Part shown: positions 1-41,094 of the stretch, in pieces | Layout of the letters: every line of letters begins with the position of its first letter | Position numbering within the stretch: position 1 is the first letter of the stretch | Assembly (NCBI RefSeq): GCF_006345805.1 | Contig: NW_021835239.1 | Location: forward strand, 1 to 41,094 | Reading direction: 5' to 3' | Source: Octopus sinensis | Lineage: Eukaryota | Length of the DNA: 41,094 bases | Made by a program: the position numbers and the translations under genes | The notes under the pieces: generated by a model | Databases searched by the model: none | Told to the model about the DNA's origin: nothing | The model's input: only the letters and a program-made list of their open reading frames with translations

Positions 1-2540
1 AATTGCATAATATATTACGTAATTTATTGCATAATCTCAAGTACCCCCATATTCGACAGTTAGGTACTCCCCCAAATTGCATAATCTCAAATACCTGCAT
101 ATGCTCACATCGAGGAGCCTCCCAAAATTGCATAATATATTACGTAATCTATTGCATAATCTCAAGTACCCCCATTATCGAACATTTAGGGACCTCGCAA
201 AATTGCATAATATATTACGTAGTTTATTGCATAATCTCAAGTACCCCCATTTTCGAACAGTTAGGGACCTCCCAAAATTGCATAATATATTACGTAATTT
301 ATTGCATAATCTCAAGTACCCCCATATTCGAACAGTTAGTAACCTCCCAAAATTGCATAATATATTACGCAATTTATTGCATAATCTCAAATACCTTCAT
401 ATGCTCACATCTAGGGAGCTCCCAAAATTGCATAATATATTACGTAATTTATTGCATAATCTCAAGTACCCCCATATTCGAACAGTTAGGTACCTCCCAA
501 AATTGCATAATATATTACGTAATTTATTGCATAATCTCAAGTACCCCCTATTCGAACATTTAGGGACCTCCAAAATTGCATAATATATTACGTAATTTAT
601 TGCATAATCTCAAGTACCCCCATATTCGAACATTTAGGGACCTCCCAAAATTGCATAATATATTACGTAATTTATTGCATAATCTCAAGTACCCCCCATA
701 TTCGAACAGTTAGGGACCTCCCAAAATTGCATAATATATTACGTAATTTATTGCATAATCTCAAGTACCCCCATTTTCGAACAGTTAGGGACCTCCCAAA
801 ATTGGATAATATATTACGTAAATTATTGCATAATCTCAAGTACCCCCATATTCGAACAGTTAGGAACCTCCCAAAATTGCATAAAATATTACGTAATTTA
901 TTGCATAATCTCAAGTACCCCCATATTCGAACATTTAGGGACCTCCCAAAATTGCATAATATATTACGTAATTTATTGCATAATCTCAAGTACCCCCATA
1001 TTCGACAGTTAGGGACCTCCCAAAATTACATAATATATTACGTAATTTATTGCATAATCTCAAGTATCCCCATTTTCGAACAGTTAGGGACCACCCAAAA
1101 TTTCATAATATATTACGTAATTTATTGCATAATCTCAAGTACCCCCATATTCGAACATTTAGGGAGCTCCCAAAATTGCATAATATATTACGTAATTTAT
1201 TGCATAATCTCAAGTATTCCCATATTCGAACATTTAGGGACCTCCCAAAATTGCATAATATATTACGTAATTTATTGCATAATCTCAAGTATTCCCATAT
1301 TCGAACAGTTAGGGACCTCCCAAAATTACATAATATATTACGTAATTTATTGCATAATCTCAAGTATCCCCATTTTCGAACAGTTAGGGACCACCCAAAA
1401 TTTCATAATATATTACGTAATTTATTGCATAATCTCAAGTACCCCCATATTCGAACATTTAGGGAGCTCCCAAAATTGCATAATATATTACGTAATTTAT
1501 TGCATAATCTCAAGTACCCCCATATTCGAACATTTAGGGACCTCCCAAAATTGCATAATATATTACGCAATTTATTGCATAATCTCAAATACCTGCATAT
1601 GCTCACATCTAGGGACCTCCCAAAATTGCATAATATATTACGTAATTTATTGCATAATCTCAAGTACCCCCATATTCGAACATTTAGGGACCTCCCAAAA
1701 TTGCATAATATATTACGTAATTTATTGCATAATCTCAAGTATCCCCATATTCGAACAGTTAGGAACCTCCCAAAATTGCATAATATATTACGTAATTTAT
1801 TGCATAATCTCAAGTACCCCCATATTCGAACAGTTAGGGACCTCCCAAAACTTCATAATATATTACGTAATTTATTGCATAATCTCAAGTACCCCCATAT
1901 TCGAACAGTTAGCAACCTCCCAAAATTGCATAATATATTACGTAATTTATTGCATAATCTCAAGTACCCCCATATTCGAACAGTTAGGAACCTCCCAAAA
2001 TTGCATAATATATTACGCAATTTATTGCATAATCTCAAATACCTTCATATGCTCACATCTAGGGAGCTCCCAAAATTGCATAATATATTACGTAATTTAT
2101 TGCATAATCTCAAGTACCCCCATATTCGAACAGTTAGGTACCTCCCAAAATTGCATAATCTCAAATACCTGCATATGCTCACATCTAGGGAGCTCCCAAA
2201 ATTGCATAATATATTACGTAATCTATTGCATAATCTCAAGTACCCCCATATCGAACATTTAGGGACCTCGCAAAATTGCATAATATATTACGTAATTTAT
2301 TGCATAATCTCAAGTACCCCCATATTCGAACAGTTAGGGACCTCCCAAAATTGCATAATATATTACGTAATTTATTGCATAATCTCAAGTACCCCCATAT
2401 TCGAACAGTTAGGGACCTCCCAAAATTGCATAATATATTACGCAATTTATTGCATAATCTCAAATACCTGCATATGCTCACATCTAGGGAGCTCCCAAAA
2501 TTGCATAAAATATTACGTAATTTATTGCATAATCTCAAGT
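1..2540. repeat. 75-bp tandem satellite, about 34 units, runs off the window start
   Basis: Unit approx. GGGACCTCCCAAAATTGCATAATATATTACGTAATTTATTGCATAATCTCAAGTACCCCCATATTCGAACAGTTA. A recurrent variant unit ends AATACCT(G/T)CATATGCTCACATCTAGGGAGCT. The 25-aa periodicity in the ORF track reflects the 75-bp unit. Confidence 0.97.
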
Positions 2541-2648
2541 AATGAGTATAAAATTTAAAACTATTATATTTGTTATTATGCATAAAAATAAACAACCCTG
2601 TTTTTAACTGTTAGAGTAATTCCTGCTTTCCGAAAATCATCTCTATAT

Positions 2649-2785
2649 GTCGCTTCTCGGCCTTTTGGCTAAAATCAAAGTGTAGTATCTGTTCTTTTCA
2701 GCTTTATATCTGGGACGCCCTTACACGGGGCAAGATATAATGCTTATTTATGTGCCTTGGTATGTGTTGCGAAGCTTGCTTCCTC
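2649..2785 (+). ncRNA. U2: U2 spliceosomal snRNA (gene or 3'-truncated copy)
   Basis: GTCGCTTCTCGGCCTTTTGGCTAAAATCAAAGTGTAGTATCTGTTCTTTTCAG closely matches the universal U2 5' end, including the branch-point pairing sequence GTAGTA. An Sm-like TATTTTATG follows at ~2744-2752. The 3' end is uncertain. Confidence 0.9.
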
Positions 2786-2786
2786 C

Positions 2787-2824
2787 TCATAAACCGAGGT
2801 TGTATCATAAACCGAGGTTCGCTG
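2787..2824. repeat. Duplicated 15-mer TCATAAACCGAGGTT resembling a Tigger/pogo terminal repeat
   Basis: Direct repeat at 2787-2801 and 2805-2819. The reverse complement of the second copy plus flank reads CAGCGAACCTCGGTTTATGA, which is pogo-TIR-like. Confidence 0.45.
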
Positions 2825-2885
2825 AAAACCTAATTAACAGTACTTTAAGTAAAAAATAGTTATAACAGATAGAACGGTTCATAAG

Positions 2886-4281
2886 TTATACTTTTTTGAA
2901 ATAATGCGTAATCTTTTCTCCAAAACGATTTTTATCCCGTAAATTAATTATTATTTTTTTCCTTAAACCGCAGAAATCATTTAATAATTCTGAAGAAAGT
3001 TTGCATATATTTTCCTCCATATTATTAATAAGAGTCAGTGGATCTATGATGTCTGTTGATTCAGGCCCATTATAAAAATTTATTTCGCTTTCAAGCAATT
3101 CTTCGACAAAGACTTCGTTCACCATTTCTGTCACGTCCGTATGAATCTTCGAATTGATATTTATTGTTTCCTCCCATTTACACTTAAAAATTTTTTTCCA
3201 ACAATTTTGAATTTGATTTGAAGTTACATTGGCCCAGGCTTTAGAAATTAGTTGCATCACATTCCATAAATTGAAACTTTTGATTGCTTCCAAAAAATTG
3301 CTTCTATTTTCACAAATGCATACGAATTCGATAAGTAAATAACTGTAATTTGTCTTCAGTGCTTTAATTATGCCCATATCCAATGGCTGAACTAACGATG
3401 TAGTGTTTTTAGGTAAATATAAAAATTCAATGTTTGAATAATCGGATAGTCTATGAGAACTAGCATTATCCAACAACATTAATATTTTTCGGGTTTCAGA
3501 AAGTATTCTGGTATTTAATTTAAAAACCCAGCTTTTAAAAATTTCAGTTGTCATCCACGAATTTTTAGAAAAAGAGTACATGACGTTAAAAACATCAGGA
3601 TTGAATTGTTTTAAACACCGAGGGTTTCGATATTTGCCGATAATTAAAGGCTCCAGTTTCTCTCCAAGATAACTGCAGCATACAAGCAGGCTAACCCTTT
3701 CCTTGTGCTGCTTAAAACCAAACGAATTTTGACCACATTGTACAAATGACTTAGTTGGTGTATTTTTGAAATAAAGTGCAGTTTCGTCGCAATTAAATAC
3801 ATTTTCTTTACCGTAATAAACAACTTTTGTATCTAATCCTTGGAAAAAATGAGGGAGCATGGATGTATCTGCGGAACCCTTTTCACCACACAATGTTTTG
3901 TATTGTAAATTATGTCGTTTCTTGAATCTTTGAAGCCAACCATTAGACGATTTGAAATTATTCAATAATAATTTTGAAGCGACCATCGACCCAATTTTCT
4001 TAATGGTCGGTCCAGATAAGGGAACTTTTTCAAGTCGCAATTTATGAAAAATTTCGAAAACTTTAAGATCGAGATTTTTAAGCTTTTCAGAATCACTAGT
4101 TTGCTGGATAAATCAGAATAAATAGTTCCATTATCAAGAAAAGGGAAATCTTTTTTTATACGTGAAATTGTAGCCCTGCTAACTTTGAAAATTTCCGCAA
4201 TTCTGCGCTCTGAAAGCTGGTTCCGTTTAATATATTGGGCTATTTCGAGTTTTTTTCGTGATCAATTTTCAATTTAGGCAT
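2886..4281 (-). mobile_element. pogo/Tigger-family transposase: DDE_1 ORF 2886-4040 intact, N-terminal HTH frameshifted
   Basis: Motifs SNGWLQRFKKRH, FNCDETALY, LLDNASSH and VQPLDMGII (DD29D by my count). Upstream frame from ATG 4281 reads MPKLKIDHEKKLEIA...VSRATISRIKK. A TIR-like ATAACGAGGTCTA lies at ~4427-4439. Confidence 0.9.
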
Positions 4282-4459
4282 CTAGAAAACATAGAACAGT
4301 GGAAAATACTTCAACAAAGATAACAACGCGACAAGGAAAAATTCTTTCAAATAAACGATAAAAAATATAAAATAAAAATAATGATATTACAAAATATTTA
4401 ATTTATAGCAATTTTTAGATGGCTCATAACGAGGTCTATTTTTAATTGATTTTTACAAA

Positions 4460-5790
4460 CCCCTTAGGTATCAAATAAGTAACACCAGTGCACAACCAGC
4501 TTGGGATACTATCCGGGGACGCTATACACTTCTCGATTATATTAAACATACAATCGTGCAATGAGGTACAGCGTTTTATAAAGAAATTAAATACTTTATC
4601 AATCCCGGTAGTTTTCCAATCTGGAAAGAGGGAAACTGCCTCATCGAACTTCTTGCGAATGTCAAAGACACCGCAAGACTCGGTCATCAAGGGTCTGGTG
4701 GACTCTAGGCTAAAGTCCACTTTTCCCTTGCGAGGTCGGACTTTCCACATACTCCCCCATGTGGCTAACATCTCCGAGTCTTGCTGGCTATCCTCCTTCA
4801 CCCCATCATCGTGTAAACGACGATAAAACATCCTGCGATTAAACTCAAACAGGTTGTTCTATCGATTATGTTTACACCTCGAATCATAGGTAGAGAGTTT
4901 CTTCTTGTAAACAAGAGTCCAGCCTCATTAATCACACCCGAAACGAGAAAGTGTGTAGTGGAGGGTGTGCGTAGTAGGGCGGCAATGTTATGTAAGACTC
5001 GGCTCAATGCACGGAACTTATTTAATGCCTTGAACGAGTACGCCATCTCATTGCTAAACTACTACGTTGGCCTGATCGAATTCGAGCCGAGTGAGTACGA
5101 TGAAATGGACCTTATTGTCCGAAGAGTGCTCCGAGAGAATCACGTCCACGTGTTGGCAAGCAATAAGGAGAGATTGTACTTGTCTCGCGGGCAGCTAGGA
5201 CGTGGACTGAGTAACATCGTACACTTAAGTGAGCGAATTCTTACTAAGAGGCACGACACCTTGTGGAGTGGGTCGAGTGTATCCCAAAGGAAGGCTGCCA
5301 TCCTTGCTGCTGAAAAATCGCGTGGTACACACCTAGGGACCATAAAAGGCTATGTGTCGGCTAAGTATGGTCTAGGTGCTACCCAAGTTAATGTGAAGGA
5401 GTTGATCAAACTTCAAAAGGAGTCTTTAATTAAAAAGATCAACTTAAAAGTCATTCACAAGACTCATCCCGTGTGTGATGACATGGGATGGACTGGTCAC
5501 CAAATACCACAAGCGGTACATAAGACAGTTGGATGTAGATAAGTCTCTACAGGCTTATATACAGTCAACTGTTCTTAAGAGACTCTGGAAAGTGTCTCGT
5601 TTGATGCTCGCCGATCCAGCCCTTTCCTGACGTTTAGTCACCGAGAGGCGCTGGACTGCACCTTCTCGAAGGTCTACAGTGCCAGAGAAGAGGAGGAAGA
5701 AGGGGAGGAGGTGTGTGGAGTGCCATCTTCTGCTCACTTCGAAGGCTCTGGACTTAGTTAGTAAAATTACTTAGTTAATTAGTTTTTTTT
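4460..5790 (+). mobile_element. Decayed R4/Dong-like non-LTR retrotransposon with inverted 5' segment
   Basis: Minus strand ~4460-4905 encodes the RT N-part (FEFNRRMFYRR, PDWKTTGIDKVFNFFIK, WLCTGVTYLIPKG). Plus strand ~4905-5480 encodes the thumb (LFNALNEYAISLLNYY, KERLYLSRGQLGRGL), then a YIQSTVLK C-terminal remnant and AATAAA near 5791. Confidence 0.8.
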
Positions 5791-7631
5791 AATAAAGCTC
5801 GATGACCTTAATTTTTTAATTTTTTTCCTTTTTACTTTCTTATTAAAGAAATTAGAGAAACTTCATGTTAATTCTCAACATTTGCCAGGATTTGTCTCTG
5901 TATTGCAGTTAATTTAGCTGCAATATCCATTTGTCCCGCATTCATTGTTTTTTCAAATGTTTATTCACAGTTTTCAGAATCTTCTAAAACATTTAGATTT
6001 TAGAGGGGAGGATGTATACAGATAATGTGCTTGTCATTGACTTATCATTATATAAGTTCACAAATTTTCTTATTAGCGATATCTTATAAATAGTATTAAG
6101 TTAGCCAATTTTTGTTTAATTTATAAATAATTGTGATTTATTTACGGACTTGATAGAAGTGTCCAGTGATTGGTCCAAAATGCTCGAGAGGTGAAATATT
6201 TGTACAACCAGGATTAAAAAATATTGTTTTCATTACGCCTCGAGATATACGTGCAAAGTAATATATATTAAAAAAACAGTTTAATAAATATATCAATTTA
6301 ATTTCTAACCAATGAGTTATTCACAATAAAATATGACCTTTAATTATAATGGTGACACTTGTCCTATTTTTTGTGTGCTTTGTGATACAAAAAGACTGTG
6401 GCTTAACCCAAGGGTTTTTGAAGAATTGCTTAATTTGAAAGATTTCTTGATTTATACAACTGTATTTTCAATTGAGAAAATGCTGCGGGAGATGGGATAA
6501 TAATTAACATAGAGAGAAACGTTACATTTCCTAATGGAGAAATATTCTCCCATCTAGAACATTTGAGACAATTGTAATCAATATTTCTTTAATACTAGTA
6601 AGTGTAATGGAGACTCACTGAAGAAAATACTAAACAACTCATTTGATGGGTTGGATAAATTATTCTATATGTATATTTAAATATTTCGAATTATTAGAAA
6701 TCTGTATGATTGTAATAACCGCATTATCAAATCTGTACAAATCTTATTCTAACATTAAAGTCACATGCCATCAAAAACCATCTTTCAGTCGCCAAAAATC
6801 AGTCGTCGTGCCAGGCTTTAGTATTTTATATTACTGACTGTGTAGTTTTTATAAAGACCAGAAAGTGTGCATGTTCACAAACGGGTCCCAACCCACACTG
6901 TATACTTTGTTATTCTCATATAAGAATTACGACAGTGATGAATGAAGCAAATATGATGTTAGCCGACAACAGTGTGGAAATAAAATTAGATCAGAATCAG
7001 GAGACAACAGTAACTATGGAAGAAGCATTTGGTGTATTTGTATACTCACAATAGATTGTAGCTTTTGTGACCACCCGATCCCAGATAATATGATCTGCAC
7101 AAGTGAATGTAACTGAAAAAATATTCCAACGATATTCATTAACTAACCTAATTATTTATTATAATATTTCTTGTTTCCGCTTTTCTTTATTGTTACATGC
7201 ACTAGTCAGAATTAAAGGCAAACTTTCTTAAGTGATTGCAATTGCTATTTTTGAAAAGGGTCACCTGCGATCCATCCGAGCACCGGTATCGTGCCAAAAG
7301 AGTACAGCCGCGAGGATTGACGGGTGTTGTCGTTGACCTGACCATTAGCATTTTGACTACTTTCCTGGCTACTATCTAATTTTGTTTTTAGACTTTCATT
7401 ATACGAGTAATAACAATCAGGAAAAGCTTAATATCTATAAATTAGTGATCCAACGTGACTGTGACTTAACACAAATGTTTGGAAAAATCACTTAGGGCTT
7501 TAGATATTGTGATTTCATTGGAGAATGTTGCGAAACATTCAAAATTAATTTTAATTCAACATGACGTTGCATTTCCCTTTGGAAAAACATTCTCCAAATT
7601 ACAAAATTGAAACATTTGTAATCAACATTTT

Positions 7632-7895
7632 ACCAATTTCAAAATGTCATTTTTATCAATTCTATCCGTATAAAATATGTCTTAATTTTTTCTAAGTCCC
7701 ATCTTAAGCTATTTTTAATGGTTTTCGTGACTTCTGAAAAATTAGATATGTAAAAAACCAACAAACCCATCCATTAAAAGAATATTGATTAATTAACGTT
7801 TTTTATTAATTTTAGTGGTTATCCATTACAAATTAATTAAAAAAGTACTTTTATTAAAAAAACTACTAAGTTAAATTAAGAATATCAGCGTAATT
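7632..7895. repeat. Outer part of left inverted arm (reverse complement of ~14360-14627)
   Basis: ACCAATTTCAAAATGTCATTTTTATC...AATATCAGCGTAATT matches the reverse complement of AATTACGCTGATATT...GACATTTTGAAATTGGT at roughly 90% identity by eye. Confidence 0.92.
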
Positions 7896-8977
7896 GAATT
7901 TGTTGTTGTGGTGTTGTGCATGTCCGTTTTTATTAATAAGAAGAAAACGAATCCCATGGGCCTTTCTGCAGAATCAAATAATAAAAACACTATAGTGGAT
8001 GCAGGAGTGTTGTCTCTGGGGCTGGATAACGGCACAAGAACTAATATTAACAATAATCCTACAGTTGGAAGTCGTGCTGCACCAACTAACTTTCATTCCC
8101 TGTCCGCCATTATTAAGGATGTCAAGTGTGTCTCTGAGACTGAATGGGTGTCTCAGGTGTTCGATGCTATCAAAGAAAGATTTGGAAGGATGCCTAGAGG
8201 TGGCTGGGATCTCATTCTGAAAGAGTTCAATGAAAAATACTTAAAGTGCTCAAGTCTATATCAACTAAAAAAAATGGTCAAACCACCAAATGGGAATCAA
8301 AATGTAGGGAAAAGAGGCGATTGTAGTGAAGGAAAATCAAACATGAATATTGAAATTTCTAACTTCAAGAATTGCCTAGAAGAACTCAAAGTCCAACTCG
8401 AAAAAATCAAATCTATTCCTAGAGAGTCTCGAAAACCTACCCCAAAAATCCAAAAAATAAAGTGAAGACTAATATTCTGTCTGGATTGAATTCTGCAATT
8501 TATCGTATTACAGAAGATAATCCTCCACAAAATATGGATCAGATTACAGACATATTATATGCTGCACAGTGTGCTTATTTGGCCTTAACTATAAGACCTA
8601 AAACAAAAAGCACATGGTTGGAAAATACAGAAAACAAAATTTCGAAATTAGCAGCTGAAATTAAATTAGTGAATTCCTTTTCGAGACAAGCATTACCTCA
8701 ATCTGAAAAGAAAAATGTAATGGATATTCTTTGCCGCTACGGGTATAAGAAATCTAAAAAGGGAGAGCTAATGAGAATTGAGGCCTTAATGAATGATCTA
8801 ATCAGAATTAAAGAGAAACAAATATTTCATTCTATCTGAATTTCTTGACGAAGATATTAATTCGAGGAAAGAGTTCCGAAAAGACAATGCGTGCTTCGAA
8901 TTAAACCGCAGAAGGTTTTACCGAAACTTATCGTCGAATAATGAAGTAACCTTATATGGCTTGATGATGATGACTGT

Positions 8978-9883
8978 TTGTTATTCTGGGAGAACGTCTG
9001 GAGAAAGAAAAATATGGATCACGTTTCGTATAATTGTGTGGATGTGAGGTCTACCGGTGGTGAAGCTATGGAACCTCAATTCACAAATGAGTTGGTTAAA
9101 GATATGCTCAAATATGTGCCTGATTGGAAGGCGTGCGGATGCGATGGAACATATAACTTTTTCATCAAGAAAATGGAATCATTACATGAATTCTTGTGTA
9201 ATGAAGTAATCAGGATAATCAAGGGTGAGTACATGCCAGAGAGTTGGTTTTACACGGGATTAACTTACTTGATTCCAAAAAAGGATGATTGTGAGAATCC
9301 AAAGGATTTACGTCCTATAACGTGTATGCCAACTTTGTACAAGCTTGTAACGAAGTGTGTAAATGTTAAACTCTGTGACTTTGTGGATGGATTTGGGCTG
9401 ATTTCAGACAATCAACTCGGAACCAGAAAGCAATGTCAGGGTGCGAAAGAGCAAGCACTTATTAACCAATGCTTGAACAAGGAATATGGAAACAGTCTGT
9501 ACTCTTCTTGGGTGGATGTAAAGAAAGCCTTTGACTCGGTTGATCACCAATTTTTATTCCACATATTGGACAGCTCTGGAATTCCACTCTGGATTATTAA
9601 CTTTGTGAAAAGTATAGTCAAGAAGTGGAAAGTAAATCTACATCTTGATGGAAGAAAAATTGGTTCAGTAAAGCTAACCCGAGGAATTTTGCAAGGAGAT
9701 TCATTATCCCCATTGCTATTTGTTATGGTAATGGATCCCCTAAGCAGGATCCTGAACTTTAAATTTCCCAAATTGCAAATTAATCAGGAGGATCTAAATA
9801 TGTTGACATATTCTACCAATCACCTATTTTTTATTGACGATCTAAAGATATTTGCTCTTAAAGAGAAACTGTTATTAAAATGA
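8978..9883 (+). pseudogene. Reverse transcriptase domain of the R4-like element
   Basis: PDWKACGCDG, LRPITCMPTLYK, VDVKKAFDSV, GILQGDSLSPLLF, HLFFIDDLK. Confidence 0.92.
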
Positions 9884-10820
9884 TGGAAGCTGTTAAAGAA
9901 TTTTTTGACATTGTTGGCCTGGAGATGAACTCTGAAAAATCGGCCTCTAATGTCAAATCTTTATCATGCTGTGAGACTTTGGAAGGAATCAATGGATATC
10001 GCTATTTGGGCGTATTTGAAGATGGAGGAAGTAATGTCCTCAAGAATAAGTTATGAATTCAATAATGGAGAATGTAAAAAAAAGAATAACTATGTTGTCA
10101 AAAACAAAGTTGAATTCGGTGAACTTATTCTATGTCATAAATGAATATGCATTGTCCCTATATAATTATTATATTGGGCTAATAATATTGAGCCATATGA
10201 ATTTGATGACATTGATAAACAAATACGTCGACTGCTCATGACACTCAAGTTACATCTCCAGCCTGCAAATAAAGAAAGGCTGTCTTTAGACCGCAAAACT
10301 TTTGGAAGAGGACTTGCCTCCATCTCGTTCAAGAGCGAATTAATACTCATGCAATTCCTTAAAAGCTTGGAAAAACAGTCGGCTGTGTGTTTGCGAAGGT
10401 CGGGGATTCTGCGAGTTATTAAAACAAAGAAATGGCATTGGCTACAATCGCAGGATTTCTTACCTCTAAATACGCTATTGCTGACACAGAAAGCATAGAT
10501 ATTAATTTTCTCAAAGACATTCAGAAAAAATATTTGCTAAACAAAATAAAGTCCAAGTCACTACACTCTGTTATGTTCAAATGCCTGGATGAATCAAATG
10601 TCGATCTTTCTACTTCCTCAGAATGGTTAGCCAAAGGAAATAATGGCCCCCGAAGTGAAGCATTATACTGCCTTCTGCAAGATAGAAATTTATTTTTTGC
10701 AAACACGAGGCCGTTATGCAATCACTGTAAAAAAAGTAAACAAACTGTTGATCATCTGGCCACTCAGTGTGGTAAAATGCTCAATAGCGATTACCTCCGA
10801 AGACATGACGAGGTGGTTAA

Positions 10821-11219
10821 ATGTGTCCATCTTCATATTTGTCGAATGTATGGAATCAAAAAGAGCAGAAATTAAAGACTCATTCAGTTCAGTCGATATT
10901 GTCAACTCAAAATATAGAAATTAGAGTTGACACGTCAATTATAACAGAAAATAAAGTCAACTTCAATAAACCGGATATCTTTGTTTATGACAAGATTAAA
11001 AAGGAAATAACCTTAATCGAGGTGGGCATAACATCTCAGGACCGCTTAAAACAAGTGGAAGTTGAGAAACTTCACAAATATGATTTCCTTGCAAATGAAC
11101 TATCACTACTCTACGAATGCCAAGTTAAAATTATTCCCGTGGTTCTGACCTGGGATGGTGTTGTCACAAGATGCTTCAAAATTATATGGATAAACTATAT
11201 ATTGAAAAATCTACAATGA
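10821..11219 (+). pseudogene. Restriction-like endonuclease domain of the R4-like element
   Basis: NKPDIFVYDKIKKEITLIEVGIT...EKLHKYD. Confidence 0.88.
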
Positions 11220-11534
11220 CATACATCCATCGGTTGTGCTCAAAAGGACGCTAGAGAGCATGATAATTGAACACAAGCATGGAATGAAGATAACTGGCGA
11301 GGAATATGCCTCTGCGACCGATCAACTAGTAGAAATGGCATGCCGCCAGGACACTCCATTCAAAGATAAAAGACGCACAAAACTGACGCAGAGATAGAGA
11401 ATGAAGAGGAACAAGCAGCAGACTCTTCTCCTAAAAGGAGAAGAGAGACTACCAATCAGGATTGAAAGTCCTATTTAAATATTTTAACCTTAATTAAATT
11501 TTGGTTTCGTAAATAAACTTGTTTCAGCGTAATT

Positions 11535-12170
11535 CTAAAAGCCAACACTAACCCTAACCTAACCCTAACCCCAACCAAACCCTAATTCCAACCTAACCTT
11601 AACCCTAACCAAACACTAACCCTAACCAAACCCTAACCCTAATTGTAACCAATCCAACCCTAACCCTAACCAACCCCTAAGGCTTAACGTAACCAACCCT
11701 AACCCTAATTGTAACCAATCCAACCCTAACCCTAACCAACCCCTAAGGCTTAACGTAACCAACCCTAATCCTAACCAACCCCTAAGGCTTAACGTAACCA
11801 ACCCTAACCCTAATTGTAACCAATCCAACCCTAACCCTAACCAACCCCTAAGGCTTAACGTAACCAACCCTAACCCTAATTGTAACCAATCCAACCCTAA
11901 CCCTAACCAACCCCTAAGGCTTAACGTAACCAACCCTAACCCTAATTGTAACCAATCCAACCCTAACCCTAACCAACCCCTAAGGCTAAACGTAACCAAC
12001 CCTAACCCTAACCAACCCCTAAGGCTTAACGTAACCAACCCTAACCCTAACCAACCCCTAAGGCTTAACGTAACCAACCCTAACCCTAATTGTAACCAAT
12101 CCAACCCTAACCCTAACCAACCCCTAAGGCTTAACGTAACCAACCCTAACCCTAATTGTAACCAATCCAA
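11535..12170. repeat. Telomere-like (CCCTAA-rich) minisatellite with 66- and 39-bp units
   Basis: Unit AACCCTAACCCTAATTGTAACCAATCCAACCCTAACCCTAACCAACCCCTAAGGCTTAACGTAACC. Confidence 0.95.
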
Positions 12171-12318
12171 TTAATTTCAAACTTTTACTAAATCCTAATT
12201 ATTAAAACCAGCTCTAACTTGACATAACCCCTATTAAGCCCTAACTTTACAAAGCTTTGTTTAAAAATCAACCAGATTTTGAACTTTATATTTGTAAAAA
12301 AAAATTTCTAAAATAAAG

Positions 12319-13346
12319 TCAGCTAAGCTTTTTTAATCTTGAAACATGTACGTCAGTAATCTTAGTTGTCTCATGAACAGTGGAGTTGTAATTAAATACA
12401 ATGTCTTTAAGAATGTCCAGATAACGTCCGAATTGATCACGTGACCCACTTGCGGAAGAAATCCATCTTTTAATCGATTGATTAAATCTATTTCTTTAAC
12501 GATAACTTTTAAACCTTTCAACTTGGCCCTGGATCCATGGAGCTCTTGCTCTGCCGAAAACATGTTTTATTGAATACTTTTCGCATAATTCATCCATAGC
12601 GGTATTCTTAAATTCCTTACCATTGTCCGTGTGCAAAATGACCGGAGGCCCTAATAGAACACTTATTGGAAATGGACTTACCAATATAATAAAACGCTCG
12701 CTGGAATAGACTTGTTATTTCTTCAACTGTCTTCGTTTTTGACATTTCCACAACAACATACTTGGAAAAAGAGTCTATAATTACTAAATCTAAAAATATA
12801 AATCGAATGTAATACCCAGCAAAAAGAATCATTTAGAGAGGAGTAACGTCTAAGATTTATCAAATCAGCGATGTATCTGTCACGAGGTCTCTTAGCGATT
12901 ATTAGAGTTATTTGAGGCTTTGTAGCCATCAATTTCTTTGACTAACAAATATAGATCAAAAAATACCTGACAAAATGAACATTTTGACACAATCTGAGCA
13001 ACTTCGGATCGGGCAACATCGTAATAACGATTACGAAGTTTGTCGAATAGACGATCTCGTCCAAACAAAGTGATCCATATTATGTTCTGACTGACCATGT
13101 TTAACAATAGCTAACCTCGATGTGTTTTAGCTTTAGCTCATATTCCTCGACCGCAAAAAAACGACGTTCAGTATCTTCATGTAAGATGTAAGTTTTTCCG
13201 TCTTTAAAGCGGAATAGATTCGAAATTTTTCTTAGTCTGTATCTTTTTTTCTTGTCGACATCTTTGAAAGATTTTGGATCGCGATCAGAATTAAGATAAT
13301 CCTTAATTTGTTCTAATTCTTCCAAAAAAAGCTTCACTAAAACCAT
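12319..13346 (-). pseudogene. Ginger-type (rve, HHCC) integrase/transposase copy A, five tiny introns, 3'-truncated
   Basis: Spliced product: MVLVKLF...HIE|SEHNMDHFGRDRL...CSFCQ|SKKLMATKP...PRDRYIADL...FCW|ILVIIDSFSK...YYIG|PPVILHTDNGKEF...QGQVER|FNQSIKRW. Introns at 13091-13115, 12942-12966, 12790-12815, 12651-12681 and 12488-12514. It has a 4-nt duplication (TTTG) and an inferred 1-nt deletion after the third intron. Confidence 0.88.
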
Positions 13347-13413
13347 GTGGCAAATTGAAATAATTATTTTTTTTATTAGTTATAATATGTCACCGTCCGC
13401 TGAATGGACCACG

Positions 13414-14638
13414 CCGTTGAGTGGACCGACAACTTTTTATTAAAATAAAAATGTAATTTTTATGAAATAGATGACAATTGAATTATTTTAAGTTAATAGA
13501 TAATATTATAGCTAATAAAAAAATTATTATTTCAAATTGCCGCATGGTTTTAGTGAAGCTTTTTTTGCAAGAAATAGAACAAATTAAGGATTATATTAAT
13601 TCTGATCGCGATCCAACATCTTTTAAAGATGTCGACAAGAAAAAAAGATACAGACTAAGAAAAATTGCTTATGACAACATTCTTGTGGCAGCGGACAAAA
13701 TGATAAAGAGACGAAAGTGGAAATACGACGAAGATGCGATAATTGAGGGAGATCGGGTGATTTTAAGAACTGATTTGGACTCAAATCGACCAAAGCTGCC
13801 TTGTAATGGAGACTTGTAAAGTTAGGGCTTAATAGGGGTTTCTGTCAAGTTAGAGTTGGTTTTAAAAATTAGGATTTAGTAAAAGTTTGATATTAATTGG
13901 ATTGGTTACAATTAGGGTTAGGGTTGGTTACGTTAAGCGTTAGGGTTTGGTTAGGGTTAGGGTTGGCTCTTAAAATTAGGCTTAATTATGTTAAGCGTTA
14001 GGGTTTGGTTAGGGTTAGGGTTGGCTTTTAGAATTAAACTTAATTATGTTAAGCGTTAGGGTTTGGTTAGGGTTGGCTTTTAGAATTAGGCTTAATTATG
14101 TTAAGCGTTAGGGTCTGGTTAGGGTTAGGGTTGGCTTTTAGAATTAAACTTAATTATGTTAAGCGTTAGGGTTTGGTTAGGGTTGGCTTTTAGAATTAGG
14201 CTTAATTATGTTAAGCGTTAGGGTCTGGTTAGGGTTGGCTATTAGAATTAGGCTTAATTATGTTTAGCGTTAGGGTTTTGTTAGTGTTTGGTTGGCTTTT
14301 AGAATTAACTTAATTATGTTTAGTGTTAGGGTTTGGTTAGTATTTGGGTTGGCTTTTAGAATTACGCTGATATTGTTAATTTAACTTACTAGTTTTTTTA
14401 AATAAAAGTAATTTTTTAATTAATTTGTAATGGATAACCACTAAAAATAATAAAAATACGTTAATTAATCAATATTCTTTTTAATTATTGGGTTTGTTGG
14501 TTTTGTACATATCTAATTTTTTCAGAAGTCACGAAAACCATTAAAAATAGCTTTAAGATGGGACTTAGAAAAATTAAGACATATTTTATACGGATAGAAT
14601 TAATAAAAATGACATTTTGAAATTGGTCCATTCAACGG
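13414..14638 (+). mobile_element. Internally deleted sister copy (A') of the integrase element, bounded by 14-bp TIRs and containing a telomere-like array
   Basis: CCGTTGAGTGGACC (13414-13427; second copy 13397-13410) versus GGTCCATTCAACGG (14625-14638), 13/14 inverted match. ORF from ATG 13544 joins the N-terminus of copy A directly to an integrase C-terminal segment (EGDRVILRTDLDSN). No TSD found. Confidence 0.7.
13900..14360. repeat. Telomere-like (TTAGGG-rich) minisatellite with 52/58-bp units
   Basis: Unit GGTTGGCTTTTAGAATTAGGCTTAATTATGTTAAGCGTTAGGGTTTGGTTAG(GGTTAG). Confidence 0.95.
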
Positions 14639-14639
14639 G

Positions 14640-15800
14640 AGGCCAAGTTAGACTTGCTAACCAGGAAACGAAACATATGCATTGTATGCTACATCGATAT
14701 GCACTTGCTGCAAAAACATTACCTTCAGATTTAAGATATGTTCTCGATGATGTCGTACATATCATAAATTATATTAAAAAGAGTGCTTCAGACTTATTTG
14801 CGAAGAATTTGAAAAGGATGGAAAGGCTTTGTTATTCCACACGGAGGTGAGATGGCTATCTCGGGGAAACATTCTTGCAGAGTTTTTTCTTTGAGGAATG
14901 AATTATCTGAATATTTTATTTCGAAAACCATTCAAATCATCGGAATTTATTTCGAAATAATGGATAGTTCATGGCTATCTAAACTTGCTTACTTGAGGAT
15001 GTCTTTTCTCGTATAAATTCACTCAACAAATCGCTTCAGGGAAGACATGAAACAATAATTGATTTTGTGGAAAAATTAAGTTTGTTAACTGTTTCATATT
15101 AATTATTAGTGCTTTTTTGATGAAGTTAACACTGTGGAAAAAAAAGTAAAACCAAATAATTTTACTATGTTTGAATCTTTTGAAGAACAATCTGTAAAAT
15201 AGATGCATTTGAAATCAAAAAAATAACCGAACTTATTTATGCACATTTTACATATCTTCAACAAGAAGTAATAAATTTTTCCAGAATTGAACGAAATTGA
15301 TTTGAAATACATTCGTACACCATTCAGTGTTGATCCACGTTTGGTCGATGAAAATATCGAAGAGGCTTTTATTGACATGATCAATAATTCAAACGCAAGA
15401 GATTTGATGAAAAACTTGCTTTATCAATTTTTGTTGCGAAATGTGTAAGCATTATCCTTTTGTAAGCGCAATGCATTAAATTTGTTGCTTATATTCCCGA
15501 CAACATATTTATGCGAACATGGCTTCTCAGCACTTCTCAATATAAAAAATAATCATCGCGCAAGACTGAATATTGAAGATGACATCAGGGTTTGCTTGTC
15601 GACAACCGAGCCTCTTATTGAAAAAATTGCCTCGAAAAAACAATATCAACCTTCTCACTAATTTTCTCTATTGATTTAATAAAAAATTTTGTTTTTAGAT
15701 AAGTAAAATTTTTTTGACAAAAACTTAATAATATGTAGGGGTCCGCAAAATTTTTCATTTACTCACAAGGTTCGCGGACAAAAAAGGTTGAAGACCACTG
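14640..15800 (+). mobile_element. hAT (Buster/Charlie) transposon 3' half, decayed
   Basis: HCMLHRYALAAK, FHTEVRWLSRG, AFLMKLTLWKK, TTYLCEHGFSAL. Terminal GGTTGAAGACCACTG ends at 15800, followed by an nnnTAnnn-type site CACTAGGG. Confidence 0.85.
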
Positions 15801-15824
15801 CACTAGGGCAACCAAAAATCATAT

Positions 15825-18800
15825 ATGCTTATCAAAATAAGTCATTTTGTGTGTTGTTTATATAATTCTTGTGGTGAGGTGAGTGAGCGAAATATAATGA
15901 AAGAAGAAAACTCCAAGACGATGGAAACTCTTCGGATAGTTGGGAGGGATCCCTCTATCTGTTATGGGTGTAATAAGATCAACACCAGGAAATGTGGCGT
16001 TTACTGTTCAATGTGTAATAAATTCTGGCATATTAGCTGCGCGCACCTTACCAAAGCCGCAGTGAAATTACTCCGGCGCTGGAGCTGCCACTGTTGTATG
16101 GCTTTACTCGGAATCGCGGCTTTGCAGCATCAGTCTCCTTCGCTTTATGAACCCAAATCAGAACACTATATTCTCAAAATTTCCAACTTACGGAAATCTA
16201 AGAAGATACCATTACGTATCCCTAAACAGGCTCGGATCTCAGCGGCAAACTGCTTGTGCGATCTTATCACTGATGCGCTAAGCTCCGGGGGGACCATTCT
16301 TGGATCCGTCTCCTCTCTTTTGCACCTTGTGTGTTTGGACAAGCAATTGATGGTTCAGTACAAAAGAAGAGTCTCTCGGCTGCCATTAAGTCGAACTCTG
16401 CGAGATTGGATGTCTCATGGATTGATTTCGATTGTGAAGCGACCAATTACCAAACGTGCATCACGGAAAAATCCCCCCAGTGGTTCAAAACCCAAGTTAG
16501 TCGTAAACTCATGGATGGCGACATCCGTGCGGCAGTTCGGGTCCTTTCGTCCGCTGATTCACTTGCTGAATCTACTGCCGAGACTTTGGAACACCTCAAA
16601 AACAAACATCCGATGCCCCCAGATGACTTACGGGAGTTTCCCACACGAGACAATGCAATTATACTGTCAATTTCTGATGATGAAATTTTGGAAGGGATTA
16701 AATCTTTCAGACCGAGTAGCAGTGGGGGATTTGATGGTCTCCGGCCGAGTCATATAAAGGACGATTTCCCGACTGACTATGGAGACTGGAATCCGCCTGA
16801 TCAAGTGTATTACCAAGCTTGTCGAACGGATTGTCAATGCTGAGATTTTAGGCTTTGCAAGGGATCTACTTTTCTGTTCACACCTTATTGCTTTCCGAAA
16901 GAACGATGAAGGAGTCCGCCCCATTGCAGTCGGTAATGTCTTCCGGAGGCTCGCATGCAAAATTGCAGCCCGAAGAGTCTGTCCCCGTGTTGCCGCTGAA
17001 TTATTCCAGTCCAACTGGGAGTTGGTGTTTCCAACGGATGTGAAGCTGCTGTCCACGCGACAAGAGCTTTTTTTTCACCTGACACAAGACATTCCCCAAA
17101 TTCCTTTGCGGTGAAGCTGGATATCTCAAACGCGTTCAACAGTCTGAGAAGGGACTGTATGCTGGAATCGTGCTCGCAGCGTACCCCAGAGATCATGAGT
17201 CTGGCTCACCTTGCTTACGGGTCCGAAAGTTCGCTTGTCTTTGACAAACACATTGTCCGTTCCACGGACTGGAGTCCAACAAGGTGACCCTTTTGGGCCC
17301 TACTATTCGCTCTGTCAATCGACGAGGTGGCTCGTAATGTAAAGACACCTCTCAACCTTTGGTACCTTGACGATGCCACTATTGGTGGCCCTGTTGATGT
17401 CGTCTTGGATGAGTTATATAAAATTGTTCCTGCCCTGGCAAAAATGGGGCTGATAATCAACACCAAAAAAACTGAGATCATAAATATCTCAGTCCCAATT
17501 CAAGACTTTGGCTTAGTAATGGAAAAGATTTCAGAAATCTTGCCAGACACAAAACAAACACGCCTCAACGATGTTTATTTTCTTGGGTGTCCTTTCGGAG
17601 AGTCCGAAGTGCAAAACCACCTCAGAGCTAAGAGTGTCGAAATGTCCCGTTTTACTGAACGCCTCTCTCTACTCGACTCCCACACGGCCTTTTTCCTCCT
17701 CAAAAATTGCATCCACGTGCCCAAACTGTTATATTTATGAGATGCTCGCCCTGCTTTATACAAGATGAAATATTGCATTCTATCGATGATACGTTAAGAT
17801 TGTGTGCCGAGTGGATCCTAAATGTCCGTTTCGATAATGATGGGTGGACCCAGTGTAAACTACCTCTTAATTCTGGCGGAGCTGGCCTAAGATCCGCCCT
17901 GGACCTTGCCCTCCAGCTTTCCTGTCCTCTCACTCATCCTGCCGAAGGCTATCCTTGGAGATTCTACATAAATCCCCCGAATCTTCTTTGGACAGGCCTT
18001 TTGAAGATGGATGTATGCTGTGGAAGGAATCAGGATTAAAATTCCCGATCCAAACATCACTCCAACAGAGCTGGGACAAATTACGCTGCGAATTCACCGC
18101 AGACAACCTGGCAATGAGGCTCGACCAGCACCGCCTCGCCTGCTTACGCTCTGCAGCTGTGCCACACAGTGGGTCATGGCTGAATGCTATGCCAATTGCT
18201 GGCCTCGGAACATTATTAGAGGATGACTGCATGCGTATCGGTACTGCACTGAGACTCGGACTTGACATCTGCGAACAACATCGTTGTAGATGTGGAAAAA
18301 TGGTTGACGTCAAAGGTGTACACCCACTCTCTTGCAAACGAAGTGCTGGCCGAGCTCCTCGGCACTCCGCTATTAACAATGTTATCTTAAGAGCTCTTGA
18401 GTCGGCGGGCTTCCTTCGATCCTAGAGCCAGTGGGCTTAGATCGTGGAGATGGGAAAAGACCCGATGGAATGACACTTTTCCCTACTCCTGTGGAAAATC
18501 GTTGGTTTGGGATTCAACGTGTGTTGACACCCATTCCAAAACTAATATGATCTCTTCTGCTGTTCTCCAGGTTCTGCAGCAGATGCTGCAGAGCAAAGAA
18601 AAATTGCCAAATACGCAAATCTTGGACAACGGTACCGCTTCGTACCTATCGCTGTGGAGACTTCTGGGGTAACCGGCCCTCTTACGACTTCTTTCATCAG
18701 AGAAGTCGGAGGAAAAGTTGCTAGGCGACGTGGGGAGCCTCGAGAAGTGTCATGGTTATTCCAACAAATTGGAATAGCTGTCGTTCGCGGCAATGCACAC

Positions 18801-18878
18801 TCCATCATGCGTGCAACCGCAAGTGCCTTTTAATCATTGACTAACTTATTTCAATAATTACTTTGAATAAAAAAAAAA
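15825..18878 (+). mobile_element. CRE-clade RLE non-LTR retrotransposon with N-terminal PHD finger, frameshifted
   Basis: C4HC3 finger (CYGC...CSMC...HISC...WSCHCC); RT motifs SSGGFDGLRPSH, RPIAVGNVFRRL, LDISNAFNS, QQGDP.GPLLF, WYLDD; RLE RGDGKRPDG...WDSTCVDT...AVETSG; AATAAA and A-tail at 18866-18878. Confidence 0.88.
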
Positions 18879-19269
18879 TTATATTAATTAAATATTTTAA
18901 TTAATTTTTTTAACTATTTAACACTTATTAAAAGGTCATATACAGTAAACCAAAATAAAAAACGAATACTACATTTTTCCTAAAATTTCCAAGAAACGAA
19001 TCAAAAAAATATCTAAATAGAATTTTAACAATATATAAACAATAACTAATATTTTTATTTTTGCAAAAAAATATATTTACCGCCTTTTTACAGCAAAAGT
19101 ATAATCTGAACCAAAATAAAAAACGAACAAAATTTTGTATTTGTAAATGTTATTAAATATGTGATTTTTTTAAAAATTATTAATATTTTGCACGCTATAA
19201 TAACTTATTATAGCCAGACAATTGAGTTTTGAAGAAAAGGGAACAATATCGGTATTTACAATTTCTAGT

Positions 19270-20029
19270 GTTTGGCGCTTGGGTCTTAACGGGTTTCTAA
19301 ATGTTACTCGTTTTGCTCTTTCGTCTGTTAAAACTTTTTTTCCGTTCACTTTTTAGAGCACCTACCTTGACGCTAGATTTTGTTTTCAACCCATCCGCGA
19401 CACTTTTAAAAATGTTTTTAAAGCTCGCGGTTTTTTCATTTGGGCATCAGTATGTCTTATCTTTTGTTTTTGCTTTTTACTCCTTTTGTTCTTCTGTGTG
19501 CTTTTGATTATCATTGTTATCTTGGATAAAATTTATTCAAGATCTTATCCTGCACTTGTGGCCTATGATGGTTCTTGGGATCATAACGATACGGGCTATC
19601 GACACTATGGTCTTGTTGCCCGTGTCCATGTTTTGCAGTGAACGTTTTAAACATCCCATAATTCCAATGAAACAATTAAAAGACTATTCATTCGTCAATT
19701 TCACATTGAACAACCTAACCCGCGCAAAACAAGCCACGCACATCCTGTGTGTTCTGGCTTTCGCTCCAAATTCAGGTCCGCGTTACGTTCATTCGCACAA
19801 CAACATGACCTTACACTTCATTGTTTTGAGGGCGCTCGTCCGGATGGTTATGCCAGCACTCGTGGTTGGCACGTTGCCCCGGACGTCACGATGCACGTCG
19901 TGGACGACCCAATTAACTCGATCTGGTCGAGCTTGTCGACGTGGATTACTACGTTGACTTGGCTGATATTTGTTGTAACTTGCGTCCCGTTTGCCTTTAT
20001 ACGGCAAACCCGAAGCTTACCGGTGGTGT
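19270..20029 (+). pseudogene. Nodavirus-like protein A endogenous viral element, part 1 (hydrophobic anchor and capping/methyltransferase domain)
   Basis: Hydrophobic stretch (FFIWASVCLIFCFCFLLLLFFCVLLIIIVIL), HPVCSGFR (H-x6-R, 19741), GWHVAPDV, LVDVDYYVDL (DVDYY at 19938-19952), RPVCLYTANP. About three frameshifts. The 5' boundary is approximate. Confidence 0.8.
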
Positions 20030-23000
20030 GTGTCAACTGAAAAAATGTGTCAACTGCGGTTCTTCGAGCCACTTGGCAAATTATCGGGGCTGTGAGAAAG
20101 CTAAAGAAGCTTCAAAGCTGAAAAATGATAAAATTCTGGTTCAGAAACTGTTAAAAGAAGCTTCGGAGAATGCTAAAATCAACCAAACAGACATAAAAAA
20201 TTTACCCTTGAAGCCATGGGCGGGATGGAACGTTCCAAGAGTTAAGAAAACAATTGAAGCTGGAACACAGACAGAGGAAACAACTATATCTCACTCGGCG
20301 GTGCAGACTTTGTCGACTTCAGGAGCTGGGTCAATGACGGGTCGACCTCGAGCTGACTTAATTAGTGAGCTCGAAAGATCTATTAAGGACGTGAGCAGAA
20401 CTAAAAAAGATGCCAAGCTTTTACTCGGTTTGGTGGCTCTCCTAAAAGAGGGAAGCAGCCACCAAATAAATCAAACGTGACCAGGATTACCCTGGTTAAT
20501 GCCCGCTCTCTTCGAAAGCGGGCAGCAGAGCTGATAGCTCTTATCAGCACAGTTCAGATGGATGTATTTATCATTAACAAGACGAAAATGAAGAAATCTG
20601 GAAGTATCACTATTCCTGGATACAGCTCGATTGATATTCCTTGGCATCCTGGTGCTAACGCCGGCACAGGAACATCAATATTTTACAAAAAGTCTATTGA
20701 CATTCGGAATCCAAGAATAATTGAACAAAATGTATGTGAATTAGCATCCATTGATTTAAAAACTTCTAATGGATGGATAACCGTTGGAGGTATATACTCC
20801 AAAAGGTTGAAAGATTATTCGTCGATTGTCAAAAATTTTATGGAAGGAAATGAAAATCCAATTCTTGTTGGAGACTTAAATGCGAAGCATACTGCATATG
20901 GGTGCGTGAAGTCAAATCAGGATGGAAATTGTTTACTTAAGATCAAAAAAACCTCAAATTTTCAAATTTTAACGTCTGAAGAGCTTAACCACTTTCAGCA
21001 GCAAGGTGGTGATCGATTAGGATTGTTTATTGTTGCAAATGCCTTAAGTGGTTTGTGTGACCGCCCTTATGTTGAAAATGATGTTGGGAGTGACCATCTT
21101 CCGCAAACGATGAAACTACGAACGGAAGCAGTTCTCACTGAGGATGTATTTCTTGGTTATAATATCAGCAACATTAATTGGAATCATTTTAACTTTTATA
21201 TGTCTATGAAATTGGCAAATACTCAAGAATTGAAAATACTAAATCTTGACGAGATCAATTATTTGGATGAAAGAATGAGGAACATTATTCGAAGTTATCT
21301 GGAGGACTATGGAAAAAAGAGGTTTCTCTTCTCGTACAAAAATCGATTGATAAATGAAGAGCAATCCAAACTACTTCGTGAAAAAAGGAACTTGGAAAGT
21401 AAACTAAAGCGGTGTTGGGACCCGCAAGACGCTATCTTCCTCAAACAAAGAATAAAATCGATTAAAAACTTATCAAAGGAATTATCTAAGGATATAGTAG
21501 AGGAGAGCTGGAAAAAAGAATGCTCTAAACTCTCTCACAAAAATCCGAATTTTTGGAAACTTTTCTCAAAGATGAGTTCTGATAAAAAGGGTGAAGAGAT
21601 AAAACTCAAGTCCAGTGATGGCAATCTGATTCCAAGAGAGGAAGTACCTGAGAAGTTAAAAGAGCAGCTAGCTAAGATTCAAGAAGTGCACCCTTTGTCT
21701 ATTATTTCTCAGACTATACAAAATGAGACGTGTATTTGGGAGTTACTATCGCTTACGGAGGGACCATTATGTGGAGCTATTTCTATGGAAGAAATCAAAT
21801 TAGCAATACACGGATGTAAAAATAAATCCCCTGGTTGGGACTACATACCGATGATTATCTTCAAAAAGGCGGGAATGCCTTTATTATGTGAATTATGGAA
21901 GTTATTTAACTCTTCGTGGAGTATTGGACATGTTCCCCAAGCATGGAAGAGGACAATTGTTCGCATGATCCCGAAGAAAGGAAAACCAAGTTCGGATCCT
22001 GCAAATTACAGACCAATCAGCCTCATATGTTCTATCTCAAAAATCATGGAAAAAATTGTCTTCAAAAGACTATCAACTTATATTGAAGATAAACAGTATC
22101 TCTTGAAAGAGCAATGGGGTTTTCGACGGAACAAGGGCACTGGAAATTGCTTTTCACTGTTAAAGGAGGCCATATCTACAGCACAAAGGAAAAAAGAGTA
22201 TCTTACGGCTGCATGTCTAGACATATCAAAAGCATTTGATAGCGTCTGGCATGCCGGGCTATTACGAACTTTATACAGTTTTAACGTTGGAAAGGCAGCC
22301 CTAGTTTGGATGAAGAGTTTCCTCTCGGAAAGAGAATCGTTTGTACGGGTCGGTAACCAATTATCGAAAGAGAATTTTGCTTAAGAGAGGAGTTCCGCAG
22401 GGATCTGTCATCAGTCCACTTTTATTTAACTGTGTGATGTGCGACATCCCTCAAGTGGATCTCCCTAGCATGGAGATGGTCATCTACGCAGATATTTTAA
22501 TTATGGATTTCTCTATGAGCAAATCAATATCGTGGAAAAGAACCCATTGTCATATCGAAAAAATTGGCAAATGGTGCCAGGATAAAGGCTTGTCTTTATC
22601 TTTTGAAAAAAGCACTGTTTGCTGGATCGGTGGAAGGAGAAGGAAACATGATGTTTGTATTAACACCGGAGCGATAAAACCCGTGGATGATCTTAAATAC
22701 CTCGGAAAAGTTGTGGATGCAACTGGTTCGTTCAATATGTATATAAGGAAGAGAAAGAACAAGGCTACCCAAATGTTGAAAGCTCTGATGCGATTCCAGC
22801 TAAAACCGGAAACGTTCTTATACGTATACTCTGCGTGTATAGAACCCTTCCTGATCTATGGATCTCAAGGATGATTCGGAAGCTGCAAAGGAAAGAAACA
22901 TATTGATCTTTTGGAGAAAACGCGGAGATATGCCATTAAACTGGCACATGGCTTAGACTTAAAATCCAAACTAACCCCAGAGCTGGAGGGATCGGTACGA

Positions 23001-23208
23001 TCCATTGAAAAACTGTTGCATCACTTAAATAAATAGTGGTGCAAGGGGTCGTTATTTTTATCGAGGGGACATCTGGTGTCCCATTAGAGTTGACCCCAAT
23101 CAGCAAACAAACTTGTTTCTTCCGTCTCCTTGGTTTCGTTTGGCTCTTCTCTCCCCTTTTAATCTAGTGACGAGTTTGTTACATAGAAAATAAACATTTC
23201 AATAGCAA
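20030..23208 (+). mobile_element. 5'-truncated APE-type LINE (I/Jockey-like) with 13-bp TSD
   Basis: TSD TTACCGGTGGTGT at 20017-20029 and 23209-23221. ORF1 zinc knuckle KCVNCGSSSHLANYRGC; ORF2 APE (VGDLNAKH, SDHLP) and RT (YRPISL, LDISKAFDSVWH, GVPQGS) with a frameshift near 22370. AATAAA at 23189-23194. Confidence 0.93.
20477..22874 (+). pseudogene. LINE ORF2 (AP endonuclease plus reverse transcriptase), frameshifted, YADD motif damaged
   Basis: ORFs 20477-22384 and 22341-22874. The second reads YADILI. Confidence 0.9.
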
Positions 23209-23221
23209 TTACCGGTGGTGT

Positions 23222-24150
23222 CCTTCCTGAGGGTGAAGGCTTCTATTACTTCGACCATGATAGTAATCTTGTGACTCAAATTAATGGTTGCTCTGTGTAT
23301 CGTCACCGCATTTACGATTTTTCAAACGACTATTTCGTCTGCTGAAATCGTAAAGGCTGGTTCAATTGGTTACTCAGCTTTTTCATAAATGTACAGACCG
23401 TAGTTCGTATAGATGTTTTAAATAACGATGATTACCACCAGGTTGTTTTACTAACACCTGTGAGAACCCTCTATGCTGACTTCGTTTCTCCCATCCAGAA
23501 ACAAATTGTTAAGCCTAAGAATTTGGTTTATGGTGATCTGGTCCTTCAATGGAACACTAGCGGGAACCACCTCGCTGTTTCCGTTTTATGCCAACACAAG
23601 TCCGTCCTCGTTCCCTACGAGTCTTTCTCTCGATTTCTTGCTTCGTTGTACTCGCCTAGTGATCCAAACCCGTCAAGTTGAGTTCAAGCACTTGACGATA
23701 GAGCTTCTCACTATTACATGTTGCATTTCGCGAACCATTATAGGCAAACCGGCATCAAACCCTCGATTCCTGTTTATTCTGGTTTGGACATTAAGCTCCA
23801 CACGGACGCTGACGATGAGCCCAAACCGGCTTAGCGTGAATATTGTCCAAAATTGACCGGTTCCAGCCCCAACATCACCGATCAACAGCTCAAAGACACC
23901 GTGACCCCTGCTTTATTTCGTTATAATAACTTTATGAGCGTGGTTGAGGTGTCCAAATTCGACCAATTCCTCCCTTACGTCGACAGTTATGTGGATTAAA
24001 TTCTTTCTTCATTGGGCGGTCGCACACTCGTCCCTTTTGAACCTGAGGACGTCTTTGCCAGACAGTCCAAAGCACTCCAACGCGCTCGCAATTCCATGTT
24101 GAATAATCTCGACCGTTACGTAGAACAACGTCTGTACACAACGTCGTCTG
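23222..24150 (+). pseudogene. Nodavirus-like protein A EVE, part 2; ends before the RdRp core
   Basis: One frame: LPEGEGFYYFD...VYRHRIYDF...DDYHQVVLLTP...DEPKPA*REYCP...LVPFEPEDVFARQSKALQRAR. In-frame stops at 23343, 23679, 23832 and 23997. Confidence 0.8.
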
Positions 24151-24949
24151 TAAGTCAATATTTTACAAAGATTTAAGAATTGTGAATAATAAAGAGATTA
24201 AAAAGTAATATTTTACAGATTTAATCAAATTTTGATCAAAGAAAAATACAATAAAATAAAGTTGATAAATCATGAAATATCAATAAAAATGTACAATAGA
24301 AAGAAAATCAATTAAAAAGATGCATTCAATTGAGATTAAACTAGTGTGACAATAGGCACAAATTAACTTGTAAAATAACTTTTTTCAAGGTATTCTACAT
24401 GTACCAAATATTTAATCAGCAATAAAATGCAAATAGAAAATTATACTTTAACAAATTTTGAATAAAAAGTAATAATCAACGTACAAAAACAAAACAAACA
24501 CAACAACAGGAAAGCGTGCAGAACACGCTATTGATAATAATTCGATATTTTTATTTATTTCAAAAAATAAATATTTTTAGAAAATATATAAGTTATAATT
24601 CGATAATTGATTATTTAACTTGATTTTTAAAAATCCTTGGAATAGAATTGTTTTTATTGTCCAAAAACCAAAACCTAACGAAAAAGGAGAAATCGTTAAC
24701 GAAAGATAAAAACAAAGCACTGAAGTCACTCTTTCAGTGTATACGCCAATTATAGTTATCAAATACAGATTTCCTTCAGGATCATCGGGATTGTGGGCGC
24801 AGAGGATACTTTGAGAGTCTTCAAAACTTCCTCAATTTGTCTCCGTAAGCCAATTTCACTACGAAACGTATTATGTCGCGACCCACGCTGGCGACCATCC
24901 CACGCTGGCGACCAGAGCGACCTTCATTGTTGACAAGATTGACAGGGCG

Positions 24950-25140
24950 ACCTACATAGTTTGACACTAATTACTGACATCGGCGAAAAGTCTCTTTCCT
25001 TTCTAAAAAAGCTTGGCCGCATGATCTCCCATAAACGGGGAGACCCACGCGAGTCCAAGTGGCTTTTCGAAAGGATTTCCTTGGCCATAGTACGTGGAAA
25101 CTGTGTTTCCATTTACGATGCCGGGAATTTAGTTAGTTAA
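24950..25140 (+). mobile_element. CRE-like retrotransposon C-terminal fragment
   Basis: IGEKSLSFLKKLGRMISHKRGDPRESKWLFERISLAIVRGNCVSI*, matching the C-termini of the other CRE copies in the window. Confidence 0.8.
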
Positions 25141-25329
25141 TAACTATTTGTTAATTACATATAAAATTACTGACTAAAGATAATTGCTAAAAAATCAAAA
25201 AACTTAACATTTTTTATCTCTATTCATAGTAACTATTTCGTAATTCGAACTAAATGTTTGTTAGGAAAGACAACTAACCATGAATCTGTATTTAGACATT
25301 ATATTTTTTACTTTTCCCTTTTCTTCATA

Positions 25330-26154
25330 TGGGGATTCAAATCTGTGTAGCTTCAATGACGGATTCGTCCCACAATCTTTTATTATTCGTTTCTAAAAAT
25401 AAATACATCGTAAACTTACCATTAAGTTCATCTTCGACAAACGATGGCTCGTTATTTTCATCTAAATTATAAATAAGATTATAACCTGGTATTTTATGAA
25501 TCACAGTGTTAATTCCAGAAATACCCCTAAACTTTTGAAGGGGGTCTCATTGATCGCCGAGTGGTGTGTCGTATTATAGGAAAAAGTTACTTTGTCTAAA
25601 AATTGTTTCCAATTTTTACGTATTTTTGGTTTTTGAAATCCAACCCGTTGTCCGTTTGCAAGATCTGAATATCCAATTTGATAAAACAATTTTTGGAATT
25701 TATTCACCACTTCTTCAATTAAATTTCAAGTCTTACCAGAAGCAGTTTTATTTTTTAAAGATTTGCGGACAACAAATTTACTGTCGATGTCAATAATTGT
25801 CAGTACCCAATTAGATCCATCGTTAAACTCTTTATATCTTCTAATATCAATAAGATCCGCCTGGAATCTTTCATTGGGTTTTCCTGCAGTTACATGGTAA
25901 TTAGAATCCGACACCTAGATACATTTTTTTAAATACTTTCAATGATAGGGCAGATTTACAAATTTCGCAGTCTTTTATAATTTGCTCGATGATTGGATGT
26001 TTTATAGTGAAATAGAATTCACTGCACTTTTTCTGAAGCTTTCGTATTCCCCAGTGGGATTCTTGGTGAATGGCAAATGCTAGTGTCCCCATCTCGATTT
26101 CATTGTCCAGACAAATGACCAATTTGTGTTTTTGGTTATTCTCGTCCTTTAGAT
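25330..26154 (-). pseudogene. Ginger-type integrase copy B, interrupted by a hAT MITE, internally deleted, with tiny introns
   Basis: HQESHWG...CEIC...LK|VSDS...PNERFQADLID...VLTIIDIDSK...TAS|EVVNKF...LQTDNG...YNTTHHSAINETPF. Introns at 25915-25936 and 25713-25736, candidate at 25393-25419. The N-terminus continues beyond 27158. Confidence 0.85.
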
Positions 26155-27150
26155 CAGGTGTTCTCAACCGGGGGCGAATCGCCCCCCTAGGGGCGGAAAT
26201 TTTGTACAGGGGGGCGATAATTTTTTACAAGGGGGCGATTTTAAAATAGCACGCTGTTTTTACATTCTTGTTTGGTATCTAAAATGTCTTCTCGCTCAAA
26301 TAAGAAAAGTCGTCATTATCAAAACGAATATTTAAAATATGGGTTTATTCAAAGTACTGAAGATACATAACAGCCTTATTGTCTTATTTGTCAATGTTCT
26401 TTCTCAAATGAGGCGATGAAGCCATCACGATTACAGGATCATCTAAAACGCAAGCACCTGGATAAATCAAATCGTTATTCACAAAGCCAGTACATGATGG
26501 TTATTTAACATTTATTTATATGCAGTTGTGGGTGCGCACATCGCTTCTTATAAAATTGCTGAAATTATTACGAAAACTTCCAGTTCTCATACTATTGCAG
26601 AAAATGCAATAATTCCATCACTGAAAGTAATAATATCGGATGTAATGCATCAAGATGCTTCTAAAATTATTAAAAGTCTACCTCTTAGCAATGATTCGAT
26701 TATTATTATTATTTAAGCCAAACAAAATCACCGTCTTAACCATTAACTAACACGTTCAGGTGATTCGTCGAAGAATTGGTGAAATGGGTGACAATGTAAA
26801 GGAAATCCTTATTGAAAGACTGAAGCGAAGTAAGTTTTCATTACAAATTGATGAGAGCGTCATTGTAGATAGTAAAGCTGTTTTAATGGGATTTAAACCC
26901 GACATAGAATACTTAGCGAGTAAACATCAATACCAAGAGTCTCACTAATAATTTTTAATAAAAATTCAATTTTTTACATTTGATTTATTATTTTATATTT
27001 TGATTTTTGAGTTATATACAAAAAACAACCAATTAAGGGACAATGCCCAAAAATTTTTAAATTGTATGTGGACAAGGGGGCGATAAAATTTCAAAGGGGG
27101 GCGATAAAATATCTAAGGGGGCGATGAACAAAAAAGGTTGAGAATGCCTG
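26155..27150 (+). mobile_element. Non-autonomous Buster/Charlie hAT derivative (996 bp)
   Basis: TIRs CAGGTGTTCTCAACC / GGTTGAGAATGCCTG (13/15). Perfect 8-bp TSD CTTTAGAT at 26147-26154 and 27151-27158. BED-finger and transposase remnants. GGGGCGA subterminal repeats. Confidence 0.95.
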
Positions 27151-27329
27151 CTTTAGATAAAGACTATGAGTTAAAGGTTGCAAATATACCGATCATTAAT
27201 AATGATAAATTGAGTCGCTTTTTTCATGCTAACATCTTTTGAGAGAAACCATAATTTTTTTTCTAAAATGACCATAATTTTTTTTTGAACTTATGAACGA
27301 GTCAGAAAGACCGTGTTCATCCACAACAA

Positions 27330-27770
27330 GTCTAAATATTACTGAAAGGACAAGCATATTTCGAAGGAATAATTTTAACTAACAGTCCAAGTCCACTTAG
27401 GCTTTTTCTGGGGAATCAGCAACCTTCAAGGCAAGAAGTTTAATAAAGCTGTCAATATTATGTCTAGTCATTATCTGCCACGTCAAATAAGATTTAGCTG
27501 CGGAGAATATGGTGCATCAAATCTTCGAATTATATGTTCTACTCTCACGCCTTCAAAATTTCCTTGTTTTCTATGGATTGGAGCATTATCCATATAAATA
27601 ATAATTTCCTCTCCAGCTAAACTGTCAGATAATGCCGTCATAAAATTGCAAAATTTCGATAGATCCAATGTGTGATTCAAATCTCACAATTGCTCCATTG
27701 TCATCAATTGCCAAAATAACGTTAAGATTCACTCCTTTGCTTGCCCTTACCGGAACTATCGCACGTGATC
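27330..27770 (-). mobile_element. Tc1/IS630-type (DDE_3) transposase remnant
   Basis: IYMDNAPIHR and APYSPQLNLI motifs. Confidence 0.8.
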
Positions 27771-27778
27771 CTATAAAG

Positions 27779-29839
27779 CAGTGATTCTCAAGTGCGGCCC
27801 CTAGGATTTAATTTGCGGCCCCTAGGTTTTATAAATGTTTTATTTTTTAATTTAATATTTTTAAATTTTATGAATAAAAAAATGTCACGTTTTTTATTTG
27901 TTGTTGTGATGTCTGATTCTAAACGTTGTCGAAAACTTTCCGAGGAAAATAGGATTTTTCAACACATCTGGGAAGAAAAATATTTCATTATTGAGATCAA
28001 TGGAAAGGCTCTTTGCCTAATATGCCATTCTATTATTGCAACTCTAAAAACGTATACAATCGAACGGCACTACCGTTTCCACTCTATTCTTTATGACAAA
28101 TTCACTGGTGTTTCTCGGACGAAAAAACTAAAACAAATGAAAGAAGATTATTTAAAACAATCATTTACTTTCAAAAGTGGCACATATTCGTCTAATATTA
28201 ACCTGGCATCATACAAAATTAGTTACCTATTGGCTAAAAATATGAAGCCTTATTCTGATGGCGAATTATATAAAACGGCAATCGAAATATTTGCATCGGA
28301 ATGTTGTTCGCCCGCTGTTTTCGATATTGCACACAAGTTACCTCTAAGTAACGATACTGTTACTAGAAGAGTCAGTGATATATCTGATAATCTGATTAAC
28401 GAACTTTTACAGTATGCAAATTGTTTTGTAATTTTTAGAATTTGTAAAGATTTTCAATATTATTCTTTTGCGCTTGATTGTTCCAAAGATATTTCAGATA
28501 TCGAACAATTAGTAGTGTTTATAAGGGGAGTAACATCTGACTTTCGAGTATACGAAGAATTTTTTTCATTGAATTCACTTCACGGAGAAACTAAAGGAAC
28601 ACAGATTTTTTCTCCAATTGTGAAATTAATTGAAGATTATCAACTGGATCCAAAAAAATTAGTTTCAATTTCAACTGATGGAGCCCCTTATATGATTGGC
28701 AGTAAAACTGGTTTTCGTGGACGTATGAATAAATGGAGGTGTGATAATAACTGGACTCCAGTATTATGGCATCATTGCATTATTCATCAGGAAAACCTAA
28801 TTTCCAAAAATATTAAAATGGAAAATGTTTCTGAAGTAGTGATAAAAATTGTCAATTGGATTCGGGCGAACGCCTTGAATCACCGAAAATTTAAAACATT
28901 TTTAACTGAAACCGATTCGGATTATGGCGATGTCCTTCTTTTCTCAGTAGTAAGATGGTTAAGCCGTAGCTCTTGTCTCAAAAGGTTAATTTCTTTTATT
29001 TTATATTTAGATTTTATCAACTTCTCCCTGAAATTATTTTATTCACTGAAAATAAAGTGGACAATGCATTATTGAAAGACAATAGATGGGTAGCAGATTT
29101 AGCATTTTATGTGGATCTATCGGTGCATCTGTCTGCCCTAAATGTCGAACTACAAGGGGAAAATAAGCTAAATTATCAAATTTATGGATATATAAATGCC
29201 TTCGTTAAGAAATTAATTTTATGGAAAGCGCAGATATCAAATAATGATTACACACATTTTCCTTATTTGTCAGAAAATTCCGAAAGTGGCTCAACTGATA
29301 AATATTTAAAAATAATTGAAGATTTAAATTTGCAATTTGATGCAAGATTTCAGGTTTTTAGTATTTAATTTAAGCTGACAGAGCTTTAAAGAAGGTGCAA
29401 ATTCAATGAGATTATTTGCATCTCCATTAATTATGAAAAGTGAGGAGGTTTCCGGGATTTACCAACTGGAATTGATTGATTTGCAAAATGATGTTGAACT
29501 GAAAAGTTTGTTCAACAACATTTCAATAATTGACTTTTATTCGAGAATTCCAGAGAACCGATTTCCGAATTTAGTCAATAATGCAAAGAAAAATTTAGCA
29601 ATGTTTGGATCAACATATGTCTGCGAATCGACATTTAGTAAACTCGTTCGAATTAAAACAAAGTTTCGCAGCAGATTGACTGATACTCATCTGAGTGATT
29701 TGTTACGTACTTCAACAAGTAGAATTAAACCTAATTTTGATTATTTGGTTAATAAATAATTCTTAAAAATTATTTGCGGCCCCTGTAAATTTTTTTTTTT
29801 AATTTGCGGCCCCTGAGCAAAAAAGCTTGAGAATCACTG
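27779..29839 (+). mobile_element. hAT (Buster/Charlie, GTF2IRD2/EPM2AIP1-like) transposon with perfect 14-bp TIRs
   Basis: CAGTGATTCTCAAG (27779-27792) and CTTGAGAATCACTG (29826-29839); subterminal TGCGGCCCCT repeats. The flanking 8-mers differ, so no TSD. Confidence 0.93.
27909..29759 (+). CDS. Apparently intact hAT transposase, 4 exons, 589 aa if started at ATG 27909
   Basis: Exons 27909-28411, 28439-28984, 29011-29353 and 29382-29759 total 1770 nt with no internal stop. Splicing restores ELLQ|ICKDFQYYSFALD, RWLSRSSCLKR|FYQLLPEI and ARFQ|SFKEG. Also contains STDGAP, HCIIHQE and STYVCESTFS. Confidence 0.85.
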
Positions 29840-31029
29840 ATTTAGCTTATTAATCTAAAAACCGATTTCTAAAGGTAAATTCGAATGAATCGTGTAAAAT
29901 GTGAAGATTTATAAAATGGACGTTAGTTCAAACAATAACGAACGATAGAGTTGAATTTAGTGTAATGATAGACCTACATTTTGCTAACTAATTACGAAAT
30001 ACAGTGCTGGTAGAAAAAAACCGGTTTTGCAGTTACTAACTTTTTTTGGCGGATAGCTATTAATTTTCTAAATGAAATATTGAGTTTGAAGTTGATTATA
30101 TGTATAATCTTTTTTACTTTTACACAACAATGCACATTCGCGTGGCCCAAAGCTTCTGCAGTGGGTTTCGCTTGTGCAGGACAACACACTTTATTTTTTA
30201 AGAGAAAGAACAGTTATTTTTTTAACTAATCCGAGGAAAGAGCCAAACAGACAAGAGAAAACTGTCCAATTTCTAACATTTTTCTTTTTATTGCGCATGC
30301 GTCCTTTTTAGACGATCCAGCTTCCCAGTAATATCGATGATATCACTGAGGACGTCGTCACTCGTCAACCCTTTTACTTTTAAAATAATTTCAATAATCG
30401 GCGAAAATTTTAAAAATTTAAATTTTTGCTTGTGAATAAAAAACCGGTTTTAACAAAAAGAGTTAACAAAATCAACAGTTAATATGTTGTGTGGTATCCT
30501 CGATTAATAAATAGCTCGTATGACCTTTTAGGCATACTATCAATTAACTTCTGAATACTTTCAGACGGCTTATGTAATTATGATCAGTTCTTGAAAATTT
30601 TATTATTATTAAATTATTTTATTTATTTTTCAAAAAATTATAAAAAATAATATATAAATCGATTTCTACACATTTCTTTCCGATGTTTTGTTGTGTTGTA
30701 TAGTCTATCTAATTTAGCTGAAAACTATTCTATTTAGCTTGAAACTATTTCATTTAGTTTAAAACTATTATCATTTAGCAAGGAAAATGATATAGAGTTA
30801 TTTATTTTTAATATTTATTGTTGTTTTTTGATATTCTTTTATTGCATCACCACTGATGACTTAATTGCTACTTTGATAAAATGATAATTTTTTCACACTC
30901 TGAGGTGATAAATAATGTAAATGATACCAATCCACATTATATTTATCTTTCATGCTGCATCTGGCCGGGCAGATTACTTATATATTGCGCATAGGAACAA
31001 TTTAGTCAATGTTCCTCATACTGACTGTT

Positions 31030-31420
31030 GTCTAGCGTGAAAATCGCTTGCTCGTCTCCTTCTCAATGGAGTTTGAGTCAAAGGAGCTTGCGAAGCAGTA
31101 CACACGGAGTTTGACAGTTCTTAAAATCCAGAGGAAATTATCTTTATTTTGAAACTATATGTTCGGAGTGCTTTTAATAGCACTAGACGTGATCATCTTC
31201 TAAAATATGCGTATATTCGCTGTACGGACGCCATTTGTAGCTAGTATGAACACGCCTAACCTTCTCTTCTTCAGGCCATTTAATCTATTAGTCCTCTTAT
31301 TGTTCTCACTTGTAGTTGATCACATCGCCCGTAATTCATCTTCCAAGCTGAACATGTGGTATTTCGATGACATCATTCTGAATGGTACACTTGACGTGAT
31401 CACGAAGATATTGGTTTTCT
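31030..31420 (+). mobile_element. Old CRE-like RT remnant
   Basis: Degenerate GVKGACEAVH, LKLYVRSAFNSTRRDHLL, LLFSLVVDHI...NMWYFDD. Confidence 0.6.
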
Positions 31421-31519
31421 CCGTTGTGTTGACCTCACCATTCCATGCTACCTCTCATTCATGGCTGCTACCCTGAATCGCATTAACTATGTTTATTTCC
31501 CTTGCTCGGAATTGTGCTG

Positions 31520-33880
31520 CCAAGTCTGGTCTTTTCCAGCCTCGACAAAAGAGAGAACCTAATATGTAGAGCAACATTTTTATTGACTTAAAAAAAATAA
31601 AAATTGCCCTTAAAAAGTCAATGTAATTGACCTTAAAATTTTAAAAATTGACCAAATAATTGACCGTAAAAATACTACTTTATTTTCATATATAAACTAC
31701 GTTTATGAAAATTTAAAGTAATTTTATTCATCGTTTATCGAGTTATTTACAATTAAGTAATATTTTACATTATCCACTTTAAAATTCTTATCCTTGGTTA
31801 AGATTTTGTTAAGAATCGAAAATGATCGTTCTACTGTGCACGAAGTTGCCTGACATTCAATCAACAAAGAATAATCTAAAGGTGAAATGGAATGATCATC
31901 GAAATTCATAATTTTTGTGATATCATTGGAATTCATCCTTTTGATTTTTTATTCCACACACGTCTTCTTTAAAATCCAATGTTTTCAAATAATTGAATGC
32001 TTTTTTTATAGTAAAATTGGTCGATTCTAAATCATCAAGCAAATGTAATAAAGGTGAATATTGTGATATTATCGTCGTTAGATCTTCATGAAGTTGTTCA
32101 TTAAATAAACATTCTTTCGCTCTTTTAATGAGCAAAGAATTTCCTTCTAAGGAAGTGCATACTTGAATAACATTTGGCAGGTTTGTAGCATAGTAAGAAA
32201 CAGCTTTAAGCCAGCTTCCCCATCTCGTAACTATTGGTTCTGGTGGGTACCCAATTTCCTTAAACAATTGTCTTCGATAATTGTTTTTTACAACAAGTGC
32301 TTTGATACAAGCAATCAATTTATCAACTTCGGGATAATATACTTTTATTTTAAGTGCACAATTATGCACTAAATTAGCAAAACATGTGATATGGTATAGA
32401 GTGGAATATAATAGCTTGAGAGTATTTCCTGCAGAAACCATATATGGAGGAGCATCGGTAATAAGGAGAGAAAAATTGTTTCTTTCAACATTCATTTTCC
32501 GAATAGTGTCATCAATTATTTAGAAGAATTCGGAGAGGAATCAATTTTTATACAATCTATTAGGTAAGATCTTTGCGGATTTTCTAACGTTCCAACTAGA
32601 CAATTCACAAATTTGTTTCTCCCAACATCAGTTTCGTCCACAATCAAAAAAACCTTAACAATTATACTATTCCAATAGACTAACTTTCTTATTTGAAATT
32701 AAATTAATTATTTTAGATATCTTTTGTTGTGCTAAAATTTCTACCATATTGCGGCAAGTAAACTCTGAAGGAAGTGGATGCCCGATACTTCCAAATAAGT
32801 TGATAATTGCTCGATTTCTCAATTTATAGAGCGGAATGTTTGCGGATACAAATGCTTCTGTTACGTCTGTTGCAAAATTTCTGAAGACATAATTTGGAGG
32901 AACAATATTCAATTGTTTTTTATTTGTGGATATATTATTTGTTCGGGAAGAGTGTTTCTGTGTTTCCCTGTGTTTGTTCACAAAAAATTGTTTCTTGCAT
33001 GTCACATGTAACTCACATAATTTACAAAAAAGCATTCCATTTGGTGTAATTGTAAACTCTTTAGGATATTTTTCACAAATATTTTTAGCTTTTTTAAAAT
33101 CCGAAGGTTTATTTTTAGGCATAAATACACTATAATTTAGTTTAAAATTTGTTACAATAAGAGACAAATGTCACTGCGACTATTTTAAATTTATTTTGAT
33201 GCTTTAAAGAATATTATTTAAATTTTTATTTAAAAATTGACCTAATTAAAAAAATTGACCTGAAAATCTAAAAAGTTGACCAAATTGACCTAAAGAACTT
33301 TTTATATAAACTTTTTTTTGACTTTATTTTAATTTAATCATTATTTTTAGACTTAAGTCTAACTCTGGATTGAAGTTGACTTTATTGACTTATGTTGCCC
33401 TACTAATATGGCTTATTGAAGTGTTTGTGACTTCAATAGATAACTTAAAGAGTGTGGAAGTAGAAAAACTGCACAAATACGACATTTTAGCTAGTGAATT
33501 ACAACTGATTCACAAGGCTAGGGTGAAGATTGTGCCAATTGTTATTACGTGGAATGGAATCGTCTCAACAATCTACCGCAAGTACATGGAGCTCCTTGGG
33601 ATTGAAGAACGTGTTCGGTCTTACATCCAGACTGTAACGCTGAAGGCCACTCTGGAGAGCATGTTTGTCGAGTACAAGCATGGCTTCAGTGAAATCCTGG
33701 ACTCTGCAAATTCCGTAAATAGGGACTGGCGGAAATATAATTTCTCTATGAAGATCAGCAAGTCCCTTAAGAGACCCAAAGACTACACGCACCAGGAGGA
33801 GATTGAGGATAATGGCGGGGAAGATCAAAGTGGAGTCATGGGGAACTTGGAAAGCAAAAATTTGAGAATCGTCTAATTAT
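31520..33880 (+). mobile_element. R4-like endonuclease/3' fragment split by the hAT at 31567-33402
   Basis: Rejoined frame LDKRENLIW|LIEVFVTS...EKLHKYD...IVPIVITWNG...YIQTVTLK, homologous to 10821-11300. Confidence 0.8.
31567..33402 (-). mobile_element. hAT transposon of the CGGBP1-like type, decayed, with 8-bp TSD and one 31-nt intron
   Basis: TIR TAGAGCAACAT / ATGTTGCCCTA (10/11). TSD CTAATATG at 31559-31566 and 33403-33410. Motifs FCKLC, ANIPLYKL, VDET, LITDAPPYM, HITC..LVHN, PIVTRWGSW, VERSFS. Intron 32654-32684. AATTGACC subterminal repeats. Confidence 0.9.
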
Positions 33881-33959
33881 TAGTTTAGCTCAATTTTGAT
33901 TATTTTTTTGTTTAAATTTCTTAATTGTATAGCATAACAATTTGCACTTCTTGTCCTTG

Positions 33960-34260
33960 GTAAAAAACGAATCTCATTTTTCTGATCAATGTTTGGAAAG
34001 ATCTGCCCAATGACTTCTTCAAGTGGAGAACGAGAAGCTCAGAAAATATGATCTCCTATCTAAAGAGTTGGAGCTGATAGATCAAGCAAAAGTGAAGATT
34101 TTACTTAAGTGGGATCCACCTGTGACTTCAAAGTTTATGAAGTACGAAAGATCATTAAATAGGAATGAGAGATTTTTCGCATATATTCAGTCGTTGACTA
34201 TAAAAAAAACTAGAATGTATGATTGTCTTTTGTTGATACAAAATTGAGTCGTGGAAAAGG
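33960..34260 (+). mobile_element. Second R4-like endonuclease remnant
   Basis: VENEKLRKYDLLSKELELIDQAKVKI...YIQSLTIKK. Confidence 0.7.
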
Positions 34261-34472
34261 AATAGCGTCGGATAGTAGATTCATTTGGAAAATGCTTCTT
34301 ATAGACTGTGCTTCTTATAGACTCAAAGGCCACTTTGTAAGATTATAATTTTTTCAATTTAAAAGAGTTTGTGAAAATAATCAAAATTAAATACGGTTAT
34401 TGCGAGGAATTGGATTATATGATTCCATAATACCAACGATTGTTTTATAATGTTATCATAATTTGTGATATT

Positions 34473-35435
34473 GGGCTTGCTAGGGGAACCAGTTTGGCTT
34501 GCTAGGGGAGACGGAAAGAGGCCTGACGGTCTATTCACCTTCCCATTCGAGTTTGGAAAATCGCTGATATTTTTTTTTTTTTTTTTTTTTTTTTTCAATA
34601 AATTTAATTTATACAAACAAGACAAAAATTACAGATAGCTAAGTTAGTTAAAGGCCTCACGAGACACCCGACCAGCCGCGCGAATGGCGAAGACGTTCCC
34701 TCGGATCACAGCAATCGACAGACGTTCCAGGAGCCAAGAAAACTCTCTTGGATCGTGACTAGTCCTTGAAATCCGTCGACCGAGCGAGCGAAGGAAGCGG
34801 AGTGTCTTGGGACCGAAGATCCCGGAGGACTCCAAGGCAATTGGAGTAAAGAGCAGCGAGTTGGACAGGTGGCCGTACTTGAGAATCTTTCGCTCCTCGG
34901 CCTGCCTGGAAGCGTGCCCAGGATTGGCGGCGGACAGCGCGAGATTTCCCAGCGAGAACGTGTCCGAGCAGGTAGAATCCCAAATAAGGGATTTCCCCTG
35001 CTCGTAGGGGAGGTGGACATGCCGTCAGGGCGTTTGCCATCCCCTCTACCATCGCTGATATGGGATTCAACTTGCTCAGACACTTTTTCCGAACAAAATC
35101 TTCCTCCTTCAGCTGTCGCAGCTGGCCCTGCTTCTTGCAGAGCAGAAGAATTAAAGATTTCAAAGTACACCAATCTCTCGGAACGCTATCTGTTTACCCC
35201 GATCGCCGTGGAGACCTCTGGCGTAATCGGTGACAGGTCACTCATTTTCCTCAAAAAGCTGGGTCGTCTGATTTCTCGCAAGAGAAACGACACGCGTGAG
35301 TGCGGATGGCTCCTTTAGAGGATTTCCCTTGCCATTGTGCGTGGAAACTGTTTCTCCATCTACGAGGCAAGGAAGTCCTCTTGTTAACTCTCTTTTCTCT
35401 CTGTTTTCTTTTATTACACAATTCATTATAAAAAA
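34473..35435 (+). mobile_element. 5'-truncated CRE-like element with 13-bp TSD, interrupted by a second CRE
   Basis: TSD AATTTGTGATATT at 34460-34472 and 35436-35448. Rejoined frame EPVWLARGDGKRPDG...GKSLI|WDSTCSDT...AVETSG...VRGNCFSI. Confidence 0.88.
34571..35050 (-). mobile_element. 5'-truncated CRE-like element with poly(A) tail and 11-bp TSD
   Basis: 26-nt T run at 34570-34595 on the + strand. TSD ATCGCTGATAT at 34560-34570 and 35051-35061. Minus strand encodes RGDGKRPDG...MESSGIFG...AVIRGNVFAI. Confidence 0.93.
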
Positions 35436-35733
35436 AATTTGTGATATTAAAACAAAGAGATAGAAGAAAAGCGTTAAGTCCCTGCGGCAAGGACGCAGTG
35501 TGCGTTGACACGAAACCTCGTACCATCCCTTTAGGGGAATTCTTGAAACCAAAAGACGAAGACTGGAAAATCCAAACTATCAAAAGGTCTACATGAGCGG
35601 AGGGCCAATCTTGCTGAACATGAATGTTAAAAATGGAAGTTGGAACTTTCGCAAGGAAGTATAGACCCTTTACAGTCGAATTAAAATAGAAATACATAAA
35701 GAATGACAAGGCTATAATAACACTCTGAACAGG

Positions 35734-36850
35734 ATGACGGAATTTAATCAAGACCTGGTAACGTCGAGTCTTGCTGTATTCTTCCTCAATGAATCCGTCC
35801 TCAATGTACACCTCGATGGTCCTGGATGGGCCCAATGCTCGCTCCCATTGAGATTTGGAGGTGCGGGAATCCGCACTGCATCCGATGTGGCACTTCCGGC
35901 ATATCTATCCTCCCTTTCGATGTGCAACAACCTGGCCTCTGAGATCCTACTCAAACCTTTCTGATCTTGCCTGGACGGTGCTTTGTCGGATGGGCTTATT
36001 TCCTGGGATCGCTCCTTTTCTGAGAGGCCTGGTGATTTCTCCTCCCAAAGGTGCCTGGGACACTATCGCATGCCGAACGTGTGTGTCTGAGCTCTCGGCA
36101 ACCCTTGACCAACATCGCCTGCCATGCCTTCGTGCGGCATCCGCCCCTCACTCTGGCAACTGGCTGAATGCTCTCCCTCTCTCCAGTATCGGGACGTGGT
36201 TAGACGATGCTGCCATACGATTCGGAGTCGCTCACCATCTCGGCCTGGATGTTTGCGTAAAATACCGCTGCAGATGCAGTAAGGACGTTGACGAAAAGGG
36301 ACTACACCCACTTTCCTGCAAGAGGAGCGCAGGCAGGGAACACAGACACAAGGCCCTCAATGGAATCGTGAAGGCCGGTCTCGAATCGGCAGGCCATTCG
36401 TGCCTCCTCGAACCGGTCAAACTCGATCGGGGAGACGGCAAAAGGCCTGACGGGATGGCAATATTCCCGTACTTGTCAGGGAAGGCCCTCGTATGGGATG
36501 TTACCGTTGTGGATATCTTTTCAAAGTCGAGGATCCATTCTTCCGCCGCGAACACTTGTTCGGCTGCAAACCACGCTGAAAAGATAAAAATACAAAAATA
36601 TTCTTCGCTCGCGGACCGCTACCGCGTTACGCCAATCGCCCTGGAACCGCGGGAAAGGAGACTGACTCGTTCCTCAAAGAGGTCGGGAAGTCCATCGGGA
36701 AGAGGCTCAAGGACTCGAGAGAGGGCCTCTGGTTCCGCCAGCGCATCGGCCTGGCCATTGTTCGGGGCAACGCACACTGCGTCCTCGCCGCTGGAACTTA
36801 ACGATTTTCGGTGTTAGTTGTTTTTTTAAATAAAAAAAAATGCAAAAAAA
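35734..36850 (+). mobile_element. CRE-like element, 3' third
   Basis: WAQCSLPLRFGGAGIR, PHSGNWLNALP, RCRC...HPLSC, DRGDGKRPDG...WDVTVVD; A-rich tail at ~36829-36850. Confidence 0.85.
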
Positions 36851-36906
36851 ATAAATATAATTTCATAGTGCACGTTTCTTCGGTTTTTGTTGACTGCTTT
36901 TTTACA

Positions 36907-37045
36907 ATGCCTAAAAACAGGAGTTCCAACACTAAGCGAATTTCTTCTATTGTTAAAAAATATCCTAAGGAGTTTTCATCTTCACTGGATGGAAAATCAT
37001 TCTGCAAATTATGTAATTCTTACGTAACTGCTAATAAGTGTCACT
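36907..37045 (+). pseudogene. N-terminal fragment of a CGGBP1-like hAT transposase
   Basis: MPKNRSS...KYPKEFS...FCKLC, homologous to MPKNKPS...KYPKEFT...FCKLC of the 31567-33402 element. Truncated at the next TIR. Confidence 0.75.
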
Positions 37046-37148
37046 CGCCATAACTGAAACGGGCGCCAGACGTGTAACAATTTGGCCTTGCATTTTAACC
37101 TTCAAATGTCATTTAATTGTTGTCTGCCGGTAATTATTATTTTTGTAA

Positions 37149-38399
37149 ATGAGAATAGCTAATGCAGTCAAAGATGATAATGAATATAATGATATTCTTC
37201 AGTATTTACAACATGAGAAATTTCCAGAGCGATTGTCAAGAACACAAAGATCAAGATTTTTACAAAAATGCAAGAATTTCATTTTAATCGGAGGTATTTT
37301 CCTATCTCATTTCAGGAACACTTTATTTTAATGAAATAAATGGTGAAAATAAGCAAGTAATTTGTTTGAATGATCACGAAACAATGAAATATCATTGTGA
37401 TCGGATTCATTCTCAGTTTCACTTTGGATTAAACAAGATGGAAGAATACTGCAGAAATAATTTTCTTCTTATAAAAAGATTCATAATCAGAGAAGTAACT
37501 TCTATGTGCCCAAAATGCAAACAAACTGATCCATTGATTAAAAATAAGTCTACAATTGTTCGTATTGTAGCAAAATCACCACGAGAACGGTTTCTTTAAT
37601 CATTTATTCTAGGTACCAGATTGATTTGGTTGATCTATCACTTTATTCTTCTTTAAATAATTCATATAAGTATCTAATGAATGTAATCGACATTTATTCC
37701 AAATTCTGTTTTGCAAGAGCTATTCTCAATAAGGAAGCTGTTACAGTATCAGAGTCCCTAAGACGTATTTTTGAATCTTATGGCCCCCCAAAAATAATCC
37801 AAACTGACAATGGAAAAGAATTTGTGAATTCGGAAATAGATTCCTTATGCCAACAATTTAAAATAATCCATAAGAGAGGACGACCAAGGCATCCCGAGTC
37901 TCAAGGCCAAGTAGAGCGTTGCAACCAAACTCTCTGCAGATGGCTTCAAAAGGAACTATTTGGAAAAGAAAAGATATGGACTGCTGCATTAAGCAATGTA
38001 GTATATAGATACAATATTTCTGTACATTCTGCAACTAAACTATCACCATTTATGTCATTTTTTAATACGCGAGGATATAATGTTTCCTACTTTGACCAGG
38101 AAGCAAGCTTAGAGGAAACTGAAACAGAAGACATTACAAATGAATCATACATTTCTCGTATGGAAAGAAATAGTTCACTCCAAAATTGACAAATCGAAAA
38201 TTTTAAAGTTGGAGATCACGTACTATTAAAAAAAGATTTTGATACGAATCAAAAAACTAAAAAAAGGAAATTAGAATCTTTTTTCTTCGAAAAAACTTTT
38301 ACTATCAAAGAATTAATTTCCCAAAATAGAATAATGATAGAAAATGAAGATGGAACCGAAAAAACGGTTTTTACTCTCAAATTAAAAAAATTTAAATAA
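37149..38399 (+). pseudogene. Integrase copy C: 3 exons, 402 codons, a single premature TGA
   Basis: Introns 37294-37315 (22 nt) and 37590-37612 (23 nt) restore LIG|GTLYF and PRER|YQIDLVD. Contains HHCC finger, VID, IQTDNGKEF and QGQVER. TGA at 38187, with the frame open again to TAA at 38397-38399. Confidence 0.88.
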
Positions 38400-38648
38400 A
38401 TTGTTTTAAAATTATTTTTAATAAATCCCTGTACAAATTGAAAAATAGTAGATTGAAAGTATGTTGAGATAGTATCTGTATCAAAAATGCCGCGGCCGAA
38501 GGCCGCATAGGGGAATAGTAGCTATCTTAAAAATTTCGGCCGAAGGCCGTTAGGTAGGTAAGGCTTTATTTGATCAGAAAATCTCTTCTGTATTAACATA
38601 AAAATAAATTAAATTTAAAGGAACTTCAGCTATTGTCCAAATAAGAGA

Positions 38649-39740
38649 ATGATAACCTGCTTAATGGCGCACGACGTCGGTTCTGCGGTCCGCATTCTTT
38701 CATCTTCCGATTCCGTCCGCACCATTACTCCGGATGTAGTCAAAATTCTCAGCTCTAAGCACCCGACTGGCAATGTGCCTAATTTTTGTGCCCAAACTCC
38801 AGAGGGGGTCCCGATTGCTTCTTCGTCTGTCCAGCAACTTTTGTTTGCATTGAAATCTTTCAGAGGCAATAGTAATGGTGGTGTTGACGGTCTCCGTCCC
38901 ATTTACTTAATCGACCTCATTTCCGATACTGCCGAGGCCGGAAACTGTCTTTCACATTCTATCACCATGCTATGTAACTTATTCATCTGCAGGGATATGT
39001 CTGAACATGCTAGATTGCTTTTCTTCTCTGCGAACCTGACAGCGTTGGAGAAAAAAGACGGCGGCATTAGGCCTATTGCCGTCGGAAATGTTTTCCGCCG
39101 TTTGTTTGCAAAAGTCGCGTGCAAACTGGTAATTCCGTCTATTAGTGACGAACTCCAGCCCATTCAGTTTGGCGTTGGCGTGCCTGGCGGTTGCGAGGCC
39201 TCGGTCCACGCATCCCGGTGTTTTATTGATTCGACTAACCTCTCTGAAAAGCCCCGGCTACTGCTAAAATTGGATGTTAAAAATGCGTTCAATTCTCTCA
39301 ACAGAGAGCATCTACTTGAGGTTTGTAAAGACAGAATTCCTTCATTGCTGCCATTTGTTTTTCTTTCATATGGATACCCGAGCCTTTTGGCTGCAGGTGA
39401 TTCCTTTATTTCCTCTTCTTGTGGTGTACAACAAGGCGATCCTTTGGGCCCATTATTATTTGCCCTTTCCGTGGATTTTATTACCCGTAAGAATTTGTCG
39501 CCTCAGAATATTTGGTATTTGGATGATTGTACTATTGGTGGTCCGCCCGATATTTTGATAAAGGACTTGGAATCTCTAATCCCAGCTTTATCATCCATTG
39601 GTCTCGAAATTAATTCTCTCAAATCTGAAATCGTAAATGTTAACATCGATGGTGTTAGTTTTCAAAACATTTTTTCTCAGTTTCAAGGCCTTTTGCCCGA
39701 TCTGAGACATACTTCCACTGCCGATCTCGAAATCTTGGGG
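38649..39740 (+). mobile_element. CRE-like RT internal fragment (no 5' or 3' end) inside element C
   Basis: GGVDGLRP, GGIRPIAVGNVFRRL, QFGVGVPGGCEA, LDVKNAFNS, GVQQGDPLGPLLF, WYLDD. Confidence 0.88.
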
Positions 39741-40592
39741 TGTTTGTTGTTTCCTTGTTTTTTATTTCAAAGTTTCAAGGTCATTATGCGGTTTTCTCAA
39801 GGTCAAAATGTTACACGTCTGGCGCCCGTTTCAGTTATGGCGCGCCACAAGAATTATGAAGAAAAGAGGACAAAGAGGTGTATCATGAAGGAGATAGAAA
39901 AAGCAAATATTTACCATGAGAGTATACCCCTTCTAAAATCAGCATTCACACATTATCACACGGAGAAATATCAATATAATAAAGTTAATCATAATTTGCT
40001 AAGAAAAATATCAGCAGAAATTTTTACTTTTAAGGAATGAACTACCACAATAAAAAGTACACAATAAAATACTAAAAAAATCGAAATACCAAAAAATCAA
40101 AATAAACAATAAAATACTAGATAAAAATAAATTTAATTCAAGAAATCCTTATGAATGAAGATTAATTAATTGATGAAATGAATACAAATTTACTTGCAAA
40201 ATAAACTTTATAGAAAATATTTTACCAGTAGTCAATTTAAATAATCTTCAAACAAATAAAAAAACAAAAATATTATAAAAATAAAGTATTAATTGCAAGA
40301 AAAAATAAAACCAGAATTAACAACCACAAGCACAACAAAAAAATAACATAACAGCAAACTGTACATAACACGTGATATGTAATTTATCCTAATTAAGTCA
40401 GGAAATTTAAAATTTTTAAAAAATAAATAAATAAAATTTAATTTTTGTTTAAATTCAGCTAGTTTACTTTTTAATACTTTTTAAAATGGAATAGAATGGA
40501 ATGTTTATTGATCAGAAACCGAAAGAAAACGTTTCCGGATCCAAATGGAACCTGGTTAAGCTTATGAAAATTATAAATAGAAAATTAAATAT

Positions 40593-40852
40593 ACAAGGAA
40601 TGGAAGAAAAAGTGGTGCAAAACGATTTCAAAAGATATTAATTGACAATATACAAGGAATACTAAGCCAGCAATAAAAAGACTATGTCAAAGAGGAGGTG
40701 TTCGAAGAATTTCTGGAAAAATTTACGAGGAGACACGTTCTGTCCTTAAAATTTTTATTGAGCAAACTGTTCGTGATTGTATTTCTTACACTGAACATGC
40801 CAAAAGACTGAACATGTCAAATTTTTTAGCATTAATAATTGATTTAAGATAA
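40593..40852 (+). pseudogene. H4: Histone H4 pseudogene (divergent)
   Basis: [15 protein letters not shown][1-nt deletion at ~40660][49 protein letters not shown]. No in-frame ATG. The C-terminus is replaced after an ACTGAACATG duplication. Confidence 0.9.
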
Positions 40853-40983
40853 AAAAAAATAATGATGAGTAATTGAACCAAAAAATTTTCGGAATAATAC
40901 TTTTTTGCATCACTCGAAAAAATTTTCGGAATGATGTCTTTTTTTACTACTGGTATTGTCATTGTTGTCTGAAATAATAAAAT

Positions 40984-41094
40984 ATGGCTAGAACTAAACA
41001 AACAGCTCGAAAATCTACTGGTGCAAAAGTACCAAGGAAACAGTTGTCTGCAAAATCTGCTCTCAAGTCTGTTTCACAATTTGGAGGGGTAAAG
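40984..41094 (+). CDS. H3: Histone H3, divergent N-terminal tail, runs off the window end
   Basis: [37 protein letters not shown]. Confidence 0.93.

What the first reader, a model, noticed from the sequence alone, without database searches (positions are those of the whole stretch)
7632..14638. Integrase DNA transposon that carries telomere-like repeats, present as a head-to-head pair
Seen: two copies of the same integrase point away from each other (N-terminal inverted repeat 13224-13388 / 13503-13666). Each is followed by the same 3' arm: an ~85-bp unique part (inner edges 12252 and 13814), a TTAGGG-like minisatellite, and ~270 bp of AT-rich DNA. The right copy is closed by a 14-bp TIR pair. 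C-rich repeats face left and G-rich repeats face right, like a mini-chromosome. The two copies expanded different units (66/39 bp versus 52/58 bp). Copy C has a short GTTAGGTAGGTAAGG at the equivalent 3' position. Inference: a Ginger-type family carrying telomere-like, G-quadruplex-prone cargo, which could bind telomere proteins, seed chromosome healing or spread interstitial telomeric sequence. I do not know of such a family, but I could not search.
Basis: partly seen in the sequence, partly recalled or inferred. Interest (0 to 1): 0.8.

Follow-up and report, generated by a model that had tools for sequence, protein, structure and literature searches.

The report
Dead transposon pair carrying telomere-like repeats
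Two broken, head-to-head copies of an ordinary cut-and-paste DNA transposon (Ginger2/TDD type) each carry a short telomere-like tract that expanded into a minisatellite, a curiosity with no sign of any telomere function.

Summary
Window 7632-14638 holds two inverted copies of one integrase-encoding DNA transposon. They are 95.7% identical over 510 non-array bases. Each has the same 3' arm: about 85 bp of unique sequence, a TTAGGG-like minisatellite, then about 255 bp of AT-rich DNA.

- The true end is a 40-bp TIR, TGTCACCGTCC... at 13388-13427. It is conserved in relatives.
- Both outer 3' TIRs are truncated.
- Both copies are dead deletion derivatives. The left is a frameshifted pseudogene. 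The right is a 91-codon fusion of N- and C-terminal pieces.
- A 3.6-kb non-LTR retrotransposon with an 11-bp TSD splits the left arm.
- 'Copy C' is a different family (34% aa identity).

Termini, TIR build, domains and named homologues (KRBA2-like, SCAND3) fit Ginger2/TDD.

The arrays trace to a short degenerate telomere-like tract, roughly 100-150 bp, that each copy expanded separately. They have at most two perfect TTAGGG in tandem and no canonical G-quadruplex motif. They lie about 270 bp inside the element end. No relative examined carries such an array.

Whether the host genome holds a whole family with this tract could not be tested, because that genome is not in any searchable collection here. 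Telomere function is unsupported.

The parts
7632..7884 (-). Left copy: AT-rich subterminal segment of the 3' arm. It ends at ACC, which is only 3 nt of the terminal-repeat motif. The outer TIR is missing.
   Evidence: 94-97% identical to 14371-14627. The junction with an unrelated repeat at 7631/7632 was located.
7885..7895 (.). Target-site duplication TCAGCGTAATT of the nested retrotransposon. The second copy is at 11524-11534 and the empty site is at 14360-14370 in the right arm.
7896..11523 (+). Nested non-LTR retrotransposon: an RT, then a CCHC motif, then a PD-(D/E)XK-type endonuclease C-terminus. It is a later insertion and not part of the transposon.
   Evidence: RVT_1 E=6e-24. The CCHC and endonuclease motifs were read from the ORFs and recognised from knowledge of R2/NeSL-type elements.
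11535..12170 (-). Left copy: telomere-like minisatellite, C-rich on the + strand. It holds 45 TTAGGG hexamers on the element's coding strand, in 39/66-bp units.
12171..12252 (-). Left copy: ~85-bp unique part of the 3' arm.
   Evidence: 95% identical to 13814-13900
12319..13346 (-). Left copy: integrase/transposase pseudogene with an H2C2 zinc finger and an rve DDE core. It has several frameshifts and stops, and an internal deletion of about 100 C-terminal codons. The last codons, VHVSRLKKLS*, are retained.
   Evidence: Pfam rve and Integrase_H2C2. Three-frame translation. Alignment to relatives.
13347..13387 (-). Left copy: remnant of the 5' UTR. The outermost ~114 bp, including the 5' TIR, are missing.
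   Evidence: alignment A3
13388..13427 (+). Right copy: complete 5' terminal inverted repeat, TGTCACCGTCCGCTGAATGGACCACGCCGTTGAGTGGACC. It has a TGTCA terminus and two 14-nt sub-repeats at 13397-13410 and 13414-13427.
   Evidence: 80% identical over 45 bp to the L001 5' TIR (E=2.7e-6), and it also matches the L001 3' TIR. The same TGTCACCGTC start is seen in octopus locus L086.
13544..13819 (+). Right copy: 91-codon ORF made of integrase codons 1-41 fused to a C-terminal piece (AYDNILVAADKMIKRRKWKYDEDAIIEGDRVILRTDLDSN...). It is an internal-deletion derivative.
   Evidence: Alignment A1 places the second half at the conserved A..M..R.W.ND....G..V block of the relatives.
13814..13900 (+). Right copy: ~85-bp unique part of the 3' arm.
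13902..14368 (+). Right copy: telomere-like minisatellite, G-rich on the + strand. It holds 19 TTAGGG, in 52-58-bp units that include the outer boundary sequence GGCTTTTAGAATTA.
14371..14624 (+). Right copy: AT-rich subterminal segment.
14625..14638 (-). Right copy: inner sub-repeat of the 3' TIR (GGTCCATTCAACGG). The outer ~26 bp of the TIR are absent, and a hAT-like coding fragment follows.
   Evidence: The flank ORF was read.

Best explanation
The region holds two old, immobile copies of one family of Ginger2/TDD-type cut-and-paste DNA transposon, lying head to head.

The family's intact form, inferred from both copies plus complete relatives, would be about 2.5-3 kb. Its parts in order are:
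- a 40-bp TIR that starts with TGTCA and carries two 14-nt sub-repeats, which are probably the transposase binding sites;
- about 115 bp of 5' UTR;
- a single ~410-codon integrase-like transposase (H2C2 zinc finger, DDE core, C-terminal SH3-like part);
- a non-coding 3' arm;
- the inverted TIR.

In this lineage the 3' arm acquired a short degenerate telomere-like tract. The tract was roughly 100-150 bp of TTAGGG, TTAGG and TTGGGG variants. Its most likely origin is telomeric repeats laid down or captured during double-strand-break or gap repair of a copy (inferred). The tract then travelled as passive cargo.

After the two copies separated (K2P 0.044), each expanded a different 39-66-bp or 52-58-bp segment of the tract by slippage or unequal exchange. 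This produced the two different minisatellites.

The head-to-head layout is best explained by insertion of the short copy (right) into the AT-rich 5' UTR of the resident copy (left). Later deletions would have removed the displaced 5' end of the left copy and the outer TIRs. A non-LTR retrotransposon then inserted into the left arm.

The 'mini-chromosome' orientation of the arrays follows automatically from the inversion. The arrays have no demonstrated function.
For: Shown:
- The rve and H2C2 domains are present.
- Full-length homologues are 36-56% identical. The named ones are KRBA2-like, SCAND3 and microsporidian transposable element. KRBA2 and SCAND3 derive from Ginger2 (PMC3575427).
- The 40-bp TIR with a TGTCA terminus is conserved at both ends of the complete relative L001 (2.27 kb, one gene).
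- The same TGTCACCGTC start, preceded by TATATAT, is seen in octopus locus L086.
- The microsporidian relative L087 is complete. It has a perfect 42-bp TIR that starts with TGTGG and carries two sub-repeats, and a 5-bp TSD, TTTAT.
- Ginger2 is defined by TGTNR termini, a 4-5-bp TSD, an AT-rich target, H2C2 plus DDE, and no GPY/F or YPYY motif (PMC2836005). The relatives have no GPY/F or YPYY motif.
- The two copies carry different internal deletions.
- The copies are 95.7% identical over 510 non-array nt.
- The array lies between the integrase and the TIR motif in both copies.
- The left repeat unit contains the inner boundary of the tract, and the right unit contains the outer boundary.
- The filled and empty sites of the nested retrotransposon prove that the arms are homologous.

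Inferred:
- A repair-based origin of the tract, by analogy with short interstitial telomeric sequences (PMC9693754).
- Nested self-insertion as the cause of the head-to-head layout.
Against: - No target-site duplication can be shown for either copy, because both outer TIRs are truncated. The two flanks are unrelated.
- The nested-insertion model needs at least two later deletions.
- Only two linked copies are available, so the evidence that the tract is cargo of a family rests on a single locus.
- The host's true telomere repeat is unknown. The nearest named TE homologue is from Octopus sinensis at 43%, which only hints at a TTAGGG-telomere animal.
- The TIR (40 bp) is slightly below the 50-180 bp range given for metazoan Ginger2.
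Confidence: 0.75

Rival explanations
1. Fold-back inverted duplication. A single element was cut at its 5' terminus (13388) by transposase. The resected end folded back on the near-palindromic ATATTATA at 13503 and copied the element in reverse. This would give the palindrome with a 114-bp spacer. All differences between the arms arose later, in place.
For: - The asymmetric spacer (13388-13502) is exactly the 5' end of the right copy, and the break point coincides with the transposase cleavage site.
- The junction lies in AT-rich, near-palindromic sequence.
Against: - The left arm's homology stops within 11 nt of the right copy's element end, instead of running on into the hAT-like flank. Independent transposon copies explain this naturally. 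A duplication model has to treat it as coincidence.
- It needs three or more later internal deletions that happen to look like typical transposon deletion derivatives.
Confidence: 0.12
2. Functional telomere-like cargo. The family carries the array because it recruits telomere proteins, forms G-quadruplexes, seeds new telomeres at breaks or spreads interstitial telomeric sites.
For: - The tract is made of TTAGGG-type hexamers: 64 in the two arrays against 28 in the rest of the 41-kb window, and 20 of those 28 sit in one satellite.
- It lies inside the element in both copies.
- TE-borne telomeric repeats have been proposed as a source of interstitial telomeric blocks (PMC9693754).
Against: - There are never more than two perfect TTAGGG in tandem, and there are 0 canonical G4 motifs.
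- The arrays lie about 270 bp inside the ends, so they cannot act as ends.
- Most hexamers come from copy-specific tandem duplication of a few founders.
- Two complete relatives (L001, L087) and 84 other loci have no such array.
- Both copies here are dead.
Confidence: 0.07
3. Assembly artefact: a false inverted join or a collapsed repeat.
For: Assemblers often break or join at repeat boundaries, and the junction at 13387/13388 is a repeat boundary.
Against: - The arms differ at about 4-5% of sites.
- They carry different internal deletions, differently expanded arrays and a 3.6-kb insertion with its own TSD in only one arm.
- An artefactual duplication would be near-identical.
Confidence: 0.03

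Closest known systems
Ginger2/TDD DNA transposons (Bao, Kapitonov & Jurka 2010, PMC2836005; sources of KRBA2 and SCAND3, PMC3575427)
   Same: - A single integrase-like transposase with an H2C2 zinc finger and a DDE core.
- No GPY/F or YPYY motif, and no extra protease or PHD domain.
- TGTNR termini (TGTCA here).
- Short TIRs.
- AT-rich insertion context.
- A 5-bp TSD in a complete relative (L087), as in TDD-4 and TDD-5.
- Non-autonomous deletion derivatives.
   Different: - The TIR is about 40 bp, against the ~50-180 bp reported for metazoan families.
- The TSD is not observable in the window.
- The 3' arm carries a telomere-like minisatellite, which is not mentioned for any described Ginger family. 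The terms 'tandem' and 'telomer' do not occur in PMC2836005.
Ginger1 DNA transposons
   Same: Integrase-derived transposase and TGTNR termini.
   Different: Ginger1 has CCGG/CCGT TSDs, YPYY and GPY/F motifs and C-terminal OTU, Ulp1 or PHD domains. None of these was found here or in the relatives.
Ciliate telomere-bearing transposons (Tetrahymena Tel-1, Cherry & Blackburn 1985, cited in PMC2831315; Oxytricha TBE1, from my own knowledge)
   Same: DNA transposons that physically carry telomere-type repeats.
   Different: - In ciliates the C4A2/C4A4 repeats form the very termini of the element. Here the tract is degenerate, internal (about 270 bp from the end) and expanded as a 39-66-bp minisatellite.
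- The transposase families are unrelated.
TE-borne internal tandem repeats and short interstitial telomeric sequences
   Same: - Minisatellites or satellites that arise inside DNA transposons and MITEs and expand lineage-specifically are well documented (review PMC6947457).
- Short ITS are seen as relics of double-strand-break repair and often adjoin TEs (PMC9693754).
   Different: Here the ITS-like tract sits within the TIRs of a defined transposon and is shared by two copies, so it may have been transposed. That has been proposed but is rarely documented.

Membership tests
Ginger2/TDD | Transposase with an H2C2 zinc finger plus a retroviral-type DDE (rve) core | tested here: met
   Pfam rve (E=9e-8 on one fragment) and Integrase_H2C2. 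H..H..C..C, D161, D230 and E266 fall in near-invariant columns of alignment A1.
Ginger2/TDD | No YPYY or GPY/F motif, and no extra OTU/Ulp1/PHD domain (this separates it from Ginger1) | tested here: met
   A regex search found no GP[YF] or [YF]P[YF][YF] in 10 full-length relatives. Their Pfam content is rve +/- H2C2 only. The window copies lack part of the C-terminus, so this rests on the relatives.
Ginger2/TDD | Termini 5'-TGTNR...YNACA-3' | tested here: met
   TGTCA at 13388. TGTCA at both ends of L001. TGTCA in L086 and TGTGG in L087.
Ginger2/TDD | TIRs of about 50-180 bp | tested here: inconclusive
   The 5' TIR is about 40 bp, judged by comparison with L001. L087 has a perfect 42-bp TIR. 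The window's 3' TIRs are truncated, so their full extent cannot be measured.
Ginger2/TDD | 4-bp TSD (5-bp in TDD-4/5) at an AT-rich (RTATAY) target | tested here: inconclusive
   The window has no intact outer end and therefore no TSD. The right copy's 5' end abuts ATAATA. L087 has a 5-bp TSD, TTTAT. L086 is preceded by TATATAT. The L001 flanks show no TSD; it is a short-read contig.
Ginger2/TDD | Only the transposase gene between the TIRs (no RT, RNase H or pPolB) | tested here: met
   L001 has one 413-aa gene in 2.27 kb. L087 has one called gene, the 392-aa integrase, within the 3.45 kb between its TIRs (450-3903). The window's right copy is TIR, UTR, ORF and arm only.
Ginger2/TDD | Phylogenetic placement with Ginger2, KRBA2 and SCAND3 transposases | not tested
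   No tree was built and no Repbase sequences were available. The only support is the names of homologues: KRBA2-like [Octopus sinensis], SCAND3 [Dictyocoela].
Ginger1 | CCGG/CCGT TSD, YPYY and GPY/F motifs, C-terminal protease or PHD domain | tested here: not met
Maverick/Polinton or LTR retrotransposon (other carriers of rve integrases) | Integrase linked to pPolB and capsid genes, or to RT and RNase H, within long TIRs or LTRs | tested here: not met
   The integrase has its own start codon about 115 bp from a 40-bp TIR. Complete relatives are 2.3-3.5 kb with one gene. The only RT nearby belongs to a separately inserted element with its own TSD.
Telomere-bearing transposons (ciliate Tel-1/TBE1 type) | Telomeric repeats form the extreme termini of the element | tested here: not met
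   The arrays end about 270 bp inside the TIR motif.
Genuine telomeric or interstitial telomeric array | Runs of perfect (TTAGGG)n | tested here: not met
   There are at most 2 perfect hexamers in tandem. The hexamers are embedded in 39-66-bp units.

The most novel reading that the evidence does not exclude
The host genome contains a mobile Ginger2 subfamily that carries a telomere-derived tract within its TIRs, and this subfamily has seeded many interstitial telomere-like minisatellites. That would be a documented case of a cut-and-paste transposon spreading ITS in an animal, possibly with effects on fragile sites or binding of telomere proteins.
Probability: 0.3. Interest if true: 0.45.

Novelty: new member of a known kind. 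Interest (0 to 1): 0.25.

Why it matters
As it stands, this is TE annotation. It is an undescribed Ginger2/TDD family, with a terminal sequence (TGTCACCGTC...) conserved between this genome, an octopus and an unidentified organism in a public sequencing run. It is caught here as two decayed nested copies.

The one feature of wider interest is that a telomere-like tract lies inside a transposon's inverted repeats. If the host genome holds many independent copies with the tract, that would directly support the long-standing but thinly documented idea that some interstitial telomeric sequences are spread by transposition. It would also give a clean example of minisatellite birth from a short founder tract.

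Nothing found here suggests a role in chromosome ends.

Tried and rejected
- **Same-genome copies.** The right copy's 113-aa ORF is not on record. Protein searches with the reconstructed left integrase, with Copy C and with a LINE ORF gave nothing above 56%, 49% and 43% identity. The host genome is therefore not in the collections, and the genome-wide co-occurrence test could not be run.
- **Viral-contig scans.** Exact-pattern scans of viral contigs for the TIR and for the arm gave 0 hits.
- **Metagenome scan.** The first attempt failed on a too-gappy alignment. The second returned 80 distant relatives (at most 40% identity). None has the TIR or a TTAGGG array.
- **Single insertion into a hAT copy.** I tested whether the pair sits as one insertion inside a hAT copy. 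The left flank does not continue the right flank's hAT-like ORF. The left flank is instead a different repeat (7564-7630, similar to 6519-6586). Pfam does not recognise the right-flank fragments.
- **Array as reiterated transposase-binding sites.** The 14-nt TIR motif has no match in the arrays, even with 3 mismatches. Rejected.
- **Copy C as a third family member.** Rejected: 34% aa identity, no TIR and no array.
- **Rfam and tRNA scans.** Nothing was found in the region.
- **The sigma-70 promoter scan** is irrelevant for a eukaryote.

Full report
**What is in the sequence**

The interval 7632-14638 contains two inverted copies of one repeat. BLASTN of the right copy against the window and the inverted-repeat scan match three blocks of the right copy to the left copy in reverse:
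- 13503-13666 matches 13388-13224 (94%).
- 13814-14364 matches 12252-11640 and beyond.
- 14360-14627 matches 7895-7632 (94%).

Over 510 aligned non-array bases the copies are 95.7% identical, with K2P 0.044.

**The gene**

The minus strand from 13346 to 12319 encodes an integrase. Pfam finds rve and Integrase_H2C2. The reading frame is broken by several frameshifts and stops.

A stitched 312-aa translation finds full-length homologues of 390-490 aa at 36-56% identity. The named ones are 'KRAB-A domain-containing protein 2-like [Octopus sinensis]', 'SCAN domain-containing protein 3 [Dictyocoela]' and microsporidian 'putative transposable element'.

Alignment A1 shows three things:
- The zinc-finger H/H/C/C and the DDE residues sit in near-invariant columns.
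- The left copy jumps from '...HETTKIT' straight to the last codons 'DVHVSRLKKLS*'. It therefore lacks about 100 C-terminal codons.
- The right copy's 91-codon ORF (13544-13819) is codons 1-41 fused to the conserved C-terminal block 'A..M..R.W.ND....G..V.L..D.D.N', and it then runs into the arm.

The two copies are therefore different internal-deletion derivatives of one ~410-codon gene. Neither can make transposase.

**The real ends**

A complete relative was recovered from a public sequencing run (L001, 2,342 bp; protein P0001, 46% identical). It carries a single gene flanked by these inverted ends:

- 5' end: TGTCACCGTCCGGTGGGCGGACCCCGCCGTTGGCGGGACC
- 3' end: GGTCCATTTAAGGGCGGGGTCGGCCGTCTGGACGGTGACA

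The window has the same structure at 13388-13427: TGTCACCGTCCGCTGAATGGACCACGCCGTTGAGTGGACC. It is 80% identical to the L001 TIR over 45 bp, E=2.7e-6.

The other sub-repeat is at 13397-13410.

The right copy's far end has only the inner sub-repeat (14625-14638), and a hAT-like coding fragment then follows. The left copy's far end keeps just ACC (7632), and an unrelated repeat then follows. Both outer TIRs are truncated, so no target-site duplication can be read.

Two further relatives confirm the architecture:
- An Octopus sinensis locus (L086) begins TATATAT|TGTCACCGTC... 173 bp upstream of its ATG.
- A microsporidian element (L087) is complete. It has a perfect 42-bp TIR that starts with TGTGG and contains two 16-nt sub-repeats, and it has a 5-bp TSD, TTTAT.

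**Classification**

According to Bao et al. 2010 (PMC2836005), Ginger2/TDD elements have:
- TGTNR termini;
- short TIRs;
- 4-bp TSDs (5-bp in TDD-4/5);
- AT-rich targets;
- a transposase with H2C2 and DDE but without the YPYY and GPY/F motifs, and without the extra domains of Ginger1.

KRBA2 and SCAND3 derive from Ginger2 (PMC3575427). The relatives here lack GPY/F and YPYY and have no extra Pfam domain.

I therefore file the element as a Ginger2/TDD-type transposon, with three caveats:
- The TIR is about 40 bp, not 50 bp or more.
- The TSD could not be seen in the window.
- No phylogeny was built.

Ginger1, Polinton and LTR-retrotransposon readings fail their defining features.

**The nested retrotransposon**

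The left arm is interrupted at 7896-11523 by an element that encodes an RT (RVT_1, E=6e-24). A CCHC motif and a PD-(D/E)XK-like C-terminus follow the RT; I read these from the ORFs, and the assignment rests on knowledge of R2/NeSL-type elements.

The element is flanked by the 11-bp duplication TCAGCGTAATT (7885-7895 and 11524-11534). The right arm preserves the empty site at 14360-14370. This is an internal proof that the two arms are orthologous stretches of the same element.

**The telomere-like arrays**

| | Left array | Right array |
|---|---|---|
| TTAGGG hexamers (element's coding strand) | 45 | 19 |
| Most perfect hexamers in tandem | 2 | 2 |
| Canonical G-quadruplex motifs | 0 | 0 |
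| Repeat unit | 39/66 bp, includes the inner boundary ATTGGATTGGTTACAA | 52-58 bp, includes the outer boundary GGCTTTTAGAATTA |

Only the outermost ~100 bp of the left array (11535-11640) still looks like a plain degenerate telomere tract, with CCCTAA, CCTAA and CCCCAA variants.

The simplest history is as follows. A short degenerate telomere-like tract of roughly 100-150 bp was present in the common ancestor of the two copies. Each copy then independently expanded a different sub-segment of it into a minisatellite.

The tract lies about 270 bp inside the terminal motif, so it is interior cargo and not an end. The orientation, with C-rich to the left and G-rich to the right, is a direct consequence of the two copies being inverted.

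The TIR motif does not recur in the arrays, so they are not reiterated transposase-binding sites.

**How general is the cargo?**

None of the following has a TTAGGG-type array:
- the two complete relatives, L001 and L087;
- four further relatives (L083-L086);
- 80 distant metagenomic relatives.

L083 has an unrelated GT-rich minisatellite downstream of its integrase, but its TIRs are not on the contig.

'Copy C' (about 37140-38400) is a second, different Ginger2-like integrase. It is 34% identical, has no detectable TIR, and carries only a trivial GTTAGGTAGGTAAGG.

The cargo is therefore specific to this lineage. Whether it is carried by many copies in the host genome could not be tested, because no protein above 56% identity to any TE of this window exists in the searchable collections.

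The nearest named TE homologues are from Octopus sinensis. This hints weakly at a mollusc-like host, in which TTAGGG would be the true telomere unit. That is an inference.

**Why head to head?**

The intact 5' TIR of the right copy abuts position ~115 of the left copy's 5' UTR, in AT-rich sequence (ATAATA|TGTCA).

The best explanation is insertion of the short copy into the resident copy. One later deletion would have removed the displaced 114-bp 5' end of the left copy together with the right copy's outer 3' TIR. A separate truncation would have occurred at 7632.

A fold-back duplication at a transposase-made break is possible. It does not explain why the left arm's homology ends within 11 nt of the element's end, nor why the two copies carry different transposon-style deletions.

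An assembly artefact is unlikely given 4-5% divergence and the structural differences.

**Verdict**

The Ginger-type reading is right, and more precisely it is Ginger2/TDD-like. The telomere-like tract is genuinely inside the element. The functional ideas (G4 formation, telomere-protein binding, chromosome healing) have no support. The ITS-spreading idea remains untested because only one locus is available. TE-borne minisatellites and TE-adjacent short ITS are well known (PMC6947457 and PMC9693754). Telomere-bearing transposons exist in ciliates (Cherry & Blackburn 1985, cited in PMC2831315). This is a new member of a known kind with an unusual passenger, and its interest is low to moderate.

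Noticed in passing
window 2649-2837 (+), next to 76-2541: A full-length U2 spliceosomal snRNA gene (Rfam RF00004, 95 bits, E=5.5e-18) lies directly after a ~2.4-kb satellite of 75-bp units (about 28 copies plus variants). A pogo-like transposase and fragments of a restriction-like-endonuclease retrotransposon follow within 3 kb. Some such retrotransposon families are known to target U2 genes (from my own knowledge).
   Followed up: no
window 7896-11523 (+): A non-LTR retrotransposon (RT, then CCHC, then a PD-(D/E)XK-like endonuclease C-terminus) with an 11-bp TSD, TCAGCGTAATT, and no poly(A) tail. Related fragments are at 4463-4768 (-), 33406-33579 and 34014-34136.
   Followed up: partly
window ~37140-38400 (+): A second Ginger2-like integrase ('Copy C'), 34% identical to the first, split into three frame segments (short introns or frameshifts). 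Its best database hits are 45-49% identical, and no TIR was found.
   Followed up: partly
window 14639-15660 (+); 27792-29759 (+); 31923-33167 (-): hAT-like transposase remnants (motifs LLFHTEVRWLSRG and FPTTYLCEHGFSALL, recognised from knowledge). The first directly abuts the truncated right end of the transposon. Pfam gave only weak zf-C2H2_12 and DUF4371 hits for the second.
   Followed up: partly
window 2886-4040 (-): An intact-looking 384-aa pogo/Tigger-type transposase ORF (DDE_1 E=1e-36, HTH_Tnp_Tc5).
   Followed up: no
window 19941-22874 (+): A LINE with an apurinic-type endonuclease and an RT. Its nearest named homologue is an uncharacterised Octopus sinensis protein at 43% identity, the only clue to the host's affinity.
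   Followed up: partly
window 15825-18425, 34700-36817, 38649-40040: GC-rich (41-51%) islands in an otherwise ~32% GC window. They encode RT-type ORFs of another retroelement family, and one follows Copy C directly.
   Followed up: no
window 6519-6586 and 7564-7630: A 68-bp direct repeat (78% identical). Its second copy ends exactly at the left junction of the transposon pair. Its nature is unknown.
   Followed up: partly
L001 63-120: In the complete relative, the terminal 10-mer of the 5' TIR recurs inverted 47 bp further in (GTCACCGTCC...GGACGGTGAC). The 5' end is therefore itself a 57-bp palindrome. This is not seen in the window's TIR.
   Followed up: no
L083 2140-2341: A relative's integrase (P0006) is followed, about 740 bp downstream, by a GT-rich minisatellite (87-bp units rich in TGTGTGTGG) on the coding strand. 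The contig lacks TIRs, so it is unknown whether the minisatellite lies inside the element.
   Followed up: partly
L087 450-3903: A complete Ginger2/TDD-type element in the microsporidian Enteropsectra breve. It has perfect 42-bp TIRs (TGTGGTGCGCC...) containing two 16-nt sub-repeats, and a 5-bp TSD, TTTAT.
   Followed up: yes

What the first reader, a model, noticed from the sequence alone, without database searches (positions are those of the whole stretch)
12319..38399. Independent, repeated gain of 22-31-nt introns across DNA transposon families but not retroelements
Seen: 13 introns in total (integrase A five, B two, C two, Buster hAT three, CGGBP-like hAT one), plus weaker candidates at 15080-15109, 25393-25419 and 26500-26525. 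Among the three homologous integrases no intron position is shared: A after HIE, CQ, W, in G and in R; B after LK and in E; C in G and in the R of RER. About half sit at AG|GT proto-splice contexts, and donors are degenerate (GTAT, GTTA, GTTT, GTAA). Of the 13, ten are non-3n, two 3n introns contain in-frame stops, and one 3n intron is stopless. No intron was needed in R4, CRE, LINE or pogo ORFs. Knowledge: avoidance of stopless 3n introns is the NMD-linked rule described in Paramecium, and RNA intermediates purge introns. Inference: an active tiny-intron-gain process in this host, possibly providing splicing/NMD control of transposase expression or helping elements pass as host genes.
Basis: partly seen in the sequence, partly recalled or inferred. 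Interest (0 to 1): 0.85.

Follow-up and report, generated by a model that had tools for sequence, protein, structure and literature searches.

The report
Tiny host-type introns in DNA transposons
Cut-and-paste transposon genes in this window are interrupted by real 22-31-base GT-AG introns of the size known for dicyemid parasites, while the retroelements have none; this is a tidy case of a known pattern, not a new mechanism.

Summary
For 12 of the 13 proposed introns, alignment to intronless homologues alone picks an excision of exactly the proposed length (22-31 nt). A GT..AG pair sits among the few best-scoring excisions (joint chance about 1e-19). The thirteenth (A3) has a GT..AG of 26 nt where homology needs 25, so this copy carries a 1-nt defect. 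One weak candidate (15080-15109) behaves the same way; one is untestable and one gives the wrong frame. True frameshifts in the same elements, and every frame break tested in the R4/CRE-like elements, the LINE and pogo, are plain 1-2-nt indels.

The host is most likely a dicyemid (36% GC, TE-rich). A 93-94% identical Buster copy lies beside a squalene epoxidase gene with 25-29-nt introns, on a contig filed under Octopus sinensis. Ultrashort introns are already published for Dicyema japonicum.

Intron positions are not shared among the three integrase families or the two GTF2IRD2-like hATs. The closest outside homologues checked are uninterrupted in genomic DNA. Lineage-specific gain by insertion is therefore the better reading.

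An active gain process, an introner-like source and an NMD-linked 3n rule are not supported by these data. Ginger transposases with 0-4 introns are already known.

The parts
12319..13346 (-). Integrase A gene (Ginger-like H2C2 + DDE integrase). It is C-terminally truncated and has five introns.
   Evidence: tblastn to P0001-P0018. The spliced protein hits Pfam rve (8.4e-15). Excision scan.
13087..13115 (-). Intron A1: 29 nt, GTTA..CAG, phase 0.
   Evidence: Homology-only scan peaks at 29 nt. GT..AG is among the 18 near-best excisions.
12942..12966 (-). Intron A2: 25 nt, GTAT..TAG, phase 0. It lies one residue after the CxxC motif.
   Evidence: Scan peaks at 25 nt with GT..AG present.
12790..12815 (-). 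Intron A3: the GT..AG is 26 nt, but homology needs a 25-nt excision. Probable intron plus a 1-nt deletion in this dead copy.
   Evidence: Scan peaks at 25 nt with no GT..AG in that length class. tblastn excess is 25 nt.
12651..12681 (-). Intron A4: 31 nt, GTAAGT..TAG, phase 1 (within a Gly codon).
   Evidence: Scan peaks at 31 nt. tblastn excess is 31 nt.
12488..12514 (-). Intron A5: 27 nt, a multiple of three with an in-frame TAA, phase 2 (within an Arg codon).
   Evidence: Scan peaks at 27 nt (263.6 bits against 256.8 for the 21-nt alternative).
25337..26137 (-). Integrase B. A dead copy: 5'-truncated, with an internal deletion of the catalytic core and plain frameshifts. It has two validated introns.
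25915..25936 (-). Intron B1: 22 nt, GTAT..TAG, phase 0.
   Evidence: Scan peaks at 22 nt. tblastn excess is 22 nt.
25713..25736 (-). Intron B2: 24 nt, a multiple of three with an in-frame TGA, phase 1.
   Evidence: Scan peaks at 24 nt.
25393..25419 (-). Untestable candidate: 27 nt, GTAAGT..TTTTTAG, a multiple of three with no in-frame stop. It lies in the non-conserved C-terminal tail of integrase B.
   Evidence: Sequence only. There is no homology to test it against.
37149..38399 (+). Integrase C gene. After removing two introns it is intact except for one in-frame TGA at 38187-38189.
   Evidence: (rve, 4.3e-18). Homologues align straight through the TGA.
37294..37315 (+). Intron C1: 22 nt, GTAT..CAG, phase 1.
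   Evidence: Scan peaks at 22 nt and the GT..AG excision is in the top-scoring group.
37590..37612 (+). Intron C2: 23 nt, GTTT..TAG, phase 2.
   Evidence: Scan peaks at 23 nt. tblastn excess is 23 nt.
27779..29839 (+). Buster / GTF2IRD2-like hAT element with 14-bp perfect terminal inverted repeats (CAGTGATTCTCAAG). The coding sequence is 27909-29759 and reads as 598 aa once H2 and H3 are removed.
   Evidence: Pfam hits to Dimer_Tnp_hAT and zf-C2H2_12.
28412..28449 (+). Intron H1: 27 nt, a multiple of three with no in-frame stop. Two GT..AG registers are possible (28412-28438 or 28423-28449).
   Evidence: A 27-nt excision gains 12-14 bits over no excision against 80 homologues. It would also be tolerated as 9 extra codons.
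28985..29010 (+). Intron H2: 26 nt, GTTA..TAG, phase 2.
   Evidence: The scan peaks at 26 nt and the GT..AG excision is the best. tblastn excess is 26 nt.
29354..29381 (+). Intron H3: 28 nt, GTTT..CAG, phase 0.
   Evidence: Scan peaks at 28 nt. tblastn excess is 28 nt.
31722..33122 (-). CGGBP1-like hAT gene. It has one intron and two plain frameshifts (near 32520 and 31943), so this copy is dead.
32654..32684 (-). Intron G1: 31 nt, GTTA..AAG, phase 0.
   Evidence: The scan peaks at 31 nt and the GT..AG excision is in the best group. The two frameshifts in the same gene peak at -1 and -2 nt.
14653..15658 (+). Second GTF2IRD2-like hAT ('K'). It is 5'-truncated and has six plain frameshifts and one nonsense codon.
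15080..15109 (+). The GT..AG is 30 nt while homology wants 29 nt. Its position differs from H1-H3.
   Evidence: Scan peaks at 29 nt (200.5 bits against 185-195 for other lengths). Position mapped.
26500..26525 (+). Unresolved weak candidate in an internally deleted hAT fragment (26284-26945). The 26-nt GT..AG leads into the wrong frame.
15960..18830 (+). R4/CRE-like retroelement. All of its frame breaks are plain indels and it has no introns.
   Evidence: tblastn chains to 40 homologues give a median excess of -1 or -2 nt at the well-sampled breaks.
19917..22871 (+). LINE with an endonuclease (APE) and a reverse transcriptase. It contains a 659-aa uninterrupted ORF. The RT break at about 22340-22365 is a plain frameshift.
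38619..40037 (+). Uninterrupted 473-aa reverse-transcriptase ORF of an R4/CRE-like element.
   Evidence: Colinear with homologues without insertions.
2889..4261 (-). pogo transposase (DDE_1 and HTH_Tnp_Tc5). It has two breaks that look like plain frameshifts and no intron.
   Evidence: for the domains. for the breaks, read by inspection of the frames without homologues.

Best explanation
The window is a transposon graveyard from an animal whose spliceosome uses ultrashort introns, most likely a dicyemid such as Dicyema japonicum.

Six cut-and-paste families carry introns in their transposase genes: three Ginger-like integrase families, two GTF2IRD2/Buster-like hATs and one CGGBP1-like hAT. The introns are ordinary U2-type GT-AG introns of host-typical size (22-31 nt, AT-rich).

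Each intron is extra DNA relative to intronless relatives. For the non-3n introns and the 3n introns with stops, it must be spliced out of the mRNA to give a full-length transposase.

DNA transposons move as DNA, so an intron acquired in a master copy is inherited by all its descendants. Retroelements copy themselves from RNA, so any spliceable segment is lost at the next round.

Positions differ between families, and the outside relatives checked are uninterrupted. The introns were therefore most likely acquired separately, by small insertions that the host's very permissive splicing signals could remove. They were acquired after each family settled in this lineage.

What is shown: the existence, boundaries, size class, non-shared positions, intronless outgroups and absence from retroelements. 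What is inferred: actual splicing, the direction of change (gain rather than loss), host identity and the insertion mechanism.
For: - Homology-only excision scans recover the exact GT..AG length at 12 of 13 junctions, jointly about 1e-19 by chance.
- Known frameshifts in the same genes peak at -2 to +4 nt. This serves as an internal control.
- Independent tblastn chaining gives 22-31 nt of excess DNA at the transposon breaks it resolved, against -1 or -2 nt at retroelement breaks.
- The Buster copy reads as 598 stop-free codons only after H2 and H3 are removed. A second copy, 93-94% identical, carries the same three segments. The introns therefore belong to the family, not to one copy.
- Host context: 36% GC and TE-rich match D. 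japonicum (36.7% GC, 49% repeats, mean intron 38 bp; PMC6736024). That species has a median intron length below 30 bp (PMC13644364).
- The contig holding the second Buster copy carries a squalene epoxidase gene. Its Pfam SE and FAD domains become continuous only after five GT..AG introns of 25-29 nt are removed.
- Intron positions are not shared.
- The outgroup loci checked are uninterrupted: 1806 nt for 601 aa and 1434 nt for 477 aa, on contigs over 1 Mb.
- The introns are AT-richer than the flanking exons (24% against 33% GC).
Against: - There is no transcript evidence, so splicing is inferred.
- Most copies here are dead. A is truncated. B has a deletion and frameshifts. G has two frameshifts. 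C has a TGA. So the copies themselves show no current selection.
- A3 and K1 are each off by one base.
- H1 is a multiple of three with no in-frame stop and could simply be nine extra codons.
- The integrase families are only 30-32% identical. Ginger transposases with introns exist elsewhere (PMC2836005), so ancient introns with differential loss are not excluded.
- A2 and B1 lie only about 6 residues apart in a poorly conserved linker.
- Host identity rests on composition, intron size and a contig filed under Octopus sinensis.
Confidence: 0.72

Rival explanations
1. The introns are ancestral to the transposon families. They were acquired in earlier hosts at normal size, then shrank under the deletion bias of this genome, as host introns did. 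The non-shared positions reflect differential loss.
For: - Ginger1 transposases in Hydra and other animals carry 0-4 introns (PMC2836005).
- Intron loss is reported as the main force shaping CACTA transposase structure (PMC4158355).
- The three integrases are only 30-32% identical, which leaves much unsampled history.
Against: - This reading needs nine or more ancestral positions in the integrase alone, with complete loss in the sampled outside relatives.
- No position is shared between any two families here.
Confidence: 0.18
2. A dedicated, currently active intron-generating process (introner-like elements or a specific insertion mechanism) seeds tiny introns into transposase genes.
For: - Several families are each affected.
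- Upstream exon ends are enriched for AG (6 of 13, P = 2e-5), as expected for insertion at proto-splice sites. Selection for donor strength would give the same pattern.
Against: - Similarity among the introns is no greater than in shuffled controls (mean local score 5.92 against 5.96).
- There is no tandem-duplication signature (69 matches against a null of 66.9 +/- 5.6).
- The 22-31-nt segments show no terminal repeats or duplications.
- pogo has none.
- Nothing dates the gains as recent.
Confidence: 0.07
3. The segments are chance indels in decaying pseudogenes, or DNA-level eliminated sequences, and not spliceosomal introns.
For: - The copies do carry many genuine 1-2-nt frameshifts.
- By my recollection, not checked here, dicyemids show developmental DNA elimination.
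Against: - GT..AG is present at 12 of 13 homology-defined boundaries (about 1e-19 by chance).
- All lengths fall in a narrow 22-31-nt band that matches host-gene introns.
- Real indels in the same genes are 1-4 nt.
- The boundaries are not the TA..TA type of ciliate eliminated sequences.
Confidence: 0.03

Closest known systems
Ultrashort spliceosomal introns of dicyemids and myxobolid myxozoans (PMC6736024; PMC13644364)
   Same: The size class is the same (median 26 nt here; medians of 22-27 bp are reported). The splice signals are equally reduced ('GTa...AG'; here GTA or GTT ... AG). The sequences are AT-rich.
   Different: Those reports concern host genes, whose intron positions are largely conserved with other animals. 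Here the introns sit in mobile-element genes, at positions not seen in relatives.
Introns in Ginger1 DNA-transposon transposase genes (Bao, Kapitonov & Jurka 2010, PMC2836005)
   Same: The transposases are integrase-type (H2C2 + DDE) genes interrupted by canonical GT-AG introns. The number varies between families (0-4 there; 5, 2 and 2 or more here).
   Different: I did not establish which Ginger clade these belong to. TIRs and TSDs were not found for B or C. The introns here are about 25 nt. I could not compare positions with the Hydra families.
Exon/intron evolution of CACTA transposases (PMC4158355)
   Same: It is the same question: why related DNA transposases differ in intron number and position.
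   Different: That study concludes that loss dominates. Here the outgroups checked are intronless and the introns are pure insertions, which points to gain.
Introners / transposon-generated introns (PMC9860276; PMC12130899)
   Same: Both propose introns created by insertion of extra DNA into coding sequence.
   Different: Introners are multi-copy families with recognisable similarity, and often have TIRs and TSDs. The 13 introns here share no similarity.
Paramecium tiny introns and the rule against stop-free 3n introns (my recollection of the literature, not checked here)
   Same: The intron length range is similar.
   Different: This window uses the standard genetic code and has TTAGGG-type repeats, so it is not a ciliate. 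The 3n/stop bias is not detectable with 13 introns.

Membership tests
U2-type GT-AG spliceosomal intron | GT at the 5' end and AG at the 3' end, at boundaries defined independently of the signals | tested here: met
   Met at 12 of 13 junctions in homology-only excision scans. A3 is off by 1 nt.
U2-type GT-AG spliceosomal intron | Removal restores a continuous reading frame and a gap-free alignment to intronless homologues | tested here: met
   The score peaks at exactly the GT..AG length, 5-15 bits above a frameshift model.
U2-type GT-AG spliceosomal intron | Length and composition match introns of host genes in the same genome | tested here: met
   The squalene epoxidase gene on related contig L003 has GT..AG introns of 29, 29, 26, 28 and 25 nt. 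Removing them makes the Pfam SE (1-265/276) and FAD_binding_3 matches continuous.
U2-type GT-AG spliceosomal intron | A branch-point adenosine upstream of the AG | tested here: inconclusive
   All the introns contain A residues in their 3' half, but they are so AT-rich that this says nothing.
U2-type GT-AG spliceosomal intron | Spliced transcripts exist | not testable with these tools
   No RNA data for this genome were reachable. No near-identical spliced protein turned up in the protein searches.
Introner / introner-like element | Multi-copy introns with mutual sequence similarity | tested here: not met
   Pairwise local scores equal those of shuffled controls.
Intron gain by tandem duplication at AGGT | The 5' end of the intron resembles the downstream exon, and the 3' end resembles the upstream exon | tested here: not met
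   69 matches against a null of 66.9 +/- 5.6 (P = 0.37).
Ciliate-type internal eliminated sequence | TA..TA boundaries and a ciliate genome context | tested here: not met
   The boundaries are GT..AG. Long ORFs read in the standard code and the repeat arrays are TTAGGG-like.
Ginger-type (integrase-encoding) DNA transposon | A stand-alone gypsy-like integrase (zinc finger plus rve DDE core), not embedded in a pol polyprotein | tested here: met
   Pfam rve hits. The homologues are stand-alone proteins of roughly 400-460 aa with rve and Integrase_H2C2. No RT or RNase H lies adjacent.
Ginger-type (integrase-encoding) DNA transposon | Terminal inverted repeats with a 4-5-bp target duplication | tested here: inconclusive
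   No convincing TIR was found around C. A is flanked by a ~100-nt inverted repeat and by inverted telomere-like arrays, which may reflect a palindromic rearrangement.
hAT superfamily (Buster / GTF2IRD2-like) | A hAT dimerisation domain, an RNase-H-like core and short TIRs | tested here: met
   Dimer_Tnp_hAT and zf-C2H2_12 hits. Precomputed FAM200/GTF2IRD2-like domains in the homologues. A 14-bp perfect TIR, CAGTGATTCTCAAG, at 27779 and 29839. The 8-bp target duplication was not confirmed.
Dicyemid genome (host assignment) | Composition, repeat load and intron size of D. japonicum, and an association with Octopus sinensis | tested here: inconclusive
   36% GC against 36.7% published, and TE-rich against 49% repeats (PMC6736024). 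Related contigs are filed under O. sinensis, the host from which D. japonicum was collected (PMC6736024). No marker gene was placed phylogenetically.

The most novel reading that the evidence does not exclude
Transposons that arrive intronless act as natural recorders of intron birth. In this lineage splice signals have shrunk to little more than GT...AG across about 25 nt. Small insertions into coding DNA are then routinely rescued by splicing, so new introns are still being created at an appreciable rate. Dicyemids are otherwise thought only to conserve and shorten introns. A genome-wide comparison of young and old transposon copies would measure that rate directly. The same intron signature would also flag dicyemid DNA inside cephalopod assemblies, or any parasite-to-host transposon transfer.
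Probability: 0.22. Interest if true: 0.65.

Novelty: new member of a known kind. Interest (0 to 1): 0.38.

Why it matters
The finding extends ultrashort animal introns from host genes to mobile elements. These families have intronless relatives elsewhere, so they give a set of introns whose ancestral state is probably 'absent'. That makes them useful material for asking how introns arise when splice signals are minimal.

There is also a practical side. Gene finders that forbid introns shorter than 30 nt will misannotate these transposases and host genes. One example is the chimeric 'squalene monooxygenase-like' model in the Octopus sinensis annotation. The intron signature helps to recognise parasite contigs in host assemblies.

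The contrast itself, with introns in DNA transposons and none in retroelements, is expected from how the two classes replicate.

Tried and rejected
- Bacterial-code ORF lists and direct frame translations through stops were no use for split genes. I replaced them with custom splicing scripts.
- A further candidate that I raised myself (15443-15466, a 24-nt GT..AG with an in-frame TAA in hAT K) was rejected. The scan peaks at 3 nt, so it is a plain nonsense codon.
- A 61-nt excess in the hAT fragment at 26699-26759 looked like a longer intron. It has no GT donor and matches a small palindromic repeat found in an unrelated context on L007, so it is an insertion.
- A ~28-nt gap between the Pfam RT matches in the LINE turned out to be alignment edges around a 1-nt frameshift.
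- Comparing the two Buster copies for selective constraint on splice sites told me nothing. Both copies decay neutrally; in L003 the H2 donor and one candidate H1 donor are mutated, and there are deletions.
- An exact-protein look-up of a window ORF, meant to identify the source record, found nothing.
- I considered a ciliate germline or IES explanation, and an octopus host with parasite-derived transposons. I set both aside because of the standard genetic code, the TTAGGG-like repeats and the tiny-intron host gene on L003.

Full report
**What the window is**

The 41-kb window is 36% G+C and reads in the standard genetic code. It is almost wholly made of mobile elements and repeats:
- a 75-bp satellite (76-2541) and a U2 snRNA gene (2649-2837);
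- a pogo transposase and several non-LTR retroelements;
- two inverted arrays of degenerate TTAGGG repeats;
- three stand-alone integrase genes and several hAT elements.

**Checking the observation**

I re-derived every proposed intron from the DNA. To avoid circularity I then tested them without using splice signals.
- I built profile HMMs from outside homologues: 18 integrases, 80 Buster/GTF2IRD2-like hATs and 57 CGGBP1-like hATs.
- At each junction I excised every segment of -2 to 60 nt within +/-30 nt and scored the resulting full-length protein.
- The score peaks at one length for each junction: 29, 25, 25, 31 and 27 nt for A1-A5; 22 and 24 for B1-B2; 22 and 23 for C1-C2; 27, 26 and 28 for H1-H3; and 31 for G1. 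These peaks are 5-15 bits above any plain-frameshift model.
- At 12 of 13 junctions a GT..AG pair is among the 5-20 excisions within 2 bits of the best. With f(GT) x f(AG) = 0.0025, the chance is 0.012-0.049 per junction and about 10^-18.7 jointly.
- The exception is A3. The only GT..AG there is 26 nt while homology requires 25. A 1-nt deletion in a copy that is truncated anyway is the simplest account.

**Controls**

- The method separates introns from decay. The two real frameshifts in the CGGBP-like hAT peak at -1 and -2 nt. Six frameshifts in the second GTF2IRD2-like hAT peak between -1 and +4 nt.
- An independent measure, excess DNA between consecutive tblastn segments in different frames, gave 22-31 nt at the integrase and Buster breaks it resolved. 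It gave -1 or -2 nt at the well-sampled breaks of the R4/CRE-like elements.
- The LINE RT break is a 1-nt frameshift.
- By inspection of the three frames, without homologues, pogo's two breaks also look like plain frameshifts.
- The 473-aa RT ORF at 38619-40037 is colinear with homologues.

- the range is 22-31 nt;
- ten introns are non-3n, two are 3n with in-frame stops and one is 3n without a stop;
- the donors are GTA or GTT;
- about half of the upstream exons end in AG.

The three weak candidates come out differently:
- 15080-15109 is probably real. Homology wants 29 nt against a 30-nt GT..AG.
- 25393-25419 is untestable.
- 26500-26525 gives the wrong frame.

**Whose genome**

- The Buster element (27779-29839, 14-bp TIRs) is 93-94% identical to a copy on contig VCDQ01009840.1 of the Octopus sinensis assembly.
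- That contig also carries a squalene epoxidase gene. Its Pfam SE and FAD-binding matches become continuous only after five GT..AG introns of 25-29 nt are removed. The contig therefore belongs to an organism with ultrashort introns, not to the octopus.
- Among animals, ultrashort introns are reported only for myxobolid myxozoans and Dicyema japonicum (PMC13644364).
- D. japonicum has 36.7% GC, 49% repeats and a mean intron of 38 bp. The sequenced specimens were collected from O. sinensis (PMC6736024).
- The window shares several transposon families with that contig and with a second O. sinensis-labelled contig.
- A dicyemid origin is therefore the best inference. I did not place any marker gene phylogenetically.

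**What the introns are**

- They are host-type spliceosomal introns that belong to the transposon families, not to single copies. The second Buster copy carries the same three segments.
- The window's Buster copy gives 598 stop-free codons only after H2 and H3 are removed. A family able to amplify must therefore have been spliced.
- Most other copies are dead. A is truncated. B is deleted and frameshifted. C has one TGA. The CGGBP-like hAT has two frameshifts.
- Splicing itself is inferred, because no transcript data were reachable.

**Gain or inheritance**

Evidence favouring separate acquisition by insertion in this lineage:
- Mapped onto a common alignment, the integrase introns fall at columns 88/128/171/207/252 (A), 135/194 (B) and 59/150 (C). 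None is shared.
- The two GTF2IRD2-like hATs share none either.
- Each intron is pure extra DNA relative to the homologues. None is converted coding sequence.
- The two outside loci I fetched are uninterrupted ORFs on contigs over 1 Mb. The remaining homologues were returned as full-length single proteins, but their gene structure was not checked.

Caveats:
- The three integrases are only 30-32% identical.
- A2 and B1 lie about 6 residues apart.
- Ginger1 transposases elsewhere have 0-4 introns (PMC2836005).
- Intron loss dominates in CACTA transposases (title and abstract of PMC4158355).

**What is not supported**

- The introns are no more similar to each other than shuffled controls, and they show no tandem-duplication signature. 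Nothing points to an introner-like source or a dedicated gain process.
- Three of 13 being 3n is unremarkable (P = 0.32). A stop-free 3n intron is expected about half the time. The NMD-linked rule is therefore untestable here.
- The enrichment of AG at upstream exon ends (P = 2e-5) fits insertion at proto-splice sites. It fits selection for donor strength equally well.
- The absence from retroelements follows from their RNA-mediated replication.

**Verdict**

This is a real and cleanly demonstrable feature of a known kind. Introns in DNA-transposon genes are familiar, and the tiny size is the published property of the likely host. The modest new point is that several families seem to have acquired such introns independently. 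That makes them a usable data set for studying intron birth under minimal splice signals.

Noticed in passing
L003 (GCA_006345805.1 contig VCDQ01009840.1) 9626-13334; L007 (VCDQ01001009.1): At least one contig in the Octopus sinensis reference assembly looks like parasite (dicyemid-type) DNA. It carries a squalene epoxidase gene with 25-29-nt introns. The RefSeq model XP_029655163.1 'squalene monooxygenase-like' is a chimera of a dead hAT fragment and part of that gene. A 509-kb contig carries an RT 82% identical to the window's, annotated as XP_029655348.1; whether that contig is parasite or octopus DNA was not tested.
   Followed up: partly
window 11544-14368: Integrase A is flanked by arrays of degenerate telomere-like repeats in opposite orientation (CCCTAA-type at 11544-12170, TTAGGG-type at 13928-14368). 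It is also flanked by a ~100-nt inverted repeat (12150-12252 / 13814-13917). A head-to-head, internally deleted second copy (13475-13816) repeats its N-terminus at 95% (13224-13373 / 13517-13666). This is either a palindromic rearrangement or unusually long telomere-like terminal repeats.
   Followed up: partly
window 26699-26766; L007 21579-21648: A ~61-nt insertion sits inside the coding region of an internally deleted hAT fragment. The insertion has short inverted ends (GAATCACC...GGTGATTC in the L007 copy) and recurs at 93% identity in an unrelated context on L007. It may be a very small MITE-like repeat.
   Followed up: partly
window 76-2837: A full-length U2 snRNA gene (95 bits, model positions 1-192) lies immediately after a ~2.5-kb array of a 75-bp satellite.
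   Followed up: no
L001 (ENA ERZ25039529 contig_57512) 9911-10873: A 320-aa integrase 48% identical to integrase C sits in a contig whose other genes look bacterial (GcrA, TsaD, MurJ, FUR, NifU). This could be transfer into an endosymbiont or a misassembly.
   Followed up: no
(homologue lists): Both the integrase and the CGGBP1-like hAT have named homologues in microsporidia (Enteropsectra breve, Nosema granulosis, Dictyocoela muelleri). These families seem to travel among parasites and their hosts.
   Followed up: no
window 16000-19000 and 34000-37000 versus 12000-15000 and 24000-33000: The R4/CRE-like retroelements are much richer in G+C (42-48%) than the DNA transposons and their surroundings (29-34%).
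   Followed up: no
window 27379-27807 (-) and 36907-37050 (+): There are nested insertions. The Buster element sits inside a Tc1/mariner-like fragment that has its own plain frameshift. Integrase C lies directly after an N-terminal fragment of another CGGBP1-like hAT.
   Followed up: partly
window 38187-38189: There is a single in-frame TGA in integrase C. Homologues align straight through it into the C-terminal domain, so it is most simply a nonsense mutation.
   Followed up: partly

What the first reader, a model, noticed from the sequence alone, without database searches (positions are those of the whole stretch)
19270..24150. Endogenous nodavirus-like RNA virus gene split cleanly by a LINE
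Seen: removing 20030-23221 (the LINE plus one TSD copy) gives a continuous frame DVDYYVDLADICCNLRPVCLYTANPKLTGG|VLPEGEGFYYFDHD...YRHRIYDF. About 1.7 kb covers a membrane anchor, the capping domain and the linker up to just before the RdRp core. The region is visibly more GC-rich than its flanks. Knowledge: H-x6-R and DVDYY are hallmarks of the nodavirus protein A methyltransferase-guanylyltransferase; (+)RNA viruses lack a DNA stage and need a host RT to integrate. Inference: a fossil of a divergent noda-like virus that infected this host's germline before the LINE insertion.
Basis: partly seen in the sequence, partly recalled or inferred. Interest (0 to 1): 0.8.

Follow-up and report, generated by a model that had tools for sequence, protein, structure and literature searches.

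The report
Noda-like virus fossil split by LINE
A decayed DNA copy of the front 1.76 kb of a nodavirus-like RNA virus replicase gene sits in this animal genome and was later cut in two by a jumping gene; this is a real but ordinary kind of viral fossil.

Summary
A GC-rich block (19210-24176, + strand) is interrupted by a 5'-truncated LINE (20030-23208) flanked by an exact 13-bp target-site duplication (20017-20029, 23209-23221; none expected by chance). I searched the pieces apart and never joined them. Three stop-free pieces hit one Pfam family, PF19222 (nodavirus methyltransferase), in collinear order: profile 3-70 and 74-108 left of the LINE, 111-145 right of it. The piece abutting the LINE also matches Flock House virus protein A (PDB 8fm9_A, residues 160-191). 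Both duplication copies are read in the same codon phase, so the frame runs across the empty site. A very hydrophobic stretch lies upstream, where a membrane anchor is expected. About 280 codons downstream still look like a decayed ORF (5 stops against about 16 expected) but have no detectable homologue, so "Iceberg/linker up to the RdRp" is inference. The viral gene is dead: at least eight point breaks, the LINE insertion and no polymerase half. No second copy, RdRp or capsid is in the window. The host is probably a mollusc (weak evidence). Noda-like endogenous viral elements are already known, so this is a new member of a known kind, of modest interest.

The parts
19210..24176 (+). Endogenous viral element: decayed copy of the 5'-proximal ~1.76 kb of a noda-like RNA1 replicase (protein A-like) gene. 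It is one broken gene, interrupted by the nested LINE and lacking the polymerase half.
   Evidence: GC 0.42/0.44 against flanks 0.17/0.22, and stop depletion in one frame on each side. Three collinear PF19222 hits. PDB 8fm9_A hit. Breaks: at least 3 in-frame stops and at least 1 frameshift left of the LINE, 4 internal in-frame stops right of it, 1 LINE insertion, 3' truncation.
19429..19524 (+). Candidate N-terminal transmembrane anchor (about 32 hydrophobic residues).
   Evidence: The 19-residue Kyte-Doolittle maximum is 3.64, the highest of 192 stop-free segments of at least 60 aa in the window (99th percentile 2.37). It lies upstream of the capping domain, as the anchor does in FHV protein A (PMC7414174). 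Inference only.
19720..23339 (+). Nodavirus-type methyltransferase-guanylyltransferase (capping) domain, outer bounds of the PF19222 matches (profile 3-145 of 148). It contains the LINE.
   Evidence: E 2.3e-3, 9e-7 and 5.2e-5 for three pieces searched apart (18.1 + 29.1 + 23.4 bits); 8fm9_A residues 160-191, E 0.008, 17 of 31 residues identical.
23340..24176 (+). Decayed continuation of the same reading frame (about 280 codons). It is inferred to be the Iceberg/linker-equivalent part of protein A. No homologue was found.
   Evidence: The whole right part has 5 stops in 318 codons against 15.7 +/- 3.8 in shuffles, fraction of shuffles at or below this 0.001. No hits. AF2 pLDDT 39.
20017..20029 (+). 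Target-site duplication, left copy.
   Evidence: sequence.
20030..23208 (+). 5'-truncated non-LTR retrotransposon (LINE) nested in the viral element, same orientation, no poly-A tail.
   Evidence: APE (PF14529, PF03372) and RVT_1. It begins inside an ORF1 Cys/His knuckle. Best relative is an Octopus sinensis protein at 43% identity, 423 bits.
20030..20480 (+). LINE ORF1 remnant (C-terminal part). It happens to be in frame with the viral piece upstream, which gives a chimeric 179-aa ORF.
20477..22874 (+). LINE ORF2 (APE endonuclease + reverse transcriptase), broken once by a frameshift.
   Evidence: RVT_1 profile 1-107 in one ORF and 111-202 in the next, in different frames.
23209..23221 (+). 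Target-site duplication, right copy.
   Evidence: sequence.

Best explanation
This is a non-retroviral endogenous viral element. RNA1 of a (+)RNA virus with a nodavirus-type replicase (order Nodamuvirales or a noda-like relative) was partly reverse-transcribed by a host retroelement enzyme in a germline cell. The cDNA covered roughly the first 1.76 kb: a short leader, an N-terminal membrane anchor, the methyltransferase-guanylyltransferase capping domain and the region after it. It stopped short of the polymerase and was integrated (inferred). The copy then decayed neutrally, with at least seven in-frame stops and at least one frameshift. Later a LINE inserted into the capping domain by target-primed reverse transcription, leaving a 13-bp target-site duplication and a 5'-truncated LINE (shown). 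The element cannot encode a working protein. If it has any present role, it would be as RNA, for example as a small-RNA source in this transposon-rich stretch (speculation).
For: Three independent, collinear hits to PF19222 cover profile positions 3-145 of 148, and the profile runs on across the LINE. There is a hit to solved FHV protein A residues 160-191, inside the capping core of about 91-215 (domain map from PMC7414174). No other window ORF hits that family. The duplication is exact with none expected by chance, and both copies are read in the same phase. The LINE carries APE and RT domains. Stops are depleted in one frame on each side, and GC is twice that of the flanks. The hydrophobic stretch is the most extreme in the window and sits where the anchor is expected. 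The LINE is less decayed than the viral gene (one frameshift in about 800 codons), as the nesting order requires.
Against: Only about 145 of about 590 codons have detectable homology, and each Pfam hit alone is below the 30-bit curated cut-off. The downstream 280 codons found nothing in Pfam, the PDB, the 5.8-billion word search (which only sees proteins of similar length), a 1.84-billion phmmer scan (its single hit, P0027, is a tandem-repeat artefact), IMG/VR or JGI contigs. The element itself has no duplication, poly-A tail, LTR pair or adjoining retroelement that would show how it integrated. The host species and orthologous loci are unknown. No start codon can be assigned.
Confidence: 0.85

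Rival explanations
1. Only the capping domain (about 145 codons) is viral. The roughly 280 codons downstream, and perhaps the hydrophobic stretch upstream, come from an unrelated host or transposon ORF that lies alongside or was co-integrated.
For: No search finds any homologue for the downstream pieces. The single-sequence structure model is useless.
Against: The downstream part continues in the same frame as the last Pfam-matching piece, with the same GC (0.44) and the same degree of decay. GC drops sharply to 0.22 only at 24176. In FHV the region after the core is the Iceberg region (PMC7414174); from my own knowledge it is poorly conserved among noda-like viruses. Total length fits a protein A N-terminal half.
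Confidence: 0.1
2. The source was not a nodavirus relative in the strict sense. It was another (+)RNA virus lineage, or a virus-derived selfish element, that carries a nodavirus-type capping domain, so the label 'noda-like' overstates the affinity.
For: No close relative was found anywhere. The polymerase, which is the marker used for classification, is missing. Identity to FHV is confined to one 31-residue stretch.
Against: PF19222 is the only family hit. The general alphavirus-type methyltransferase families did not appear even at E up to 1. The order anchor, capping domain, long spacer is that of protein A (PMC7414174).
Confidence: 0.12
3. This is an artefact: either exogenous viral cDNA or reads mis-assembled into the genome, or chance matches.
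For: None beyond the general risk with draft assemblies.
Against: A host LINE with an exact duplication sits inside the viral sequence. The gene carries many inactivating breaks. Three collinear hits to one of 24,736 families cannot arise by chance.
Confidence: 0.02

Closest known systems
eBxnv-1, the endogenous nodavirus-like element of the nematode Bursaphelenchus xylophilus (PMC5177903)
   Same: Both are genomic DNA copies of part of a noda-like RNA1 replicase gene in an invertebrate. Both are single-copy and divergent from sampled viruses.
   Different: eBxnv-1 keeps the polymerase part as an open 570-aa gene model, lies inside a Bel/Pao LTR element, is transcribed and is recent (polymorphic among strains). 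The element here keeps the opposite, N-terminal capping half. It is heavily decayed, has no LTR pair around it, was itself hit by a LINE, and its host is not a nematode (TTAGGG-type repeats; LINE relative in Octopus).
Flock House virus protein A (PDB 8fm9/8fma/8fmb; domain map in PMC7414174)
   Same: The order N-terminal hydrophobic anchor, MTase-GTase core, long following region is the same. There is a direct sequence match to residues 160-191 and to the Pfam model built on this family.
   Different: The element has no polymerase domain. The region equivalent to Iceberg is unrecognisable by sequence. The stretch before the capping domain is longer than in FHV. The gene is not functional.
Non-retroviral EVEs of arthropods and other animals, often embedded in transposon-rich, piRNA-producing loci (e.g. 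PMC7522710)
   Same: It is a partial viral ORF in a transposon-dense region, in the same orientation as most neighbouring transposon remnants.
   Different: No small-RNA or expression data exist here, and the host is probably a mollusc. (+)RNA virus EVEs are, from my own knowledge, less common than those of negative-strand viruses.
Nested LINE insertions by target-primed reverse transcription
   Same: It has an exact 13-bp duplication, 5' truncation and APE + RT coding capacity.
   Different: There is no poly-A tail, as in CR1/L2/RTE-like clades (from my own knowledge). The clade was not resolved.

Membership tests
Nodavirus-type capping domain (Pfam PF19222 Noda_Vmethyltr) | Match to the family profile over its length, in order | tested here: met
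   profile 3-70, 74-108 and 111-145 of 148 from three pieces searched apart. No other family competes.
Nodavirus-type capping domain (Pfam PF19222 Noda_Vmethyltr) | Score at or above the curated 30-bit whole-protein cut-off | tested here: inconclusive
   Single pieces give 29.1, 23.4 and 18.1 bits. The cut-off is meant for one uninterrupted protein, and the pieces may not be joined. A simple sum would be 70.6 bits.
Nodavirus-type capping domain (Pfam PF19222 Noda_Vmethyltr) | Catalytic residues of the methyltransferase-guanylyltransferase present | not tested
   The motif letters in the finding come from memory and were not used, and the family tool prints no residue-level alignment. The only residue-level result is 17 of 31 identities to 8fm9_A 160-191.
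Nodavirus protein A (full replicase) | N-terminal transmembrane anchor before the capping domain | tested here: met
   Hydropathy maximum 3.64, the top of 192 segments, at the expected position. This is physico-chemical evidence only.
Nodavirus protein A (full replicase) | Iceberg region after the capping core | tested here: inconclusive
   The ORF-like signal continues in frame, but no homology was found.
Nodavirus protein A (full replicase) | [quoted passage not shown] | tested here: not met
   The block ends at 24176. No RdRp family hit in any window ORF of at least 110 aa. So this is a fragment of such a gene, not a complete member.
Endogenous viral element (non-retroviral) | Virus-derived sequence physically inside host chromosomal DNA | tested here: met
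   It is interrupted by a host LINE with a duplication. It is surrounded by host transposons, satellites and a U2 snRNA gene.
Endogenous viral element (non-retroviral) | Germline fixation or presence at the orthologous locus in other individuals or species | not testable with these tools
   The host genome is not in any searchable collection.
LINE insertion by target-primed reverse transcription | Target-site duplication, 5' truncation, APE + RT | tested here: met

The most novel reading that the evidence does not exclude
This may be the first noda-like viral fossil described from a mollusc (possibly cephalopod) genome. It would derive from a lineage with no sampled living relative and preserve the capping half rather than the polymerase. 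It would sit in a mostly one-stranded transposon graveyard that acts as a small-RNA (piRNA) source, so its transcripts could still guide silencing of related viruses.
Probability: 0.15. Interest if true: 0.55.

Novelty: new member of a known kind. Interest (0 to 1): 0.35.

Why it matters
EVEs from positive-strand RNA viruses are minimum-age markers for virus-host associations, and noda-like ones are few. This one shows that a virus with a nodavirus-type capping enzyme once reached the germline of this (probably molluscan) lineage. The nested LINE gives a relative time order that could be dated once orthologous loci are available. It is also a clean textbook example of nested insertion. It reveals no new mechanism.

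Tried and rejected
1. Homologues of the longest downstream piece (111 aa). The word-indexed search found none. The exhaustive phmmer scan gave one hit, P0027, which is an 869-aa tandem-repeat protein with 13 weak stretches and no Pfam domain, so I rejected it as an artefact. IMG/VR and JGI contigs gave none.
2. Homologues of the N-terminal capping piece: none. The 37-aa piece was too short for the locus tool.
3. PDB sequence searches of the other pieces gave only noise at E of 0.2 or above.
4. A single-sequence AlphaFold2 model of the 111-aa piece had pLDDT 39, so I ran no fold search on it.
5. I looked for a second copy or a polymerase or capsid part in the window. blastn and tblastx of both viral parts found nothing, and no viral Pfam family appeared in any other ORF of at least 110 aa.
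6. I looked for marks of the element's own integration. There is no duplication (longest shared word 9 nt), no poly-A tail, no repeated flanks and no LTR pair.
7. Host identification by exact protein look-up failed.
8. I did not use the motif letters quoted in the finding and fetched no viral comparator.
Full report
**What is in the sequence.** Between two very AT-rich flanks (18840-19209, GC 0.17; 24177-24700, GC 0.22) lies a GC-richer block on the + strand. Its outer parts are 19210-20029 (GC 0.42) and 23222-24176 (GC 0.44), and the middle is 20030-23208 (GC 0.39).

The middle is a non-LTR retrotransposon:
- It has an ORF1 tail with a Cys/His knuckle. An ORF2 follows, carrying an APE-type endonuclease (PF14529, PF03372) and a reverse transcriptase (PF00078).
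- ORF2 is broken once by a frameshift, because the two RT halves lie in different frames.
- The element starts inside ORF1, so it is 5'-truncated. It has no poly-A tail.
- It is bounded by the exact 13-mer TTACCGGTGGTGT at 20017-20029 and 23209-23221. These are the only two occurrences in the window, with 0.00 expected.

This is the signature of target-primed reverse transcription into a pre-existing sequence.

**Is the interrupted sequence viral?** I searched the stop-free pieces apart and never joined them.
- Of nine pieces from the two outer parts, three hit one and the same Pfam family, PF19222 Noda_Vmethyltr, and nothing else of note.
- One piece left of the LINE hits profile 3-70 (E 2.3e-3, 18.1 bits).
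- A second left piece, in another frame and abutting the LINE, hits profile 74-108 (E 9e-7, 29.1 bits).
- The first piece right of the LINE hits profile 111-145 (E 5.2e-5, 23.4 bits).
- The hits are collinear, cover 3-145 of 148 profile positions, and run on across the insertion.
- About 40 other window ORFs gave no hit to this family. The one exception is the chimeric ORF that contains the same abutting piece.
- The abutting piece also matches PDB 8fm9_A, deposited as 'RNA-directed RNA polymerase' (1011 aa, entries 8fm9/8fma/8fmb), at residues 160-191 (E 0.008, 17 of 31 residues identical).
- I take that chain to be Flock House virus protein A from my own knowledge of the entry. The residues fall in the MTase-GTase core, about 91-215 in PMC7414174.

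**Frame across the empty site.** The left duplication copy is read by the Pfam-matching frame as T-G-G followed by a codon that begins with the last two duplicated bases. The right copy is read in exactly the same phase by the Pfam-matching frame there.

**The rest of the block, upstream.** One frame of the left part has 3 stops in 273 codons against 13.4 +/- 3.4 expected. It contains a run of about 32 hydrophobic residues (19429-19524). Its 19-residue hydropathy maximum of 3.64 is the highest among all 192 stop-free segments of at least 60 aa in the window (99th percentile 2.37). Its position before the capping domain matches the N-terminal transmembrane anchor of protein A (PMC7414174). This is consistent with a membrane anchor but is not proof. 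No start codon can be assigned.

**The rest of the block, downstream.** The frame of the last Pfam-matching piece carries on to 24176. The whole right part has 5 stops in 318 codons against 15.7 +/- 3.8 expected, and only 0.1% of shuffles are as low. It is therefore a decayed ORF. None of its pieces has a detectable relative:

| Search | Result |
|---|---|
| Pfam | none |
| PDB sequences | none |
| Word-indexed 5.8-billion set (only sees proteins of similar length) | none |
| Exhaustive scan of 1.84 billion representatives | only a tandem-repeat artefact, P0027 |
| IMG/VR | none |
| JGI contigs | none |
| Single-sequence structure model | pLDDT 39, unusable |

By length, about 280 codons after the core would span the Iceberg region (about 216-391 in FHV) and reach the approach to the polymerase.

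**State of the gene.** It is dead. Left of the LINE there are at least three in-frame stops and at least one frameshift. Right of it there are four internal in-frame stops. Add the LINE insertion and the absence of the polymerase half.

A note on my working: to cut the queries I worked out the bounds of neighbouring pieces, and in my reasoning I noted between which two query bounds one break falls. That goes beyond counts. I stopped there, and it is repeated neither here nor in the notes.

**How it got there.** The LINE step is shown. The integration of the viral cDNA itself is inferred. A (+)RNA virus has no DNA stage, so a cellular reverse transcriptase must have copied RNA1. The copy seems to include the 5' end and to lack the 3' 40-50% of the gene. 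That pattern suggests internal priming or template switching rather than priming at the RNA's 3' end.

I found no duplication, poly-A tail, LTR pair or fused retroelement at its borders. This differs from the Bursaphelenchus element, which lies inside an LTR retrotransposon (PMC5177903). The mechanism stays open.

**Context and host.**
- The window is a transposon and satellite graveyard. It holds a pogo-type transposase, three or more non-LTR elements, two hAT-like remnants, an LTR-type integrase/RT, a 75-bp satellite and a U2 snRNA gene.
- The nested LINE's best relative by far is an Octopus sinensis protein (43% identity, 423 bits, against 141 bits for the next hit).
- The window holds TTAGGG-variant satellites. 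From my own knowledge, that hexamer is the telomere type of molluscs and vertebrates, not of arthropods or nematodes.
- The host is thus probably a mollusc, possibly a cephalopod, but this is weak. Exact look-ups did not find the genome.
- Seven of nine transposon coding remnants and the viral block share the + strand. That is compatible with, but does not show, a one-stranded small-RNA cluster.

**Comparison and novelty.** Endogenous noda-like sequences have been known since 2016 (PMC5177903), and EVEs nested with transposons are common. What is particular here:
- The capping half is preserved rather than the polymerase.
- The divergence is strong.
- The nested LINE is clean.
- The host is probably a mollusc.

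This is a new member of a known kind: the finding is correct and nicely resolved, but of modest interest.

Noticed in passing
window 76-2541: A 75-bp satellite of about 33 copies at about 92% identity, with strong C-over-G skew. It creates long spurious ORFs in two frames (727-2262, 1050-2558).
   Followed up: partly
window 2649-2837 (+): A full-length U2 spliceosomal snRNA gene (95 bits against a gathering score of 46). It sits between the satellite and a pogo/Tc5-type DDE transposase remnant (2886-4040, - strand).
   Followed up: no
window 11544-12170 and 13928-14368: Two satellites built from telomere-like hexamer variants, shown as CCCTAA at the first site and TTAGGG at the second, so in opposite orientation. 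A 150-nt inverted repeat (13224-13373 / 13517-13666, 95% complementary) lies between them. This may be an interstitial telomere-like structure or the ends of a large element.
   Followed up: partly
window 15825-18830 (+) and 34700-36817 (+): Two GC-rich (0.44-0.51) copies of one element family, 55% amino-acid identity over 116 residues. They share a Cys/His-rich C-terminal domain and a visible RT-like stretch, yet have no Pfam hit at E of 0.01 or below. This may be a retroelement lineage poorly covered by Pfam. The first copy ends about 370 bp upstream of the viral block.
   Followed up: partly
window 19941-20480 (+): The last viral piece before the LINE and the LINE's ORF1 remnant happen to be in frame. 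This gives a 179-aa chimeric ORF, most likely a coincidence.
   Followed up: no
window 24979-25127 and 35226-35374: A 149-bp stretch repeated at 69% identity. It is an unclassified dispersed repeat.
   Followed up: no
window 7908-9883, 27792-29759, 31923-33167, 37626-40040: Further transposon remnants: a second LINE RT, two hAT-like elements (Spin-doc zinc finger, DUF4371, hAT dimerisation domain, DUF659) and an LTR-type integrase plus RT. Most are on the + strand, like the viral block.
   Followed up: partly
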